A stretch of 64,000 nucleotides of DNA from a virus (IMGVR_UViG_3300025674_000015); one strand, 5' to 3'. Positions 1 to 64,000 are shown, counted from the first letter of the stretch. A program made the numbers and translations. The notes: generated by a model not told the origin, from the letters alone.

Positions 1-357
1 CCCGGACTGGGGCAGACAACAAAGCAAGAAGTGTGGGAACAATTATATTTTAAAGAAAGAGAGTTAGAAATTGATGATCATGGATTACTAATCGATCAAG
101 AAGATGAATCCGAAGAGTTAATCAACATGAGGCAACAACAGGCAATTGATAATACCTTTGCTGCACATTATTTCGAAATTTTGGTAGATAAGGAAATACC
201 AGACAGTATTTTATGTTTGCCAAATGAACAGGGTCGTTTGAAAGTTTTCAATAAACAGGCCATCAATTGTGATGCGATTGAGGAAGATGAGTTGACAAAA
301 GTTGAGAACTTATATAACAGCGATTTTGAAGACGGCACGGATATTTGCGAAGACTAA
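1..357 (+). CDS. Hypothetical acidic protein, 3' part (frame is open from the window start)
   Basis: Frame 1 has no stop from nt 1 to TAA at 355-357. Confidence 0.6.
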   Translation, partial: PGLGQTTKQEVWEQLYFKERELEIDDHGLLIDQEDESEELINMRQQQAIDNTFAAHYFEILVDKEIPDSILCLPNEQGRLKVFNKQAINCDAIEEDELTKVENLYNSDFEDGTDICED

Positions 358-369
358 AGGGAACAATAT

Positions 370-3198
370 ATGTCAATTACATCTAAATTTGCATTTAATA
401 AAGTAAAATCTATGCCAATCGAATCGATGCTTCCGATTGTTTTTATCGATAGTGTTTCAATTGAAGAGGAGATTGTCAACGTTGGAGCGGCTATTTTAGA
501 AAACGAAAAGGCTAGCTTCAAAGAGTTGCTGGAATCTTTTTCTAAAGATTATAACAAGGTTTTTTGCACATATATTGTTGCCTTTAAAGGAAACTATGAA
601 GATTCTAATTTTAACGAAGAAGAGTTTAAAAAATCTGTCATAATGGGCAATTACAATCAACAGAGTGTGATGATTGCAAAATATTCTTTTGACGACTATT
701 CTAAAACAAAGTCGATTGTAAAAGGCGAAGCCGGAGAGAAATACAAAATCAATTATTTATCTCATAATTTTTTCATGAAAGTAGAGAACGATTTAACTAT
801 ATTTTCTTTTTCATATTTAAATTTAAACGAGATCTTAGCTAGCGGAGATATAACAGCACCTCCGGTTTTTGAAGCTTCCTCTGCTGGTCCAATTTCTACG
901 TTGATCGCAGTTCGAAATGGAGAGACAGTCGCAGAAGAAGTTAAATATGTCGATGGTGAGGGTAATGATGTCCATGGTCAAACTAGTAATCATGATTTTT
1001 CAAAACTGACATATGAGCAAAAGAAAGATTTCATAGAGCAAGAGACTAGTAAGGAATTAAGCGATTCAACAAGAAGAGAAATAGAAAGTGCAATCCAATC
1101 TTACAATCAAAACTATTCCGGTGTTATTTCTGGATTAGAATATCCAGCAGGTTCTCCTGTCCCGCCACCCTCCGGCCTATTCTTAACAGAGGAAAGGCAG
1201 GAAGTTTTAAATGTATCTAATTTTAAAATTAAACAAGAAATAGAAAAATTTAAATTAGATTTCAATTTAATTGAGAAAATTCCATCTCCCGGAATTCAAA
1301 GATTAGGTTCGCAAGAACATGTTAAGACGACAATCAAGCCATCATATACAACTGAACTTTGGATGTCTAGAAACCCTGATAATTCATATGGAATTTCTTT
1401 TATTTTAGATTCTTATGAGGTTTTAGCGGAGAATAGTTTCTTTTCCGGTTTGATCAAGAAAATGGTCAAAAGTAGAAAAGCAGATGAATTATTTTTGAAC
1501 AGTAATGTATTAGATGTATTAGATATAAGCATTTACAGAAAAAAAGTTAAAAACGAAGTTGGAACTTCCTTTCCACTTTCTAATGACAACATTGAACAAG
1601 ATAGAGACGCCATTCCGGAACTAGTGTTGGATAAAGGTGTCAAGACAAAAGTCATGGTGGAGAAGGGAAGTAAGTATGGAATCCCAGACAACTTTTTAAT
1701 TATGAAGTTTAAAGATGAAGATATCAAACAAAAACAATCCGGATATTATCAATATTCTATGCGCGCCAGCTTGTCCGATCCTATTTTCAGATATATGTCC
1801 GGGATCTTGACGACATTAAAAAACAACTTAAGCAAGATTGAAAATTATTTGAATTTGTCTTCTATAGCTGGAGGTTTTAAAACAACCTACAATGGGCTGG
1901 ATTCGGATTCAAATCATGAAAACAGATATATACAGAAGCAGGATAGAGCCATGACACAAGCAGAATTGGAAGGACATTATGATCCAATTGCTGATAGGTT
2001 TACAGAGACATGGGCAGAAAACGGAATAGAATTATTTGAAAAAGACATTGAGCCGGCAATTAATTATTATACAAACGTGTCTTATCTTTTCACAAGTTTT
2101 ATTAAAAAAGAAATGGCAAATAAGGATTTGTTTATTTTAACTTCGCCAATTACAGGAACTCCTCGTGGTATCATGGTGTTGCAAGATCTTTATAAAAATT
2201 TGATTAGTATTTTGTCTTCTCTGTTTAAGACAAAGTCAAATAAAAACAAAGATCGCGCCGGCTCTGCCGATCCAAAAAAGGAAAAGTCAAAATCGAACGC
2301 GCCAACAAGAACTTTTAATATAGAAGTTAATTTTTCAAAAATACTAAACACACAAGACAAGAAACTGTATGGCTATGATTTTCTAGGTGTATCTGACTCT
2401 CAAAATGAATTTAATTTAAATAAGTTTCCAACAATCTCGGCTAGTGATTGGAAAAGGAGACTAGAGAAGGAAGAAGAAAAGTTTTCTTTTGATGAAGACA
2501 TTGCAACGCAGTTTGACCCGGAAATGTTGACACCATATGCTATGGTTAGCCCGGAGAACAAAATAGATTTTTTTAAAGAAAGTTCAAATAGTATAAAATA
2601 TTATGACACAGAGTTAAAAGTGGTCTATTCAAATAAAATTTCAGAAAAAGAAAACAATATTAATGTTTATAGTTCTATTTTGGATAAAAATTTGGTCAAT
2701 GCTGACGCAAGGCATATGGAATCTTTGTTTTCAAGCCTAACAGGGTTTTCCACAACTTTTGAAAATAAAAAACTAATTGATGATTTAACTAATGATTCTT
2801 ATATGGTGTCGGCAACGGATACACTAGCTGTTGATTCGATCACTTCATTTGATAAAGTAAAGAAAAGTTTTAAACAAGCTCCGCTTGGGTTAAATGAGTT
2901 GGAATTGTTGACAAAAGTTTTGGAATTAGAAATCGGTGATAAGATGGAAGAACAGTCGGAAAAGTCTTTACGCTCTTATCTTCGCCTGAATAAAGAAAAC
3001 ATGATAAAAGTTCAGTATCTTGCAGGATTTGAGAAAAGCAGGGAAAAAGATTTTGTAAAAAGACCAACTTGGCAAAATCTAACTTCAATCGATGACTTCA
3101 ATTCAGAATTTGTTATATGTAGGATCTCCAAAGTTAGTAAAAATAATAATTACGATTTACCTATTTATAATAAATATTTCATCATCATGGGGATTTAG
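370..3198 (+). CDS. Large hypothetical protein, probably virion-associated
   Basis: 942 aa ORF, AGGGA RBS, lies in a run of structural-type genes. Confidence 0.6.
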   Translation: MSITSKFAFNKVKSMPIESMLPIVFIDSVSIEEEIVNVGAAILENEKASFKELLESFSKDYNKVFCTYIVAFKGNYEDSNFNEEEFKKSVIMGNYNQQSVMIAKYSFDDYSKTKSIVKGEAGEKYKINYLSHNFFMKVENDLTIFSFSYLNLNEILASGDITAPPVFEASSAGPISTLIAVRNGETVAEEVKYVDGEGNDVHGQTSNHDFSKLTYEQKKDFIEQETSKELSDSTRREIESAIQSYNQNYSGVISGLEYPAGSPVPPPSGLFLTEERQEVLNVSNFKIKQEIEKFKLDFNLIEKIPSPGIQRLGSQEHVKTTIKPSYTTELWMSRNPDNSYGISFILDSYEVLAENSFFSGLIKKMVKSRKADELFLNSNVLDVLDISIYRKKVKNEVGTSFPLSNDNIEQDRDAIPELVLDKGVKTKVMVEKGSKYGIPDNFLIMKFKDEDIKQKQSGYYQYSMRASLSDPIFRYMSGILTTLKNNLSKIENYLNLSSIAGGFKTTYNGLDSDSNHENRYIQKQDRAMTQAELEGHYDPIADRFTETWAENGIELFEKDIEPAINYYTNVSYLFTSFIKKEMANKDLFILTSPITGTPRGIMVLQDLYKNLISILSSLFKTKSNKNKDRAGSADPKKEKSKSNAPTRTFNIEVNFSKILNTQDKKLYGYDFLGVSDSQNEFNLNKFPTISASDWKRRLEKEEEKFSFDEDIATQFDPEMLTPYAMVSPENKIDFFKESSNSIKYYDTELKVVYSNKISEKENNINVYSSILDKNLVNADARHMESLFSSLTGFSTTFENKKLIDDLTNDSYMVSATDTLAVDSITSFDKVKKSFKQAPLGLNELELLTKVLELEIGDKMEEQSEKSLRSYLRLNKENMIKVQYLAGFEKSREKDFVKRPTWQNLTSIDDFNSEFVICRISKVSKNNNYDLPIYNKYFIIMGI

Positions 3199-3203
3199 TT
3201 TAG

Positions 3204-5921
3204 ATGAAAAGTCCAAAAGGAAGAAAAGAAGGCTTTTATAACGCAGAGTATGTTGCAAAAATGGTGGATTCGGAACTGTTCCAGCCCTCCATAAAAAGGT
3301 TTGTGTCGACATATAATTTAGATGAAGCTGATGTAAAAGATAAATTTAGACTTCTTTTTGGAAGATTTTGGGTTGAATCTCCCGGAAAAGAGCGCACAAT
3401 TGTACATTTTGCGGATATAGCAAAGGGAAGCATGCCGCTTTCGTTTGATAGAATAGAATTCAAAGAGTTTAAAGCAGGGTCAGCCGACAAAAAATATCCA
3501 TATGGTGTGTACACACAGGAGATGGTTTATAAGCCTAGGTCAAATGACAAAGATAATGAAATTAAAACACTGGACGATGGTGTCAAATTAGGCGAGGCAA
3601 ACTCTTACTTTGATCATTATTTCAACTTTCCTAATCCCTTTGGAGCTTCTGGAGAATATCAAACTAGAAACCGGCCACAAAATCCATATTATTATGAATT
3701 AACATCAGATTATAACTATTTTGTTAGAAAGTATGAAAATGCCATAGAAGATCCCAAAGTTCCGGAAACAATCTTGCCGAAGGTTTATGCTGATCTTAAG
3801 CTGTCTATAGAACTTACCGACTTGTTGGCTGAAATATTTGGAAAGAATGCATCAGGTAAAATTAAAAGCAAAAGAGATTATGATTATTTTTCAAATTATG
3901 GCGTTGTCATTGAAAATTTGATTAACGTTCCAAAGTATCAAAAACTAAAAGACCGTATTATAACAAGAGAAGAGTCGAAGTCAATTGTCCCCGGATCACT
4001 GCCAAAAAAGGCTTCTGCTATTTATCCAATGTCTTCTGCTCTTAAGTGGAGAATGGATGGTAGTAAAGATATTACTAAAATATTGAAAGAGTCAAATATT
4101 TTATCTGATGTTTATAATGCCTTTGAAAATCGCGGGTTTCAAAGGCAAGAGGGAAAAACAAACTTCAAATATTCAGACGGTATAGAGGTAACAAACTATT
4201 CAACTTTTTTAAGATTTATACCACCACTTCAGCTTTCTGCTAATTCAGGGGTAGATCTTTTCAATAACAAAATAAAATCTTTATTGAAAACACACTTTCG
4301 TTCGTTCAAAGAGATAATGGAAGGAGTGCCGGCTTATTCTGAAATTATAGCTTATAAAGTTGAAAAATATGATGAAAAAAATAAATTGTTACAAACATTA
4401 TATGTACAAAACTTACCTGAAACTGATATTTTTGAATACATGGATGCTCAAGTTAAATATCAAAAACTTTATAAATATAAGGTTTCTGCTCTTTGTTTTG
4501 TGTTGGGGACAAAATATTGGTTTGAAGATGGTACTAGTAAAAAATTGCCCGTTGAAGGCCCCGTTGGACCAAGCGCAGAAGAAGTAATTAAATTAATCGA
4601 GAAAGACTTTAAGCAGTCCATCGAAACAAAAATAACCCCCAAAGAGACTATCAACGATCTATATAGACCTAGTATTGCTCCGGTGGTAAGAAGTGAAACC
4701 CAACCACCGGATGATGAATTTGAAGGGGTCGAAAGGGAGCCGAGGTCTTTTGAAGATCAGGAATCTACAGCAGATGCAGATCCATCGGCTTCACCCGGCC
4801 CGGATGATCCCATGGGTTTTGACACCAGAAAGCCTAGTGATAGGCATGACCAGTTAAAAAAAGATAAAAACCTACCATCTCCGAGTGATGTTTTGAATAA
4901 CATGGTTGTTCCATATGTTGTGAATTGTGCCCCATCTTTGCAGTTGATTGAAGTCCCTTATTTTGAGGATCAAACCTTTATCATTGGAAACCCTCCCATG
5001 CCACCGGATGTGGATGTTGTTCCATATGTTAACAAAGATGATAGAATGCTCTTCAATTTAAATGCTAGAATTGAAACCATGGAAATGATGCCAATATCAA
5101 TTTTACCTTCTGATGAAGCAGAGTTTGAAAAGTTTGATAAAAAAGTTAAAGATGGAAGGCTAATTTTTAAATCTGATTTTGGAGAGCCACTCAAGGCATT
5201 TCAAATATTTAGAACAGAAAAAAAACCAAAATCATATATGGATTTTTCAAATTCACTTTTAGCAACAATAGAGACAAATTGCATTGCAAACGCAGCTTCG
5301 TTTGTCGATAAAAAAATAAGATCGAATAGAAAATATTATTATACTTTTCGTTCGATAGACCGACATGGCCACATCTCAAACCCTAGTCCGGTTTATGAAG
5401 TTCAGTTAATCAACGATAGTGGATATGTTTATTCAATTGTTCGGAATGTAGAGTTGGATAATAAGATCAAAAAAGAGATTAGCCGCTCCGCAAAAAAATA
5501 TATTTATATTCGTCCGGATGACCAACATACCGTTGTTGATTCTAGACAGTTTGAAGATTCTGTTAATATAAAATCTTCTATAGAATTAGGAAAAAAAGTA
5601 GCCCGAGCACAAAGGGATAAAGAAACGGTCGAATCTAATATACCACTTCAGGAAGCATCTGCTCTCCTAGGAGAGTCTAATGCCCCAATAGTATCTGATC
5701 CATCATTTGACACCAGAGTGGAAGATCAGCTGGTGTCAGCCAAAGATTTAAAAAATGTTAGATTAGGCGAATACACATTAGATAACGAACAGCTTTGGAA
5801 TAGACGATTTAAATTACGAATCAAATCCAAAAAAACAGGAAGAATTATAGATTTTAATTTTAAATGCAAAAAGTCTTTTAAACCTTATGAGCCTGAAGAG
5901 CAAAAAAAGGATTTGTGCTGA
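3204..5921 (+). CDS. Large hypothetical protein with fibronectin-III-like segments, probably virion structural
   Basis: 905 aa; two FN3-like motifs (YMDAQVKYQKLYKYKVSA; FVDKKIRSNRKYYYTFRSIDRHGHISNPS); CTATTTA upstream at 3161. Confidence 0.5.
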   Translation: MKSPKGRKEGFYNAEYVAKMVDSELFQPSIKRFVSTYNLDEADVKDKFRLLFGRFWVESPGKERTIVHFADIAKGSMPLSFDRIEFKEFKAGSADKKYPYGVYTQEMVYKPRSNDKDNEIKTLDDGVKLGEANSYFDHYFNFPNPFGASGEYQTRNRPQNPYYYELTSDYNYFVRKYENAIEDPKVPETILPKVYADLKLSIELTDLLAEIFGKNASGKIKSKRDYDYFSNYGVVIENLINVPKYQKLKDRIITREESKSIVPGSLPKKASAIYPMSSALKWRMDGSKDITKILKESNILSDVYNAFENRGFQRQEGKTNFKYSDGIEVTNYSTFLRFIPPLQLSANSGVDLFNNKIKSLLKTHFRSFKEIMEGVPAYSEIIAYKVEKYDEKNKLLQTLYVQNLPETDIFEYMDAQVKYQKLYKYKVSALCFVLGTKYWFEDGTSKKLPVEGPVGPSAEEVIKLIEKDFKQSIETKITPKETINDLYRPSIAPVVRSETQPPDDEFEGVEREPRSFEDQESTADADPSASPGPDDPMGFDTRKPSDRHDQLKKDKNLPSPSDVLNNMVVPYVVNCAPSLQLIEVPYFEDQTFIIGNPPMPPDVDVVPYVNKDDRMLFNLNARIETMEMMPISILPSDEAEFEKFDKKVKDGRLIFKSDFGEPLKAFQIFRTEKKPKSYMDFSNSLLATIETNCIANAASFVDKKIRSNRKYYYTFRSIDRHGHISNPSPVYEVQLINDSGYVYSIVRNVELDNKIKKEISRSAKKYIYIRPDDQHTVVDSRQFEDSVNIKSSIELGKKVARAQRDKETVESNIPLQEASALLGESNAPIVSDPSFDTRVEDQLVSAKDLKNVRLGEYTLDNEQLWNRRFKLRIKSKKTGRIIDFNFKCKKSFKPYEPEEQKKDLC

Positions 5922-5926
5922 ACAAG

Positions 5927-5950
5927 ACTATTTAAGTAAAAGACTATTTA
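5927..5950 (+). promoter_or_regulatory. Tandem putative late promoter motifs (ACTATTTA x2)
   Basis: ACTATTTA at 5927 and 5943, about 20-45 nt before ATG 5972; motif recurs before many structural genes. Confidence 0.6.
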
Positions 5951-5971
5951 TTTTAAAAAGAGGAAAAAAAT

Positions 5972-6919
5972 ATGGGCTTTTTAGACAATTCCGGAGACAT
6001 CATACTTGATGCGGTTCTTACCGACACAGGTAGAATGCGTTTAGCAAAGGGCGACGGCAGCTTTAAGATCGTAAAGTTCGCTCTTGGCGACGATGAAATC
6101 GACTATTCCACTTATAATGACGCTCATACATCAGGGTCAGCGTACTTTGATTTAGAGATTCTACAAACACCAGTTTTAGAAGCTTTTACAAACAATGCTT
6201 CTTCGATGAAACACAAGCTAGTTTCTTATTCTAGAAACGATCTTCTTTATCTTCCTACGATCCAGTGGTTTTCAAATGCGTCTAGCACCACTCCTCATGG
6301 TAACTTTTCAAATGAAGTTGCAAAAGTTCTTGTTGATTCTGCAACAGTCACAGGGTTGGCAGCGACTAACTCACAAGATCAATATATGAAATATGATGAA
6401 TCTGGTGAAGTTATCATTTTAGAGCAGGGTCTAGACACGACAGAGATTTCTTGGAGAGAGACTATTCAATCCGATCTTATTGAAACTCAATATATTGTTG
6501 AAATGGACGATCGATTAGGAAAGTTGTTTTCTGGAGATCGACTGAATGGAAATCGACAATCGGCAGTTCCTTCTTTTATTGATGACGATAATATTGCCAG
6601 TTATTATTTGAGTCTGGGTGTTAACGATTCTTTTGTTAAAGATAGCGAAACTTATAGTCCATGGGCTAGAAAGCTTAAAGAGACGGACACCACCGCCACA
6701 CCAGACGGGCCAATTAAAGGGCCTTTTGGAACTGCGTTGCTTTTGTTCGTCAAACCTAGCATCAACTTGCAAACCAGTAATTTCTACTTTACTAGGCTGG
6801 GTAGAGAAGCAGTCATCGACGCGGTTAATGTCTACATCTTAGACACAACTGTACGAATCACTGGCGCAACCACCGGTTATTCAATTGACATTCCTGTTAG
6901 ATATATTAAGAAAAGATAA
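5972..6919 (+). CDS. Virion structural protein (baseplate/tail-associated)
   Basis: MGFLDNSGDIILDAVLTDTGR...KFALGDDEIDY N-terminus typical of large-myovirus structural proteins; late motif upstream. Confidence 0.55.
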   Translation: MGFLDNSGDIILDAVLTDTGRMRLAKGDGSFKIVKFALGDDEIDYSTYNDAHTSGSAYFDLEILQTPVLEAFTNNASSMKHKLVSYSRNDLLYLPTIQWFSNASSTTPHGNFSNEVAKVLVDSATVTGLAATNSQDQYMKYDESGEVIILEQGLDTTEISWRETIQSDLIETQYIVEMDDRLGKLFSGDRLNGNRQSAVPSFIDDDNIASYYLSLGVNDSFVKDSETYSPWARKLKETDTTATPDGPIKGPFGTALLLFVKPSINLQTSNFYFTRLGREAVIDAVNVYILDTTVRITGATTGYSIDIPVRYIKKR

Positions 6920-6930
6920 GGAAAAATAAA

Positions 6931-8082
6931 ATGGCAACAACTTTTAAAACGTTCTTGAATAATGACAAGACAACCTCTAGAACTTTGCTTCATGAGTCGA
7001 TTCCAATTACAGGCTCTATTGTTTCTGGAACATATGACACTGCTGCCGGTGTCTCTAGAAACATTAAAGATTTCAGCCATGGCATGTTCCAGTCTGTTTA
7101 TGACTATCCTTATCTCAGTTCGTCTGCGAACCATATTTTTGATGTTACGGTTGGTTATGCTTCCACGTCTCACGCATCTGCTTCGACGAGTACACAAAAC
7201 TCCAAAAAGATCAATGTCTACAACTCCATGGCGCAGGTATTGGCTGGTAACGATGTTACCGGTTCAATTCTAGAGTTTGATGAAGACGGTGATTATGAAG
7301 CCGGCGGAAGCAAACTTAAGGAAGTTTTCATCCTGAACTTTGCTAGGCTTTTGTCAAAAGACGAAATTCAAAAAGGCTCCTTCCAGCTCCAGCTTGGACT
7401 TTCCGGAACACAAGGTGCAGATCGTTTTGGAACCGGTGGAAACTTTGCAAACGACTTTATCCTGAACATTACAGACGCTAGCGGCTCGAATCGGTACTAT
7501 ACCAACTCCCCCGCCGGCGAGTATGGAATTCTTTTTGCAACAGCTTCGGCCACTTCCGGTGATGGAAGTCAACTTCTGGCAAACTCTGGCTATAGACCTT
7601 GCGGTTTGTTGTATTATCAAGCCGGTATTGCAGTTCTTTCAGGTTCTGTGTTTACTAGCAATACAGACGGTGGTCTGCTCAATTCTTCTATTTACAACGT
7701 TAATGATCCCGCTGTTTCACCAACGAACGCCGGAACTGTAACGTTTGAACAAGCTTTGACTGGGAACAATATTCAAACTATTTCTGACTCTATTCGGAAC
7801 AGAATTTACAACGTTCAGTTCAACAACACAACTGAATTGAATTCGACAATTTACTTCTGCCGAGTAAATCATAATGAATTCAACTATAGTTCAAACCCAA
7901 CTTATGTCTCTGATAGTAAAATTAGAGTTAAAAGAGATGACACTGACACTCCCGTTTCTTACTTTACAACCGTTGGCCTTTACTCTGCTGACAATGAGCT
8001 TCTGGCGGTTGCAAAGCTGTCTGAGCCTATCAAGAAGACCCCTGAGAACGAAGTAACCCTAAGAGTGCGTTTGGATTACTAA
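6931..8082 (+). CDS. Virion structural protein (baseplate/fibre-attachment type)
   Basis: C-terminal TTVGLY..NELLAVAKLSEPIKK..LRVRLDY motif; Ser/Thr/Gly rich. Confidence 0.55.
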   Translation: MATTFKTFLNNDKTTSRTLLHESIPITGSIVSGTYDTAAGVSRNIKDFSHGMFQSVYDYPYLSSSANHIFDVTVGYASTSHASASTSTQNSKKINVYNSMAQVLAGNDVTGSILEFDEDGDYEAGGSKLKEVFILNFARLLSKDEIQKGSFQLQLGLSGTQGADRFGTGGNFANDFILNITDASGSNRYYTNSPAGEYGILFATASATSGDGSQLLANSGYRPCGLLYYQAGIAVLSGSVFTSNTDGGLLNSSIYNVNDPAVSPTNAGTVTFEQALTGNNIQTISDSIRNRIYNVQFNNTTELNSTIYFCRVNHNEFNYSSNPTYVSDSKIRVKRDDTDTPVSYFTTVGLYSADNELLAVAKLSEPIKKTPENEVTLRVRLDY

Positions 8083-8084
8083 AC

Positions 8085-9251
8085 ATGGCTTTTTACAAGT
8101 TCAATAAAGATGATATTTTGGTTAATACCATTAAATCATACCCTCAAGTTAATTTCTTCATAAACAACAAATATGTGTTCTATAATCAGCAAATTCCAGA
8201 GACAGGCTCTACGACCTCGACTCGTGGGGTTCCAAATGGACACATTAGTCTTCATGAGTTGAATGTTGATCGACCTTCTGGTCAATTGATCTCTCCTTTT
8301 GTGTACAAAACTTCTGATTTGAATGTTTTCAGATCGGTGACAGCAACCTCATTCAATCAAGGTCAGTACGGCGATAAGATTGATGGATATTACCCAATGT
8401 CCGCTTCGCTTTCAGTTGATAGGTTGGCAGGAACACATAAGAAGATCACAGCGCTTAAAAACACCATGAATTTCTATAGAAGATTTAGCCAGCATTATGA
8501 ATTTAATTCAGGGGCAGATCGTCTAGATAGGAACATAGCTAACTCAACTGTCAACTTGATCAGCATTCCTTCTATATTTTATGGCTCGCAAATCAAAAAA
8601 GGAACAGTTGATTTAAAGTTTCTAGTTTCTGGAACTTTGCTAGCACAACTTAAAGATGAAAAGCAAAACGGAGAACTAATTCAAACAGGCCCAGAAGGAA
8701 GTTTAGGCTCTGGATCGACACAAGGCATTGTTTTATACAATGAAGGTTTCCTTCTCCTGACCGGCTCAGATTCCTTGCATGGCTCGCATAGAGAGAATTA
8801 TCTAGGAACCGGACCAGAAGCTCCTGCATGGATTTACTTTGCAACAACAGGCTCTGCAACGGCTGGAACCGGAGTGCCTTCTTCTAGCTTCGATTTAGCC
8901 TTTAGCGGAACTTCCTATATTGAAAACATCACAATGTTCGCTCATGCGAAAAGAGGCGAGCTTAATCACTCAAACAACCCAACTTATATTTTGTCAGGCT
9001 CCGGCAACAATTATATGACAGTTACAACCGGCTCCGGAAATCAATACAAAGAATTGGACAACATTCAAATCAAAAATGTTGTTTCAGCTTCTTATCAAAA
9101 CGTCACAGGCTCTTTTGAGAAAACAACCTATATCTCAAAAATTGGAATTTATGATAAGGATAAGAACCTTATTGGAATCACCAGCATGGCCGTCCCAATT
9201 AAAAAAACAGCTAATAGAGGATTAACATTTAAGATCAAGTATGATATATGA
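8085..9251 (+). CDS. Virion structural protein, paralogue of the upstream gene
   Basis: Shares NHSNNPTY and ISKIGIYD..NLIG...PIKK...FKIKYDI C-terminus with 6931..8082. Confidence 0.55.
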   Translation: MAFYKFNKDDILVNTIKSYPQVNFFINNKYVFYNQQIPETGSTTSTRGVPNGHISLHELNVDRPSGQLISPFVYKTSDLNVFRSVTATSFNQGQYGDKIDGYYPMSASLSVDRLAGTHKKITALKNTMNFYRRFSQHYEFNSGADRLDRNIANSTVNLISIPSIFYGSQIKKGTVDLKFLVSGTLLAQLKDEKQNGELIQTGPEGSLGSGSTQGIVLYNEGFLLLTGSDSLHGSHRENYLGTGPEAPAWIYFATTGSATAGTGVPSSSFDLAFSGTSYIENITMFAHAKRGELNHSNNPTYILSGSGNNYMTVTTGSGNQYKELDNIQIKNVVSASYQNVTGSFEKTTYISKIGIYDKDKNLIGITSMAVPIKKTANRGLTFKIKYDI

Positions 9252-9281
9252 TATAATATTCTTTTATATTTGGAGGAATAA

Positions 9282-9809
9282 ATGATACTAGGTTTAGATG
9301 TTAGCACAAGCATAACTGGAATTTGTGTACTTGACAAAGAAGAGAATATAGTTTATAATTCTGCTGTAGATACTAGAAAATACAAAAATATGTACGAAAA
9401 AGCAGAAAAAGTAAAAGAAAAGCTTGAAGAATTAAAAAAAGAATATGATATTAATAGCATTTATATTGAAAAGTCTTTACAATCTTTTAGATCAGGCTTC
9501 TCCTCTGCGAAAGTTCTTTCAACATTATCTGCTTTCAATGGGATTGTATCTTGGTTCTGTTATGAGATCTATGGAATGCCCCCAGAGTATATTTCGGCTT
9601 CCTCCGCAAGAAAAGATTGCGGTATCAAAGTTCCAAAAGGTCAAAAGGCAAAGCCCTTTGTTTTAGGAGTCTTGGTGAAAGAAGGCTTAATCAGTCCAGA
9701 ATATACGAAGAAGGGCAATCCCAAGCCCATCTACTATGACATGTCTGACGCAATTGTCATTGCAAAATCAGGATTTAAGAAATCACTTGACAACACCCCT
9801 CATTCTTGA
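9282..9809 (+). CDS. RuvC-like Holliday junction resolvase
   Basis: ILGLDVSTSITG (first Asp), IYIEK (Glu), DMSDAIVIA (Asp pair): RNase H-fold RuvC motifs. Confidence 0.8.
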   Translation: MILGLDVSTSITGICVLDKEENIVYNSAVDTRKYKNMYEKAEKVKEKLEELKKEYDINSIYIEKSLQSFRSGFSSAKVLSTLSAFNGIVSWFCYEIYGMPPEYISASSARKDCGIKVPKGQKAKPFVLGVLVKEGLISPEYTKKGNPKPIYYDMSDAIVIAKSGFKKSLDNTPHS

Positions 9810-9815
9810 TATAAT
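9787..9815 (+). promoter_or_regulatory. sigma70-type early promoter
   Basis: TTGACA-17 nt-TATAAT, perfect consensus with TGn extended -10, 30 nt before the primase ATG. Confidence 0.85.
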
Positions 9816-9844
9816 GTGTGTAACTTTTTCAAAGGAAACCACAC

Positions 9845-10768
9845 ATGAAAGAACTATCCATCCTTAAAAACACATTAGATCATGCCTACTCTAAAGGAAG
9901 TGAGCATCTTTTCTATTGTCCTTTCTGCAAACATCACAAGCCAAAAATGTCTGTGAACATCTCTAAAAACGTATTCAAATGCTGGGTTTGTGACACAAGC
10001 GGTAAAAACGTCTACTACCTTCTAAAAAGGTTTGGAACGTTTGACAATCAACAAGAGTGGCTTAAGATCACAAATCAGATCGATGTTCGCGACTTTGAAC
10101 TGATCATAACAGGATCAGCTTCCAACGAAAAGATCAAACAAAAGATCGATCTTCCAGAGGAATATAAACCACTGTTTACAGGCTCTATTGATCTTTATTC
10201 ACAAATACCATTGAACTATCTGACAAAAAGAGGCTTCAGCCATGACAAGATTTACAAATACAAGATAGGCTATTGCGCTTCCGGAGAATACAAAGGAAGA
10301 ATAATCATTCCTTCTTTTGATGAAGAAGGCGATGTAAGTTATTTTGTTTCTAGAACTTATACAAAACAAAAAAGAAAATACAAAAATCCAAGAGTTTCAA
10401 AAGATATCGTGTTCAACGATCTTTTGATTGATTGGCAAAAGCCAATTGTCTTGGTTGAAGGCGTTTTCGATTCTATTCATGAGGAAAACATGATTCCAAT
10501 CTTGGGTTCGACTTTATCAGAAAAAACAGAGCTTTTTCAAAAAATTGTTGAAAAAAGCCCCAAAACCTATATTGCATTAGATCCAGACGCTTACAAAAAA
10601 GAAATGAATATAGTATCAAATCTTATAAAGTATGGAGTAGGTGTATGGAAAATAGAAGTTCCGGAGGGCAAAGATTTGAATGATATATCAAAATATGAAT
10701 ATCAAAGATTGAAAATGACAGCAAAGCAAGTTAAATTTGACACTTTATTTGAAATGATCAACATATAG
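9845..10768 (+). CDS. DNA primase (zinc finger plus TOPRIM)
   Basis: CPFCKHH...CWVC zinc-binding domain; GRIIIP; LVEGVFD; IALDPD TOPRIM motifs. Confidence 0.85.
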   Translation: MKELSILKNTLDHAYSKGSEHLFYCPFCKHHKPKMSVNISKNVFKCWVCDTSGKNVYYLLKRFGTFDNQQEWLKITNQIDVRDFELIITGSASNEKIKQKIDLPEEYKPLFTGSIDLYSQIPLNYLTKRGFSHDKIYKYKIGYCASGEYKGRIIIPSFDEEGDVSYFVSRTYTKQKRKYKNPRVSKDIVFNDLLIDWQKPIVLVEGVFDSIHEENMIPILGSTLSEKTELFQKIVEKSPKTYIALDPDAYKKEMNIVSNLIKYGVGVWKIEVPEGKDLNDISKYEYQRLKMTAKQVKFDTLFEMINI

Positions 10769-10777
10769 GAGGCAGAG

Positions 10778-11164
10778 ATGATTGAATTTTTGAAACAAGA
10801 AGGCGTTTATGAATTGGTTTGGTTCCTTTCGGGGGTTCTTTGTTACATGACATTGCAATTCATTGTTGGAGCGAGATCGGCTTATAAGCTTATTAAAGCA
10901 ACGATGTATGCATCACTGTCTTTGCTTTTGCGAGCTTACTCATACAGCATGGATGAAATAGAGCTTCAAAGAGAAGAGTTCAAAAAGAATAATCCAGACT
11001 ACACAGATTATGCCTTAGAAAAAGAATTCTCAGAAAGGGAAGAGCAGATTAACAAACGCCGCGACAAAGCATTTGCAGCCATGGCTGACGTTGCTCCCCC
11101 AATCTTTGAAGTTGTTAGAAAAGAAATAAATGATGCAGTCAATACAGGAGTGTTTGATGACTAA
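10778..11164 (+). CDS. Hypothetical membrane-anchored protein
   Basis: AGGAGG RBS; hydrophobic N-terminal segment. Confidence 0.6.
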   Translation: MIEFLKQEGVYELVWFLSGVLCYMTLQFIVGARSAYKLIKATMYASLSLLLRAYSYSMDEIELQREEFKKNNPDYTDYALEKEFSEREEQINKRRDKAFAAMADVAPPIFEVVRKEINDAVNTGVFDD

Positions 11165-14100
11165 ATTCGCCCACATCGCAGATACCCACATTAAAAACCT
11201 TAAATATCACTATGAATATGATCTAGTTTTCAAGCAACTTTACAAAGAATTGAAAAGAGAAAAGCCAGATTATATTATCCACTGTGGCGATATTGCTCAT
11301 ACCAAAACTCAAATCTCACCAGAATTTGTTGAAATCTGCTCTGATTTCTTTAAGAACTTGGCAGCAATTGCGCCAACTTACATTATCTTGGGGAACCACG
11401 ATGGAAACCTACGCAATAAAAGCCGTCAGGATGCCATTTCTCCCATTGTAGATGCCCTAGGTATAGCTAACCTCCATTTGATCAAGAACGCGGCTAAAAT
11501 AAGGCTTCCAGAGCCTTTTACGCTGAATGTATTGAGTATCTTTGACGAAGACAATTGGGATCTAACACAAGATCCAGATCGCATCAACATTGCTCTTTAC
11601 CATGGAGCAGTCAAAGGGTCAAAAACAGATGTTGGATATGTTATTGAACATGGCGATGTTGAGATCAAAGATCTTAAAAAGTTTGATTATGGTTTTTTGG
11701 GAGACATTCACAAGACAAATCAGAAGATCGATCGCAAAGGAAAGATCAGATATGCCGGATCGACGGTGCAACAGAACTTTGGTGAGACAGATGACAAGGG
11801 CTTTTTGATTTGGGAGATTGAAGATAAGGACAAGTTCTCTGTTCGGCATATTCTTTTGGAAAACCCAAAGCCTTTTGTTACAATTAAGCTAACAAAGAAA
11901 GGCAAAATTCCAAAATCAGCCAAGCCAAAGCCCGGATCTAGGATTAGACTAGTGTCTGAAAGTAATATTACACTTGACGTTCTTAAGAAAGCCATGGAAG
12001 ATGCAAAGATCAATTTCAAACCAGAATCGATTACACATCTTAACAAGGCCGATCTAATTGAGAAGAGCGTTACACTAGAGGATGATCAGGTAGAGAACCT
12101 TCGCGATGTTGAAGTCCAGAAAAAGCTTATGAAAGAATATCTGGAAGATTTTGAAGTTGAAGATGATGTTATGGAAAAGGTTATTGAGCTTAATGCAAAA
12201 TACAATTCCCTTGTTGATGCAAAAGAAGATCAGCTTCGAAATCTAAATTGGAAGATGAAGTCTATGGAATGGGAAAACCTTTTCAATTATGGGGGAGATA
12301 ACTCTTTGGACTTTAAAAAGTTAAAAGGTATTGTTGGAATCTTTGGAAAGAATTATTCCGGGAAGTCCAGCATTATTGATTCTTTTCTTCTTGGAGCTTT
12401 TAATACAACTTCAAAGCCGGCAAAAAAGAATATTTCTTTTGTTAACCAAAACAAAGAAGAAGCCAGTGTTGAGCTTAAGTTTGACATTGGGAAGGAAGAA
12501 TATACAATCTCTAGAAGTATCGAGAAATATGTTAAAAAGCTGAAAGGAAAAACAACAGACGAAGCCAGAGTAAACGTTGAGTTTTCTAGCTATGACAAAG
12601 TGGCGAAGAAGACGACAGAACTGAATGGAAACACAAGAGCAGAGACAGATAGAAACATTCGCAAATACATTGGTTCTATTGAAGACTTTTTGATTACATC
12701 GATGTCAGCACAGCATGGGGCGTTGCAATTTGTTAATGAAGGCTCGACAAAGCGAAAAGAGATTCTAGCAAAGTTTTTGGATTTGGTTTTCTTTGAAGAT
12801 AAGTTTAAAGCCGCAAAAGAAGACTCCAGAGATCTCAAGGCTTTGATCAAAAAAGAAGAAGAAAGAGACTTTAAAGATGAGATCTTTCAACAAGAAAGCG
12901 CTCTAATCTACAATCAGCTTGATCTAGACGAGAAGAAACAATGTTGCGATAGACTCAGTGATGAAAAGAAAGAAATGGAAAAAGAACTTTCTCTTTTGGG
13001 ATTTAAGATAAAGTCAGTCCCAGCGAAGATCATCGATGTTAAAAAGTGTAAGAAAGAATTGAAAAGATCTTTGGAAATACTGGAAACTTTGAAAGAGTCA
13101 CAGAAAGAAAAAGAATCCATCAAGAAAGAAAAAGAAGAGCATCTAGAAAAGATCAAGAACTTTCTTTCTGATTTCAACCCTGATGAGTATTATGAATCAT
13201 ACGAACTTGGAAAAGAAAAAGCAAAAGAAATCAAATTGATTTTGAATAAAATCCAACAAGAAGAGATCAAAAAGAAAATGGAAAAGAAAAAGATCTCTCT
13301 TTTGGATCAAGTTCCATGTGGAGATCAATTCAAAACTTGTAAATTTATCAAGGATGCTTTTAGGGCAAAGACAACAGTTTCTGAATTGGAACTTGCTCTC
13401 AAAGGTTTGGAAAAGAAAAAAGAAGAAGCAGAGGAGTACATATCCAGCGAAGAATATAAAAAAGCAGAGGAGTATGTTCAAAATTACGAAAAGCTGGTTC
13501 AGAAAAAGAATTCTGTTTCTTCCGATCTTTTGAAAATCAAAAACAAAGTTTTGGAAAATCAAACAAAGATAACTTCAACAGAATCGATCATCGAAGACTT
13601 GAAGGCAGATATCAAAGAATACGAAGAAAACAAAGAGGCAATTGAAAACTTGGAAGCTTTGATAAAACAAGAAAACAAAATGAAAAAAGACCTTAAACAA
13701 AAAGAAAATGAATACAATACATGCGAAGCAGAATACATTCACCTTCATACTGTCAAAGGTCAGATCGAACAAAGATTGGATTCTGTTAAGAAAGAATCAG
13801 AAGAGTATGAAGAAAACAAAAAGAAGTTTGCAGCATATCATCTTTTCATGACTTGCTATCATACTTCCGGAATCTCATATGAAATTATCAAAAAGAGACT
13901 TCCAAAGATCAACGAAGAGATCCAAAAGATTCTAACAGGAATTGTTGACTTTGATGTTTTCTTTGAAACAGAGGAAAAAAAGCTGAACATCTACATTCAA
14001 CATTTGGGTTATGATGCAAGACCTTTGGAGTTGGGCTCCGGAGCAGAAAAGTCTATAGCAGCCATGGCGATAAGGCTAGCTCTTTTGAATATATCATCTT

Positions 14101-14306
14101 TGCCAAAAAGCGATATTTTTATTCTAGATGAGCCGGGAACAGCTTTGGATGAAAGCAATTTGGAAGGATTTACAAGAATCCTTCAGATGATCAAAAACTA
14201 TTTCAAAACTGTTTTGCTTATAAGTCATATGGACTCTCTTAAGGACGTTGTTGATTTAACAATTGACATCGACAAAGTTGATGGATATGCAAAGGTAAAT
14301 CAATGA
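11157..14306 (+). CDS. Fused SbcD/Mre11 nuclease plus SbcC/Rad50 ATPase (T4 gp47-gp46-like fusion)
   Basis: HIADTH, HCGD, GNHD, GDIH phosphoesterase motifs; Walker A GKNYSGKSS; long coiled coil with central Cys pair; LGSGAE signature; Walker B ILDEP; ISH switch; ATG after AGGAG at 11157. Confidence 0.9.
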   Translation: MTKFAHIADTHIKNLKYHYEYDLVFKQLYKELKREKPDYIIHCGDIAHTKTQISPEFVEICSDFFKNLAAIAPTYIILGNHDGNLRNKSRQDAISPIVDALGIANLHLIKNAAKIRLPEPFTLNVLSIFDEDNWDLTQDPDRINIALYHGAVKGSKTDVGYVIEHGDVEIKDLKKFDYGFLGDIHKTNQKIDRKGKIRYAGSTVQQNFGETDDKGFLIWEIEDKDKFSVRHILLENPKPFVTIKLTKKGKIPKSAKPKPGSRIRLVSESNITLDVLKKAMEDAKINFKPESITHLNKADLIEKSVTLEDDQVENLRDVEVQKKLMKEYLEDFEVEDDVMEKVIELNAKYNSLVDAKEDQLRNLNWKMKSMEWENLFNYGGDNSLDFKKLKGIVGIFGKNYSGKSSIIDSFLLGAFNTTSKPAKKNISFVNQNKEEASVELKFDIGKEEYTISRSIEKYVKKLKGKTTDEARVNVEFSSYDKVAKKTTELNGNTRAETDRNIRKYIGSIEDFLITSMSAQHGALQFVNEGSTKRKEILAKFLDLVFFEDKFKAAKEDSRDLKALIKKEEERDFKDEIFQQESALIYNQLDLDEKKQCCDRLSDEKKEMEKELSLLGFKIKSVPAKIIDVKKCKKELKRSLEILETLKESQKEKESIKKEKEEHLEKIKNFLSDFNPDEYYESYELGKEKAKEIKLILNKIQQEEIKKKMEKKKISLLDQVPCGDQFKTCKFIKDAFRAKTTVSELELALKGLEKKKEEAEEYISSEEYKKAEEYVQNYEKLVQKKNSVSSDLLKIKNKVLENQTKITSTESIIEDLKADIKEYEENKEAIENLEALIKQENKMKKDLKQKENEYNTCEAEYIHLHTVKGQIEQRLDSVKKESEEYEENKKKFAAYHLFMTCYHTSGISYEIIKKRLPKINEEIQKILTGIVDFDVFFETEEKKLNIYIQHLGYDARPLELGSGAEKSIAAMAIRLALLNISSLPKSDIFILDEPGTALDESNLEGFTRILQMIKNYFKTVLLISHMDSLKDVVDLTIDIDKVDGYAKVNQ

Positions 14307-14313
14307 AAGACAC

Positions 14314-14320
14314 CTAATTA
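14314..14320 (+). promoter_or_regulatory. Putative late promoter (CTAATTA)
   Basis: Variant of the recurring CTA(T/A/G)TTA motif, 28 nt before the accessory block. Confidence 0.45.
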
Positions 14321-14347
14321 TATATAAATTATAAAAGGTGTCCATTC

Positions 14348-14773
14348 ATGATAAAAGTCAAATTCCGCAGAAAACTTACCATTTTAGAAGACAAGAAGGC
14401 TTGTCCCCCTGCCACACAAGATTTAAAACTCAACACTAAAAATAGAAACTCTGCAATCAAAGCAGAACACATTCAGTACGGCCCTTTGAACCTTTCTGAT
14501 GAGGAATACTGGGAAAGAGCCGCAGAACATTGGAAAACAACACCAGAGGTTGCTAAGAAGTCTAAATGCGGCAATTGTGTTGCTTTTGATATTTCTCCAA
14601 GAATGGATGAGTGTATGCCGGGACCAGTTTCTGACGAAGACGGTCGTTTAGGTTATTGCTGGATGCATCACTTTAAATGTCATAGCGCCAGAACATGCTT
14701 TACTTGGGCCGCTGGTGGGCCGATCAAAGAAGATAGAGTGTCTATGGAGTGGCAGAAAAAGGGCGAAAAATAA
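14348..14773 (+). CDS. Cys/His-rich hypothetical protein
   Basis: CPP, CGNC, GYCWMHHFKCHSARTC; leader ends in ILE. Confidence 0.65.
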   Translation: MIKVKFRRKLTILEDKKACPPATQDLKLNTKNRNSAIKAEHIQYGPLNLSDEEYWERAAEHWKTTPEVAKKSKCGNCVAFDISPRMDECMPGPVSDEDGRLGYCWMHHFKCHSARTCFTWAAGGPIKEDRVSMEWQKKGEK

Positions 14774-16242
14774 TGCCTTATAAGATAAGAAAGATAAAGT
14801 GCAAAAAAGCAGATGGCTCTTCTGGAACTCATGTTGCTTATAAGAAGAGCGGCAAGCGTGTCGGTTGCACAGACGATCCGGAAGACTACAAAAAAGCCTT
14901 GTATGCTGCCGAACTAAACGAGCAAGAAGAGAACGAAGAAGCCATCATAAAAGATGTAGAAGATGAAGTCTTCTTACATTTTACAACGCGAGAAAGAGCC
15001 GAGAAGATAAAAGACATGAAAATGCTTTTAAAGTCTCCGCAAGATGTTCAAAAGTTTGGAACGGATACCATTGATGCAGTTTCTTTGATATGGGGAGAGT
15101 TTGTCCCAACAGTTCAAGTTAACCACATACTTGGTGAGGATATTGTAGCAGTCAAGTTCAGAACGCATCATCCACCTAAGTATGGTTTTGTCGAAGAAGT
15201 TAAATGGGATCAAGAAGAACTTCCAATATATGATATTGATATCATATCTTTTGAAGAGGCTGAAAGAGCATTGAAAAACACATCAGAAAAATATGATGAT
15301 ATGCAACAAATATTGTACAAGGAATCCAACATGAGAAAGCTTAAATTAAAAGATCCTTTGCCAAACTCTAAATACCAAAAAAAGGTTCGCAAAGGCCACA
15401 AAAAGAAAAAGAAAGAACTGATCGGATCAGGTGATGGCCCTGAGTCTTCTCCTTTCACTCAAGATCCTCCCTTTGAAAGATCAAAGTCTGCCCCTCCTTT
15501 AGGTGAAGGTAAAAAGAAAAAGAAGAAAAAAAGAAAAGTTAAAGTTAAAAAGAAATCAAAAGGTAAAGACGATCGTTGCACTCGTATTGCAAAAAGAAAA
15601 TATGATGTGTGGCCCTCTGCCTACGCTAGCGGCGCTGTTGTTAAATGTCGCCAAGGAAAGATTTGGAAAGGTATCACAGAAGAGCTTGATAAAAAAGAAA
15701 AAAGCGAAATTAAAAAGATTCAAAAAGAACTTGGGAATGCATCAGAGTCCCACAAAAAACTAGCGGATATCATGTCAGAATTGGAAGATGAGCTTGATGC
15801 ATTGGAAGATAAGTTTGAAGTTGAATTGGAAAAAGCCGCAGAAAAAATGAAAGCCGGCTCTAAAGCTCATGCAGACCAAGTTAAAAGATTGGACAAAATC
15901 ATTCAAGAAGAGGTTGAAGCCTTTTTGATGATGGAAAAGAAAAAAAAGAAAAAGAAAGCTAAAAAAAAAGTAAAAACTGACTTTTCCAAAGAAAAAGATA
16001 AAGGTCTCCATGGTTGGTTTGAAAGGCAAGGCGGCAAAGGAAAAAGCAAAGGTTGGGTTGATTGCAACACATGTCGGAAAGATAAAAAGACCGGAAAGAA
16101 AACTTGCAAAACTTGTGGAAGGCAAGAGGGTGAAAAAAGAGCAAAATATCCATCTTGTCGTCCAACACCGGCTGCTTGTGGAAGCAAGGGTAAAGGAAAG
16201 TCTTGGGGTAAGAAATCTGCTAAAAAGGGAAAGAAAAAATGA
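14773..16242 (+). CDS. Modular Lys-rich protein (possible ADP-ribosyltransferase-like module plus Cys-rich modules)
   Basis: ATG overlapping upstream TAA; LHFTT...EEV module; WPSAYASGAVVKCR and WVDC...CGR...YPSCRP modules. Confidence 0.6.
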   Translation: MPYKIRKIKCKKADGSSGTHVAYKKSGKRVGCTDDPEDYKKALYAAELNEQEENEEAIIKDVEDEVFLHFTTRERAEKIKDMKMLLKSPQDVQKFGTDTIDAVSLIWGEFVPTVQVNHILGEDIVAVKFRTHHPPKYGFVEEVKWDQEELPIYDIDIISFEEAERALKNTSEKYDDMQQILYKESNMRKLKLKDPLPNSKYQKKVRKGHKKKKKELIGSGDGPESSPFTQDPPFERSKSAPPLGEGKKKKKKKRKVKVKKKSKGKDDRCTRIAKRKYDVWPSAYASGAVVKCRQGKIWKGITEELDKKEKSEIKKIQKELGNASESHKKLADIMSELEDELDALEDKFEVELEKAAEKMKAGSKAHADQVKRLDKIIQEEVEAFLMMEKKKKKKKAKKKVKTDFSKEKDKGLHGWFERQGGKGKSKGWVDCNTCRKDKKTGKKTCKTCGRQEGEKRAKYPSCRPTPAACGSKGKGKSWGKKSAKKGKKK

Positions 16243-16934
16243 ATATTTCTAAAAAAAGAATCAAACAAATTATCAAAGAAGAATTAGAAGTTGTTTTGAG
16301 CGATCAAGAGGTTAAAGAGTTTTTTGGAGTAGATCCAAGTAATTTGAAAAAATCCTTGAACTCTGAAGTAGACAAAAGAATTGATATGCTAGAAGGTCAA
16401 TTGTCTGAAGGCATGAGATATCATATCAAAAACAACATTCCAGTTGATAAGAATATTTATCGCTTGAATTCTAAAAACTTCTTTTCTCTTTTTCGAGAAG
16501 CTAGAAGCTTGTACAAAAAAGATTTGGTGGTCTTATCAGAAAGTGAAAAGTATTATATCTCTGAAACTGACATTGGAGAGTTTGGAAGATATGGAAATAC
16601 AATGGTTCCTTTGGACTTCCCCATGGTTGAGGGCGAATCGATTTTGGAAGCAAAATACAAAGGAAAGAAAGTAACTTTAAACAGACCGCAAAGAGGCGGT
16701 TCTAAAAAGTTTTATGTTTATGTTAGAGATCCAAAGTCTGGAAACATTCGTAAAGTTTCGTTTGGCTCCAAAGGAATGTCTGTCAAGGTCGCTAGCCCGG
16801 AAAGAAGAAAGTCTTTCGCAGCACGACACAAATGCAAGGAAAAGAAAGACAAAACAAAAGCAGGATACTGGGCATGTCGCGTAGGGCGCTATCCACACTT
16901 GACCGGCTCTAAGTCTAGATTTACTTGGTGGTAG
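16239..16934 (+). CDS. Basic hypothetical protein with leader MNISKKRIKQIIKEEL (DUF6321-like C-terminus)
   Basis: KKFYVYV...KVSFG...RRKSFAARHKC...AGYWAC C-terminal module. Confidence 0.6.
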   Translation: MNISKKRIKQIIKEELEVVLSDQEVKEFFGVDPSNLKKSLNSEVDKRIDMLEGQLSEGMRYHIKNNIPVDKNIYRLNSKNFFSLFREARSLYKKDLVVLSESEKYYISETDIGEFGRYGNTMVPLDFPMVEGESILEAKYKGKKVTLNRPQRGGSKKFYVYVRDPKSGNIRKVSFGSKGMSVKVASPERRKSFAARHKCKEKKDKTKAGYWACRVGRYPHLTGSKSRFTWW

Positions 16935-16935
16935 T

Positions 16936-17214
16936 ATGGAATTTCCTTTCAAAGAAAAGAAACTAGAAGATAATATTGTGATCAGAGAGTTTAAAGAGGA
17001 TGTTGACTCTGAAGAACTTGTTTGGCATAGAGATAGAGAAAATAGAGAAGTTACAATTTTGCAATCTTCTGGTTGGCAACTTCAAATGGATAATGAAGTA
17101 CCAAAAGATTTACAAGAAGGAAAGACATATTATATTCCAGCCTTTGTTTACCACAGGGTGATTAAGGGTAGTGGCGATCTTATTGTTAAAATAAAAAAGG
17201 AGCTAATAAAATGA
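16936..17214 (+). CDS. Small cupin-like protein
   Basis: LVWHRD ... YIPAFVYHRVIKG cupin-type His motifs. Confidence 0.5.
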   Translation: MEFPFKEKKLEDNIVIREFKEDVDSEELVWHRDRENREVTILQSSGWQLQMDNEVPKDLQEGKTYYIPAFVYHRVIKGSGDLIVKIKKELIK

Positions 17215-18236
17215 AATTAATAATGGAAAATTGGAGAAAGTTTGTTTTAAAAGAAAACGCCGGAGATTGGTATGACTCTGAGGATAACGATTATCCAGCA
17301 GCAAGTCCACCTGAGTATGCATCAGGTCTTCAAAGTAAAGAAGTTATTTCTTTGAAGAAGGGTGATGTATATAAAAAGGAAGGCAACACGCATGGCTTGA
17401 CTAGTCATAATATTAAACATTTAATGGAAATAAACCAAGATGTTGTGTATACACATATCAATGCAGCGATTGAGCATATTAAAGACGAAGGTATGCCAGT
17501 TTATAAGTCAGAGGCTAATGGTGCCAGCACTACTAAAGAAATCAATCCGGACCAAATCACAAGGGGTCAAGTGTTAAACATGTTTGATTTGATCAACGAT
17601 AAGATGTTTCAGGGTCCTAACTTGAGCCCAGAAGAGGAAACTATTTTTAAAAACTTTATCGAACCAATGAATAAGGTCTACCATAATCAAATACTTTTTA
17701 CAATTGTACGCAAAGCCCAAGACATTTCTGACAAAAAAGTCGACTCTTACGATGATTTGAAAAAGATTCTAGAAGAAAGGCCAACTGTAAAAGTAAAGGG
17801 GACTTATTCAGGGAGAGATAACACTTATTATGTAAATACACAGAATTCAGTGGTGGTGTCACAATTGCAAAGCGGCAAATATGCAACACTCTTCAAGTCA
17901 GTTAAAAGAAAAGATGACAAAATCTCTTTACAACAAGCGATTAAACAGTTTGGAACTAATAAAGGTAGTCAAGCAACTGACGAATATAGTCTTTTTAGGC
18001 AATATGTTGATCAATTGAATGCTGCTGTACAGCCACAACCGAAAAAGAAAAAGAAACAACAAAACAATCAAGGCAAGCTCAGTGTAATGGACTTTGCTAT
18101 GGAAAAGCTTAAAATAGGTCTGCCGGAAGAAAAAGTAGTCGAAATCATAATGAAAGCGCATAACAAGCCAGAACACGCCGCGAAAGGGATCGTTGCTGGC
18201 GCTAAAAAAAGAATGAAAACTCAAGAAGGACAATAA
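17211..18236 (+). CDS. Hypothetical protein with leader MKLIMENWRKF
   Basis: 341 aa, AGGAG RBS, shared leader. Confidence 0.7.
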   Translation: MKLIMENWRKFVLKENAGDWYDSEDNDYPAASPPEYASGLQSKEVISLKKGDVYKKEGNTHGLTSHNIKHLMEINQDVVYTHINAAIEHIKDEGMPVYKSEANGASTTKEINPDQITRGQVLNMFDLINDKMFQGPNLSPEEETIFKNFIEPMNKVYHNQILFTIVRKAQDISDKKVDSYDDLKKILEERPTVKVKGTYSGRDNTYYVNTQNSVVVSQLQSGKYATLFKSVKRKDDKISLQQAIKQFGTNKGSQATDEYSLFRQYVDQLNAAVQPQPKKKKKQQNNQGKLSVMDFAMEKLKIGLPEEKVVEIIMKAHNKPEHAAKGIVAGAKKRMKTQEGQ

Positions 18237-18238
18237 TT

Positions 18239-20071
18239 ATGAAATTAATCATGGAAAACTTTCGTAAAGCAATGAAAGAATTCAAAGAAAGAGAAGCCGG
18301 CGTTATGTCGTATGATTCTTCTTTGGGCGGTTTTCGAGCTTCAGCAGAAGACATCTCAAAAATTAACGCTGCAATTGAAAAGATTTATACTGCTTTTGCA
18401 AAACTTACCGGCGGAGATATTGTTGACATTCCAACGTTGAATCCCGAAGCTTTATCTTCGGGTCAAGAAACTTTATCAGAAAATGTCGAGCTAGATCAAA
18501 AGTGGTCTGAATTGGAAGGGAAATTCTCTGAAGAACAGAAGAGAAACCTTTTCCTTCGATTTAAAGTCAATTCATGGGAAGAGCTGTCTGATGCGCAAAA
18601 AGAATTGGTGTTGGATCGATACAAATACTTTACTCCGGATAATCAACTTAAGCAGAAAATCGGAGCAGTCAGAGGCGTAGAAAAAGGTCTGGGAGGTATG
18701 ACTCCGGAAGATTTTGAAAAAGGGGAGTATGTTATTCCGGTTTCTAAAGAAGTTCTAGATGATTTTCAAACCATGGTTAATGAACTGAAAGAAGGCGGTG
18801 AAGTCGATAGCCTCTTTGAAAAGGCTAGAGATTGGTATCATAAAATTAGAGATCTCCTCGATGAAGAGACTGGAAACGATCAAGACGCTACTTTGCTTGG
18901 TCTTCTTATTGCGACATATAGCCCCAGAGCAAAATTTGCCTTGAACTTAGCTGAAGCTGCTTTTATGTTTAAAGCAGTTGAAATGGACGCAAAAGACAAC
19001 AAAGAACTTTTGAGAGAATATATTAACATCTTTCCGGGCGGTAAAAAGAAAGAACAGGGAGAGTTTCGAGGGTTTACGAACGCACACAAAGTTCCAAACT
19101 TTACTCTAAACCTGATCGCTCCAGATTTGGCCGGAGGCCGTGATGAGCAAGGAAGAATCAACTACAAAGAGCTTTACATGTGGAACTCTACAATCGACAC
19201 TTGGATGATTGATGCTTTTTATCCAAATGTCAAAGGTGTCACAACAGCAAAAGAATGGGAAACAATCAAAGGCAAGATGATGGGCAATGTTGTTAATTAT
19301 CGATACATGGCCGGACTAGTCGCACAGGAAGCGAAAAAGCTGGGTCTCTTACCTCACGAACTTCAAGCTATTGTATGGGTTGCTTCTCAAATCAGAAAGA
19401 CTGGAGAGAAAGGCCTTGGTGTTACTACTGAATTTGCAATCAACCAAATTAAACAATCCATTGTCAACCTAGAGAAGATTAAACAACAATTCAATGAAGA
19501 GGAAAGGATTAACAAGAAATTGGTCGGCCCTTATCTTGAAGAGTTGGATATGGACAAAGAATATACAGAACAGTTTGGAGATCAAAGCTGGCTTAAAGTT
19601 ATTTTGGATAAAATTGAATCAGATGGTTTTGATGTTGCTGCTGATTATATCTTGGGAATTAAAAAGGAAAAGAGTACTGTTGTTCCCGGTGTGCGCTCTA
19701 TCACAGCCTCCGGCCCGAAAGGGGAAGTTGATGCCGGCTTTCCCAATCCACCTCCCAAACCAAAAGCAGAAAAGGGAGCAAAAAAGAAAGATAAAAAAGA
19801 GAAAGTGGAGAAGCCACTTGAAGAATATCAAAATGCAGATAAATACGGAGAACTTAAAACATTTGAAGTCATGAATAATGTTATTCAAATGCCGACCGGA
19901 AAGTTCAACAACCTTCACGACTCAATTCTTATGTACTTGAGCGATGACTTCTCTAAAGAAAAGGCTGTTGATTATATTCTGGGCAGGTTCGACCCTCAAG
20001 CAACATCTTCCAAAGATTATTTCATCAAAGAAAGCAAAAGAAGATTTGTTGTAAGGATTTTGAGATCATGA
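18239..20071 (+). CDS. Hypothetical protein with leader MKLIMENFRK; central DNA-glycosylase-like (HhH-related) domain suspected
   Basis: RDWY...ATYSP...KVPNF...TIDTWM...ELQAIVW pattern. Confidence 0.55.
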   Translation: MKLIMENFRKAMKEFKEREAGVMSYDSSLGGFRASAEDISKINAAIEKIYTAFAKLTGGDIVDIPTLNPEALSSGQETLSENVELDQKWSELEGKFSEEQKRNLFLRFKVNSWEELSDAQKELVLDRYKYFTPDNQLKQKIGAVRGVEKGLGGMTPEDFEKGEYVIPVSKEVLDDFQTMVNELKEGGEVDSLFEKARDWYHKIRDLLDEETGNDQDATLLGLLIATYSPRAKFALNLAEAAFMFKAVEMDAKDNKELLREYINIFPGGKKKEQGEFRGFTNAHKVPNFTLNLIAPDLAGGRDEQGRINYKELYMWNSTIDTWMIDAFYPNVKGVTTAKEWETIKGKMMGNVVNYRYMAGLVAQEAKKLGLLPHELQAIVWVASQIRKTGEKGLGVTTEFAINQIKQSIVNLEKIKQQFNEEERINKKLVGPYLEELDMDKEYTEQFGDQSWLKVILDKIESDGFDVAADYILGIKKEKSTVVPGVRSITASGPKGEVDAGFPNPPPKPKAEKGAKKKDKKEKVEKPLEEYQNADKYGELKTFEVMNNVIQMPTGKFNNLHDSILMYLSDDFSKEKAVDYILGRFDPQATSSKDYFIKESKRRFVVRILRS

Positions 20072-20784
20072 AGATGGACGAAAAATATCCTCTTCTACCA
20101 CACGACGAAGAGATTTCAGATTGGCAATGGTGCATTAAAAAAGCAATCATTGATATTCACGCCAAAGCAATGCCTTATAAAAGAGGCACTTGGGGTGGCT
20201 CAACCGAAGATATCTATTACGATAAAAGAAGAATCTTGAGAAAAGGTGAAGGAACCTACTGCGTTGGATGCACTTCTGAAATCTTTTTCCGTGCTTGGAA
20301 GGAATTCACAGGAGATTATCTTGAAACACCAGAAGGCAACTTCACAGGTAAAGAAGCTTGGGAAGTTGCAAGAGCCTTTTTCTTTGCTTATAAAGACGAA
20401 GAGATCGACGGAATGCGAACAGACGAATTTGGAGCAATGGGTTGGTTTAAATGGTTGGCAAATAGGCCAGAACGCTTTGATTGGATTGAAACCTTCACAA
20501 CACATGATCCTTATGAGATCAAATTCGGAGATTGGGTTTCAATGCAGTTTGCAGAAGATTATTCATCCGGTCACGCCACAGTTGGATTGGGATTGGACAA
20601 GTACAAAGGCAATGATGTTGTTAACGTTTATTCTTCAACTACTTATTATGACAAAACTTGGATGAAAGAAAAAGGCGTTGAAAATCCTTATCCAACAGGG
20701 AACGGCTTTGATTATTACCGTTTAAACGTAACAAAGAATGGATTTAAAAGAAAGTTCTTTGTTTCAAGATTAGTTCAAAAATAG
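20068..20784 (+). CDS. Putative Cys/His peptidase (NlpC/P60/CHAP-like), endolysin candidate
   Basis: GTYCVG...GD..SMQ...SGHA catalytic-like pair; upstream of holin-like gene. Confidence 0.35.
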   Translation: MKMDEKYPLLPHDEEISDWQWCIKKAIIDIHAKAMPYKRGTWGGSTEDIYYDKRRILRKGEGTYCVGCTSEIFFRAWKEFTGDYLETPEGNFTGKEAWEVARAFFFAYKDEEIDGMRTDEFGAMGWFKWLANRPERFDWIETFTTHDPYEIKFGDWVSMQFAEDYSSGHATVGLGLDKYKGNDVVNVYSSTTYYDKTWMKEKGVENPYPTGNGFDYYRLNVTKNGFKRKFFVSRLVQK

Positions 20785-20793
20785 GAGTTTAAC

Positions 20794-21225
20794 ATGCCTT
20801 ACCCTAAAGAAGTCGGCCTTTGGAGTGTCGGAAGCTATCAAGTTGCTGGAAAACCTTTTTTAACATCTTCAACTGCTCCGGCATCTGGTTCCGCAGTAAC
20901 ACCCTTGAAGATTACTTTTCCCTTTGTCACGAAAAAGCTCGTATTGACAAACAATGAACAAACAGCAAACGAAGATATGCGCCTTGCAATGTCTGCTAGA
21001 GGTGTTCGCGATGAAGTTGGAAATTACTTTGTGGTCCACGCAGAGAAAGATGGGAACGGCTATTTGGAGCTTGACATTAAATGCACAGAAGTCCATTTTA
21101 TGTCAGACGGCTCACATACTGCTGACTTCTCTCTTTATGCCGCTTTAACTGCAATTCCCGTTGAAAGAATTACAAATATTAGCCCAGATGGCACAAACTG
21201 GTCTGGCTCTGCGGGAATTGGATAA
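20794..21225 (+). CDS. Hypothetical protein, probably virion structural
   Basis: AGGAG RBS; predicted beta-rich 143 aa. Confidence 0.55.
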   Translation: MPYPKEVGLWSVGSYQVAGKPFLTSSTAPASGSAVTPLKITFPFVTKKLVLTNNEQTANEDMRLAMSARGVRDEVGNYFVVHAEKDGNGYLELDIKCTEVHFMSDGSHTADFSLYAALTAIPVERITNISPDGTNWSGSAGIG

Positions 21226-21244
21226 ATTAAAATAGGAGTTTAAA

Positions 21245-21556
21245 ATGGCTAGAAAAACAGCTTTTGTTGATAAATATTTATCATCGTTTATTTCAAAAAA
21301 ATTGTTGGTTTGGATTGTCGCAACGGTCGTGTTCTTGACAACTGGTAATCTTAAATCAGGAGATTGGCTTGTAATCTCTGCTATTTACATTGGTGGGCAA
21401 TCTGTTATTGATGCGGTGAAAGCAATGAAAGGTTCGACTAACGTTACAACGAAAGTTGAAACAGCAGTGAAAACAATCTTATCCGACAAAGACAAGAAAG
21501 ATGAGAAAGGAAAAGTTCCCCTTTCTGATACAACAGGCGATACGGTGACAAAATGA
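21245..21556 (+). CDS. Holin-like membrane protein
   Basis: 103 aa, two hydrophobic helices, charged C-terminal tail. Confidence 0.5.
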   Translation: MARKTAFVDKYLSSFISKKLLVWIVATVVFLTTGNLKSGDWLVISAIYIGGQSVIDAVKAMKGSTNVTTKVETAVKTILSDKDKKDEKGKVPLSDTTGDTVTK

Positions 21557-21957
21557 GTGAGATTTGGGCAGAGGTTAAAAGAAAGTGGACAGAGTCCAAA
21601 TACTTTATAGCAATTGTTTTTGTTTTCTTGACAGTTGCTATTTTTCTTTTAACCACCAGCGATGGTCAAAAAAGATTAAGACAAATCATAAGGTCTTTGC
21701 AGAAAAGAAGAGAAGATGAATTGTATGAGATCCAAGAAAAGCAAAATCAAAAAGAAAAAGAAAAGAAAGATTTAAAAAAGAAACATGAGAAGATTTTGGA
21801 AGAGATTGGAAAAGAATACAAGATTGGAAAAGAAAACGCCAAGAAAGAATACGACAAGAAAGTTAAAAAGATCTTGAAACAAACAAAGAAAGATCCTTCC
21901 CAATTGTCCAAAAGATTGGCAGACGAATTTGGTCTTGATTACAAGGAGGGGGAATGA
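21553..21957 (+). CDS. Membrane-anchored coiled-coil protein (i-spanin-like)
   Basis: N-terminal TM (YFIAIVFVFLTVAIFLL) followed by charged coiled coil. Confidence 0.45.
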   Translation: MSEIWAEVKRKWTESKYFIAIVFVFLTVAIFLLTTSDGQKRLRQIIRSLQKRREDELYEIQEKQNQKEKEKKDLKKKHEKILEEIGKEYKIGKENAKKEYDKKVKKILKQTKKDPSQLSKRLADEFGLDYKEGE

Positions 21958-22394
21958 TTACCTTTAAACGCGTTTTAAGCACCATTCTAGCCACTTTCAT
22001 CACAATTTCGCCCTGCTATGCCAATAAGTCCACAAGACTCCAAAAAGGGGCAAAAGCGCCCTTCTCTGGAACGCTCTTGGATGATGAAGCAGTGGCAAAG
22101 ATTTTGGCAAAACAAGATTACTTGAAAAAAAGCTTGAAGCTGGATTGTTCTTATCAAAAACAAAAAGAAAAAGCAAAGCTTCAGTTGAAGATTGATCAAT
22201 GCAAAGTAGATTTCAAAATTGAAAAAGAATTGAGAAAAAACTTAAGAAAGATTGATCAAGAAGAGATCACAAGATTAAGAAAGATTGCAAAGCCGCAAAA
22301 CAATTGGACACCACTTTGGATCACAATTGGCTTTGTCGCAGGAGCAGGTACAACAATTTTAATTCTCTATGGAATACAAGGAATTCAAAAGTGA
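21954..22394 (+). CDS. Secreted coiled-coil protein with C-terminal TM (spanin-like)
   Basis: Signal-peptide-like N-terminus, coiled coil, C-terminal WITIGFVAGAGTTILILYGI. Confidence 0.4.
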   Translation: MITFKRVLSTILATFITISPCYANKSTRLQKGAKAPFSGTLLDDEAVAKILAKQDYLKKSLKLDCSYQKQKEKAKLQLKIDQCKVDFKIEKELRKNLRKIDQEEITRLRKIAKPQNNWTPLWITIGFVAGAGTTILILYGIQGIQK

Positions 22395-22846
22395 AGATCA
22401 GAAAAGAAACCATTTTCAAGATCATCAAAGAAGAGATCGAAAGAGAGCTTTCAAAAGAAGAAAAGCACAAGATTGTTTCTTTTGATTTTGATGATACTTT
22501 AACCTTTGCTCCGTTTGATCCAGAAGAAGAAGATTTTGTTTACAAAGGGCCTCACAAAGAAATGCTGAATAAGATTAGAGGCTATATTGAAGATCCAGAA
22601 GTTGTCGTTTATATTGTAACAAGCAGAAAGCAAGGTGGCATGGGAGAAGTTAAAGAGTTTGTAGAAAAATATAAATTAAAAGTTGACGGCATTTATTACA
22701 CAGACGGAGATTGGAAAGCCCCAACTTTGAAAGATTTGGGTGTGACTTTGCATCATGACGACGATAGTGAAGAGAATAAAAGAGCAGAAGCAGTAGGAAT
22801 CCAAACAGTTCCAAGTAATCCATATGGTGATTACGGCACATTTTAA
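22391..22846 (+). CDS. HAD-superfamily phosphatase with leader
   Basis: SFDFDDTL (motif I), IVTSR, K, HHDDD (motif IV); GTG start overlaps upstream stop. Confidence 0.75.
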   Translation: MKIRKETIFKIIKEEIERELSKEEKHKIVSFDFDDTLTFAPFDPEEEDFVYKGPHKEMLNKIRGYIEDPEVVVYIVTSRKQGGMGEVKEFVEKYKLKVDGIYYTDGDWKAPTLKDLGVTLHHDDDSEENKRAEAVGIQTVPSNPYGDYGTF

Positions 22847-22873
22847 AGCAACAGGCCAATGGAGAAGTTATAG

Positions 22874-23668
22874 ATGAAAAGTCATAATAGCAATATAAAA
22901 ATTAAAAAGAATCTTCTCTTCAAAATTTTGAAAGAAGAAATCAAAAAAGAACTTTTGAAAGAAGGTGTTTTAAGGATTCAAGATTATATTTCAAATGAAA
23001 ATTTGAAATTGATTGAAGATACGTTTCGCAACCTTTTAAATACATATTTAACTTCCGATAGAGAAGAAAGCCTTTATTGGAATGTTGAGAAATTTGAATT
23101 TATAAATGTTGCCGGAGAGGAGGAGGTTGTTGACTTGATGCTTTCCGTTGGTCGGCCACCAAGAGGAATGGAAGGGGCTGTTGCATATCTAGATGCTAGG
23201 CCCAGTATTGGCTATTACCACTTAGCAATGTGTGTGTTAAACAAGGAAGATTATGATATAGAGGACGGTATTGATACCATGATTAATCATGAATTAATTC
23301 ACTTGATAGATTCAAAATATTTTAAACGAAAAGACAGGAAAAAAGCTTACTTAGCTAGGCGAGAAGAAATTTTAGCTTTTTCTAGTCAGATATATAAACA
23401 GGTTGTTGACTTTTTAAATTCGGAAGATGAGCAGGACAAAGATTATTTGAATATTTTGCTTAATCTTTATAAAGATGGTGCGATAAAACAATTACAATTA
23501 TTTAAAGCTATATTAAAGACTAGTCAACAGCTTGGAGCGATAGGCAAAGATCCCAGATTTATAAAATCTATAATGCATCAACACACAATGAAAGATAAGC
23601 AACCTTATTTAAAACATCTTTACAAAAAATTGTGGCCATTGATTCAAAAGAAACTTAAGGAGGTTTAA
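22874..23668 (+). CDS. Putative zinc metallopeptidase with leader
   Basis: INHELIH (HExxH) plus downstream EEILAF. Confidence 0.55.
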   Translation: MKSHNSNIKIKKNLLFKILKEEIKKELLKEGVLRIQDYISNENLKLIEDTFRNLLNTYLTSDREESLYWNVEKFEFINVAGEEEVVDLMLSVGRPPRGMEGAVAYLDARPSIGYYHLAMCVLNKEDYDIEDGIDTMINHELIHLIDSKYFKRKDRKKAYLARREEILAFSSQIYKQVVDFLNSEDEQDKDYLNILLNLYKDGAIKQLQLFKAILKTSQQLGAIGKDPRFIKSIMHQHTMKDKQPYLKHLYKKLWPLIQKKLKEV

Positions 23669-24039
23669 TGAAAGATCAAAATTATGTTGTAAAAGTAGAA
23701 AAAGCTATTTCAGAAAAATGGGGCTCAGAAGCTATTCAAAACCCAAAAGCAAATTGGGACAAAGAAAAAGAAAAAGAATATCTAGAAGAGTTGAAAAGAC
23801 TTGAAGAAAAGAAGAACTTTGATAACGAGCATGAAATAGAAAAGAACGGGTTTTTAATTAAATCAAATCTAATTAATAAAAAGAAAGACAAAAGAGAATG
23901 TGAAGCATGTGGAATATTTTCTTTTGATAACAAAGATAACCTTTACCTTTCAAAGTTTGGAACTTGTTGGAAATGTTGGATTCAATGGGTTGAAGGAAGA
24001 GAAGAAAGGTGGAAAAAAGGATGGAGACCAAACAAATGA
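23668..24039 (+). CDS. Hypothetical protein with CxxC...CxxC
   Basis: CEAC and CWKC; AGGAGG RBS. Confidence 0.65.
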   Translation: MKDQNYVVKVEKAISEKWGSEAIQNPKANWDKEKEKEYLEELKRLEEKKNFDNEHEIEKNGFLIKSNLINKKKDKRECEACGIFSFDNKDNLYLSKFGTCWKCWIQWVEGREERWKKGWRPNK

Positions 24040-25226
24040 AATTGACAAGAAAAATCTTGAAAGAGATGATTGAAGAAGTGATCAAGGAAGCAGCGCCAAA
24101 CAAAACAGCTAGGAGGAAAGATCCAGCGCAGATGAAGAGGGAAAAGGACTACGCCGCCGCGGTCGCGTCGAAGAACCCTGAGACCTGGGCCAAATCAGAC
24201 CGCCTTGTCGGTGATCTGGCCGTGAAGAATATCCGTGGAATTTCTTTTATCGGCAACCTTATGACCGTCCCAAAGGGCTCCACCGGAATACCGGAAGATT
24301 TAAAAACAAAAATGCTTAATGATTTAAGCGGCTCGAAGATTTTAGAGGCCATGGCGGGGTATAAATTGGTCTACGGAGAGCCGACGGATGAAGTTGAACT
24401 AATTTTTGTTGCTTTATTCCATCTTAACCGCGCTATCAAACAAAGTAAAGGAACAGATATTATATATGGCTTTAACCTTCTGAATTATGGGGGAAATTAT
24501 TTCACAGATGTTTTTAATAAGATTTCAAAAAGAGGTAGAGTGATTCTTTTTGATATTTTAAGAAAAGCCGGGCTTCCTTTGTCTAAAATTGTAAAAGATC
24601 CAAATGTGGCTAAACATCTTTCCCATACTTCACGCAGGAAAACTAGTATTCCACGCAAGAGAGTCAGGAAATCTGCAAGCAGGTACAGAAATAGAGCCTA
24701 CGTCGGAGCAGTTCAAAAAATTGTTAATTTGTTTGTTAAGGCTGGACAAATTGATACTCCACTCTTAACAGTTGACCGGTCTTATGGCCCCAAAACTAGG
24801 ACAGGTGTTAAAGCACTTCAGAGGAAATTGGGAGTTAAGCCCGATCGGTACTTCGGACCGAAAACTGCATGCGCTTTAAGTTCTCTTCTGCAAAGAGAAT
24901 ATACACATGACTCTGAATATCAGACGAAAGATAAGAAATGGCGGTCAGAAAATTGCAAGAGTCCCAGATGGGTTATAACATTAGCCTTTGACACCGCGCT
25001 GGAGGACATGTTGAAACGCAGCAAACAAAAAAAGAAAGCCGGCCCGCCCCCGTTCAACAAGGAAGATGGCAAGGCAAGACAACTTGGTGATCTTTTCGGC
25101 TTCCATGCCGCGCATGGCGTGGATGCGGCAGGACGACCACTTCCCCCGCCACCTCCCAAGGAGAAAGATGCCAAGCGAGCTGATGATCTTCTCGCCCGTC
25201 AACGCGCACAGAAGCAGCGGCGCTGA
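24036..25226 (+). CDS. Leader-bearing protein with peptidoglycan-binding domain
   Basis: MKLTRKILKEMIEEV leader; VDRSYGPKT..VKALQRKLGVKPDRYFGPKT PG_binding_1-like repeat. Confidence 0.65.
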   Translation: MKLTRKILKEMIEEVIKEAAPNKTARRKDPAQMKREKDYAAAVASKNPETWAKSDRLVGDLAVKNIRGISFIGNLMTVPKGSTGIPEDLKTKMLNDLSGSKILEAMAGYKLVYGEPTDEVELIFVALFHLNRAIKQSKGTDIIYGFNLLNYGGNYFTDVFNKISKRGRVILFDILRKAGLPLSKIVKDPNVAKHLSHTSRRKTSIPRKRVRKSASRYRNRAYVGAVQKIVNLFVKAGQIDTPLLTVDRSYGPKTRTGVKALQRKLGVKPDRYFGPKTACALSSLLQREYTHDSEYQTKDKKWRSENCKSPRWVITLAFDTALEDMLKRSKQKKKAGPPPFNKEDGKARQLGDLFGFHAAHGVDAAGRPLPPPPPKEKDAKRADDLLARQRAQKQRR

Positions 25227-25296
25227 TCTCCACGCAGACGGAGAAGGTCTCCACGAATCTGGGTATGGACTTATAACTAAAGGAAATAAAAAAAAC

Positions 25297-25815
25297 ATGC
25301 AAGCAAAAGAACTAGAAATCATCAGAGGAATCGCCCAAGCAGCTTCCATGGGTTACGATGGAGCTTTGGACGATGAAGGAAAGCCAATCAAAATTGGCTT
25401 GAAAAGAGACGAAGGAAATCCCATTGTTGACAGCCGACACATGGATGGCTTCAAAATTTCCTTCAAAGGTCCGGTCCTTTGTTTGAAATATCAAACAGAA
25501 GTAAAACTAAAAGACGTTCATCAAAAAGGATTTGAAAACGAAATCAGATCCACAATGAATTCAATTGCTTCTTTCCTTAAAAAAGAATACAAAAAAGTAA
25601 CAAAGAAAAACCTTAATTTAACTTCAATGGGCGAACCAAAGATTGACATTCAAAGAATTTCAAGTGTTCGTTCTGATCTTCATGCTTTCCAAGAGTTCAA
25701 AATTGGTGGCTTGACAAACACTTTGAAATATGGGCATTTAGAGTCCAAAGAAGAAAACGAAAGAAAGATTGAAGATTCAATCCGCAAATTTCTTGAATTA
25801 GGGAGAAAGAAATGA
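25297..25815 (+). CDS. Hypothetical protein
   Basis: ATG after AAGGA; codon style matches core genes. Confidence 0.65.
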   Translation: MQAKELEIIRGIAQAASMGYDGALDDEGKPIKIGLKRDEGNPIVDSRHMDGFKISFKGPVLCLKYQTEVKLKDVHQKGFENEIRSTMNSIASFLKKEYKKVTKKNLNLTSMGEPKIDIQRISSVRSDLHAFQEFKIGGLTNTLKYGHLESKEENERKIEDSIRKFLELGRKK

Positions 25816-26837
25816 AAAAGAACATTTTAGAAGAAGCCTTGAGAAAGCAAATTAGAGAGATCCTTAGTGAAGAAGTGATGTTGGAGCAGCCATTTCCCGG
25901 GCTGGCCCGACCCCCGCGCAAGGGCGAACGAAACATACCCGCCAAGGCAGCACCGGCCAAGGCAGCGCCCGCAAAAGCAGCGCCCGCAAAAGCAGCGCCG
26001 GCCAAGGCAGCGCCCGCAAAAGCAGCGCCGGCCAAGAAAGCACCGAAGAAAGCACGGAAGAAAAAGTCTAGATATCGAGACATAGATTATGTCCAAGCGG
26101 TTAGTGACATTGCAAACAAATATGGCGAAGGAATAAGTATCTTCGAAGATCCTTCTCAAGGTCTATATCGCGACTTAGAACGTGAGACTTATGATAAAAA
26201 ACTCAAAAAAAGCGTAATAAAATTACAAAAAAAATTGGGTCTTAGAGGTCGTGAAGTAGATGGTTGGTTCGGGCCTAAAACGGCTTGTGTGCTTAAGATG
26301 AGCTCATTCGTCAAGAGGTTTAAATACAAGATTAATGTAGGCTGTTTTAAAAAAGAATGGGTCATGAAATTAGCCGATTATCTTCGCGAAGAAGAGCAGG
26401 CAAATGCCAGAAAAGGTGCAAGTAAATCAAAGCCTAAAAAAGCTAAAGCCTCTTTTAATGCATATTATAATCAATTTATGCGTTGGAAAAAAAGAATTTC
26501 TAGAATTCAAATTCTAGCAATGAATGGGATTCACAAGGTCACCGACTTTGGCGTCCGGTCAGAATTGAGCGAAATACGAGCTAGCCTCGAAAGATTAAAG
26601 AGGAAAGCGGTAGCAGATAACAAATTAGAAAATCGAGAATCGTTAATACAACAGATTTCAGACGAAATCATCGTAGTTGATGATATGCTAAAAGATCCCT
26701 CTAATTATGATTCTAGTATCAAACCGAGAGGTTACAAAACTGCTAAAAAATCTAAAATAAAAGAATCCAAATTCTCCAATGACAAAGAACTTCAAAATCT
26801 AATGGAATCGTTCAAAAAATTTACAAGGAATGACTAA
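25812..26837 (+). CDS. Leader-bearing protein with AKAAP repeats and peptidoglycan-binding motif
   Basis: LRKQIREILSEE leader; (AKAAP)x6; LQKKLGL...VDGWFGPKT. Confidence 0.65.
   Translation: MKKNILEEALRKQIREILSEEVMLEQPFPGLARPPRKGERNIPAKAAPAKAAPAKAAPAKAAPAKAAPAKAAPAKKAPKKARKKKSRYRDIDYVQAVSDIANKYGEGISIFEDPSQGLYRDLERETYDKKLKKSVIKLQKKLGLRGREVDGWFGPKTACVLKMSSFVKRFKYKINVGCFKKEWVMKLADYLREEEQANARKGASKSKPKKAKASFNAYYNQFMRWKKRISRIQILAMNGIHKVTDFGVRSELSEIRASLERLKRKAVADNKLENRESLIQQISDEIIVVDDMLKDPSNYDSSIKPRGYKTAKKSKIKESKFSNDKELQNLMESFKKFTRND
25941..26030 (+). repeat. 15-bp tandem repeat x6 encoding AKAAP
   Basis: GCMAARGCAGCRCCS units read directly. Confidence 0.9.
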
Positions 26838-26843
26838 ACTTGA

Positions 26844-28436
26844 ATGGGAAAATACAAACTAACCAAAAAACAAGTCAAACAAGAGATATTGAAATGCGGA
26901 AAAGATCCAGATTACTTTATCAAAAACTACGCTAGAATATCTCACCCCCTCAAGGGATTGATCCCTTTCCACACCTTTCCTTTCCAAGCACAGCTTTTAA
27001 AAGACTTTAACAGATACAGATTTAATATTATCCTAAAAGCTAGGCAGTTGGGTATTTCAACAATCTCTGCTGCTTATGTTTCTTGGTTAATGTTGTTTCA
27101 CAAAGAAAAGAACGTTTTGGTTATTGCAACGCAGTTCAAAACAGCAAAGAACTTGGTTCGCAAAGTAAAGCAAATAATGAAAAACGTTCCGGACTGGTTA
27201 AGGATCGCAACAATCAAGATCGACAACCAAGCTTCGTTTGAGCTTTCGAATGGTTCGCAGATCAAAGCAACATCGACTAGTTCGGATGCTGGGCGTTCTG
27301 AAGCGCTTTCTCTTTTGGTTGTTGACGAAGCTGCACACATTGAAAACATGGATGAGCTTTGGGCTGGTCTTTATCCTACAATCTCAACTGGTGGTCGCGT
27401 TATCGCTCTTTCAACTCCAAAAGGTGTTGGAAACTGGTTTCACAAAACTTGCTCAGAATCAATGCAAGAAAAAAACGACTTTTATTTAACAACTCTTCCA
27501 TGGGATGTTCACCCTGAAAGAGACCAAAAGTGGTTTGAAAAAGAAACCAGAAACATGACAAAAAGAGAGATCGCACAGGAATTGCTTTGCAACTTCAATG
27601 CTTCTGGTGAAACAGTGATTCATTCAGATGACCTAGAATTAATTGAACAAAAGATATGCGCTCCAAAATACAAAACCGGCTTTGATCGGAATTATTGGAT
27701 CTGGGAAGAATACAAATCAGGAAACACTTATCTTCTTTCTGCTGACGTTTCTAGAGGCGATGGAAAAGACTTTTCTGTTTTTCACATTATAAAATTAGAC
27801 ACAATGGAGATTGTGGCAGAATATCAAGGAAAAATGCAACCAGATCAATACGCTCCCTTTTTAGCTTCTGCCGGGAGAGAATATGGGAATTGCATGTTGG
27901 TTGTTGAGAACAACAACATTGGATATGGTGTTTTGGAAAAGCTTATGGATTTAGATTATCCAAACCTTTATTACTCTATCAAATCAACTCACGAATATAT
28001 CGATGCTGTTAGTGCAATTGGCAACTCAAATTCAGTTCCGGGCTTTACTACCAGTATGAAAACAAGACCATTAATTATTGCGAAGCTGGAAGAATTCGTT
28101 AGAAACAAACTAATTAATCTTAAGTCTATGCGCCTTTTGCAAGAGTTGAGAACGTTTGTTTGGAACAACGGAAGGCCGGAAGCAATGCGAGGATATAACG
28201 ATGATTTGGTTATGTCTTTGGCAATTGCTTGTTGGATTAGGGACACTGCCCTAGTTAAAAGCAAAAAAGATAGAGATTACAACAAAGCAATGTTAGATGC
28301 TTTGTTTGTTTCAAACACAAAATTAAACACTCAAATTAAAGGCATGGATGGATACAATAAAAAAGAAGATTTTATCTCAACTATGATTGAAGAAAAGAAA
28401 AATCAAAAAGAATTCTTTTGGATCTACAAAGGCTAA
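26844..28436 (+). CDS. terL: Terminase large subunit
   Basis: LKARQLGIST Walker A, VVDEAA Walker B, LSTPKG, SADVSRG and NDDLVM nuclease motifs. Confidence 0.95.
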   Translation: MGKYKLTKKQVKQEILKCGKDPDYFIKNYARISHPLKGLIPFHTFPFQAQLLKDFNRYRFNIILKARQLGISTISAAYVSWLMLFHKEKNVLVIATQFKTAKNLVRKVKQIMKNVPDWLRIATIKIDNQASFELSNGSQIKATSTSSDAGRSEALSLLVVDEAAHIENMDELWAGLYPTISTGGRVIALSTPKGVGNWFHKTCSESMQEKNDFYLTTLPWDVHPERDQKWFEKETRNMTKREIAQELLCNFNASGETVIHSDDLELIEQKICAPKYKTGFDRNYWIWEEYKSGNTYLLSADVSRGDGKDFSVFHIIKLDTMEIVAEYQGKMQPDQYAPFLASAGREYGNCMLVVENNNIGYGVLEKLMDLDYPNLYYSIKSTHEYIDAVSAIGNSNSVPGFTTSMKTRPLIIAKLEEFVRNKLINLKSMRLLQELRTFVWNNGRPEAMRGYNDDLVMSLAIACWIRDTALVKSKKDRDYNKAMLDALFVSNTKLNTQIKGMDGYNKKEDFISTMIEEKKNQKEFFWIYKG

Positions 28437-28439
28437 TAA

Positions 28440-30512
28440 ATGAGTAATCAAAACAAAAAACAAAACAAACAAGAAAACAACCCTAGAAATGCTAGTTCTG
28501 TTCTCTATAAAAGGCTCACGCGCCTTTTGTCTGGCCCTCTGAATATATACAGAGCGCAAGATTATAGAAAACAAAAGCCTCATCAAATGGATAAGTACGG
28601 CTCCCTGTTCAAATCAGCGAGCGGTCAAGCGTTCAAGAAATCTTCATACGATCCCTTTAGCAATGTAAAGATCAATTACATCTCAAACCAAAACCGTTCT
28701 GAAAGATATGCAGATTTTGATCAAATGGAATACACTCCGGAGATCGCTTCGGCAATGGACATTTATGCAGATGAAATGACAACGCACACACTCACTGGAA
28801 AAATGCTGAAGATTGAAAGTAGAAATGAAGAAATCAGAACAATCTTGAATAACCTTTATGATAATGTTTTGAATGTTGAGTTTAACCTTTTTGGGTGGTG
28901 TCGCTCCATGTGTAAGTATGGAGATTTCTTTCTTTATTTGGATATTGATGATGCCTTGGGCGTTACAAATGTTATTGGTCTTCCTTCCATGGAAGTTGAA
29001 AGATTGGAAGGCGAAGATGAAACAAACCCAAATTATATTCAGTTTCAGTGGAACCAAGGTGGAATGACTTTTGAAAATTGGCAGGTTGCTCATTTTCGAA
29101 TCTTAGGAAACGACAAGTACGCTCCTTATGGCACCTCTATCTTGGAGCCAGCAAGAAGAATCTGGAGACAACTAACTCTTTTAGAAGATGCAATGATGGC
29201 ATATAGGATTGTTAGATCTCCAGAAAGAAGATTGTTCAAGATTGAGGTTGGTGGCATTGCACCAGAAGATGTTCCGCAATACATGGAAAGAGTTCAAACT
29301 CAATTAAAAAGAAATTCAATTATTGATTCTTCTACCGGTCGAGTTGATCTTCGTTATAACCCTCTCTCTGTTGAAGAAGATTACTTTCTTCCTATGAGAA
29401 ATGGAGTTGGCTCTGATATTGGTACATTGGCCGGCGGAACTTACACTGGCGATATTGATGATGTAAAATATCTTAGAGATAAGCTTTTCTCTGCCTTGAA
29501 GGTTCCGCAGTCTTATCTTTCTAGAGGTGAAGGTTCTGAAGAAGACAAAACAACATTGGCTCAAAAAGATGTTCGATTTGCAAGAACGATTCAACGACTT
29601 CAAAGATCTGTGATTTCAGAATTAGAAAAGGTTGGAGTTGTTCATCTTTATACTTTGGGCTATCGCGGAGATGATCTGATCAATTTTAAAATTGCCCTGA
29701 ACAACCCTTCGAAGATTTCTGAACTTCAAGAACTGGAACATTGGAGAACCAAATTTGATGTTGCTGCCGCTGCAACCGAAGGTTTCTTTTCAAAAAGATG
29801 GGTTGCAACAAATATGTTTGGCATGAGTGAGGGTGAATACCTTCGAAACATTCGCGAAATGTTCTATGACCGTCAAGTATCTGCTCAATTGGAACTTGAA
29901 ACACAAGCTGCTTCAGCTATTGGCGGAGGGGGCTTTGGAGGCGATATGGGAGGCGATCTCGGCGGAGGTGACCTAGGAGGTGACATGGGTGGAGATCTTG
30001 GCGCAGAAGGCCCCGGAGAAGGCTTGGGAGGCGAACCCGGAGGTGATCTAGGAGGAGATCTTGGTGGAGAAGCTCCAACACCCGAGCCCGGAGGCGGTGA
30101 AGCTGCCGGAGGGGGTGAAGCTGGTGGAGAAACTGATCTTCTCGCAGCGCCACCAGCAAAAAGGGATATTCCACCACCAGTCTATGACCATTCAATCTCT
30201 GGCTTGTCAAAGAAAAGAAGAATGCTGGATGAAGACGACGAAGATTATGATCGCTCAAAAGGTAAAAAGTATACTCCAGTTCGTCATGATAAAAGAACAT
30301 CTTCTGCGCCTAGGAAGAAAAGCTTTGATAAGCTTTACAACAAATCGGCAACAAAATCAACTAGACGAAATCTTTATCCCGGACTTTCTGGCTTAACTCA
30401 GCAAAGTTTGGGCATTTTTGAAAATGCCATGGCTTCCGAAGAAGAGAAGATCTTATCTACAAGCAAGGAACTAGTTAAACTCACTGAACAATTGGAGAAA
30501 ACTAAAAAATGA
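28440..30512 (+). CDS. Portal protein (T4 gp20-like) with Gly-rich C-terminal extension
   Basis: LEDAMMAYRIVRSPERR, EEDYFLPMR, DDVKYLRDKLFSALKVP. Confidence 0.92.
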   Translation: MSNQNKKQNKQENNPRNASSVLYKRLTRLLSGPLNIYRAQDYRKQKPHQMDKYGSLFKSASGQAFKKSSYDPFSNVKINYISNQNRSERYADFDQMEYTPEIASAMDIYADEMTTHTLTGKMLKIESRNEEIRTILNNLYDNVLNVEFNLFGWCRSMCKYGDFFLYLDIDDALGVTNVIGLPSMEVERLEGEDETNPNYIQFQWNQGGMTFENWQVAHFRILGNDKYAPYGTSILEPARRIWRQLTLLEDAMMAYRIVRSPERRLFKIEVGGIAPEDVPQYMERVQTQLKRNSIIDSSTGRVDLRYNPLSVEEDYFLPMRNGVGSDIGTLAGGTYTGDIDDVKYLRDKLFSALKVPQSYLSRGEGSEEDKTTLAQKDVRFARTIQRLQRSVISELEKVGVVHLYTLGYRGDDLINFKIALNNPSKISELQELEHWRTKFDVAAAATEGFFSKRWVATNMFGMSEGEYLRNIREMFYDRQVSAQLELETQAASAIGGGGFGGDMGGDLGGGDLGGDMGGDLGAEGPGEGLGGEPGGDLGGDLGGEAPTPEPGGGEAAGGGEAGGETDLLAAPPAKRDIPPPVYDHSISGLSKKRRMLDEDDEDYDRSKGKKYTPVRHDKRTSSAPRKKSFDKLYNKSATKSTRRNLYPGLSGLTQQSLGIFENAMASEEEKILSTSKELVKLTEQLEKTKK
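29922..30130 (+). repeat. Low-complexity GGD(L/M)GG / GGE repeats within the portal
   Basis: GC-rich imperfect repeats. Confidence 0.8.
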
Positions 30513-31345
30513 AAAAAGTTCGTCATAAACATAATAAGAAAAGAAATACCGCTTTTCTTTATGAGGCTTTGGTTCGTGAATTAACAGAGTCGGTTATAAA
30601 GAAAGATTTTGAAAGCAAAAAGAAAATTCTTTCTATTTTGAAAGAGTTTTTTAAAAAAGGCACCATGCTTAAAAAAGAGCTTGACATTTACAAAGCTCTT
30701 TATGAAACAAAAGAAGTTGATATTGCCAGTGCAGAAAAGATTTTGACTGAGGCGAAAAAGCAGCATAAGGTTGAAATTGACAAAACTCAACTTTTCAATG
30801 AACAAACAAGATTGATCAAAATGATCGCTTCAAGTTTGTCTAATAAGGTATTCAACAACTTTATTCCAAATTATCGTTCAATTGCAACAGTTTCGCAAAT
30901 GTTTGGAGATCTTCCGATCACTGATCGTGTTCTTTTAGAGCAAACAACGGTACGAAGAATGTCAACGATCTCTCTGATCAAAGAAGAGAAAGAAATCAAA
31001 CCAGTAACTCAATTAGCCTTTAAAACTTTCCTTAAGAAGTTTAATGAGTCTTACGGAGAGGAATTGGACGATTCTCAGAAAAAGCTTTTAGAGCAGTATG
31101 TTCTTTCTTACAGCGAAGATAATCCTGAATTTAAAATTCACATGAACGGCGTTATTTCAACTATCAAAGAAGAGATTGGCTTTATTTTGGAAAATGTAGA
31201 TTTAACTTTGGTAACAAAAGAAAGAATCAAAAAAGTGTACACAGTTGTTGAAGGTTTGGCAACAAAGCCAATCAACAAAGAAACAATCTCAAAGGTTTTG
31301 AAGGTTCAGAATCTGATCAAAGAGGTTAAGCAAAATGTCAATTAA
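30509..31345 (+). CDS. Head-module hypothetical protein
   Basis: KHNKKRNTAFLYEAL start; between portal and protease; ACTAGTTA at 30470. Confidence 0.65.
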   Translation: MKKVRHKHNKKRNTAFLYEALVRELTESVIKKDFESKKKILSILKEFFKKGTMLKKELDIYKALYETKEVDIASAEKILTEAKKQHKVEIDKTQLFNEQTRLIKMIASSLSNKVFNNFIPNYRSIATVSQMFGDLPITDRVLLEQTTVRRMSTISLIKEEKEIKPVTQLAFKTFLKKFNESYGEELDDSQKKLLEQYVLSYSEDNPEFKIHMNGVISTIKEEIGFILENVDLTLVTKERIKKVYTVVEGLATKPINKETISKVLKVQNLIKEVKQNVN

Positions 31346-31928
31346 AGTTAAAGTTGTAAAAGGCGATGGACCTATCGATGTTACTATCTATAAAAAGTCT
31401 GCCCCTTCTATCACAGTTAAGATTCCATTTGAGATTGACATTGCTAGGACAATCGATGGGCAGATCCTAGTGAAAGATCATCCAGAAATCGATATTGTTA
31501 TCGATCCTCTTAAGAATAAGATCATGACTATGAACAAAGAAGGTTTTGATTATGAATCTTATGGTCATTCTGATGAATTTTTCAATGCAATGCACAAAGC
31601 AAAAATTATTGAACCTGATTCTATCAAGGCTTCTAATGTCTTCGGTTCTTTTGAGGCTCTAATCAGAAAACCTATTTTGGATTCAGAAGATTCTCTTCAG
31701 CAAACTCTCTTAACTGTTGCTAGATTTATTGTTAAAGAAAGAGACTTCTTCAATTATACTTCCGATATTAAGAAAGAAATGGAAAAAAGATTGTTCGCAC
31801 CAGAAGACCACGAAACAACAGAGCTTGGAGAAATTCCACATGAAGAAGCAAAAGGCTCTATCGTTCCCGGCTTGGTGCGAAGATTTGGACAAGGTTACTA
31901 CTACATCTATGAAGGAAAACAAAAGTGA
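31335..31928 (+). CDS. Hypothetical protein
   Basis: 197 aa ORF in the head operon. Confidence 0.65.
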   Translation: MSIKVKVVKGDGPIDVTIYKKSAPSITVKIPFEIDIARTIDGQILVKDHPEIDIVIDPLKNKIMTMNKEGFDYESYGHSDEFFNAMHKAKIIEPDSIKASNVFGSFEALIRKPILDSEDSLQQTLLTVARFIVKERDFFNYTSDIKKEMEKRLFAPEDHETTELGEIPHEEAKGSIVPGLVRRFGQGYYYIYEGKQK

Positions 31929-32212
31929 AAGATATTCTTCTTTTTGTTTTGATTTCTTATGGAATGACACAGATTTTGGTCTATGGAAAGATTTTTGACA
32001 AGATTAGACCAAGTTATCATTTCTTTCATTGTTCTATGTGTGTTGGCTTTTGGGTTGGTTGTTTTTTATTTGGAACGAATCCATATTCACAACTATTTAA
32101 TTTTAAATGGAATTTGTTAAATATTTTCTATTTTGGTTGCTTAAGTTCTGGAACTTCATACGCATTATGCAATTTGTTTGGAGATTCTGGTTTTAGACTA
32201 GAGAGGAGTTAA
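31925..32212 (+). CDS. Small membrane protein with CxxC
   Basis: Hydrophobic; CSMCVGFWVG. Confidence 0.6.
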   Translation: MKDILLFVLISYGMTQILVYGKIFDKIRPSYHFFHCSMCVGFWVGCFLFGTNPYSQLFNFKWNLLNIFYFGCLSSGTSYALCNLFGDSGFRLERS

Positions 32213-32214
32213 TT

Positions 32215-32271
32215 ATGTTTTGCAAGAAGTGGATGCTTCAGCCTGTAAGACGCTGCAAAGGTGGTTGTTAG
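32215..32271 (+). CDS. Putative 18-aa Cys/basic peptide MFCKKWMLQPVRRCKGGC
   Basis: GAGGAG RBS upstream of ATG 32215; below the ORF-track cutoff. Confidence 0.45.
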   Translation: MFCKKWMLQPVRRCKGGC

Positions 32272-32299
32272 CTCGCGCCGCTAACGGCGGCATTTAATC

Positions 32300-32330
32300 A
32301 AAACAGCGGGGCTGATCCCGCTGTTTTTTT
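32300..32330 (+). terminator. Rho-independent terminator
   Basis: AAAACAGCGGG-GCTGAT-CCCGCTGTTTTTTT. Confidence 0.8.
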
Positions 32331-32347
32331 ATTAGGAATGACTAAGC

Positions 32348-32947
32348 ATGGATAAATTTTTGATTAGAGAGTTTTTTGAGCTTTGTCCGGATGGAACATG
32401 CCAAGATCTCTTAACAGAGTCGGAAAAAAGAAAAATCAGAGACGAAGGTGTTGTTTACCTGACCGGTGTAATCCAAGCTGCTGACATGTTGAATGGAAAC
32501 CAAAGAGTTTATCCAAAAAATATCTTAGCTAGAGAAATTGAAAACTACAAAAACCTTTGTAAAGAAAGAAGGTCGGTTGGTGAATTGGATCATCCAGATG
32601 ATTCTGTTGTTAACCTTCGAAATGTTTCTCATGTTGTTTTGGATTGCTGGTGGGATAACAATCGCGTTCTTGGAAAGATTGAAGTTTTGAATACTCCCTC
32701 TGGAAAGATTCTTAAATCTCTAATCGAAAGTGGAATCAAGCTTGGGATCTCTTCTCGTGGCTTGGGTTCTGTTCGGAAAGAAATGGGAAAGACAATTGTT
32801 GAAGACGACTTTCAGCTTATTTGCTTTGACATTGTTCAAGAGCCTAGCACCAACAAAGCTTTCTTAAGCTTAACTGAAAACAAAAAAGTAAAAACCTACT
32901 CCAAAGAAGACAAGATCAGTCGAGCTTTGGATGATATTTTGTTATAA
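32348..32947 (+). CDS. Prohead protease (T4 gp21-like)
   Basis: NGNQRVYP, GELDHP, VSH, GISSRGLGS, FDIVQEPS. Confidence 0.92.
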   Translation: MDKFLIREFFELCPDGTCQDLLTESEKRKIRDEGVVYLTGVIQAADMLNGNQRVYPKNILAREIENYKNLCKERRSVGELDHPDDSVVNLRNVSHVVLDCWWDNNRVLGKIEVLNTPSGKILKSLIESGIKLGISSRGLGSVRKEMGKTIVEDDFQLICFDIVQEPSTNKAFLSLTENKKVKTYSKEDKISRALDDILL

Positions 32948-32960
32948 GGAAACAAAAAAA

Positions 32961-33263
32961 ATGAAAATCTCAAAAAAACGTTTAAAACAAATCATCGCTG
33001 AAGAGTTGAATCTCCTAGAAGTGGAAGAGCCAAAGAAGAAAAAACCAAAAAAAGCGGGACCGGTCTCTATTCAAGGGTTGATCGACAACCTTTTTCCGCT
33101 CCTCTCCGGAGTCACATTATCTGACGCAGAAATAAAGATGTTTCATGACCTCATGAAAGCCATGGCACATGCTGGAAACGACCGTGATATCGCTAACGAT
33201 CCGGGGGTTCAAAGACGGTATGAGAAGTTCATGAGAGTCTTGACAAAAAAAGGTGAAGAATGA
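32961..33263 (+). CDS. Small protein with leader MKISKKRLKQIIAEEL
   Basis: AAGGA RBS; shared leader. Confidence 0.65.
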   Translation: MKISKKRLKQIIAEELNLLEVEEPKKKKPKKAGPVSIQGLIDNLFPLLSGVTLSDAEIKMFHDLMKAMAHAGNDRDIANDPGVQRRYEKFMRVLTKKGEE

Positions 33264-33619
33264 AAAAAGAAAAGTTGAAAAAACTGATCAAGCCAATTGT
33301 CTCTGAATGCATCACAGAGATTCTAATCCAAGAAGGTTTGGTTGCACGAGTTCTTTCTGAAGCTAAAAGGGTTGAAACACCAGCGCCTGTTAAGGCAGAA
33401 AAGAAAGAAAACAACCAAGAAAAACTCAAAGCAGCTAGACAAAGAATGTTAGAATCTATTGGAAAAGATGCTTACAATGGTATTGATTTGTTTGAAGGAA
33501 CTTCTCCTATTCGAGATTCTGGAGGTCATGGCGCTCTCCAAGGTACAGACCCGAACGATGCTGGCGTGGATTTATCTTCTTTGCCCGGTATGAGCAACTG
33601 GTCAGATTTGATTAAATAA
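33260..33619 (+). CDS. Head-module hypothetical protein
   Basis: MKKEKLKKLIKPIVSECITE leader-like start. Confidence 0.65.
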   Translation: MKKEKLKKLIKPIVSECITEILIQEGLVARVLSEAKRVETPAPVKAEKKENNQEKLKAARQRMLESIGKDAYNGIDLFEGTSPIRDSGGHGALQGTDPNDAGVDLSSLPGMSNWSDLIK

Positions 33620-33632
33620 GAAAGGAAGACAA

Positions 33633-33842
33633 ATGCCCGTCAACGTTGAAGTAAGACCCAAAAGAAATGAATCTTATGAAAGAATGATCAAAAGATTCAT
33701 GAAGAAAGTTAAGAAAGAAAGGCTTATTGAGCAGATCAAAGACAAAATGAGATACACAAAGAAAAGTGATCTTAAAAGAGAAAAAGCTAAAAGAGCCAAG
33801 AAAAGAATCGAAAAAGAAAAACGAAAACAACAAAACAATTGA
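33633..33842 (+). CDS. rpsU: Phage-encoded ribosomal protein bS21
   Basis: 69 aa basic; V.V...NESYERMIKRF.KKV.KE......K....Y.K.S..KR bS21 pattern. Confidence 0.75.
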   Translation: MPVNVEVRPKRNESYERMIKRFMKKVKKERLIEQIKDKMRYTKKSDLKREKAKRAKKRIEKEKRKQQNN

Positions 33843-33861
33843 TTTGTCTTAGGAGATAATA

Positions 33862-34296
33862 ATGGCGATTTATACAACTCCAAATAGTTGGGGTCGAACA
33901 AGAAGCCCAAAAAACTTGGCCGGCTCTCAAGGGGCAGAAGTGGATGTTGTTGCAGTTGGGACATTGACCGATGCAACTGATGGATATAAAACAGAGAATC
34001 AAAGATATCTTCATGTAATGTTGGTCGACAAGCACAACAGCACCAACTTGAGTGTTACGGTTTATGGATACAATCATGCTTTTGGAAAGTGGGCACCTTT
34101 AAACACCTTGGGTGTTGAAACCGGTGTTGACGGTACACCCGTTGTTGTAACCGTCGCAGACTCCCATACTGCTGAAGGTTCGCAGACTGCTAATCAGAGG
34201 GAAATGGTGACAGTTGAGATTGCCGGCGTTGATCGCGTTGCTTTTGTTGGAACAACTGCTGATGTTCGATGCTATGCAGCATGTAGTACATTTTAA
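33862..34296 (+). CDS. Hypothetical protein, probably head decoration
   Basis: Beta-rich, in head module, AGGAG RBS. Confidence 0.55.
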   Translation: MAIYTTPNSWGRTRSPKNLAGSQGAEVDVVAVGTLTDATDGYKTENQRYLHVMLVDKHNSTNLSVTVYGYNHAFGKWAPLNTLGVETGVDGTPVVVTVADSHTAEGSQTANQREMVTVEIAGVDRVAFVGTTADVRCYAACSTF

Positions 34297-34310
34297 CAAA
34301 GGAAAGTGAA

Positions 34311-35054
34311 ATGCCTTTTGTTTTTATAGGAAAAACTCAAACAGTTGATGGTGGAGACGGAGCAATTCAATTCCAAGGATCTACCACAACCCTCTCCGGG
34401 AATCAAAGTTTCAGAACAAATGAAACATCTGTTATTGTTAATAATAAACATCTTTCCTTGGACGGTGTTGTTGGAGAACTTGAAACTCCGGCAACTCTTT
34501 ATTTTTATTCTGGTGTTGAAGGTGGAGATAATATTCAAGTAGATGGAAATGGATTTCAAATTAACTCTTCTACTTCTGCTTATCTTAACGGCTCTACTAT
34601 TGGAGAGATCTCTGCCCAAGAAGTTGGCCTTTCTGGTTCCAATTCCGTTGCTCTACATTCGGATTCGGGCTTGGTTCATGTTAGTGCTTCCTCTGGTGTG
34701 CAGGTCACGGGCTCTTTGAAGGTTGTTGGTAAATTAACGACTACTTCTGGCCATATTCAAAACTATAGAGCGGCTGAAACAACTTCGATCACTGTGGAAA
34801 CAACCGATCATATTTTAGGTGTCAAGCCAACAACAGCAGGTGGAGAAGTAACAGTTAATCTTCCTGCTGCTGCTGATGCCGGCGCAGGTTATGTTCTTTT
34901 AATCAAAGATGTTGAAGGTGGAGCGGGGACCAATAATATTGTCGTTGACGCTTCTGAATTGGAAACAATTGATGGCTCTGCTACTTTTACTATTGGAACA
35001 AACTATGCAGCAGCTAACTTTTTCACTGATGGTTCTAATTGGTTTGTTTATTAA
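34311..35054 (+). CDS. Fibre/decoration-like virion protein
   Basis: C-terminal TVNLPAA...LIKD..G.A..NNI......ETIDG...TDGSNW domain typical of phage fibre proteins. Confidence 0.55.
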   Translation: MPFVFIGKTQTVDGGDGAIQFQGSTTTLSGNQSFRTNETSVIVNNKHLSLDGVVGELETPATLYFYSGVEGGDNIQVDGNGFQINSSTSAYLNGSTIGEISAQEVGLSGSNSVALHSDSGLVHVSASSGVQVTGSLKVVGKLTTTSGHIQNYRAAETTSITVETTDHILGVKPTTAGGEVTVNLPAAADAGAGYVLLIKDVEGGAGTNNIVVDASELETIDGSATFTIGTNYAAANFFTDGSNWFVY

Positions 35055-35069
35055 TAAAGGATTAAAGAA

Positions 35070-35828
35070 ATGGCTTATTTGATAGGCGGTGGTGGAACAT
35101 CACTCCCAGAATCTACAACAGGAGTTTTTGATGTTTTGGTCCCTAACTTAACTGGCGGCTGGCAAAGATTTAATAGAAAAATTGGGTATACTGATTATAA
35201 CGCTGATGAATGGACCACGGTAGAGACGATTGATGCATCCAGTACAGCAACAGTTACTCAAACTGGAAATACTATAGTTTTACAAATTGCTTCTCCATCT
35301 TCTGCGACTTCGCAAAATTTGGAAATTAAAAAAACCATAGAAGCTCCAAACTTTGTAGTTTTTGGTCATATTAAAACATCTGCAAATAACGTTGGATATC
35401 ATTTTGGTGGAAAGCCATTCGCCGGCGATACACAAACTAGAGATCTTTTTTATCAAGCAGCATCAACAGCAACAGGGGTCAACGTTGCAACTAAACGCAA
35501 CGCTTCCGAGTCATACCCCTCTTTAGGGACAACAACAAAAACAACAGGCAACTGGGTTGCTTTTTCAAAGTCCGGGGACGCAATGGGGATGTCTGTTAAT
35601 GGCACCCTTTCGACATCTGAAAGCCCTCAACTTACATTGGAAGACTTCACAAACTTTACCAGAACAAATATTAATTACAATACCACATCTTACCAGTACC
35701 GTGCCGGAACTACAGGTCAATATGATTCTCTAACGCAGAAGTATGTAATTACAATAAATCTAACCACTCCGGCAGCTACCGGAACTTATAGTGTTACAGT
35801 TAGTTATTTAGAGCAATTCTTGTTATAA
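35070..35828 (+). CDS. Thr/Ser-rich putative virion protein
   Basis: Composition and context. Confidence 0.5.
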   Translation: MAYLIGGGGTSLPESTTGVFDVLVPNLTGGWQRFNRKIGYTDYNADEWTTVETIDASSTATVTQTGNTIVLQIASPSSATSQNLEIKKTIEAPNFVVFGHIKTSANNVGYHFGGKPFAGDTQTRDLFYQAASTATGVNVATKRNASESYPSLGTTTKTTGNWVAFSKSGDAMGMSVNGTLSTSESPQLTLEDFTNFTRTNINYNTTSYQYRAGTTGQYDSLTQKYVITINLTTPAATGTYSVTVSYLEQFLL

Positions 35829-35840
35829 AAAGGAAATAAA

Positions 35841-36074
35841 ATGAGTCACCAAAAAGGATACGTTGTCGTAGATTCTGGAACAAATGCTTTGTTGTCCGGT
35901 CAGATGAATATAATGTCACAGGAAGAAGCTAATCGCTTTGTACAAAGCTTAACGGGTTCCGCTTCCGCAGTTGAATTGGTTGGGCTTTCAGAGCCATGGA
36001 ACCCAACGGCAGACCCTGCTCAAGTCTGGGTTTATGACCCTGCTACAAAGCTTTTAAATATTGAAACACCTTAA
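35841..36074 (+). CDS. Small hypothetical protein
   Basis: AAGGA RBS, 77 aa. Confidence 0.55.
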   Translation: MSHQKGYVVVDSGTNALLSGQMNIMSQEEANRFVQSLTGSASAVELVGLSEPWNPTADPAQVWVYDPATKLLNIETP

Positions 36075-36099
36075 CGTGTGGTGTTTATTAGAAATAACA

Positions 36100-36107
36100 A
36101 CTATTTA
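36100..36107 (+). promoter_or_regulatory. Putative late promoter ACTATTTA
   Basis: Intergenic, 35 nt before the scaffold ATG. Confidence 0.6.
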
Positions 36108-36141
36108 TTTATAAAATTTAAGTTAACTAGGAGTATAAAAC

Positions 36142-37260
36142 ATGTCTTCTATGCTAGAGCAAGCTATTATCGATGCAGAAGCATTAAGAGAAACAGCAAT
36201 CAAAAATGCTGAACAACAATTAATTGAGCAATATGCAGATCAGATCAAAGAAGCTGTTGACTCCATGTTGGAACAAGACGACCCCATGGGAGAGGATAAT
36301 CCCGAAAAAACCCCTGAAGAATCTAATCAGGCCGGAAACGTGCAGGGACTTCCTTCTGCTACTTTGCAAGACCCGGATGAAGAAGACGAAGAAGCTATTG
36401 AGCTTGAAGTTACCATGCCAAAAGACCCTGAGTCTTTATTGGATTTAAAAGATAAAAAAGGCCCTTCTAGTCTCCAAGAGTTTGTTTCTATTGATTTAGA
36501 TCTTCTTGAAGAGCAAATCAATCTTTTAGAAAAAGACTGCGCTAGTGGACATTCCAAATTGGAAGAAGAAGAGCCGGATGTTATCTTGGAAGACGATCTT
36601 GAAGAAGAAATTGAAATTGATGAAGAACTTGATATTCTTGAAGAAGAAGAATTCGAGATTGAAGATGGCGAAGACGATGAACTGGAACTGGAAGATGATG
36701 AAGAACTTTCTGCTCTTTTGGAAGAGCTTATTTTCGATGATGAAGAAGTCCCCCATGGCCATCTTGGCGCGCCAACTCCAAGAGAATATGAAGAAGAAGA
36801 TGACAAAGATAAGATCAGAGAATTAGCTGATTCCTTGGAAGATGAAAACCAAGATCTTAAAGAGCAAAATTACAGAAGAAAACAATCCTTGAAGAAACTT
36901 CAAGCAGATTTACATGAGCAGCAAAAAGTTAACGCTGCTCTTAAAGAACATTTAAACAATGTAAATGTTTCAAATGCAAAATTGTTGTACACGAATAAAG
37001 TTTTGAGTAGCACCTCCCTGAATGAGCGACAAAAAGTTAAAATTGTCGAAGCCATTTCAAAAACTGATTCCGTACAAGAAGCGAAGGTTATTTACGAAAC
37101 CCTTCAAAGCTCAGTGGGTTCGCAAGAGAAAAAGCAACCAAAATCACTTAGCGAAGCAGTATCTAGAAAACCTTCCCTGTTCTTGGCAAGAACCCAAGAA
37201 CGAAAGCAGCCTGCCCATCCTGAAACTAACAGGTGGAAAAAACTGGCTGGAATTAATTAA
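36142..37260 (+). CDS. Prohead scaffolding protein (T4 gp22-like)
   Basis: Very acidic coiled coil, many L-x-E sites, NAKLLYTNK, RWKKLAGI C-terminus, directly before capsid gene. Confidence 0.8.
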   Translation: MSSMLEQAIIDAEALRETAIKNAEQQLIEQYADQIKEAVDSMLEQDDPMGEDNPEKTPEESNQAGNVQGLPSATLQDPDEEDEEAIELEVTMPKDPESLLDLKDKKGPSSLQEFVSIDLDLLEEQINLLEKDCASGHSKLEEEEPDVILEDDLEEEIEIDEELDILEEEEFEIEDGEDDELELEDDEELSALLEELIFDDEEVPHGHLGAPTPREYEEEDDKDKIRELADSLEDENQDLKEQNYRRKQSLKKLQADLHEQQKVNAALKEHLNNVNVSNAKLLYTNKVLSSTSLNERQKVKIVEAISKTDSVQEAKVIYETLQSSVGSQEKKQPKSLSEAVSRKPSLFLARTQERKQPAHPETNRWKKLAGIN

Positions 37261-37282
37261 CTTTTAAAGGAGAAAAGAAAAA

Positions 37283-39130
37283 ATGTCTATTCTGAAAACT
37301 TTGACTGAAGGCATTGTCGAACGTGATCTCCAAAAAGAAGGTGCTGCTCTCTTGAACAAATGGGAGCGCACTGGTCTTTTGGAAGGTCTCGAAAAAGATT
37401 CCCAGCGACAGGGAATGGCTCGCCTTCTCGAAAACCAAGCAAAACAGCTTTTGAAAGAAGCTTCCTCCATGGCCGGTGGCGATGTTGAAGGTTTCTCTGC
37501 TGTTGCTTTCCCGATTGTCCGTCGCGTGTTTGCTTCTTTGATTGCAAACGACCTTGTTTCCGTTCAGCCCATGAGCCTCCCCTCTGGACTGATCTTCTTC
37601 TTGGATTTTAAATACGAAGATCCCCAAGCTGCCGGCTCGCGAAATGGTGTCGACGAAGGCGATTCCCTGTATGGTGGTGGAGTTGTGGCTAGCCAAATCA
37701 CTGGTGGTGTTTCCGACATCACTGAAGAAGGTGGTGGTTTCTACAACTTGGCCAACGCATTTTCTTCGCCCACTGGTTCTCTTGGGCTTACGGATGGCGG
37801 CGCAACGACTGCCGCTGCCATTTCGAATGATCACGTTTCGGACGCGCTAAACGGTAGTGATACTGTTTTGACTTCCGCTGGTGTTGCTATTAGCGCACTT
37901 TCGGAAGCGCAGAAGAAAGCTATCCGATTTGATCCGGATGTTTTGGCTTCGACTTCTACTGATATTATTAGCCTTGTTGTTGTTAAGCTTACGACTGCAA
38001 ACATGGCAAAAATCAACAAAGATATGCTGCCTTCCCTTGAGATTTATGCAGGCACGACCGCGCCCAATACCTTTGGTGGTGGTAATGCTCGCGTCATTCG
38101 TCGCCTTACGGAACTGGGCTATCGCGGCACCGATGGTGTTTTGAATGCCAGTTCAAAAGCGCAGCACATCTCTTTCTATGTTCAAGCCGACACCGGCGCT
38201 TCGATCGCACTCCAAGCTAGTCCTCGACTTCACTTCGCTCAAGTTGATGCATTTGAGAGTAGCAATGCTCTCGGTTCTGTCCGTGGCGCTGATACTTGGG
38301 GTCTTGAAGGCGCGGCTGACGCCAACACTAGTTTTGATGGCGTGAATCGCGGCTCTATCCCCGAAATCGACATTAAAGTTGATTCGATTGCTGTGACTGC
38401 AATCACCAAAAAGCTGAAAGCAAAATGGTCTCCGGAGCTTGGTCAAGACCTCAACGCATACCATAACTTGGATGCAGAAGTTGAACTTACCTCGATTCTT
38501 TCCGAGCAGATTGCTCTGGAAATCGACCGCGAGCTTTTGAACGACCTGATCAAAGGCGCAACTGCTGGTACTTACTACTGGTCGCGTTCTCCCGGTCTGT
38601 TTGTGAAGCGTGACACCGGCGTTGAGCTTGGTGCAGCCTCTGCTGCTCCCGACTTCACCGGTACTGTTTCCGAGTGGTACGAGACTCTGCTTGAGACCGT
38701 CAATGACGTGTCCGCTCAGATTCACCGTAAAACTCTCCGAGGTGGAGCAAACTTCCTTGTTACTTCTCCCGAAGTTGCAAACATCATGGAATTCACCTCT
38801 GGCTTCCGTGCTTCCGTGACTGCTGATGTTGACCGTGGTACTGCTGGTGCTTTCAAAACCGGTACCATCAGCAAGAAGTTCGACGTTTACGTTGATCCTT
38901 ACTTCCCCCGTAACCTGATCCTTGTTGGTCGCAAAGGAAACAACTTCCTTGAGTCTGGTTACGTTTACGCTCCTTACGTGCCACTGCAAGTCACTCCCAC
39001 CATCTTTGGTGTTGAAGACTTCGTGCCGCGCAAGGGTGTCATGACCCGATACGCCAAGAAGATGGTTCGTCCTGATTACTATGGTCTCGTCGTGGTGCGC
39101 GGACTCTTGGGTGAAGAAGGCGGTAGCTGA
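37283..39130 (+). CDS. Major capsid protein (T4 gp23-like)
   Basis: LLENQ, VSVQPMSLPSGLIFFLDF, KLKAKWSPELGQDLNAYH, YAPYVPL, MTRYA; highly biased codons. Confidence 0.95.
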   Translation: MSILKTLTEGIVERDLQKEGAALLNKWERTGLLEGLEKDSQRQGMARLLENQAKQLLKEASSMAGGDVEGFSAVAFPIVRRVFASLIANDLVSVQPMSLPSGLIFFLDFKYEDPQAAGSRNGVDEGDSLYGGGVVASQITGGVSDITEEGGGFYNLANAFSSPTGSLGLTDGGATTAAAISNDHVSDALNGSDTVLTSAGVAISALSEAQKKAIRFDPDVLASTSTDIISLVVVKLTTANMAKINKDMLPSLEIYAGTTAPNTFGGGNARVIRRLTELGYRGTDGVLNASSKAQHISFYVQADTGASIALQASPRLHFAQVDAFESSNALGSVRGADTWGLEGAADANTSFDGVNRGSIPEIDIKVDSIAVTAITKKLKAKWSPELGQDLNAYHNLDAEVELTSILSEQIALEIDRELLNDLIKGATAGTYYWSRSPGLFVKRDTGVELGAASAAPDFTGTVSEWYETLLETVNDVSAQIHRKTLRGGANFLVTSPEVANIMEFTSGFRASVTADVDRGTAGAFKTGTISKKFDVYVDPYFPRNLILVGRKGNNFLESGYVYAPYVPLQVTPTIFGVEDFVPRKGVMTRYAKKMVRPDYYGLVVVRGLLGEEGGS

Positions 39131-39161
39131 TAATAATCACCTGATTGTTTTATAATTTTAT

Positions 39162-39193
39162 GAGCCCACTTAGAATTCTAAGTGGGCTTTTTT
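39162..39193 (+). terminator. Rho-independent terminator after the capsid gene
   Basis: AGCCCACTTAGAATTCTAAGTGGGCT perfect palindrome followed by a T run. Confidence 0.85.
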
Positions 39194-39216
39194 ATTATTA
39201 GTCAACTAATTAAAGT

Positions 39217-39314
39217 TAACTTGTGATTGTTCTCCTAGGTTGAGGCCACTAACCTTTGAAGGAGCATGCTCGAAGTGGCTGGGCATGTTTCGTGAAAACT
39301 CAAGTTATCGATAA
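39217..39314 (+). ncRNA. Candidate structured RNA (multi-way junction with complementary loops)
   Basis: P1 TAACTTG/CAAGTTA; P2 CTCCT/AGGAG plus AGGTT/AACCT; P3 CATGCTC/GGGCATG; loops GGCCACT and AGTGGCT complementary; ACTAATTA late motif at 39205. Confidence 0.55.
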
Positions 39315-39338
39315 TTTATTTTTAAAGGAGAAACTAAA

Positions 39339-40229
39339 ATGGGTAATCGAAGATTAGGAACAAAAAGATTAGAATCTGTTTTGGACAACATGCTTTCTCA
39401 TTCTACTTTGAATGGTTTGAATGGTAGTCCTTTTAGTATTAGAAATCCGGATAGAATTTATCTGGAAGAGTTTTTTAAACGACGACCCTCGCTTAACGCC
39501 GATCTTACAAACGCGACAGAGGCCACTCGAATGGTTGCAAACCCGGACTGGGAATTACTTGGCAGCTCTGGGGGCGGTGCAGTTGCTACTGGCGATGCTA
39601 CATTTGACGGACCTACCGGTCTTCTCAAATTAAATCTCGATGCAACCGATCAAGATGCGGTAACTTTGTTTCCTCACCAAGACTCAAACCAAAGTAAATG
39701 GGCCGTGGCTGGCATGTGGGGCTCTGAAAACCAAGTAGAATTTGAATGCTTGATTAGAACCGGGGACAATATCGCAACGCAAACTATCTTTGCAGGATTA
39801 AAACTCGCAGATGATTCTGGGAATAATTATGCATATGCAACTGACTCTGATCAAGTTTGTTTTTGGTATTCCACCGATGATACCGAGGGTGCGTTTACTA
39901 CAAATGCCAACCTGCATTGTATTGTTAGTTCCGGTGGTGACGATTATATTTCTGACTTGGGAATTGAATTAGCTAGTGATACGAATTATCGCTTGGGAAT
40001 TACCTTTGATGCCCAGAGAAGACCTTCTGCATGGGTTAATGGTGTACAATACAGCTTGACGTCTGCCACGACAGCTGGAGGGGTAACAACCGGCGTTGGT
40101 ACTGTTAAAGGCCCCGCGCTAGCAGACGATAAAGATCTTTTCCCTACGGCTGGGATCGTTGCTCGTGATGCAGCCGCAAGACATATGTATGTGGGATACT
40201 TTAAGTGTTCTAGAATTGTTTTTGAATAA
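39339..40229 (+). CDS. Hypothetical virion protein (lectin/ConA-like beta sandwich suspected)
   Basis: AAGGAG RBS; beta-strand pattern YRLGITFD...AWVNGV. Confidence 0.5.
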   Translation: MGNRRLGTKRLESVLDNMLSHSTLNGLNGSPFSIRNPDRIYLEEFFKRRPSLNADLTNATEATRMVANPDWELLGSSGGGAVATGDATFDGPTGLLKLNLDATDQDAVTLFPHQDSNQSKWAVAGMWGSENQVEFECLIRTGDNIATQTIFAGLKLADDSGNNYAYATDSDQVCFWYSTDDTEGAFTTNANLHCIVSSGGDDYISDLGIELASDTNYRLGITFDAQRRPSAWVNGVQYSLTSATTAGGVTTGVGTVKGPALADDKDLFPTAGIVARDAAARHMYVGYFKCSRIVFE

Positions 40230-40262
40230 TATTCAAAATTGAAATAAAAAGGAGAGTTTGTA

Positions 40263-40571
40263 ATGGGCAAGAATAGGAGAGAGGCGGAAAAGAAAAGACA
40301 AGAAGAGTCTAGAAGAAGACTTCTTGAGGAAAGACTAGCCGCAAAAAAAGCCGAGGATGAGCAGCCAAAGGTTGTTATCGTCGATGAAAAGCCAAAAACT
40401 GAAGAGTTAAAAGTTGAAGTCGAGCTTGAAGATAAAAAAGGTTGTGATGACTGTGGAGATTGTGAAGATTGCGATCAGAAAAGTCAAAAACCTTCTCCGA
40501 AGCCCAAAACAAACTCTAAAAAAAGAACCACAAGAAAGAAAGCAGCCCCTAAGAAAACTTCAAAAGAATGA
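40263..40571 (+). CDS. Charged low-complexity protein with CxxC-CxxC
   Basis: CDDCGDCEDC; Lys-rich tail. Confidence 0.6.
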   Translation: MGKNRREAEKKRQEESRRRLLEERLAAKKAEDEQPKVVIVDEKPKTEELKVEVELEDKKGCDDCGDCEDCDQKSQKPSPKPKTNSKKRTTRKKAAPKKTSKE

Positions 40572-40593
40572 AACGCATAACCATAGCCTCCTT

Positions 40594-40601
40594 ACTAGTT
40601 A
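40594..40601 (+). promoter_or_regulatory. Putative late promoter ACTAGTTA
   Basis: Intergenic, before the neck gene. Confidence 0.5.
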
Positions 40602-40633
40602 TAGTAAATTGATTTAAAAGGAGGCTAAGTTTC

Positions 40634-41923
40634 ATGGCCATTCCAACATTAACACCAGCCAGTGTCTCAAGTAAATCTATCCTTCCAGCTACAGGATCTC
40701 CCGGAGATGTAACTGAAGCTAATTTGCCTTTTGGAATTTATGCAAAAGATGGAAAATTAGCTAGCACCGATTTCATGTCCGGAGCGGCAGAACAAGTTGC
40801 ATACACATATAGAAAGCTTGGAGGAGACGTTTTAGATATTGAATTGGCAGCACAACAAGTTTATGCTGCTTATGAAGAATCTGTCTTAGAATACTCTTAC
40901 ATTATAAACCTACACCAATCTAAAAACGCCGTATCAAGCCTTTTAAGCAACACAACGGGCACATTTGACCACAAGGGTGAGTTGGTCACCGGAGACGCCT
41001 TGTCGAGCTCCCTAGGGGACGGGAACGTTGCCTTAAAGTATCCTCGGTTTGAGTATGGATACTCTAGAAGGGTAGCACATGGGGTTTCCAGTGAACAAAT
41101 GATGGGAGACCACAAAACAATCTATTCAGCTTCCATTGCAGTTACCGGTGGAGTTCAAGATTATGACCTCCAAGACATTGCAGAACGCGCTGTTGGTAAT
41201 GTTTCACCGGTCGCCATTCCAAGTTTGAACAACAAAAAGATCACAGTTCGAAGAGTTTATTATATCTCTCCAAGAGCTATCTGGAGATTTTATGGTTACT
41301 ATGGCGGCTTGGGTGTTGTTGGAAACTTGACAACATACGGTCAATATTCAGACGATTCAACGTTCCAGATCGTTCCTGTTTGGCACAACAAAGCTCAAGC
41401 AGCAGCTTTTGAGGATGCAATGAGAACAAGAACGTCTCATTATTCTTATGAACTAAGAAACAATAGGATCAGGCTGTTTCCAGTTCCAGACAACTTCGGC
41501 CCAGACAATGTTTGGTTTGAGTTTCACGTCTCAGATAACGCATGGGAAGAGACATCCGATAGAAAATATGGCGCAGATGGAGTTAACAATTTGAATACAC
41601 TTCCATTTGCCAATATTAGATATGAAAATATCAACTCTATTGGTAAGCAGTGGATTCGAAGATATGCTTTGGCTTTGACGAAAGAAATGCTTGGTCACAT
41701 TCGAGGTAAGTTTGGAGCTATTCCACTTCCCGGAGATCAAGTTACTTTGAACGCGGCAGAGCTTTTGTCTTCATCAAAAGAAGAAATGACAAAACTAAAA
41801 GAAGAACTAAACAAGATCTTGGATGAAACAACTTATGACAAGCTGATTGAAAAAGAAGCTGCCATGTCTGAGAACACTACAAAATTGTTTGATGACATTC
41901 CAGTTGGAATCTTCATGGGCTAA
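40634..41923 (+). CDS. Neck protein (T4 gp13-like)
   Basis: RKLGGDVLDIEL; WIRRYALAL.KEMLG.IRGKF..IPLPG..VTLN. Confidence 0.8.
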   Translation: MAIPTLTPASVSSKSILPATGSPGDVTEANLPFGIYAKDGKLASTDFMSGAAEQVAYTYRKLGGDVLDIELAAQQVYAAYEESVLEYSYIINLHQSKNAVSSLLSNTTGTFDHKGELVTGDALSSSLGDGNVALKYPRFEYGYSRRVAHGVSSEQMMGDHKTIYSASIAVTGGVQDYDLQDIAERAVGNVSPVAIPSLNNKKITVRRVYYISPRAIWRFYGYYGGLGVVGNLTTYGQYSDDSTFQIVPVWHNKAQAAAFEDAMRTRTSHYSYELRNNRIRLFPVPDNFGPDNVWFEFHVSDNAWEETSDRKYGADGVNNLNTLPFANIRYENINSIGKQWIRRYALALTKEMLGHIRGKFGAIPLPGDQVTLNAAELLSSSKEEMTKLKEELNKILDETTYDKLIEKEAAMSENTTKLFDDIPVGIFMG

Positions 41924-41935
41924 GGAGTTTAAACA

Positions 41936-42427
41936 ATGTCAACAAAAAACAAATGGGAAAGACAAGATGCTCCACCACCTCCTCTTTTCTTGGGGCAAAA
42001 AGAAAGAGATCTAGTTAAACAAGTCAATGACGAAGTTTTAGAAAGAGTCATTGGGCAAACTATCATCTATTATCCTATTGATCAAAACATAACACAGTTT
42101 CATAACCTCTATGGAGAAGCTATTGAAAAAAGTTATCTTCCTCCGATCAGAGTGCATGCTATGGTTAAGTACGATAGCCAAACAACTACAACTACCAGAT
42201 ATGGAATCGAAAGGTTGGAGTCTATTTCTGTTGGCTTTCATAAACGAAGATTGACAGAAGACCAAGATCTTTATGTTCGTGAAGGTGATTTTATTCTCCA
42301 TGGAGAGCTTTTCTATGAGATCACAACCCTAGCCGAACCTAAATGGCTTTTTGGAAGAACAGAACACAGATTTGAAATATCTGCAAAATGCAGAATAGCA
42401 AGAGAGGGTTTGTTCAATGGCAGATGA
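41936..42427 (+). CDS. Neck/head-closure protein (gp14-like)
   Basis: LYGEA, REGDFI, synteny. Confidence 0.65.
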   Translation: MSTKNKWERQDAPPPPLFLGQKERDLVKQVNDEVLERVIGQTIIYYPIDQNITQFHNLYGEAIEKSYLPPIRVHAMVKYDSQTTTTTRYGIERLESISVGFHKRRLTEDQDLYVREGDFILHGELFYEITTLAEPKWLFGRTEHRFEISAKCRIAREGLFNGR

Positions 42428-43361
42428 CAATACTTTTGAATCTGATTGGGATCGCTTGCCTGATCAGGTTGTTGACGAAAGAATCAAAGAAATTTGGAGA
42501 AAGTCTCAGTTAAAAGAACTTCACCCTTCAAATATTGAAAACATTGATGCAGCCCTTTATGAATGGTTGAACAACAAAATGGATCTTCATGCAGTTTCAA
42601 ACAAAGGCGCAAAGAAAGTTCCTGTTATCTGGGCTGGAGCGGAAAGAACTCTGCAATCTAAAAGAGATCCAGAAGAAAGAAGACAAGACGGCGCTTTGAT
42701 TTATCCCCTAATCACTTTGGAAAGAACTGCAATTTCAAAAAGTTTGACTAGAAAAGGAATCTATTACGGAGATATTCCGCCAGAGAATGATTACAGAAAA
42801 GGATCAATAAAGATCTCTAGAAGAATCAACCAAGACAAAACACAGAACTTTGCAAACGCTGATGCTCGAAGGTTTGAAGGGGAAACTTCTGCCCCTGTTA
42901 AAAAAGGAATTATCAACTTTAAAACAAGAAAGAAAAACAACAAAATTGTTTTTGAAACTTTGACTGTTCCAATGATTGTTTATGTTGACATTCAATATTC
43001 TATCAATATTCGAACAGAATATCAACAACAAATGAATGAATTAGTTGAACCTTTCTTGGTTTATACAGGTGGTGTCAACTATTTTGTATTAGAAAGAAAC
43101 GATCATCGATACGAATGCTTTGTTCAAGAAGCATATACCGGCCAAAATAACTTGAACAGCATGGGCGATGAAGCTAGAAACTTTGAAACAAATATCAACA
43201 TTAAAACTTTGGGATATGTTTTTGGTTCGGGAAATAACCAAGAAACTCCAAAGGTTACAAAAAGAGAGAACGCAGTAGAATTCAAAATGCCTAGGGAAAG
43301 AGTTGTGGTTAGGCAAAGTCAAGAGTATAACGACATAACTAGATCTAAATATAAGATCTAA
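42417..43361 (+). CDS. Tail terminator / sheath stabiliser (gp15-like)
   Basis: KVPVIW, YPLITLER, QQMNELVE; position before sheath. Confidence 0.65.
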   Translation: MADDNTFESDWDRLPDQVVDERIKEIWRKSQLKELHPSNIENIDAALYEWLNNKMDLHAVSNKGAKKVPVIWAGAERTLQSKRDPEERRQDGALIYPLITLERTAISKSLTRKGIYYGDIPPENDYRKGSIKISRRINQDKTQNFANADARRFEGETSAPVKKGIINFKTRKKNNKIVFETLTVPMIVYVDIQYSINIRTEYQQQMNELVEPFLVYTGGVNYFVLERNDHRYECFVQEAYTGQNNLNSMGDEARNFETNINIKTLGYVFGSGNNQETPKVTKRENAVEFKMPRERVVVRQSQEYNDITRSKYKI

Positions 43362-43380
43362 TTCTATTGGTCTAATTTAG

Positions 43381-43397
43381 CACTATTTATATTTAAA
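43381..43397 (+). promoter_or_regulatory. Putative late promoter CACTATTTATATTTAAA
   Basis: Identical 17-mer also at 48071. Confidence 0.65.
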
Positions 43398-43427
43398 GTT
43401 CGTTCTCAATATTAAGGAGAAGATAGA

Positions 43428-46352
43428 ATGTCATCTAGAAAATTTAAATTTATTAGCCCCGGGGTTTTCACTAGAGAAGTCGATCAGTCACAAGTGCCCT
43501 CCTTGGCTGATGGAATCGGCCCGGCGGTTATCGGCCTTGCAACAAAAGGCCCAGCACTTGTCCCAATCCAAGTGAGCAGCTACAAAGAATTTGTTGAAAC
43601 ATTTGGCGAGCCTTATCCTGCTTCCACTTATAGTGATGTTTGGCGAGAGCCCGGCTATGCAGTACCTTCTTACGCTGCATATGCTGCAAAAGCTTACCTT
43701 CGCAATGGGGCTCCTCTCACTTTTGTTCGATTGCTAGGAGATAGGAAGCCTAGTTCTGAAACTGGTGCAGCTTCTTATGCTGGGTGGAAAATCGGAGAAG
43801 GAGCAACCACAGCAGCTTCAACCAATGGCGGAGCCTATGGTCTTTTTATTTTCCCTTCTGGTTCCTTGATCTCCGGTGCACCAACCGGTAAAAAAACCGC
43901 AACTTCACCCGGAGCCCTAGGAGCGGTTTTTTATGTTAATGCTGGTGGGATTGCTCTTAAGCACGAAGAGCAGACTCCTATGGGCTTGGCATCGGGTCAA
44001 TCAACTGCTGCTCTGGTCTCATGTTCAGTGGCTTCACCTGCCGGGCCCGGCGGGGAGTGGGACATTAGTATTTTTGATGATTCTGGGGCCAATACTGAAA
44101 ATATTAAATTTAACTTTTCTAAGGATTCTCCAAAATATATTCGAAAAGTTTTCAACACTGATCCGACTAAGCTGAATAGTACAATTAACTCTTCTACCAA
44201 GACTTATTTCTTAGGTGAAACTTATGCTTCTCATTTGGAAGAGGTTGTTACTGCTGCTAGCGCTTCAAGTGGTAAATTATTTGCAACCATTTTGGCTTTG
44301 CAATCTGCTTCTGCTGACTATAATTATGCAGAAAAAAGAATGGGGCTAGCCCATGCTAGTACAGGGTGGGTCTTTTCTCAGGCAACCACCCTTGCACAGG
44401 CGATTCCGTCAGCTAACCAAAAATTGTTCAAGTTTCATGCGATCAACGCCGGCGATTATGATCAGTCTAAGATCAAAGTTTCAATTGATAATATTAAATA
44501 CTCGAAAAATCCGGATGCAACGCAGTATGGCTCTTTTGACGTTGTTGTTCGCCACATTGCCGACTTTGATCATAAAAAAGTTGAGCTTGAAAGATTCTCA
44601 AACGTCAATATTAATCCAAGATCTGACAAGTATATTGCAAAAGTAATTGGAGATGTGTCGTATGAATGGGATTATTCCCAAAGGCGATATCGCGAGCTTG
44701 GCAAGTTTGCTAATAACTCAAAGTATATTCGTGTTGAAATGAACGAAGATGTCGAAAAAGCCGCTGTAACTCAAGAGCTTCTACCATTTGGATATTATTC
44801 TGCCCCTAGGTTGAAAAACTTTACCCTTATGTCTGGTTCTACTAAAGTATTTACCGAAGGGCAGACGGACGTTGATAGTGGAACAGAATCGACATATCAT
44901 TTTGCTTACGGTGCAGATGATATTTTCAAAGCCAAATATCTTACACATACCGGTCAGGATTTTATCTTTGTTGGTAACACATCTACTTTTACCGGTTCTG
45001 TTTCTTTTCCAAAACTTAAAAACCGAGTTAAAACAAACAACGATCTCAACTTGAGAAAAAGGACGGATGCTTATTTTGGATTTGATGTTCGAAAGTCTCA
45101 AACCAGCACTAGTCCAGTTTTTGATGAAGATGTTGTTGATATTTTAAGAAAACTTCCCGGAACTGTCCCGGCTGCATCGCAAGTTACAACGGACTATTTC
45201 TCATTGGACGAAGTAAAGCAAATTTCTTCAGATCCGGCAGAGTATGAGTGGGAGTTGGATTCATGGTTATATACAACTTCATATACAAATGCTCAAGGCT
45301 CTTATAAAGCTATTTTGGATGTTGGTCATGACAAGTTCACCATGCCCCTGTTTGGTGGTTTTGATGGGTTGAATATTACTGAAAGAAATCCGTTCCGGAA
45401 CAATCAGTGGACGTCAAACTCAAACGAACTTAATAGTTCCACGTTTAGTTCAGTTGTTCGAGCAATTGACTCTGTTTCAGATCCAGATGTTGTTGATATG
45501 AATATTCTTTCTGTCCCGGGGATTTGGAATGAGCAGCTAACTAACAAAGTTATCAATGTTTGTGAGCAAAGGCAAGATGCTCTTGGGATTATCGACATTG
45601 AGGGTGGATATACGCCTTCAACAGATACCTCCAGCGCAGAAACCAGCAGAACAGGCTCTGTTTCTGCAACTACTTCTTCTATTGAGTCTCGAAGGTTAAA
45701 CTCCAGCTTTGCTGCTGCTTATTATCCTTGGGTTTTGATTCGCGATGAATCAAACGGTTCGAATGTTTGGGTTCCGCCTTCGGTTGCAGCTTTGGGAACC
45801 ATGGCTTACACTGAAGCTACTTCCGAGCTTTGGTTCGCCCCTGCTGGATTTAATAGAGGTGGCCTTTCCCAAGGTACTTCTGGTTTGACTGTTATTGGAG
45901 TTAGAGACAAGTTGACCAGCGATGATAGAGACGACCTCTACGCTGTTAATGTTAACCCCATTGCTTCTTTCCCCGCAGAAGGGATTGTTATCTTTGGTCA
46001 GAAAACTCTTCAAGCAACTCCAAGTGCTTTGGATAGAATCAACGTTCGAAGACTGCTTATCTTCTTGAAGAAGAGAATCTCTAGAATTGCAAATACCATT
46101 CTCTTTGACCAGAACGTTAAGCAAACTTGGGATCGATTCAAAGGCATTGTTGAGCCTTTCTTGGAGTCTGTCAAGAACCGACTTGGTTTGGCAGAATACA
46201 AACTGATTCTGGATGAAACTACAACTACTCCAGACCTTGTTGATAGAAATATTCTTTATGCAAAGGTTTATCTTAAGCCGGCAAGAGCTATTGAATTTAT
46301 TGCTTTGGACTTCTTTATTACAAACTCCGGAGCAAGTTTCGAAGACCTTTAA
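43428..46352 (+). CDS. Tail sheath protein
   Basis: ISPGVFTREVDQS, WFAPAGFNRG, GQKTLQ, DRINVRRL, KPARAIEFI. Confidence 0.95.
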   Translation: MSSRKFKFISPGVFTREVDQSQVPSLADGIGPAVIGLATKGPALVPIQVSSYKEFVETFGEPYPASTYSDVWREPGYAVPSYAAYAAKAYLRNGAPLTFVRLLGDRKPSSETGAASYAGWKIGEGATTAASTNGGAYGLFIFPSGSLISGAPTGKKTATSPGALGAVFYVNAGGIALKHEEQTPMGLASGQSTAALVSCSVASPAGPGGEWDISIFDDSGANTENIKFNFSKDSPKYIRKVFNTDPTKLNSTINSSTKTYFLGETYASHLEEVVTAASASSGKLFATILALQSASADYNYAEKRMGLAHASTGWVFSQATTLAQAIPSANQKLFKFHAINAGDYDQSKIKVSIDNIKYSKNPDATQYGSFDVVVRHIADFDHKKVELERFSNVNINPRSDKYIAKVIGDVSYEWDYSQRRYRELGKFANNSKYIRVEMNEDVEKAAVTQELLPFGYYSAPRLKNFTLMSGSTKVFTEGQTDVDSGTESTYHFAYGADDIFKAKYLTHTGQDFIFVGNTSTFTGSVSFPKLKNRVKTNNDLNLRKRTDAYFGFDVRKSQTSTSPVFDEDVVDILRKLPGTVPAASQVTTDYFSLDEVKQISSDPAEYEWELDSWLYTTSYTNAQGSYKAILDVGHDKFTMPLFGGFDGLNITERNPFRNNQWTSNSNELNSSTFSSVVRAIDSVSDPDVVDMNILSVPGIWNEQLTNKVINVCEQRQDALGIIDIEGGYTPSTDTSSAETSRTGSVSATTSSIESRRLNSSFAAAYYPWVLIRDESNGSNVWVPPSVAALGTMAYTEATSELWFAPAGFNRGGLSQGTSGLTVIGVRDKLTSDDRDDLYAVNVNPIASFPAEGIVIFGQKTLQATPSALDRINVRRLLIFLKKRISRIANTILFDQNVKQTWDRFKGIVEPFLESVKNRLGLAEYKLILDETTTTPDLVDRNILYAKVYLKPARAIEFIALDFFITNSGASFEDL

Positions 46353-46369
46353 TAAAATTGAAATGATTT

Positions 46370-46377
46370 ACTAGTTA
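46370..46377 (+). promoter_or_regulatory. Putative late promoter ACTAGTTA
   Basis: Intergenic, before the tube gene. Confidence 0.55.
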
Positions 46378-46405
46378 ATAGTAAAATTAAAAGGAGAACT
46401 TAAAA

Positions 46406-47047
46406 ATGGCATTCTGGACTCAGACAACGCCGGGAACGAGAGACCCAAAAAGAGATTTTAGATTTTTACTACAAGTGCCCGGAGTCGCAGAACCATGGGC
46501 AGTTAAATCAGCGGCAAAACCTAATTGGACTGTAGGTGAAACTCCGCACAATTTTATCAACCATAAGTTTAAATTTCCGGGTAGAATTACTTGGAGTGAT
46601 GTTCAAGTAGTATTGGTCGACCCAATCGAGCCTTATGATACTACTCTGGGCGTTATGCAATGGCTTAAAACTGCTGGATATAGAATTCCTACTACTGGCA
46701 CTGCAAATGAGCCATATTCGCTGGCGAAGTCGAAAGCAGTATTCAACAACCCCGAACATCGCTTTGGCGCGCCTAATGGCCAAGGCCCAGCTTCAGGCGG
46801 CAACTTTGTTTTGAAGCAGATTGATGCGGAAGGAAATTCTGTTGATGAATGGACTCTTTTTAATGCATGGATTAAAGGCTTTTCAGTCTCGCAAAGTAAC
46901 TATGAAAGTGACAATATGCAACAGATCACTTTAACGATCGCATATGACTACGCAAACTATGAACACAAACTTAAGCAAGTTAATACTGCTTGGAAAGAAG
47001 AAGGTGTTCCAATCAATGATTATACCATCCCCGGAAACAAACAATAA
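46406..47047 (+). CDS. Tail tube protein (gp19-like)
   Basis: PKRDFRF, FPGRITWSD, EWTLFNAWI, ITLTIAYDYA. Confidence 0.85.
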   Translation: MAFWTQTTPGTRDPKRDFRFLLQVPGVAEPWAVKSAAKPNWTVGETPHNFINHKFKFPGRITWSDVQVVLVDPIEPYDTTLGVMQWLKTAGYRIPTTGTANEPYSLAKSKAVFNNPEHRFGAPNGQGPASGGNFVLKQIDAEGNSVDEWTLFNAWIKGFSVSQSNYESDNMQQITLTIAYDYANYEHKLKQVNTAWKEEGVPINDYTIPGNKQ

Positions 47048-47059
47048 TAAGAGGAATAA

Positions 47060-47881
47060 ATGAGAAACAACCAAGAAAGACTTAATCCCACCCAATTCCA
47101 ACAACCACAACAGCCTCAGCCTCAAGGGGTTTTTTCCTTTGCAGTTCCAACAGAATTTGTTGAACTTCCTAGTAAAGGAAAGTATTATCCAGAGGGGCAC
47201 CCTCTTCACATGGTTAAAGAGGTAGAAATCAAACACATGACAGCAAAAGATGAAGATATTTTGTCTTCGCAATCTCTTATTGAAAGAGGGATCGCGCTAG
47301 AAAGGCTTCTTCAGAATATTTTGATCGATAAAAGGATTGATGTTAATTCACTTTTAAAAGGAGATAAAAATGCTTTGCTGATCGCTTGTAGAAAATATGG
47401 GTATGGTGTTGACTATGAGGCATCGATTATTTGTAATGATTGTTATAAAAGTTCTTCTTTCTTCTTTGACATATCCGGATGGAAAGCCAAAGAAAAGCAA
47501 GAAGATGAGCAATTTCAATACGTGGAAAAAGATTTACTTTTTCACACTCAACTTCCAAATTCGAAAGTTAATGTTTCTTTTAAACTTTTAAATTCTATAG
47601 AGCAGAAAAGATTGGAACAAAAAATCCTAGACAATGATGGAGAAAATGGAAGTAATTTTCTTTTGTCAATTCTAAATTCAGTCGAAGAATATACAGATAT
47701 TCAATCTTTTCGAAATTTTGTTGAGCATATCCCAGTTAAAGATGCTGTCTATCTTCGTTCATTGTACAAACATGTAGAGCCCAACATTGAAACCACTTCT
47801 CACTTTAAGTGCTCAAATTGTGGCCATGAAGAGGACGTGGAGGTTCCTCTAGGTGTTGGCTTTTTTTGGCCTGACATCTGA
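47060..47881 (+). CDS. Baseplate-hub / tail assembly chaperone
   Basis: VELPSKG.YY, MTAKDEDIL, CxxC pairs, FFWP C-terminus. Confidence 0.75.
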   Translation: MRNNQERLNPTQFQQPQQPQPQGVFSFAVPTEFVELPSKGKYYPEGHPLHMVKEVEIKHMTAKDEDILSSQSLIERGIALERLLQNILIDKRIDVNSLLKGDKNALLIACRKYGYGVDYEASIICNDCYKSSSFFFDISGWKAKEKQEDEQFQYVEKDLLFHTQLPNSKVNVSFKLLNSIEQKRLEQKILDNDGENGSNFLLSILNSVEEYTDIQSFRNFVEHIPVKDAVYLRSLYKHVEPNIETTSHFKCSNCGHEEDVEVPLGVGFFWPDI

Positions 47882-48056
47882 ATATATGAAAAATGTTTAT
47901 GAGCAATTTTTCTTTTTGCAATATCATGGGAATTGGTCATTTTTAGAAGCTTATAACCTACCTGTTGGTTTGAGGCGATTTTTTGTTGAAAAGTTAATGG
48001 AACAAAAAGAAGCCGAGGCCAAACCATTCGAAGAATCTTCAGAGAAGCTCTCCTAA
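47862..48056 (+). CDS. Frameshift extension of the tail chaperone (GT-like) or small separate ORF
   Basis: Overlaps the upstream gene in the +1 frame at a T7 run; FFGL...YNLPV..RRFF. Confidence 0.55.
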   Translation, partial: FFGLTSEYMKNVYEQFFFLQYHGNWSFLEAYNLPVGLRRFFVEKLMEQKEAEAKPFEESSEKLS

Positions 48057-48070
48057 TTAAAATTTAAAAT

Positions 48071-48087
48071 CACTATTTATATTTAAA
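48071..48087 (+). promoter_or_regulatory. Putative late promoter CACTATTTATATTTAAA
   Basis: Identical to 43381-43397. Confidence 0.65.
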
Positions 48088-48107
48088 AATAAGAAGGATC
48101 ATGAGGA

Positions 48108-49754
48108 ATGGCCACAGCAGCAGAAGTAAATAAAGCTAGAAAAGTATTAAGAGCAGTTGAACTTAAAATTATTCAACTTGAAAGCGATCTGAGAATTGAG
48201 CGAGAACCCGCCCGCCGGGCAAAATTGCAAGCGCAGCTTAAGCGGCAGCAAGCCAACCGTCAATCCATCATTAATTATCTAGGCACCAGCGGTGGTAGTT
48301 TGAACATGTCAGATCTAGCAAGGGGTGTCGGGTCCGCAGCTGTTCTTTCCGGACCATCCTTGTTGAGAGGGGTAATTAGTAAGATTCCCGGCGTAGGAAC
48401 AGCTTTAGAAAAAGGCTTGGAGCCGTTCACAGATATTACAAAAAGCATAACTGATGCCGGTAGGGCAGCAGCCGGCCTTCCTAAAATTTTCGATCGAATA
48501 AAACAGCCAGTTTCGAGCATTTCAAAAGACCTTGAGCCAATCGATAAACTTTTTGTCTCTTTAAGGAGAGGTACGATTGGAGCCGGAGACTTATCGAAAA
48601 GACTTATAGAACTTCGAAAAGACACTCTGGCTATCGGAGTATCAAATGAAGATTTAAGAAAAACATATGATGCTCTTTTCAAAGCAAATTTAAGCTTTAC
48701 AGAATATTTGGATAAAAAAGCAGCAGATTCTTTGGTGAAATATGTTTCAATATTAGAAAAATTCGGAGTTGCTGGAACTCTTACTGGTGATATCTCAAAC
48801 ACCTTATCAAAGCAGCTAGGCTTTGGAGCCACAAAAACAGAAAACTTTCTTAAAAAACTGGCCGGAACAGCAAAAAGTTTAGGACTTTCTTTGCCGAAGG
48901 CATTTCAAGACTTTAAACAAAGCGCCGATCGTTTTGTATTGACTGGAGTTGATCAAATGTCCAGTCGATTTGCAAAATTACAAGCCCTAACAAAAGCAAC
49001 CGGGATCTCTACTGGTGATCTGGTTAATACATTTGGCAAAGCGACAGATACATTTGACGGCTCAGTTAAAATTTCCGCTAGATTAAATGCAATGTTGGGA
49101 ACAAATATTAGCGCAATGAAACTACTTCGGAACGATGCTGAACAAAACGTGTCTCTAATCGCAAAGGCTTTGCGAACTTCCGGAAAAACTTTTGACCAGC
49201 TTGGAAAGTTTGAAAAATTAATGCTAATGCAAGCAACTGGCATTAAATCAGCATCGCAGCTTAAATCTTTGATGGAAATGTCTCCCGTTGAACTAGAACT
49301 TAAACAATTAAGAGGGCAGATGTCCAAAGCCGCTGGTCTTCAGGATGAACTGCGGACACGAGCGACAACTAGAGCCGAGCTAGTTAAAGGTGTTGGGGAG
49401 GTCATGCAAACCAAACAATTAAAGATGGTCTCAGATGCTTTAAAAAGCTCTTTTTCCGCTGCCATGACGGATGTCAAAAAAGGCCAAAAACTAGGACAGG
49501 CTTTCTTCAGGCAGCAACTAAGAGACATGGAGATATTAACAAATGCTAGCGTTGCGACTCAGGAAACTCTGCTTTTAAAAACTTTCCCGGAAAAGTTTTC
49601 TGCCACAGTGACAAAAGCTCAAGCGCCTCTGGTCGCCGCTTTGAAGCTGCTAGCTAAATCTGTCAAAGTTACTTTAGATGAGCCTAGAAGCAAATCTATC
49701 AAAGTTACTTCAGATAAGTCTAGAAGTAATACAAAAGTTGGCGGCAAAAATTAA
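48108..49754 (+). CDS. Tape measure protein (short)
   Basis: Helical Ala/Lys/Leu-rich; follows the chaperone pair. Confidence 0.65.
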   Translation: MATAAEVNKARKVLRAVELKIIQLESDLRIEREPARRAKLQAQLKRQQANRQSIINYLGTSGGSLNMSDLARGVGSAAVLSGPSLLRGVISKIPGVGTALEKGLEPFTDITKSITDAGRAAAGLPKIFDRIKQPVSSISKDLEPIDKLFVSLRRGTIGAGDLSKRLIELRKDTLAIGVSNEDLRKTYDALFKANLSFTEYLDKKAADSLVKYVSILEKFGVAGTLTGDISNTLSKQLGFGATKTENFLKKLAGTAKSLGLSLPKAFQDFKQSADRFVLTGVDQMSSRFAKLQALTKATGISTGDLVNTFGKATDTFDGSVKISARLNAMLGTNISAMKLLRNDAEQNVSLIAKALRTSGKTFDQLGKFEKLMLMQATGIKSASQLKSLMEMSPVELELKQLRGQMSKAAGLQDELRTRATTRAELVKGVGEVMQTKQLKMVSDALKSSFSAAMTDVKKGQKLGQAFFRQQLRDMEILTNASVATQETLLLKTFPEKFSATVTKAQAPLVAALKLLAKSVKVTLDEPRSKSIKVTSDKSRSNTKVGGKN

Positions 49755-49777
49755 AAACTAACCAAAGGAGATAAAAA

Positions 49778-50713
49778 ATGTCAAGGAAATTTAATCCTTT
49801 TTCAAAAGAATATAGTTTAGATACCTTTGGGGATTTTTCAACTGCCAATGTGCGCGGTCAATACAATCTTTCAAACATTAAAAAGCAAATTATCAAAATT
49901 AAACACATGGCTTCCGGAGAAGAAGTACGATTTCAAGCTTTTGATCTTAATTTGTCCGATTCGTATGCCATATCATACCAAGCAAATCAAGTTTATGGAA
50001 GAATGGACCCAATTAAAACATATACCGGGACACAAAGAAGCGCAACGCTGAACTTTAAAATACCGGCAAATAGCTTGGACGAAGCCCAAGAAAATCTTTT
50101 AAGAGCGCAAAAATTAGTTCAAATGCAATATCCAGTTTATGAGAATTTATACCCAAAAGGTCAAATATCAGCAACAACGATTAAAGCACCACCACTTTTA
50201 AGGGTAAAGGTCATGAACTTGGCCAGAGATGTTTCTACAATCTCTAATGAAAACAGCTTTTTCAGCCCCGCAGGTTTTGAAAAGGGAGATGGGCAAGGTT
50301 ATGTTGTTGCTTTAAGCAGTTTAGCCGTTAACAATTTTGATGGGGATGCCGGCTTTCAAGATCCTAGGCCCGGTGTTATTTTTTCAAAGTCAATTGGAAT
50401 CTCAATGAGTTTTGTAATATTACACACTCATCCTTTAGGTTATATTGAAAAATGCAACTCTAAAGGAGAAAAGCGAATTTCTTTCCGTCAGCCCAACTTC
50501 CCCTATGGATTGGACAACAATGAAGCGAAAGGCTTGAAAGATTGTGAAGTTAAAACACCGGTGGTGGAGAGTCCAAAGAAGACAACAAAAAAGCCGCCAA
50601 CTAGGAAAAAGCCTCCGCTTAAAGAGAGAAAGGGCCCTAGGAAGACAACGACACCGGCACCGAAAAAACCACCAGTAAAAAGACCCGGTCTGGGTCCGGG
50701 TGAAGGAACCTAA
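49778..50713 (+). CDS. Baseplate / tube-initiator protein
   Basis: VYGRMDPI..Y..T.R, PPLLRV motifs. Confidence 0.6.
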   Translation: MSRKFNPFSKEYSLDTFGDFSTANVRGQYNLSNIKKQIIKIKHMASGEEVRFQAFDLNLSDSYAISYQANQVYGRMDPIKTYTGTQRSATLNFKIPANSLDEAQENLLRAQKLVQMQYPVYENLYPKGQISATTIKAPPLLRVKVMNLARDVSTISNENSFFSPAGFEKGDGQGYVVALSSLAVNNFDGDAGFQDPRPGVIFSKSIGISMSFVILHTHPLGYIEKCNSKGEKRISFRQPNFPYGLDNNEAKGLKDCEVKTPVVESPKKTTKKPPTRKKPPLKERKGPRKTTTPAPKKPPVKRPGLGPGEGT

Positions 50714-50724
50714 AGGATTGAAAC

Positions 50725-51060
50725 ATGTCAAGATATAGAAAAACAGATTCATTTTTGAATGATGATCAGCTTTACGAGTCTCATTTCAAACAAAGGAGGT
50801 TAGGTGGTATTTTTCAATACGAAACAGCTTTCTTTCCTAAGATTACAGATGAAGAATATGAAGATACTGATTCTATTCTGCATATTTGGAAAGTTGGTGA
50901 TCGATATACAAAATTAAGTCAAATTTACTACAAAGACCCTCAATATTGGTGGGTTATCGCCCTTTATAACCAAAGACCAACAGAATCTCATGTTTCTGTT
51001 GGAGATGAGATTTATGTTCCAACGCCGCTAGAGACCGCTCTAGAGATTGTCGGAGAGTAA
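50725..51060 (+). CDS. Baseplate protein (LysM / gp53-like)
   Basis: GDR...LS..YY.DP.YWWVIALYN....GD.IYVP. Confidence 0.7.
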   Translation: MSRYRKTDSFLNDDQLYESHFKQRRLGGIFQYETAFFPKITDEEYEDTDSILHIWKVGDRYTKLSQIYYKDPQYWWVIALYNQRPTESHVSVGDEIYVPTPLETALEIVGE

Positions 51061-51061
51061 A

Positions 51062-53812
51062 ATGGCAGTTAAAAAGAAAACTGACAAGAAACCTAAAACA
51101 ACTTCAAAAAAACAACCAGACGGCTGGATTGCGACCAATGATTGCCGATGGCAGAAAAAGGCCAGATATTTTCAAGAGCAATGCTTCTTGGTGGATCTTT
51201 GGTCAGGAGATTCCAGTAAATTTGAAAACTATTCAACCTCCTTGAGTGGAAAAAGCAAAAAGCAGAAAATACAAATTGATCAAAACAAGCTGCATGGTTA
51301 TAATAATTTTATTATTCTAGAATCTGGAGCACATGAAAAAGTTCTAGAATTGGTTATGGAAAACAAAGCAAAAGACATTCTTTCTTTTCAAAAGTTTAAG
51401 CCAGTTCACCTTTCAGCTTTGATTCCAAAACTGCGTTTATACAAAGTTTTGTATGATTCAAAAAAGAATCCTTTGATCAAAATACCTATCTTCTTTCCAA
51501 CTAGTCTAGGTGTCCTTGATCCGAAAGAAGGGTCGAAAGAAGGGTCACTAGAGAAAGCTATCTTGGCCGGGGCCAGCACTGGGGGAGTTGGTTTAGAAAG
51601 TTTTAGCTGGAAGTTAAACGGTACAGATCCAGTTTCAGCAGACTTTGTTATTGAAGCTAATTTGAGTCTTTTCATGCAAAACCTAGGCGATCTTGAAACT
51701 CCACTTCCATTGGATTCTAGAACATTGTCCAAGCTAAAAAACGCAAAGGATTTTGCAAGTTATTCTCCTAAATACAGAGATCTTCTTTTGCCTCCTGATA
51801 TGGCAAAGTTTAAAACAACTTCACCCACTCCCGGTGGTAATCAAGAGCATATTCCAGATTATTTCCGGATAAAGGCCGAGGTTGGATGGAATTTGCCAAC
51901 AAATCCAGAAGCTTTCTTTTCTGGTCTCTCAAAAGAAGAAGTCGAAGATTTCAAGCAAGCAGTTAATAATACTTCGATCACTTTGGATTTGAACTTGATT
52001 GATCATACCATAAACTTTGGTCAAATGGGTGATTTAAAGATTAATATCTCTTATCATGCTGCTTTTGAAGCAAATATGTCTTCTCCAGATGCAGAACTCC
52101 TTATTGATTCAAAAATCAGAAAGGCAATCAATGAATATAACAAAGCTGAAAAAGAAGCTTTGAAAAAAATTAAAGATATCAAAAAAAGAGGTGTTTCGAA
52201 AGCTAGAAACAAATCTGAAATTGATAAAATTGATAAAACCTTTAAAAAAGTAAAAAAAGAATTAGAAGATGCTAAAAAAGAAAGAAAGTTTCACATCTAT
52301 AAGCAACTAATTCAGAATATTGAAGACGAAGGAAGAGTATTTACTTGTCTTTATGATACAAAAGCAATTGCAGCTAAGTTTGATAATACCGGTGGAGATC
52401 CGAAACTTTTCCAAAACTTTTATTCAAAATACGCAGCAAAAATAAGAAATCAATACATCAAGTCCCTAGGAAAGCCATGGCCAAAGTTCTTGATTCAAAA
52501 AAGCAATGAAAACTTAACAGCAGTTGGCGCGCTTCAAAGAGAGAAAAGAAGAACAAAATTAAAAAAGCTTCTTGCAAGGAAAAACATCTCAGACAAACAA
52601 AAGCAAAAAATCAAAGAATCTTTGAAAAAGCTAGACATGGACAAGAACGCTAACGTGTCTGGTATAAGATGGGTTATTAAAAAAGAAAGAACTAAAGCCG
52701 GTAAAGGCAAAAAAGTTGGTCGACCCTTATATGAGTTGTCTTTTTTCTTTTTGGGTGATCTGATCAACTCTGCTTTGAAAATCGCAAAGTCAAATTCAGA
52801 TGAAAACTCAAACTTTTTCGCAAACACAGAATTTATGTTCTCTGATGTTCAATACTTTGATCCTAGAGGCAACGGTGGTCGTGGAGCAATTGTTTCTAAA
52901 AACTTGGCAGACATTCCTATTTCTTACTCTCTTTTTAGAGAATGGTTCAATGATAGCGTTGTCAAGAAAAACTTGAATCGTTACAAGCTTTATGATTTCT
53001 TTAAGGATTTATTCTCTGGTCTTTTGAGTGACGCTTTGGGTGGGAAATGCTACGATGGTTTGAGCTTTGGTGCGAAGCCAAACACAGTTGGTATACACCA
53101 TTTTACAACAAAAGTGCCAAATAAAAAATCATCAAAAGATCCTTTGAAAAACATTGGAACTAATCCCGCTTATCTAACAGCTAGAGCTACGTATAATCGT
53201 TTAAATCTAGATTCTGGACTTATAAACAAGTTTCATGAAAATCTAGATCAAGGTGGAACATCGAAAACAAAAAACTGGATTGTCTTTTACGTTAGTAATA
53301 ATTCTGTAACAAAAAGAACAGGAAACGTTACAGAAGATTATTTTTCGGGCATTCCACACTTCTATGTCGGCTCAGATACCGGTATTCTTAAAACAATGTC
53401 GTTTGCAAAAGAAAACTGGCAATATTATAAAGAACTTAGATTAACTCAGAAGTCTGGTTATTCTAAGTTAGGAACGCCTTATCAAGTTAATATTACAACG
53501 TTTGGACAGCCAAACTTCAAACCGGGCCAGTACATTTATATAAACCCAAGAAGGCCCGGGATCACCAGTAATATCGGCAAAGAACTTCTTTTAGAAGGAT
53601 ATTACTTAATAATCTCTGTTGATTCAAATATCAGCGCTGGTTCTTTTGAGACAAAGTTTAATGCTAAATTTGAAACAACCGGCCGGGATCTTAAAACAAT
53701 TGTCTACAATAGCAAGAACACTGAAGTTCCGGATATAAAAAGACAAAAGAAAACAGTATCACAAGTGCAAAGAAAGAAAACAACAAAAGTTCAAAAAGCT
53801 AAAAAGAAATAA
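51062..53812 (+). CDS. Baseplate hub-like protein
   Basis: C-terminal ITTFGQP.FKPGQYIYI...GYYLI.SV...I..G.FET. Confidence 0.55.
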   Translation: MAVKKKTDKKPKTTSKKQPDGWIATNDCRWQKKARYFQEQCFLVDLWSGDSSKFENYSTSLSGKSKKQKIQIDQNKLHGYNNFIILESGAHEKVLELVMENKAKDILSFQKFKPVHLSALIPKLRLYKVLYDSKKNPLIKIPIFFPTSLGVLDPKEGSKEGSLEKAILAGASTGGVGLESFSWKLNGTDPVSADFVIEANLSLFMQNLGDLETPLPLDSRTLSKLKNAKDFASYSPKYRDLLLPPDMAKFKTTSPTPGGNQEHIPDYFRIKAEVGWNLPTNPEAFFSGLSKEEVEDFKQAVNNTSITLDLNLIDHTINFGQMGDLKINISYHAAFEANMSSPDAELLIDSKIRKAINEYNKAEKEALKKIKDIKKRGVSKARNKSEIDKIDKTFKKVKKELEDAKKERKFHIYKQLIQNIEDEGRVFTCLYDTKAIAAKFDNTGGDPKLFQNFYSKYAAKIRNQYIKSLGKPWPKFLIQKSNENLTAVGALQREKRRTKLKKLLARKNISDKQKQKIKESLKKLDMDKNANVSGIRWVIKKERTKAGKGKKVGRPLYELSFFFLGDLINSALKIAKSNSDENSNFFANTEFMFSDVQYFDPRGNGGRGAIVSKNLADIPISYSLFREWFNDSVVKKNLNRYKLYDFFKDLFSGLLSDALGGKCYDGLSFGAKPNTVGIHHFTTKVPNKKSSKDPLKNIGTNPAYLTARATYNRLNLDSGLINKFHENLDQGGTSKTKNWIVFYVSNNSVTKRTGNVTEDYFSGIPHFYVGSDTGILKTMSFAKENWQYYKELRLTQKSGYSKLGTPYQVNITTFGQPNFKPGQYIYINPRRPGITSNIGKELLLEGYYLIISVDSNISAGSFETKFNAKFETTGRDLKTIVYNSKNTEVPDIKRQKKTVSQVQRKKTTKVQKAKKK

Positions 53813-53824
53813 TCGGAGTAGCAC

Positions 53825-55114
53825 ATGTCAATCAATGAAGACTTCATTATTGAAAACCTAACATCAGAAAATGGCGCATCATCCGAAGATTACTTTGATG
53901 GTAGGTCAGTTTACAAAGCAGTCGCATATCAAGATGTGTCAATTGATGTTATAGATACTTGGGAAAAAAAGCCTTTTTATGGTTTGGTCAATGAAGATCA
54001 TAATCCAATTTTGTTAAAAAGTCAAGAAAAACTTCAAGAAATCTCAGATGATGTATTTTGTTTGGATTTTGTGGCTTTGGCTTATAACGCTCTTAGAACC
54101 AACTGGCTTAATTTATTAAGGGCTGGTAGAGTATCTGATGAATCTAATTTTACAGAATTGATTCCTTTTAAAGCTTATGAAGAAATAAAACAAGATTATG
54201 AAGAATATTTAAATATCAATTTAGAAGAATATATAAATTATATTAAAGATAATATTAATATTAATTTTAGTATTAATAATTTTAAATTCTTTATTAATTC
54301 TTTTAAAGAATTTTTAAAAGGTAATAATAAACCTTTTACTTTATCTTCTTTAATTCTTTCTAATTCTTTTTCTCAATTGAATTCTGGATTGGCTATTGAG
54401 ATCTTTGAATTGGATTATTCAGATGATCAAAGAAAATATGAAGAAGTGATCTTAGATCCTAACTTTGAATATTTCTGTTATCTAGCCAGAGACTATGGAT
54501 TCAGAGTAGATAAGAATATTCCAAACAGAATTGTGGCAGATATTGGATCTCCTGAAATGCAGGAGTACATGAAGAAAGTAGGAATATCAGGAGAAACAGA
54601 TTCTGTTCTTAAATCAAACTTTTTCAAAGAATATTATGATCTTGCTTATCTTGTTGAATACCCCATTATAAGGGATGCCATGCTGGAAGCTTACAATGAA
54701 CTTGCAGATTCAGAACCGATTGTTGTGAAAAAAACATTTGACATTCAAGATAAATTTGGTAGAATGTGTAAAGCAAATAGGGCAATTCGAAGAAGATCAA
54801 TGTCAAAAGATGTTTTTAACTTTGGGTATGGGGACAAATACTTTATTCAAATCTACGCTGAAATCAAAAACGCAGAGATTCCAGACAAGAAAGAAAAGAT
54901 GAAACTAGCTGAACTTAAAAAGAAATTGATTACACTCACTAAAAACAGAAAAAAAGAACTTGACATTGAAAGAGCCCTAAGCTATACTAACAGAGCATTT
55001 AAAAAATGTTTAGCTTTCAACTATGATCCAAACAGGGTCTTAACACACAGACAACTTAGGCTTCTGGAGGAAGAGTATGAAGACTTCTTCGAGGAGGAAA
55101 GAGAAGATGAATGA
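53825..55114 (+). CDS. Hypothetical protein
   Basis: 429 aa ORF, GGAG RBS. Confidence 0.65.
   Translation: MSINEDFIIENLTSENGASSEDYFDGRSVYKAVAYQDVSIDVIDTWEKKPFYGLVNEDHNPILLKSQEKLQEISDDVFCLDFVALAYNALRTNWLNLLRAGRVSDESNFTELIPFKAYEEIKQDYEEYLNINLEEYINYIKDNININFSINNFKFFINSFKEFLKGNNKPFTLSSLILSNSFSQLNSGLAIEIFELDYSDDQRKYEEVILDPNFEYFCYLARDYGFRVDKNIPNRIVADIGSPEMQEYMKKVGISGETDSVLKSNFFKEYYDLAYLVEYPIIRDAMLEAYNELADSEPIVVKKTFDIQDKFGRMCKANRAIRRRSMSKDVFNFGYGDKYFIQIYAEIKNAEIPDKKEKMKLAELKKKLITLTKNRKKELDIERALSYTNRAFKKCLAFNYDPNRVLTHRQLRLLEEEYEDFFEEEREDE
54960..54988 (+). promoter_or_regulatory. sigma70-type promoter for the polymerase operon
   Basis: TTGACA-17 nt-TATACT, inside the 3' end of the upstream ORF. Confidence 0.7.
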
Positions 55115-56283
55115 TGTTCCAAACTTTTCAAAATCAAATGTTCTTCAAAGACAAATTCGTTCCATTCGAACTTTCATCAATCACAACCAAAACATGGGGA
55201 TACAACAAAAAGTTTAAAGGAAATAAAGTAGATTGTGCAGCTATCTGGGCTTCTGGTCAAAGCCCAGAAGAAGCTTGTCCTGAGACAATGCTGCAATCTT
55301 GGAAAAAAAGCAAAACGAAAATTGAAAGTATTTTGAAGTCTTATGTGAAAGTTGGAATCAATCCTTCAGATATCAATCTGAAATTAGCTGTCCCTGAAAG
55401 TATTTTAAAGAATTATTTTTGTTCTCTCGACAAGATCACTGAACATGTTTTCTTGTCTTATGAAAAGCCTTTGAATTATGATTTTATGTTTGATTTGCAT
55501 TGGCTGGTCGCAGAAATTGCTGAACAGCATCTTAACTTTGATCTTTCTTTGATCCAAAGAAAAAGGTTCAACACTTATTTCAAAAGAGTTGGAGACAACA
55601 TTAAACTTGGAAAAACCAAAGTTAAATACAATCCTTATGGATCTGTCACAGGACGATTTGGATTGAAACAAGGTTCTTTTCCAATCATGAACTTGCCGAA
55701 AGAAGCAAGGTCTTCTATCATCCCAAACAACGATGCTTTTATTGAGCTAGACTTTAATGGAGCCGAGCTTCGCACTTTTCTACATTTGGCCGGCGAGGAT
55801 CAGCCGGAAGGTGATCTTCATCAATGGATTTCAGATTCGATCTTCAAGGGCGAACTGAATCGTGAAAAAACAAAACAAAAAGTGTTTTCATGGTTGTATG
55901 ATCCAAACAAAAATGAAAAAGAACTAGAGAAAGTCTTTAAAAGAGGGGAAGTTCTGCAAAAGCATTTCGATGGTTGTTTTGTTTCCACACCCTTTGGAAG
56001 AAAAATCAAATCTGATGATTATCATGCTTTGAATTATCTTATTCAATCAACTTCTTCAGACCTTTTTCTTCGACAAGTGATCAAGATCTTCAAGATGCTG
56101 GACGGTAAAAAATCAAAAATTGCTTTTACAATCCACGACTCCGTTGTTCTCGATTTTGCAAAAGAAGATCAAAATCTTTTGAAAGATTTGATCCAAGCGT
56201 TCAAAGAAACCAATTTTGGAATATTTAAAGTAAACATATCAGGAGGTAAGAATTTCGGTGAAATGAAAAATATTCCATTATAG
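55111..56283 (+). CDS. Family A DNA polymerase, minimal polymerase domain
   Basis: TGRF, ELDFNGAELR (motif A), REKTKQKVFSWLY (motif B), TPFGRK, NYLIQSTSSD, IHDSVV (motif C). Confidence 0.8.
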   Translation: MMFQTFQNQMFFKDKFVPFELSSITTKTWGYNKKFKGNKVDCAAIWASGQSPEEACPETMLQSWKKSKTKIESILKSYVKVGINPSDINLKLAVPESILKNYFCSLDKITEHVFLSYEKPLNYDFMFDLHWLVAEIAEQHLNFDLSLIQRKRFNTYFKRVGDNIKLGKTKVKYNPYGSVTGRFGLKQGSFPIMNLPKEARSSIIPNNDAFIELDFNGAELRTFLHLAGEDQPEGDLHQWISDSIFKGELNREKTKQKVFSWLYDPNKNEKELEKVFKRGEVLQKHFDGCFVSTPFGRKIKSDDYHALNYLIQSTSSDLFLRQVIKIFKMLDGKKSKIAFTIHDSVVLDFAKEDQNLLKDLIQAFKETNFGIFKVNISGGKNFGEMKNIPL

Positions 56284-56294
56284 GAGGGTTCAAA

Positions 56295-56933
56295 ATGCCA
56301 AAGTTGTTCAATCTTTCAAGAGTTCGTTGGAAATTAGAAAAGTTTATTATGGATGACATCCCAAACTTTGAGATCTTGTCGAAAAAAGAATCTTTTTTGA
56401 TGAAAATGCTTTCTTTTGTTCTTTTTTTCAATCCATTGTTTATGAGTTCTTATGTTTCTGTGATTTATCCAAAGCTTTACGTACCCAGTCACCCATGGAA
56501 AGAAGATGATCACTATTCAGCTGTTTTGGTGCTTGCTCACGAGTGGGTCCATTTGAGCGATAGGAAGCGTTTTGGGCTTCTATTCGACATTGGATACCTT
56601 TTTCCACAATGCCTAGTCTTCCTGAGCCTCCTAGCCCCCTTCCTGAGTTGGTGGTGGCTTCTTTGTTTGTTGTTTTTGCTTCCTATTCCTTCTTTGACCC
56701 GCGCATGGTTGGAATACAGAGCTTATTCGGTGACAATGGCTTGCATGTGGTGGTTAAATGAGATTGAAGCCAATTATTATTGGATTGAAATTCAATTTAC
56801 CGGAAGATGGTACTATTTTATGTGGCCTTTCAAGGGAATCATCCGAAAAATGTATGAAAGAAAGCTGGAAATGATTAAAAAAGACCAACTAACCTCTCAA
56901 GAAAGAAAAATCAAAGAAATCATCTTTTCGTAG
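56295..56933 (+). CDS. Membrane-associated HExxH protein
   Basis: LAHEWVH, TM segment, EYRAY. Confidence 0.55.
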   Translation: MPKLFNLSRVRWKLEKFIMDDIPNFEILSKKESFLMKMLSFVLFFNPLFMSSYVSVIYPKLYVPSHPWKEDDHYSAVLVLAHEWVHLSDRKRFGLLFDIGYLFPQCLVFLSLLAPFLSWWWLLCLLFLLPIPSLTRAWLEYRAYSVTMACMWWLNEIEANYYWIEIQFTGRWYYFMWPFKGIIRKMYERKLEMIKKDQLTSQERKIKEIIFS

Positions 56934-56968
56934 CTATTTATTTATGTGTCAATTTGAAAGGAGTTGAT

Positions 56969-57271
56969 ATGTCAAAAAATAAATACAGCAATCTCTCTTC
57001 TCGGCTTTCAGCCTCGGTAGAGAATGCGAAAGATATACTTTCTATGAGAAATCCTTGGATTGTGAATGACTTTGATACAGAATCTAGCAATGTCCACATG
57101 AATGACGAAGAAATTTATTATATTGCGGTTTTTGTTGCCGATTTGAAAACTTTGAAAGAACAAAGATCTGTTTTTGATATTGTTCATTTAAAATGTGATG
57201 ATGATACCGTAGCGCGTTTCAAAACGCTTTTCTCAAATGAGAATTTAAACAAAATTATGTTTTCTTGTTGA
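56969..57271 (+). CDS. Hypothetical protein
   Basis: ATG after AAGGAG; GCTATTTA upstream. Confidence 0.55.
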   Translation: MSKNKYSNLSSRLSASVENAKDILSMRNPWIVNDFDTESSNVHMNDEEIYYIAVFVADLKTLKEQRSVFDIVHLKCDDDTVARFKTLFSNENLNKIMFSC

Positions 57272-57283
57272 TCAGGAGGATCG

Positions 57284-58117
57284 ATGAACGTTGTCGGCCT
57301 AGGCAAGACTGCTTGCAACATTGCAAAAGAATTCCAAAAATACCCTCAATACAAAACTTTCTTTTTGAATTCAGAGAAGCTAGAAGAAAACAATTTCTTT
57401 CTTATTCCTAAACAAGATTCCCATGAGCTTTATGAAGAAAGATGCCCGGATTTGTCTTCCTTTTCTTCAAAGGTTGATGATGATGTTATTTTTATTGTGA
57501 ATGGTGGAGGAACCATCACAGGATCTGTTTTAAGGATCTTGGAAAAGATCAAAGACAAAAAGATAACAATCATCTTTTTGAAGCCTGAAGAAGCTTCTTT
57601 GACTTCTTTGAGAAAAACTCAAAATAAAGTTGTCTTCAATATTCTACAAGAATACACTAGATCTGGCTTGTTTGAGAGGATGTTTATTCTAGAATTAGAT
57701 AAAGTAGAAGAAACAGTCACAGGAATTACGATCTTGAACAGGATCAAAAAGATCAACGAGTTTATTTGTGATCTGATCCATACTGTGAACATATTCGAAA
57801 ACACATCAGCAATCTTTGAAACGCCAAAAGAGAATGTTGACTTTTCAAGGATCTATTCTATTGGTATATACGATTTTGAAAATAATTTAGAGAAAATGTT
57901 TTTTTCTCTTGACACTCCGAAAGAATTTTGCTATTATTACAACATTCCAATGAAAACGTTGGAAGAAGACACTGAAATATTCAAAAGGATCACAAACAGA
58001 ATGAAAGAAAAGACAAAAGAAAAAGAATGCCACATTTCCTATTCCATCTATGGAACTCACCACCAACAGATATACTCTTATGTTATATCCAATTCTCACT
58101 TAATTCAAAAATTTTAA
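57284..58117 (+). CDS. Divergent tubulin/FtsZ-like (PhuZ-like) protein
   Basis: N-terminal VVGLGKTACNIA and GGGTITGS resemble the tubulin T1 and T4 loops. Confidence 0.55.
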   Translation: MNVVGLGKTACNIAKEFQKYPQYKTFFLNSEKLEENNFFLIPKQDSHELYEERCPDLSSFSSKVDDDVIFIVNGGGTITGSVLRILEKIKDKKITIIFLKPEEASLTSLRKTQNKVVFNILQEYTRSGLFERMFILELDKVEETVTGITILNRIKKINEFICDLIHTVNIFENTSAIFETPKENVDFSRIYSIGIYDFENNLEKMFFSLDTPKEFCYYYNIPMKTLEEDTEIFKRITNRMKEKTKEKECHISYSIYGTHHQQIYSYVISNSHLIQKF

Positions 58118-58125
58118 AATAGTTC

Positions 58126-58154
58126 TTGACTTTCTGATTCAGATCGAATACAAT
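58126..58154 (+). promoter_or_regulatory. sigma70-type promoter
   Basis: TTGACT-17 nt-TACAAT. Confidence 0.75.
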
Positions 58155-58176
58155 TTAAAACATCAAAGGAAAGCAA

Positions 58177-58842
58177 ATGAAAAAGATTATCATCTCTTTG
58201 GATTGTCCACTGCAAAAAGCAGTTAAAATCATGAAGCAAACAGGCGAAATGGAACAAGTTTATGGATATAAGATTGGATTTCATCTTGTTTTTACATTTG
58301 GTTTGATTCGTTGTGTGAATGAGGTAAAGTTCAGAGCGCCAAACAAGAAAGTGATCTATGATCATCAAAAAGGAGGAAACGACATCCCACAAATGGGAAT
58401 GAACTTTGCTTCTGCTATGAAAATGGCCGGCGTTGATGAAGCGATTCTGTTTCCTTTTGCCGGCCCTGACTCTTTGGATTTTTGGTTGAAAGAATTGAAA
58501 AAAAGAAACATTGAAACAATTGTTGGTGGTAAGATGACCCATCAAGGGTTTTCGAAAGAAGAAGGAGGTTTCTTTTCTGATGAAGATTCTTTGAAGATTT
58601 ACAAGCAAGCTGCTGATTTTGGAGTGAATAGGTTTGTGCTTCCTCCTAATAAACACGACTTTTATGAAAAAGTTTCAAGTCATGTTGAAGGGAACAAGAT
58701 TATCTATTCTCCCGGATTTGGAGCGCAAGGTTGCGAGGATAACTCTTATACAGATTATCCTATTATTGGAAGAAGCATTTATAACTCAGAAGATCCAAAA
58801 GAAAGTGTTTTGGAATGGTATGAAAAACTTTGTAAGGAATAA
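58177..58842 (+). CDS. pyrF: Orotidine-5'-phosphate decarboxylase-like protein
   Basis: ISLD, YKIG, YDHQKGGNDIP, SPGFGAQG, IIGRSIY. Confidence 0.75.
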   Translation: MKKIIISLDCPLQKAVKIMKQTGEMEQVYGYKIGFHLVFTFGLIRCVNEVKFRAPNKKVIYDHQKGGNDIPQMGMNFASAMKMAGVDEAILFPFAGPDSLDFWLKELKKRNIETIVGGKMTHQGFSKEEGGFFSDEDSLKIYKQAADFGVNRFVLPPNKHDFYEKVSSHVEGNKIIYSPGFGAQGCEDNSYTDYPIIGRSIYNSEDPKESVLEWYEKLCKE

Positions 58843-58857
58843 ACTTAGGAGAGTAAA

Positions 58858-59109
58858 ATGAAGTTCAATGTTTATCACGGTTCGTTTAAAAAGAAAGATG
58901 GTTCTATTCGAAGTATGAGGTTTGTGAAGCTGGATGAGATTCCAAAAGAAGCTCTTCCCGAAGGGAAAGGCGGAAAGAAAGCAAAGCTCCAAGAAGGAAT
59001 GGAGTTGGTTTGGGATATTGAGAACAATGGATACAGAGTGGTTAATCACAATACTCTATTGGGTGAATTGGTTTCTTATCATATGTCTGGAAATTTGAAT
59101 TTGAAATAA
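58858..59109 (+). CDS. Small SH3/WYL-like hypothetical protein
   Basis: FKKKDGSIR.M ... VWDIE..GYR. Confidence 0.5.
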   Translation: MKFNVYHGSFKKKDGSIRSMRFVKLDEIPKEALPEGKGGKKAKLQEGMELVWDIENNGYRVVNHNTLLGELVSYHMSGNLNLK

Positions 59110-59123
59110 TTTGAAAAAAGTTC

Positions 59124-59152
59124 TTGACTTTTTGAATTCGTTTTGATATGAT
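59124..59152 (+). promoter_or_regulatory. sigma70-type promoter
   Basis: TTGACT-17 nt-TATGAT with TG extension. Confidence 0.75.
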
Positions 59153-59195
59153 ATTACACAAGCTCGAAGCTGTTAACAACACAAAGGAGAAAACA

Positions 59196-59927
59196 ATGGC
59201 TATTGACATGAAAAAAATGAGAGAAAAGTACAACCGTCTGAAAAACAAAGGAGGCGGTAAAGACAATCTTTTCTGGAAACCGGAAGATGGAGAGCAAACC
59301 ATTCGTATTCTGCCCACTTCGGATGGCGATCCGTTCAAAGAGTTTTGGTTCTATTACGGACTGGACAAAGCTCCGACTCTTTGCCCGAAGCGTAACTTTG
59401 GTGATGAGTCCCCTGTTTTGGACTTTGCTTCCGAACTTTATCGCGAAGGCACTCCGGAGTCTATTGAAATGGCTAAGAAGCTGTTTCCAAAGCAAAGGTT
59501 CTTCTCGCCTGTCCTCGTTCGAGGAAAAGAAGAAGAAGGTGTGAAAATTTGGGGTTACTCCAAAACTGTTTATGAGCAACTGCTTCAATTGGTTTTGAAC
59601 CCCGACTACGGTGATATTACCGATACTGACACTGGAACTGACTTGGTTCTTGCTTATGGTAAAGCGCCGGGAGCAATGTTCCCCTCTACCACTCTTACTC
59701 CGAAGCGTCGAGCTTCGAAAGCATGCGAAGATGGTGATGAGGAATGCGCTCAACTTCTGGAAGCTATTCCGGACTTTGATGGCCTTTTCGAAAGAAAAAC
59801 CACACAAGATGTTCAAGCACTGCTTGATAGATATCTTGCTGGTGGTGACAAAGACGAAGTTGAGAAATACTCTTCTAATGTTGAAGACAAAGTTGGAAAG
59901 GCTTTCAACGAACTTCTTGGAGGTTGA
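59196..59927 (+). CDS. Single-stranded DNA-binding protein (gp32-like)
   Basis: FWKP..G...IRILP, CP, YGDITD..TGTD; ATG after AAGGAG; adjacent to recA. Confidence 0.75.
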   Translation: MAIDMKKMREKYNRLKNKGGGKDNLFWKPEDGEQTIRILPTSDGDPFKEFWFYYGLDKAPTLCPKRNFGDESPVLDFASELYREGTPESIEMAKKLFPKQRFFSPVLVRGKEEEGVKIWGYSKTVYEQLLQLVLNPDYGDITDTDTGTDLVLAYGKAPGAMFPSTTLTPKRRASKACEDGDEECAQLLEAIPDFDGLFERKTTQDVQALLDRYLAGGDKDEVEKYSSNVEDKVGKAFNELLGG

Positions 59928-59930
59928 TAA

Positions 59931-61013
59931 ATGACCGCTGGCAAAGTAGACATGGATGTGTACCGCAAGCTGCTGAATAAAAAGGTGGGCATGACGGTTG
60001 CACACAACCTCAACAAAGAAAATCCAACAGAAGTCAAAGAATGGATTCCCACCGGCTCACGCTGGTTGGACTCTATCATTTGCAGAGGCCAATTGGCTGG
60101 CATTCCTGTTGGAAAAATCACGGAGATTGCAGGACTTGAAGCTAGTGGGAAAAGCTTCATGGCTGCACAAATTGCTGGTAACGCACAAAAGATGGGCATT
60201 AGAGTTGCTTACTTTGACGCTGAATCAGCAATTGATCCTACTTTCTTGGCAAAAGCTGGTTGCAATGTTGATGACTTGCTTTATGTCCAAGCAGCATCTG
60301 TTGAAAAAGTATTCGAAATGATTGAAACTCTTTTGGCAGATGAAGAGAAATGGCTGTTTATTTGGGATTCCCTAGCGCACACTCCTGCGGAGAAAGATGT
60401 TGAAGGTGACTTCAACCCTCAATCTTCTATGGCAATGAAAGCTAGGATTCTTTCCAAAGCCTTCTCTAAGGTGACGATTCCTTTGGCAAATACACAATCA
60501 ACTTTCTTGATTGTTAATCAGCTTAAAACGAATATCACCAGTAATATTGCAGAAGCTTTGACTACTCCTTATTTCACACCGGGAGGTAAAGCTGCTCATT
60601 ACACCTATTCTTTGAGAATCTGGCTTACCGCCAGAAAAGCAAAGGCTGCTTACATTTTGGACTCCAATGGGGTCAGGATTGGTTCCGAAGTGAAAGTCAA
60701 ACTTGAAAAGTCTCGCTTTGGCTCCGCCGGAAGGACTTGCAACTTTAAGTTGCTTTGGGGTCAGCAAGTGGGAATTCAAGATGAGGAAAGTTGGCTTGAT
60801 GCCATCAGAGGCTCTGAAAGGTTGAAAACCGCAGGGGCTTGGTACACTCTAACTTCGAAAGAAGGAAGAGAGTTTAAGTTTCAATTGAAACAGTGGGTCG
60901 AGAAACTTCAAGACCCAGAGTTTAGACAAGTTATCTTTGACGTTATGGATGAGCATGTAATCTATAAGCCAGCCGAAGATAACGAAGACGCATTACAAAC
61001 ACAGGAGGATTAA
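59931..61013 (+). CDS. recA: RecA/UvsX recombinase
   Basis: WIPTG, G.P.G.ITEIAGLEASGKS, FDAE, WDS, NQLK, TPGG. Confidence 0.92.
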   Translation: MTAGKVDMDVYRKLLNKKVGMTVAHNLNKENPTEVKEWIPTGSRWLDSIICRGQLAGIPVGKITEIAGLEASGKSFMAAQIAGNAQKMGIRVAYFDAESAIDPTFLAKAGCNVDDLLYVQAASVEKVFEMIETLLADEEKWLFIWDSLAHTPAEKDVEGDFNPQSSMAMKARILSKAFSKVTIPLANTQSTFLIVNQLKTNITSNIAEALTTPYFTPGGKAAHYTYSLRIWLTARKAKAAYILDSNGVRIGSEVKVKLEKSRFGSAGRTCNFKLLWGQQVGIQDEESWLDAIRGSERLKTAGAWYTLTSKEGREFKFQLKQWVEKLQDPEFRQVIFDVMDEHVIYKPAEDNEDALQTQED

Positions 61014-61014
61014 A

Positions 61015-61245
61015 ATGCGAAGTAAAAACCCATATGAATTGAGATTTGATATCTTTCATGCTGCCCAGAGCAGGAAAATGGATCAATATTACGAAAGTAT
61101 GACTGACTACCGTCAAGCGTGGAACCTTTCTCAAGAAGGCCGTTCGGTCGATGTTCCAGTCCGTCCAGAATTTCCCACCTTGGACGAAGTCTTCAACGAA
61201 GCTTATCGCATCAAAGCTTTTGTAGAAGAGCGCGAAGATAACTAA
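61015..61245 (+). CDS. Small hypothetical protein
   Basis: AGGAGG RBS; KNPYELR...FPT.DEV...A..IK.FV. Confidence 0.65.
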   Translation: MRSKNPYELRFDIFHAAQSRKMDQYYESMTDYRQAWNLSQEGRSVDVPVRPEFPTLDEVFNEAYRIKAFVEEREDN

Positions 61246-61259
61246 TATCTTCCAAACCT

Positions 61260-61281
61260 GAAGCCCGAAAGGGCTTCTTTT
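61260..61281 (+). terminator. GNRA hairpin / terminator directly before the tRNA cluster
   Basis: GAAGCCC-GAAA-GGGCTTC-TTTT. Confidence 0.6.
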
Positions 61282-61355
61282 CGACTCGTAGCTCAGCAGG
61301 TAAGAGCGCACAACTTATAATTGTGAGGACGAGGGTTCAAATCCCTCCGGGTCAA
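61282..61355 (+). tRNA. tRNA-Ile(UAU)
   Basis: D arm GCTC/GAGC, anticodon arm CACAA-CTTATAA-TTGTG, T arm GAGGG-TTCAAAT-CCCTC; no encoded CCA. Confidence 0.85.
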
Positions 61356-61359
61356 TTTT

Positions 61360-61432
61360 TCCGATATAGCTCAGTTGGTAGAGCAGGTGGCTGTTAACCA
61401 CCTTGTCGCAGGTTCGAGTCCTGCTGTCGGAG
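61360..61432 (+). tRNA. tRNA-Asn(GUU)
   Basis: GGTGG-CTGTTAA-CCACC; GTTCGAGTC T loop. Confidence 0.92.
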
Positions 61433-61440
61433 CAAATTTT

Positions 61441-61522
<82 letters not shown>

Positions 61523-61547
61523 CTAATTTCCAACAAAGGAGAATAAA

Positions 61548-61799
61548 ATGTCAAAGATTAAAATCACAGAACACCCTGAATTAACCTTACTTTGTAAACA
61601 ATACATTGATGGAGATAGAGAAGATAAGCAGATTGTTTGGATGGAGATGGCCGATCTTTGTTTGGAAAAGAGTCTGAACCATCATCTTTTCTTTGAAGAG
61701 TATTGCAGAGTTCACGGAGTTGGTCTTTTTGAAGGTCAAAAAAAGAAAAAGAAAGCCAGACCATCTAACAGAGAAATGAAAAGGATGAAGAAAAGATGA
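61548..61799 (+). CDS. Hypothetical protein
   Basis: AAGGAG RBS, 83 aa. Confidence 0.6.
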   Translation: MSKIKITEHPELTLLCKQYIDGDREDKQIVWMEMADLCLEKSLNHHLFFEEYCRVHGVGLFEGQKKKKKARPSNREMKRMKKR

Positions 61800-61818
61800 A
61801 ACCAAACGACTTATCTAT
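61707..61818 (+). repeat. Imperfect direct repeat, copy 1 (copy 2 at 63669-63768)
   Basis: Shared GTCTTTTTGAAGGTCAAAAAA, CCAGACCATCTAACA, ATGAAGAAAAGATGA and ACTTATCTAT blocks. Confidence 0.85.
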
Positions 61819-62887
61819 CAATGAAAGTAGCGAAAAACTAAGAATAGGCTATCTTGCTATGAGTAAGAGGATAGAATCAGGTTCTTACCGCATATGGGTT
61901 CATGATTATAATCAGTATTTTAAAGATATCGGAGTTGACTCAGAGATAATTCTAATTTCTGAAGACAACGCAGTTGAAAAAATAGGTAATCGTGACATTA
62001 TAATCATAGGCAAATGTCTTCACCATAATCTTAGTTCTATAGTTGGCTACATAAAGAGTGTTAATTCTAGCATTGTTATTGGAACAATAAATCCTCCTAG
62101 AAACGCTAGTCCGGATGGAATTGATTTTGCCATGGTAGGTTCCATGGAGGAGTTTGATAGCTTATCATTTTACAAAAATGTAATTTTGATTCCACTTATA
62201 GAATCGATCTATCACTATAGTGAGATTAAAAAACATAAAAAAGAAGATATTTTAAAGATATGCTACCATGGCTGGACTCCTCACCTTTTTTCTTTTGTGT
62301 GCGGATTGAAGGAAGCATTAGAGAGATTTTCAAAAGAAAGAAAAATTGAACTTCATATTATTTCTGAAAAATCGCAAAATGAATTTAACTGGCGACATGA
62401 AAATGGATTGCCAGAAGGCATATCAGTCTTGTTTAAAAAATGGAATATTAATACAGTAAAAGAAAATTTGCAATCCTGTGACATAGGAATATGTCCCGGT
62501 GTATATGATATGACAGATGTTGAGCTTACCGTTAACAATAAGGTTGGTAAATTTTCAACCGATTACGTAATGAGATACAAAAATAAAACAAATAACGGGC
62601 GAGCCTTAGTTTTTATGTCTTTGGGGGTGCCGGTTGTTTCAGATTTTAGTCCTAGTAATTTTCATCTATTCGGAGACTCAATCGCCGGCGCAGTTGCTCA
62701 TACACCCCTAGGGTGGTATAAGGCATTAAGTAGATTTAGTGATCATAATGAAAGAAATAAGACTTCTGAGTATGCAAAAAAGTTTTTAGAAAAATATTAT
62801 AACCCTCATGTGTGGGCAAGGAGGTGTTATGAACAGATGTTGAGAATATGGAAAGAAAAAAATAATAGTTTAATTATTGGAGCTTAG
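61796..62887 (+). CDS. Glycosyltransferase-like protein (GT-B type)
   Basis: SGSYR start, ICYHG, CDIGICP...KTNNGR...FMSLGVPVV. Confidence 0.6.
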   Translation: MKPNDLSINESSEKLRIGYLAMSKRIESGSYRIWVHDYNQYFKDIGVDSEIILISEDNAVEKIGNRDIIIIGKCLHHNLSSIVGYIKSVNSSIVIGTINPPRNASPDGIDFAMVGSMEEFDSLSFYKNVILIPLIESIYHYSEIKKHKKEDILKICYHGWTPHLFSFVCGLKEALERFSKERKIELHIISEKSQNEFNWRHENGLPEGISVLFKKWNINTVKENLQSCDIGICPGVYDMTDVELTVNNKVGKFSTDYVMRYKNKTNNGRALVFMSLGVPVVSDFSPSNFHLFGDSIAGAVAHTPLGWYKALSRFSDHNERNKTSEYAKKFLEKYYNPHVWARRCYEQMLRIWKEKNNSLIIGA

Positions 62888-62891
62888 TAAG

Positions 62892-63650
62892 ATGGATAAA
62901 TTAGATAAAGGTTTTTTATATATTGCTTTCGGTGATTCTTTTACAAAAGAGGCTTTAATGTCTATCAAGTCATTAAAGAGGTTTAATGATGAACCGGTCG
63001 CTTTATATACTGATCAGGAATTGCCTAATGATATAAAAAGTTTAGTCGACTTATACGCCAAAATAGAACCTAGGCATATAAGGGCTAAGGTTGATTTTAT
63101 TGATAAGACACCGTTTAAGAAAACCGTATACCTAGACTCTGATACTGTGATAGCAAGAAACATATCAGATATGTTTGAGATATTAGAACGTTTTGATGTA
63201 GGCCTAGTCCATGATTATGCCAGAAAAAGATTAAAATACTCTAAATTAGTTCCTGAATATGCTAATATACCTTACGCTTTTTCTGAATTTAACGGTGGTA
63301 TTATGGCATACAATGACTCTGAAAGTTCTACAATGTTTTTGAATAGGTGGAAAGAGTATTTTTATAAATATTACCAACAGACTAGTGGGTGGGATCAGGT
63401 TAGCTTAAGGGTTTCCTTGTGGGAGAGTGATGTAAGAATACACACGTTTCCTTTTGAGTACAACATAAGAGGGAAATCTACTAGGGAAAAAGTTAGAAAT
63501 TTAAAAGGCGAGTTTGGAGATGATCATTTAGAGCCTAGAATATACCACGTACACTATGATAGGGAAGTTCATTTCGGCAAGTTTCAATATACCTTAAATG
63601 ACCTTGATGAGTTTGAGAAAAAGATAAAAAATCAATGCATGGACTACTAA
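62892..63650 (+). CDS. Glycosyltransferase (GT-A, GT8-like)
   Basis: TPFKKTVYLDSD (DxD), FNGG, DQVSLR, EYN. Confidence 0.75.
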   Translation: MDKLDKGFLYIAFGDSFTKEALMSIKSLKRFNDEPVALYTDQELPNDIKSLVDLYAKIEPRHIRAKVDFIDKTPFKKTVYLDSDTVIARNISDMFEILERFDVGLVHDYARKRLKYSKLVPEYANIPYAFSEFNGGIMAYNDSESSTMFLNRWKEYFYKYYQQTSGWDQVSLRVSLWESDVRIHTFPFEYNIRGKSTREKVRNLKGEFGDDHLEPRIYHVHYDREVHFGKFQYTLNDLDEFEKKIKNQCMDY

Positions 63651-63668
63651 TCTTCACCAGACACATAT

Positions 63669-63768
63669 AGAGCTCATGGAGTTAGTCTTTTTGAAGGTCA
63701 AAAAACCAGACCATCTAACAAAGAAATGAAAAAAATGAAGAAAAGATGATATCAAAAAACTTATCTAT
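63669..63768 (+). repeat. Imperfect direct repeat, copy 2
   Basis: Matches 61707-61818 with a short deletion in the A-rich tract. Confidence 0.85.
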
Positions 63769-64000
63769 TATTCGAGAAGAGCTTTCCAAGAAGACTCCAG
63801 ACTTTAGGCTTGTTCACGAACTTTCTAAGAGAGATCAGATGCTAATAGATTATGTTGAGCGGCATCTTATAGATCTTGGAATCAGAAAGCAACTGTTGGA
63901 TGATTGTTGTAAAAATATGACCATCTTCCCATCTTTTGAAAGTTACACAGAGATCGAAGAAACTTACCTGAAAGCTTTAGGATGGAGAAAAAGACAATTA
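63746..64000 (+). CDS. Hypothetical protein, 5' part (runs off the window)
   Basis: MISKNLSIIREELSKKTPDFRLVHE... open to the window end. Confidence 0.55.
   Translation, partial: MISKNLSIIREELSKKTPDFRLVHELSKRDQMLIDYVERHLIDLGIRKQLLDDCCKNMTIFPSFESYTEIEETYLKALGWRKRQL

What the first reader, a model, noticed from the sequence alone, without database searches (positions are those of the whole stretch)
14348..33619. Family of unrelated proteins sharing two N-terminal leaders: a candidate capsid-targeting and cargo-delivery system
Seen: type-A leader (K-I-x-K/R-x-x-L/I-x-x-I-I-x-E-E) in MNISKKRIKQIIKEEL (16239), VKIRKETIFKIIKEEI (22391), IKIKKNLLFKILKEEI (22874), MKLTRKILKEMIEEV (24036), LRKQIREILSEE (25812), MKISKKRLKQIIAEEL (32961), MKKEKLKKLIKPIVSECITE (33260), and internally in 14773 (LDKIIQEEV). 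Type-B leader in MKLIMENWRKFVLKE (17211), MKLIMENFRKAMKE (18239) and C-terminally in 25812 (NLMESFKKF). Most leaders are followed by a hydrophobic-x-E site (LKE, MLE, LLE, IKE, LSE), after which the bodies are unrelated: HAD phosphatase, HExxH peptidase, PG-binding proteins, glycosylase-like and ART-like domains. Known: T4 internal proteins carry a short capsid-targeting sequence removed by gp21 after (L/I)-x-E, and Alt is packaged and injected. The scaffold and capsid N-terminus here have the same L-x-E sites, and a gp21 protease is at 32348. Inference: a portable tag loads a variable set of effectors into the head for injection at infection.
Basis: partly seen in the sequence, partly recalled or inferred. 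Interest (0 to 1): 0.85.

Follow-up and report, generated by a model that had tools for sequence, protein, structure and literature searches.

The report
Shared leader tags on phage proteins
An uncultured marine T4-type phage lineage starts hundreds of otherwise unrelated proteins with one of two 14-residue tags that end in the cutting motif of its head protease; this is most likely a much-expanded version of phage T4's "load into the capsid, then clip" signal, but no experiment shows it yet.

Summary
Five type-A tags (16239, 22391, 22895, 24036, 32961) and two type-B tags (17211, 18239) hold up. The 25812, 14749-internal and C-terminal 25812 motifs do not reach the profile noise threshold, and 33260 is a conserved orthologue, not a portable tag.

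In about 2 Mb of related IMG/VR contigs I found 380 distinct A-tagged (M-K-I-T-K-x-x-L-K-x-I-I-K-E-E) and 50 B-tagged (M-K-L-I-M-E-N-W-R-K-F-L-x-E) proteins.
- 97% of A tags start exactly on a start codon.
- The bodies fall into about 250 unrelated clusters, and four clusters hold both tags.
- Conservation is at the amino-acid level.
- Both tags place hydrophobic-x-Glu at residues 12-14, which is the T4 gp21 cleavage motif.
- An S77 (gp21-type) protease is present in the window and in most tag-bearing records that could be tested.
- Tagged genes cluster upstream of the terminase gene and beside the protease gene.

Best reading (about 0.6): these are clade-specific analogues of the T4 capsid-targeting sequence. 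Packaging, cleavage and injection are all inferred. The cargo is mostly acidic, unlike the T4 internal proteins.

This is a new variant of a known kind. The scan has noted similar tag systems on other T4-like DNA.

The parts
16239..16934 (+). Type-A tagged protein, 231 aa. Tag = residues 1-14/16, MNISKKRIKQIIKEEL. The body has a DUF5754/phrog_7595 C-terminal domain.
   Evidence: Profile 23.9 bits. Pfam/PHROG. The body homologue in phage immuto lacks the tag. In Melnitz the homologous body sits in a protein starting MKKFSEIIEA.
22391..22846 (+). Type-A tagged HAD-like protein, 151 aa. GTG start overlapping the stop of the previous gene.
   Evidence: Profile 13.0 bits. PHROG 1238 at 5.5e-7, PF06189 at 4e-4 (below cut-off), DFDDT motif.
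22874..23668 (+). Type-A tagged protein, 264 aa, with an HExxH motif. The tag begins at residue 8 (nt 22895).
   Evidence: Profile 16.7 bits. No Pfam, PHROG or PDB sequence match.
24036..25226 (+). Type-A tagged protein, 396 aa, with a peptidoglycan-binding-like domain.
   Evidence: Profile 14.1 bits. PF01471 at 3e-4 (below cut-off), PHROG endolysin families down to 3.7e-9 over residues 208-302.
32961..33263 (+). Type-A tagged small protein, 100 aa, immediately downstream of the prohead protease.
   Evidence: Profile 29.6 bits. A variable A- or B-tagged gene lies between the portal end and protease+1 kb in 22 of 41 related loci.
17211..18236 (+). Type-B tagged protein, 341 aa, starting MKLIMENWRKFVLKE.
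   Evidence: Profile 24.4 bits. Body unknown.
18239..20071 (+). Type-B tagged protein, 610 aa, starting MKLIMENFRKAMKE. Contains a DUF7178 region.
   Evidence: Profile 17.8 bits. PF23802 at 1.5e-6. A 51%-identical homologue in L159 also carries a B tag.
32348..32947 (+). T4 gp21-type prohead protease (Peptidase S77).
   Evidence: PF03420 at 2.1e-28, phrog_207 at 8.7e-54.
33260..33619 (+). Conserved head-module protein with a tag-like but distinct N-terminus. This is an orthologous family, not a portable tag, and is a probable prohead core component.
   Evidence: Orthologues (MKKSELKKVLKPLIKECIKEV...) follow the protease in nearly all related loci. A-profile score is only 3.3 bits. [LI]-x-E density is 3.4 per 100 aa against 1.3 for the proteome.
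25812..26837 (+). 341-aa protein with a degenerate A-like motif at residues 10-22 and a B-like C-terminal motif. Membership not supported.
   Evidence: Regex hit only. The B-like C-terminal motif scores 2.4 bits and the A-like motif does not reach the threshold for listing.
36142..37260 (+). Scaffold (gp22-like) protein, a predicted multi-site protease substrate.
   Evidence: Highest [LI]-x-E density in the window, 6.2 per 100 aa against 1.3. Conserved L-R-E, L-L-E and L-S-E|A sites across 7 orthologues.
37283..39130 (+). Major capsid protein (gp23 family) with an N-terminal propeptide.
   Evidence: PF07068 at 5e-73. Conserved L-L-(R/K)-E|A-S near residue 57-60 in about 20 orthologues.
28440..30512 (+). 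T4-type portal (context; used to fetch relatives).
   Evidence: PF07230 at 1.1e-74. 42% identity to the portals of Flavobacterium phage immuto and Microcystis phage Mel-JY01.

Best explanation
The two N-terminal tags are clade-specific counterparts of the phage T4 capsid-targeting sequence.

Proposed mechanism:
1. A 14-residue amphipathic leader docks its protein onto the scaffolding core while the prohead assembles. Type A is M-K-I-T-K-x-x-L-K-x-I-I-K-E. Type B is M-K-L-I-M-E-N-W-R-K-F-L-x-E.
2. The gp21-type protease (32348-32947) cuts after the Glu at residue 14 (hydrophobic-x-Glu) and frees the body inside the head.
3. The body is then probably ejected with the DNA.
4. Because the tag alone carries the address, it has been attached to hundreds of unrelated, fast-turning-over small proteins and a few enzymes.

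Shown here:
- The tags exist and are N-terminal.
- They are constrained at the protein level.
- They are interchangeable on one body family.
- They end in the T4-type cleavage motif in the same register.
- They co-occur with an S77 protease and cluster near the head genes.

Inferred, not shown: binding to the core, cleavage, presence in virions, and injection.
For: 1. 380 distinct A-tagged and 50 B-tagged proteins occur in about 2 Mb of related contigs. 97% of A tags begin on M/V/L start codons with a Shine-Dalgarno-like purine run upstream.
2. The conserved Leu8 is encoded by TTA, CTT, TTG and CTA, and Ile and Thr/Ser codons also vary. The constraint is therefore on the peptide, not the DNA or RNA.
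3. 393 bodies fall into 251 BLAST clusters. Four clusters hold both A- and B-tagged members; for example, a GNAT-like body carries A in L106 and B in L191 and L093.
4. Hydrophobic-x-Glu ends at residue 14 in 98% of 346 A tags. It ends at residue 14 in 72% of 50 B tags, with a further 18% at residue 15. The two tags are otherwise unrelated. A second such site ends at residue 21 or 22 in 42% of A tags, against 2% per position in the bodies. In jumbo relatives the similarity stops at model position 14-15.
5. T4 gp21 cuts after L/I-x-E, and T4 capsid-targeting sequences are 10-19-residue N-terminal propeptides (PMC9026906; T4 sequence MKTYQEFIAE in PMC8442874).
6. The window encodes an S77 protease. 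The capsid propeptide has a conserved L-L-(R/K)-E|A-S site, and the scaffold has the highest [LI]-x-E density in the window.
7. 95 of 120 IMG/VR stretches carrying the tag share genes with this clade. Of 8 further tag-bearing records that could be searched, 5 hold an S77 protease elsewhere, and the 3 without are only 11-62% complete.
8. Tagged genes concentrate just upstream of the terminase gene and beside the protease gene. None lie in the 6-12 kb of structural genes further downstream, and none are on identifiable replication or tail proteins in the window.
9. Tag copies without a Met occur internally and at C-termini. This fits a binding or cleavage module, and T4 Alt has propeptides at both ends (PMC9026906).
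10. The w16239 body family sits in a Melnitz (Kyanoviridae) protein that starts MKKFSEIIEA, which resembles the T4 targeting sequence.
Against: - No proteomic, cleavage or packaging data exist for any tagged protein.
- The tags share nothing with the T4 sequence beyond the MK start and the hydrophobic-x-Glu end.
- The residue after the proposed cut is Glu in 90% of A tags. The sites predicted here in the capsid and scaffold proteins, and the one T4 site cited (glutamyl-alanyl, PMC9026906), are followed by Ala.
- Tagged bodies are mostly acidic (median pI 4.9 for A and 4.7 for B; only 16% above 9), whereas the T4 internal proteins are highly basic (PMC8442874).
- In one relative (G004) tagged genes sit next to uvsX and an RNase H-like gene, and in jumbo relatives they form tight tandem arrays of small ORFs. 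In T4 that architecture is typical of early genes.
- No copy of the late-promoter-like CTATTTAT box lies inside 14.3-33.6 kb.
- Some bodies have hydrophobic, membrane-like segments.
Confidence: 0.6

Rival explanations
1. The tag is a shared interaction helix of a fast-evolving, tandemly duplicating family of cytoplasmic host-takeover proteins. It binds one common host or phage partner, or a membrane, and has nothing to do with the capsid.
For: - Tight tandem arrays of 14-20 small ORFs occur in jumbo relatives. Some neighbours share 25-28 N-terminal residues, which indicates recent paralogy.
- Tagged genes lie beside uvsX in G004.
- The bodies are acidic and small, with a median of 117 aa.
- No late-promoter box was found in the region.
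- The tag is an amphipathic Lys/Glu-rich helix.
Against: - It does not explain why two unrelated tags both put hydrophobic-x-Glu at residues 12-14.
- It does not explain the hot spot beside the protease gene.
- It does not explain tags on clearly different folds, namely HAD, GNAT, thioredoxin, pentapeptide repeat and PG-binding.
- It does not explain tag copies at C-termini.
Confidence: 0.2
2. The tags do target proteins to the prohead, but the tagged proteins are auxiliary core or scaffold components. They are degraded and expelled at maturation, like T4 gp67, gp68 and gp22, and are not delivered cargo.
For: - Many bodies are short, acidic and low-complexity, like scaffold fragments.
- A second hydrophobic-x-Glu site at residue 21-22 and multi-tag ORFs suggest multiple cuts.
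- The neighbouring conserved core-like genes 30509 and 33260 are rich in [LI]-x-E.
Against: - Enzyme-like bodies such as HAD, GNAT, thioredoxin and a cyclic phosphodiesterase have no obvious scaffold role.
- The extreme turnover, with 210 singleton clusters, is atypical of structural assembly factors.
Confidence: 0.12
3. The conserved N-terminus reflects a nucleic-acid-level feature, such as a translation-initiation region or a recombination site for cassette exchange, rather than a peptide function.
For: The codons are A-rich (AAA, ATT, GAA), as is common near efficient start sites. GAA is used for Glu14 in 41 of 43 cases.
Against: - Synonymous and cross-family codon variation occurs at conserved residues: Leu8 uses four codons from two families, and Ser uses TCN and AGT.
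- The two most similar window tags differ at many synonymous positions.
- Internal and C-terminal copies lack start codons.
Confidence: 0.03
4. The resemblance is a chance or compositional effect of Lys/Glu/Ile-rich N-termini in an AT-rich genome.
For: The genome is about 38% G+C and the proteins are rich in K, E and I.
Against: - Shuffles give 0.002-0.05 N-terminal hits against 5 observed.
- Profile scores are bimodal, with real hits at 12 bits or more and noise at 8 bits or less. Strand bias is 63 to 3.
- A degenerate 45-nt pattern expected less than once by chance (my own rough calculation, not a tool result) hits more than 120 IMG/VR stretches.
Confidence: 0.01

Closest known systems
Phage T4 capsid-targeting sequence (CTS) on internal proteins IPI, IPII, IPIII and the propeptides of Alt, removed by prohead protease gp21 (PMC9026906, PMC3012670, PMC8442874)
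   Same: - A short N-terminal leader is shared by otherwise unrelated, polymorphic proteins.
- The leader ends in hydrophobic-x-Glu.
- The same genome encodes a gp21/S77 protease, a gp22-like scaffold, a gp23-family capsid protein and a gp20-type portal.
- Occasional C-terminal copies recall the processing of Alt at both ends.
   Different: - The leader is 14 residues, not 10, and has no sequence homology to MKTYQEFIAE.
- Two distinct, interchangeable tag families exist.
- A genome carries 1-21 tagged genes, and the clade has about 250 or more body clusters, against a handful in T4.
- The cargo is mostly acidic rather than basic.
- The residue after the proposed cut is usually Glu.
- Nothing has been shown experimentally.
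Propeptides of inner-body and ejection proteins of phiKZ-like jumbo phages (phiKZ gp175, 201phi2-1, SPN3US gp245), cut at S/A/G-x-E (PMC9026906, PMC5694885, PMC7411985)
   Same: - Many head-internal proteins carry N-terminal propeptides.
- A diverged gp21 homologue removes them after Glu.
- The propeptides often hold redundant sites.
   Different: - Those propeptides are long and not a single shared short tag.
- The residue two positions before the cut is small (S/A/G) rather than hydrophobic.
- That system has been confirmed by mass spectrometry.
Phage P1 Dar antirestriction proteins packaged into the head (PMC9024508, PMC12810830)
   Same: Accessory, non-structural proteins are loaded into the capsid and delivered with the DNA.
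   Different: From my own recollection of the P1 literature (I listed these two papers but did not read them), loading depends on a hierarchy of partner proteins (Hdf, DarA), not on a common cleavable tag. The head type and protease also differ.
Encapsulin cargo-loading peptides (own knowledge, not tested here)
   Same: A short portable peptide addresses diverse enzymes to the interior of an HK97-fold shell.
   Different: The peptide is usually C-terminal, binds the shell protein directly and is not removed. There is no DNA and no ejection.

Membership tests
T4-type capsid-targeting/propeptide system | A short (10-19 residue) N-terminal leader is shared by otherwise unrelated proteins. | tested here: met
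   The conserved block is 14-16 residues. There are 380 A and 50 B proteins, 251 body clusters, and 97% of A tags start on start codons.
T4-type capsid-targeting/propeptide system | The leader ends in the prohead-protease motif (L/I-x-E). | tested here: met
   [LIVM]-x-E ends at residue 14 in 98% of A tags. [LIVMFA]-x-E ends at residue 14 in 72% of B tags, plus 18% at residue 15.
T4-type capsid-targeting/propeptide system | The same genome encodes a gp21-type (S77) protease. | tested here: met
   The window protease hits PF03420 at 2e-28. 5 of 8 further tag-bearing records have one, and the 3 without are fragments.
T4-type capsid-targeting/propeptide system | Sequence similarity of the leader to the T4 CTS (MKTYQEFIAE). 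| tested here: not met
   Comparison by eye of the consensus tags with the published CTS shows only the MK start and the hydrophobic-x-Glu end in common.
T4-type capsid-targeting/propeptide system | Tagged proteins are present in mature virions with the leader removed. | not testable with these tools
   No proteome exists for this uncultured clade. No virion proteome for the cultured phage immuto was found in the paper library.
T4-type capsid-targeting/propeptide system | The leader is sufficient to package a foreign protein. | not testable with these tools
   This needs a bench assay.
T4-type capsid-targeting/propeptide system | The leader binds the scaffolding core. | tested here: inconclusive
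   One complex prediction of the tag with the scaffold returned 'no answer'. That result is not evidence either way.
T4 internal proteins (IPI-III) as a protein class | Small, highly basic, DNA-associated mature proteins. | tested here: not met
   Median body pI is 4.9 (A) and 4.7 (B), and only 16% of A bodies have pI above 9. A few window bodies have Lys-rich tracts.
Peptidase S77 (T4 gp21) | A Pfam PF03420 match above the curated cut-off. | tested here: met
   99.6 bits against a cut-off of 27.

The most novel reading that the evidence does not exclude
Two interchangeable 14-residue address tags define an open, rapidly exchanging pool of capsid-packaged, co-injected proteins in an abundant uncultured marine T4-like lineage and its jumbo relatives. 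The pool spans hundreds of families and includes multi-tag polyproteins that the head protease would cut into several cargo units. If so, injected phage proteins, and probably many counter-defence factors, could be read directly from sequence.
Probability: 0.45. Interest if true: 0.75.

Novelty: new variant of a known kind. Interest (0 to 1): 0.6.

Why it matters
Proteins that phages inject with their DNA act before any phage gene is expressed, and several known ones disarm host defences. Outside T4, P1 and a few jumbo phages they cannot be recognised from sequence.

A tag that marks capsid cargo would label hundreds of 'dark matter' proteins of abundant marine phages as first-minute effectors. 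It would also:
- show that the T4 capsid-targeting principle is general, diversifies by clade and can exist in two parallel versions;
- offer new portable packaging tags for engineering;
- point to a cultured model for testing, Flavobacterium phage immuto, which carries short-form tags.

If the reading is wrong, the tags still mark a very large, unexplained protein superfamily defined only by its first 14 residues.

Tried and rejected
- Complex prediction of the tag (alignment A3) with the scaffold (A2) gave 'no answer', score 0.00. It is not used as evidence.
- tblastn of a 22-residue tag against cultured phages found no match, probably because of the low-complexity filter and the E-value limit.
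- Megablast of the region against cultured phages found no match.
- PDB sequence searches of bodies 18239, 17211 and 22874 found nothing significant.
- An ESM Atlas search with 18239 found only unnamed viral clusters.
- The T4 late promoter TATAAATA is not enriched on the gene strand. A CTATTTAT box precedes several structural genes but none of the tagged genes, so expression class could not be assigned.
- A Pfam and PHROG census of 142 long tagged proteins found mostly nothing, and no family annotated as an internal virion protein.
- No whole genome is held for this window, so the other tagged gene array noted by the scan 44 kb upstream could not be examined.
- My automatic 'same body without tag' classification produced artefacts and was dropped.
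- Tenacibaculum phage pT24 and Methylophilales phage Melnitz lack the A tag.
- A literature search for the tag strings and for capsid-targeting sequences in metagenomes found no prior description.

Full report
**What the window is.** All long ORFs lie on the + strand. The head genes are of the T4 type:
- Portal_T4, 1e-74;
- Gp23 major capsid protein, 5e-73;
- T4-type large terminase;
- Peptidase S77 (gp21) at 32348-32947, 2e-28.

The nearest cultured phages are Flavobacterium phage vB_FspM_immuto and Microcystis phage Mel-JY01, at only about 42% portal identity. There is no nucleotide match to any cultured phage. IMG/VR holds hundreds of related contigs at 54-73% portal identity, so this is a large uncultured group. 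Its sources look marine: several member proteins come from Tara Oceans data and the nearest cultured phage is from the Baltic Sea.

Five hits are within the first 30 residues, against 0.05 in shuffles. That test is post hoc, so I turned to relatives.
- In 80 portal-centred loci the regex gives 63 hits on the gene strand and 3 on the other.
- 45 of the 63 lie exactly seven residues after a start codon.
- The five residues upstream, which the regex did not specify, read M-K-I-T-K.

A profile built from 43 such N-termini gives bimodal scores, 12 bits or more against 8 or less. In the window it recovers 32961, 16239, 22895, 24036 and 22391. Those five were part of the training set.

A type-B profile recovers 17211 and 18239, plus about 50 N-termini elsewhere.

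- The 25812 N-terminus matches the regex only.
- The internal motif of 14749 matches the regex only.
- The C-terminal B-like motif of 25812 is below noise.
- 33260 belongs to a conserved orthologous family that follows the protease in almost every related locus. It is a core gene with a tag-like N-terminus, not a portable tag.

**Anatomy of the tags.** Over all fetched DNA (about 2 Mb) there are 380 distinct A-tagged and 50 B-tagged proteins.
- 97% of A tags start on M, V or L, with a purine-rich Shine-Dalgarno-like stretch 9-12 nt upstream.
- Consensus A (n=346): M94 K89 I/L90 T/S91 K/R88 x Q/R/K82 L95 K/R87 Q/E/K82 I87 I94 K/R73 E97 E90 [LIVYM]. Conservation collapses after that into an acidic, Gly-rich stretch.
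- Consensus B (n=50): M-K-L-[LI]-[FML]-E-N-W-[RND]-K-[FY]-L-x-E.
- Conserved residues use several synonymous codons. Leu8 uses TTA, CTT, TTG and CTA. The constraint is therefore on the peptide.

**Portability.** 393 tagged bodies of 40 residues or more fall into 251 BLAST clusters, 210 of them singletons. Four clusters contain both A- and B-tagged members. In the clearest case a GNAT-like body carries A in one contig and B in two others.

The body of 16239 occurs without the tag in phage immuto. It also occurs in pelagiphage podoviruses and in archaeal spindle viruses, whose N-termini I did not inspect. In Methylophilales phage Melnitz it is part of a 650-residue protein starting MKKFSEIIEA, which resembles the T4 capsid-targeting sequence MKTYQEFIAE.

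Copy number per genome runs from 1-2 up to 18-21 in 240-290-kb relatives, where the tagged genes form tight tandem arrays.

A capped search of 5.8 billion proteins returned 536 hits. The top ones are ORFs with two to four tag copies. Such multi-tag ORFs make up only about 3% of tagged ORFs in my loci. A few internal or C-terminal copies lack a Met.

**The link to head maturation.** This is the key new result. The two tags are unrelated in sequence, yet both place hydrophobic-x-Glu at residues 12-14.
- It is there in 98% of A tags.
- It is there in 72% of B tags, with a further 18% one residue later.
- In the jumbo relatives the similarity ends at model position 14-15.
- A second such site ends at residue 21 or 22 in 42% of A tags, against 2% per position in the bodies.

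T4 gp21 cuts after L/I-x-E, and T4 targeting sequences are 10-19-residue propeptides (PMC9026906). In this clade:
- the capsid propeptide carries a conserved L-L-(R/K)-E|A-S;
- the scaffold has conserved L-x-E sites and the highest [LI]-x-E density in the window, 6.2 per 100 residues against 1.3;
- the conserved head-module proteins 30509 and 33260 have the second- and fourth-highest densities.

Tagged genes concentrate in two hot spots, just upstream of the terminase gene and flanking the protease gene. 22 of 41 loci have a variable A or B gene there. None occur in the next 6 kb of structural genes.

95 of 120 IMG/VR stretches carrying a strict DNA pattern for the tag share genes with this clade. 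Of eight others that could be searched, five have an S77 protease elsewhere on the record, and the other three are 11-62% complete.

**What argues against the reading.** Nothing shows packaging, cleavage or injection.
- The residue after the proposed cut is Glu, not the Ala seen at the predicted capsid and scaffold sites.
- The bodies are mostly acidic (median pI 4.9) and small (median 117 residues), unlike the basic T4 internal proteins (PMC8442874).
- In one relative, tagged genes sit beside uvsX. The tandem small-ORF arrays of the jumbo relatives look like T4 early regions.
- A CTATTTAT box precedes several structural genes, including the scaffold and a large downstream structural gene (43428) that I take to be the tail sheath. 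None lies within 14.3-33.6 kb. The tagged genes are instead packed head-to-tail in one string with the terminase and portal genes, which suggests but does not prove co-transcription.
- The one complex prediction gave no answer.

**Cargo.** Of 142 long tagged proteins, Pfam recognises only a few:
- GNAT, 2;
- DUF7178, 2;
- pentapeptide repeat, 1;
- thioredoxin, 1;
- a cyclic phosphodiesterase, 1;
- DUF6321, PGDYG, PG_binding and a HAD/5'-nucleotidase, 1 each.

No PHROG family annotated as an internal virion protein is hit.

**Comparison with known systems.** The concept is established for T-even phages. Reviews describe the internal proteins as a diverse set sharing only the targeting sequence, and suggest the sequence is an evolutionary device for loading various proteins (PMC3012670, PMC9026906). 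Here the following differ:
- the tag sequences;
- the existence of two interchangeable tags in the same register;
- the scale;
- the acidic cargo;
- the multi-tag ORFs.

I found no description of these tags in the searchable literature.

Earlier notes of this scan report analogous tag systems in other uncultured T4-like phages, and a second tagged array elsewhere in this genome. Those are unchecked AI notes and do not count as support.

**Verdict.** I put about 0.6 on a T4-like target-and-clip signal, and less on delivery into the host. This is a new variant of a known kind. A cultured relative, phage immuto, carries short-form tags (MKKSQLRQIIKEAL and MENFDLKKFLVENKL types), which makes the hypothesis directly testable.

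Noticed in passing
window 33633-33842 (+): A ribosomal protein S21 gene (PF01165, 5e-8) sits inside the head module between the 33260 gene and the next structural gene. It is conserved at that position across the clade and in Mel-JY01.
   Followed up: partly
window 32255-32335: Two G+C-rich hairpins lie between the small membrane-protein gene (31925-32212) and the protease gene. The second is followed by a run of seven T and looks like a terminator. It would split the portal operon from the protease and tag genes.
   Followed up: no
window 3161, 5944, 36101, 43383, 48073, 56934 (+): The box (A)CTATTTAT(A/T)T lies 20-45 nt upstream of several structural genes (the scaffold at 36142, a probable tail sheath at 43428, and others). 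It is a candidate late promoter and differs from T4's TATAAATA. None lies within 14.3-33.6 kb.
   Followed up: partly
window 20068-22394 (+): A possible lysis cassette lies among the tagged genes. It comprises 20068 (Cys/His motifs reminiscent of an NlpC/P60-type peptidase), 21245 (single-TM, holin-like), 21553 (N-terminal TM plus coiled coil) and 21954 (lipobox-like SPC plus a C-terminal TM, unimolecular-spanin-like). There are no Pfam hits, so this is read from sequence only.
   Followed up: no
P0001-P0004, P0010; L024:64-1947: Some ORFs contain two to four complete tag copies, each usually still starting with Met, separating unrelated modules. These are candidate polyproteins or recent in-frame gene fusions.
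   Followed up: partly
L085 (G002) 10046-11077 (-) and window 14749-16242: The G002 homologue of the Lys-rich 14749 protein carries a tag-like motif (MNFTEEKLLQIILEEI) about 60 residues in, after a small Cys-rich module. The window copy has only a weak LDKIIQEEV at residue 381.
   Followed up: no
P0108, P0113: Tagged proteins of the 195,690-bp record G002 are named in NCBI as 'MAG: hypothetical protein [Balneola sp.]'. This is either a host hint or a phage contig binned into a bacterial MAG.
   Followed up: no
L114 (IMGVR_UViG_GVMAG-S-1030632-100_000001): A contig labelled as a giant-virus MAG carries an A tag and a homologue of the window's HAD-like body (40% identity). It may be a misassigned phage contig.
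   Followed up: no
L001/L207 (phage immuto) and L208 (phage Melnitz): Cultured relatives have their own shared N-termini. Immuto has MKKSQLRQIIKEAL, MKKSELVKLIKEEL and MENFDLKKFLVENKL. Melnitz has MKKFSEIIEA and MKKFSELTSELIE on adjacent genes.
   Followed up: partly
window 11130-14306 (+): A single 1058-residue ORF combines an Mre11-like phosphoesterase with a Rad50/SbcC-like AAA domain (a gp47-gp46 fusion). It is conserved across the clade and directly precedes the variable island.
   Followed up: no
window 30509-31345 (+): A conserved 278-residue protein after the portal (MK(L/V)KHNKKRNTAF...) has the second-highest [LI]-x-E density in the window. It is a candidate prohead core protein of unknown family.
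   Followed up: no
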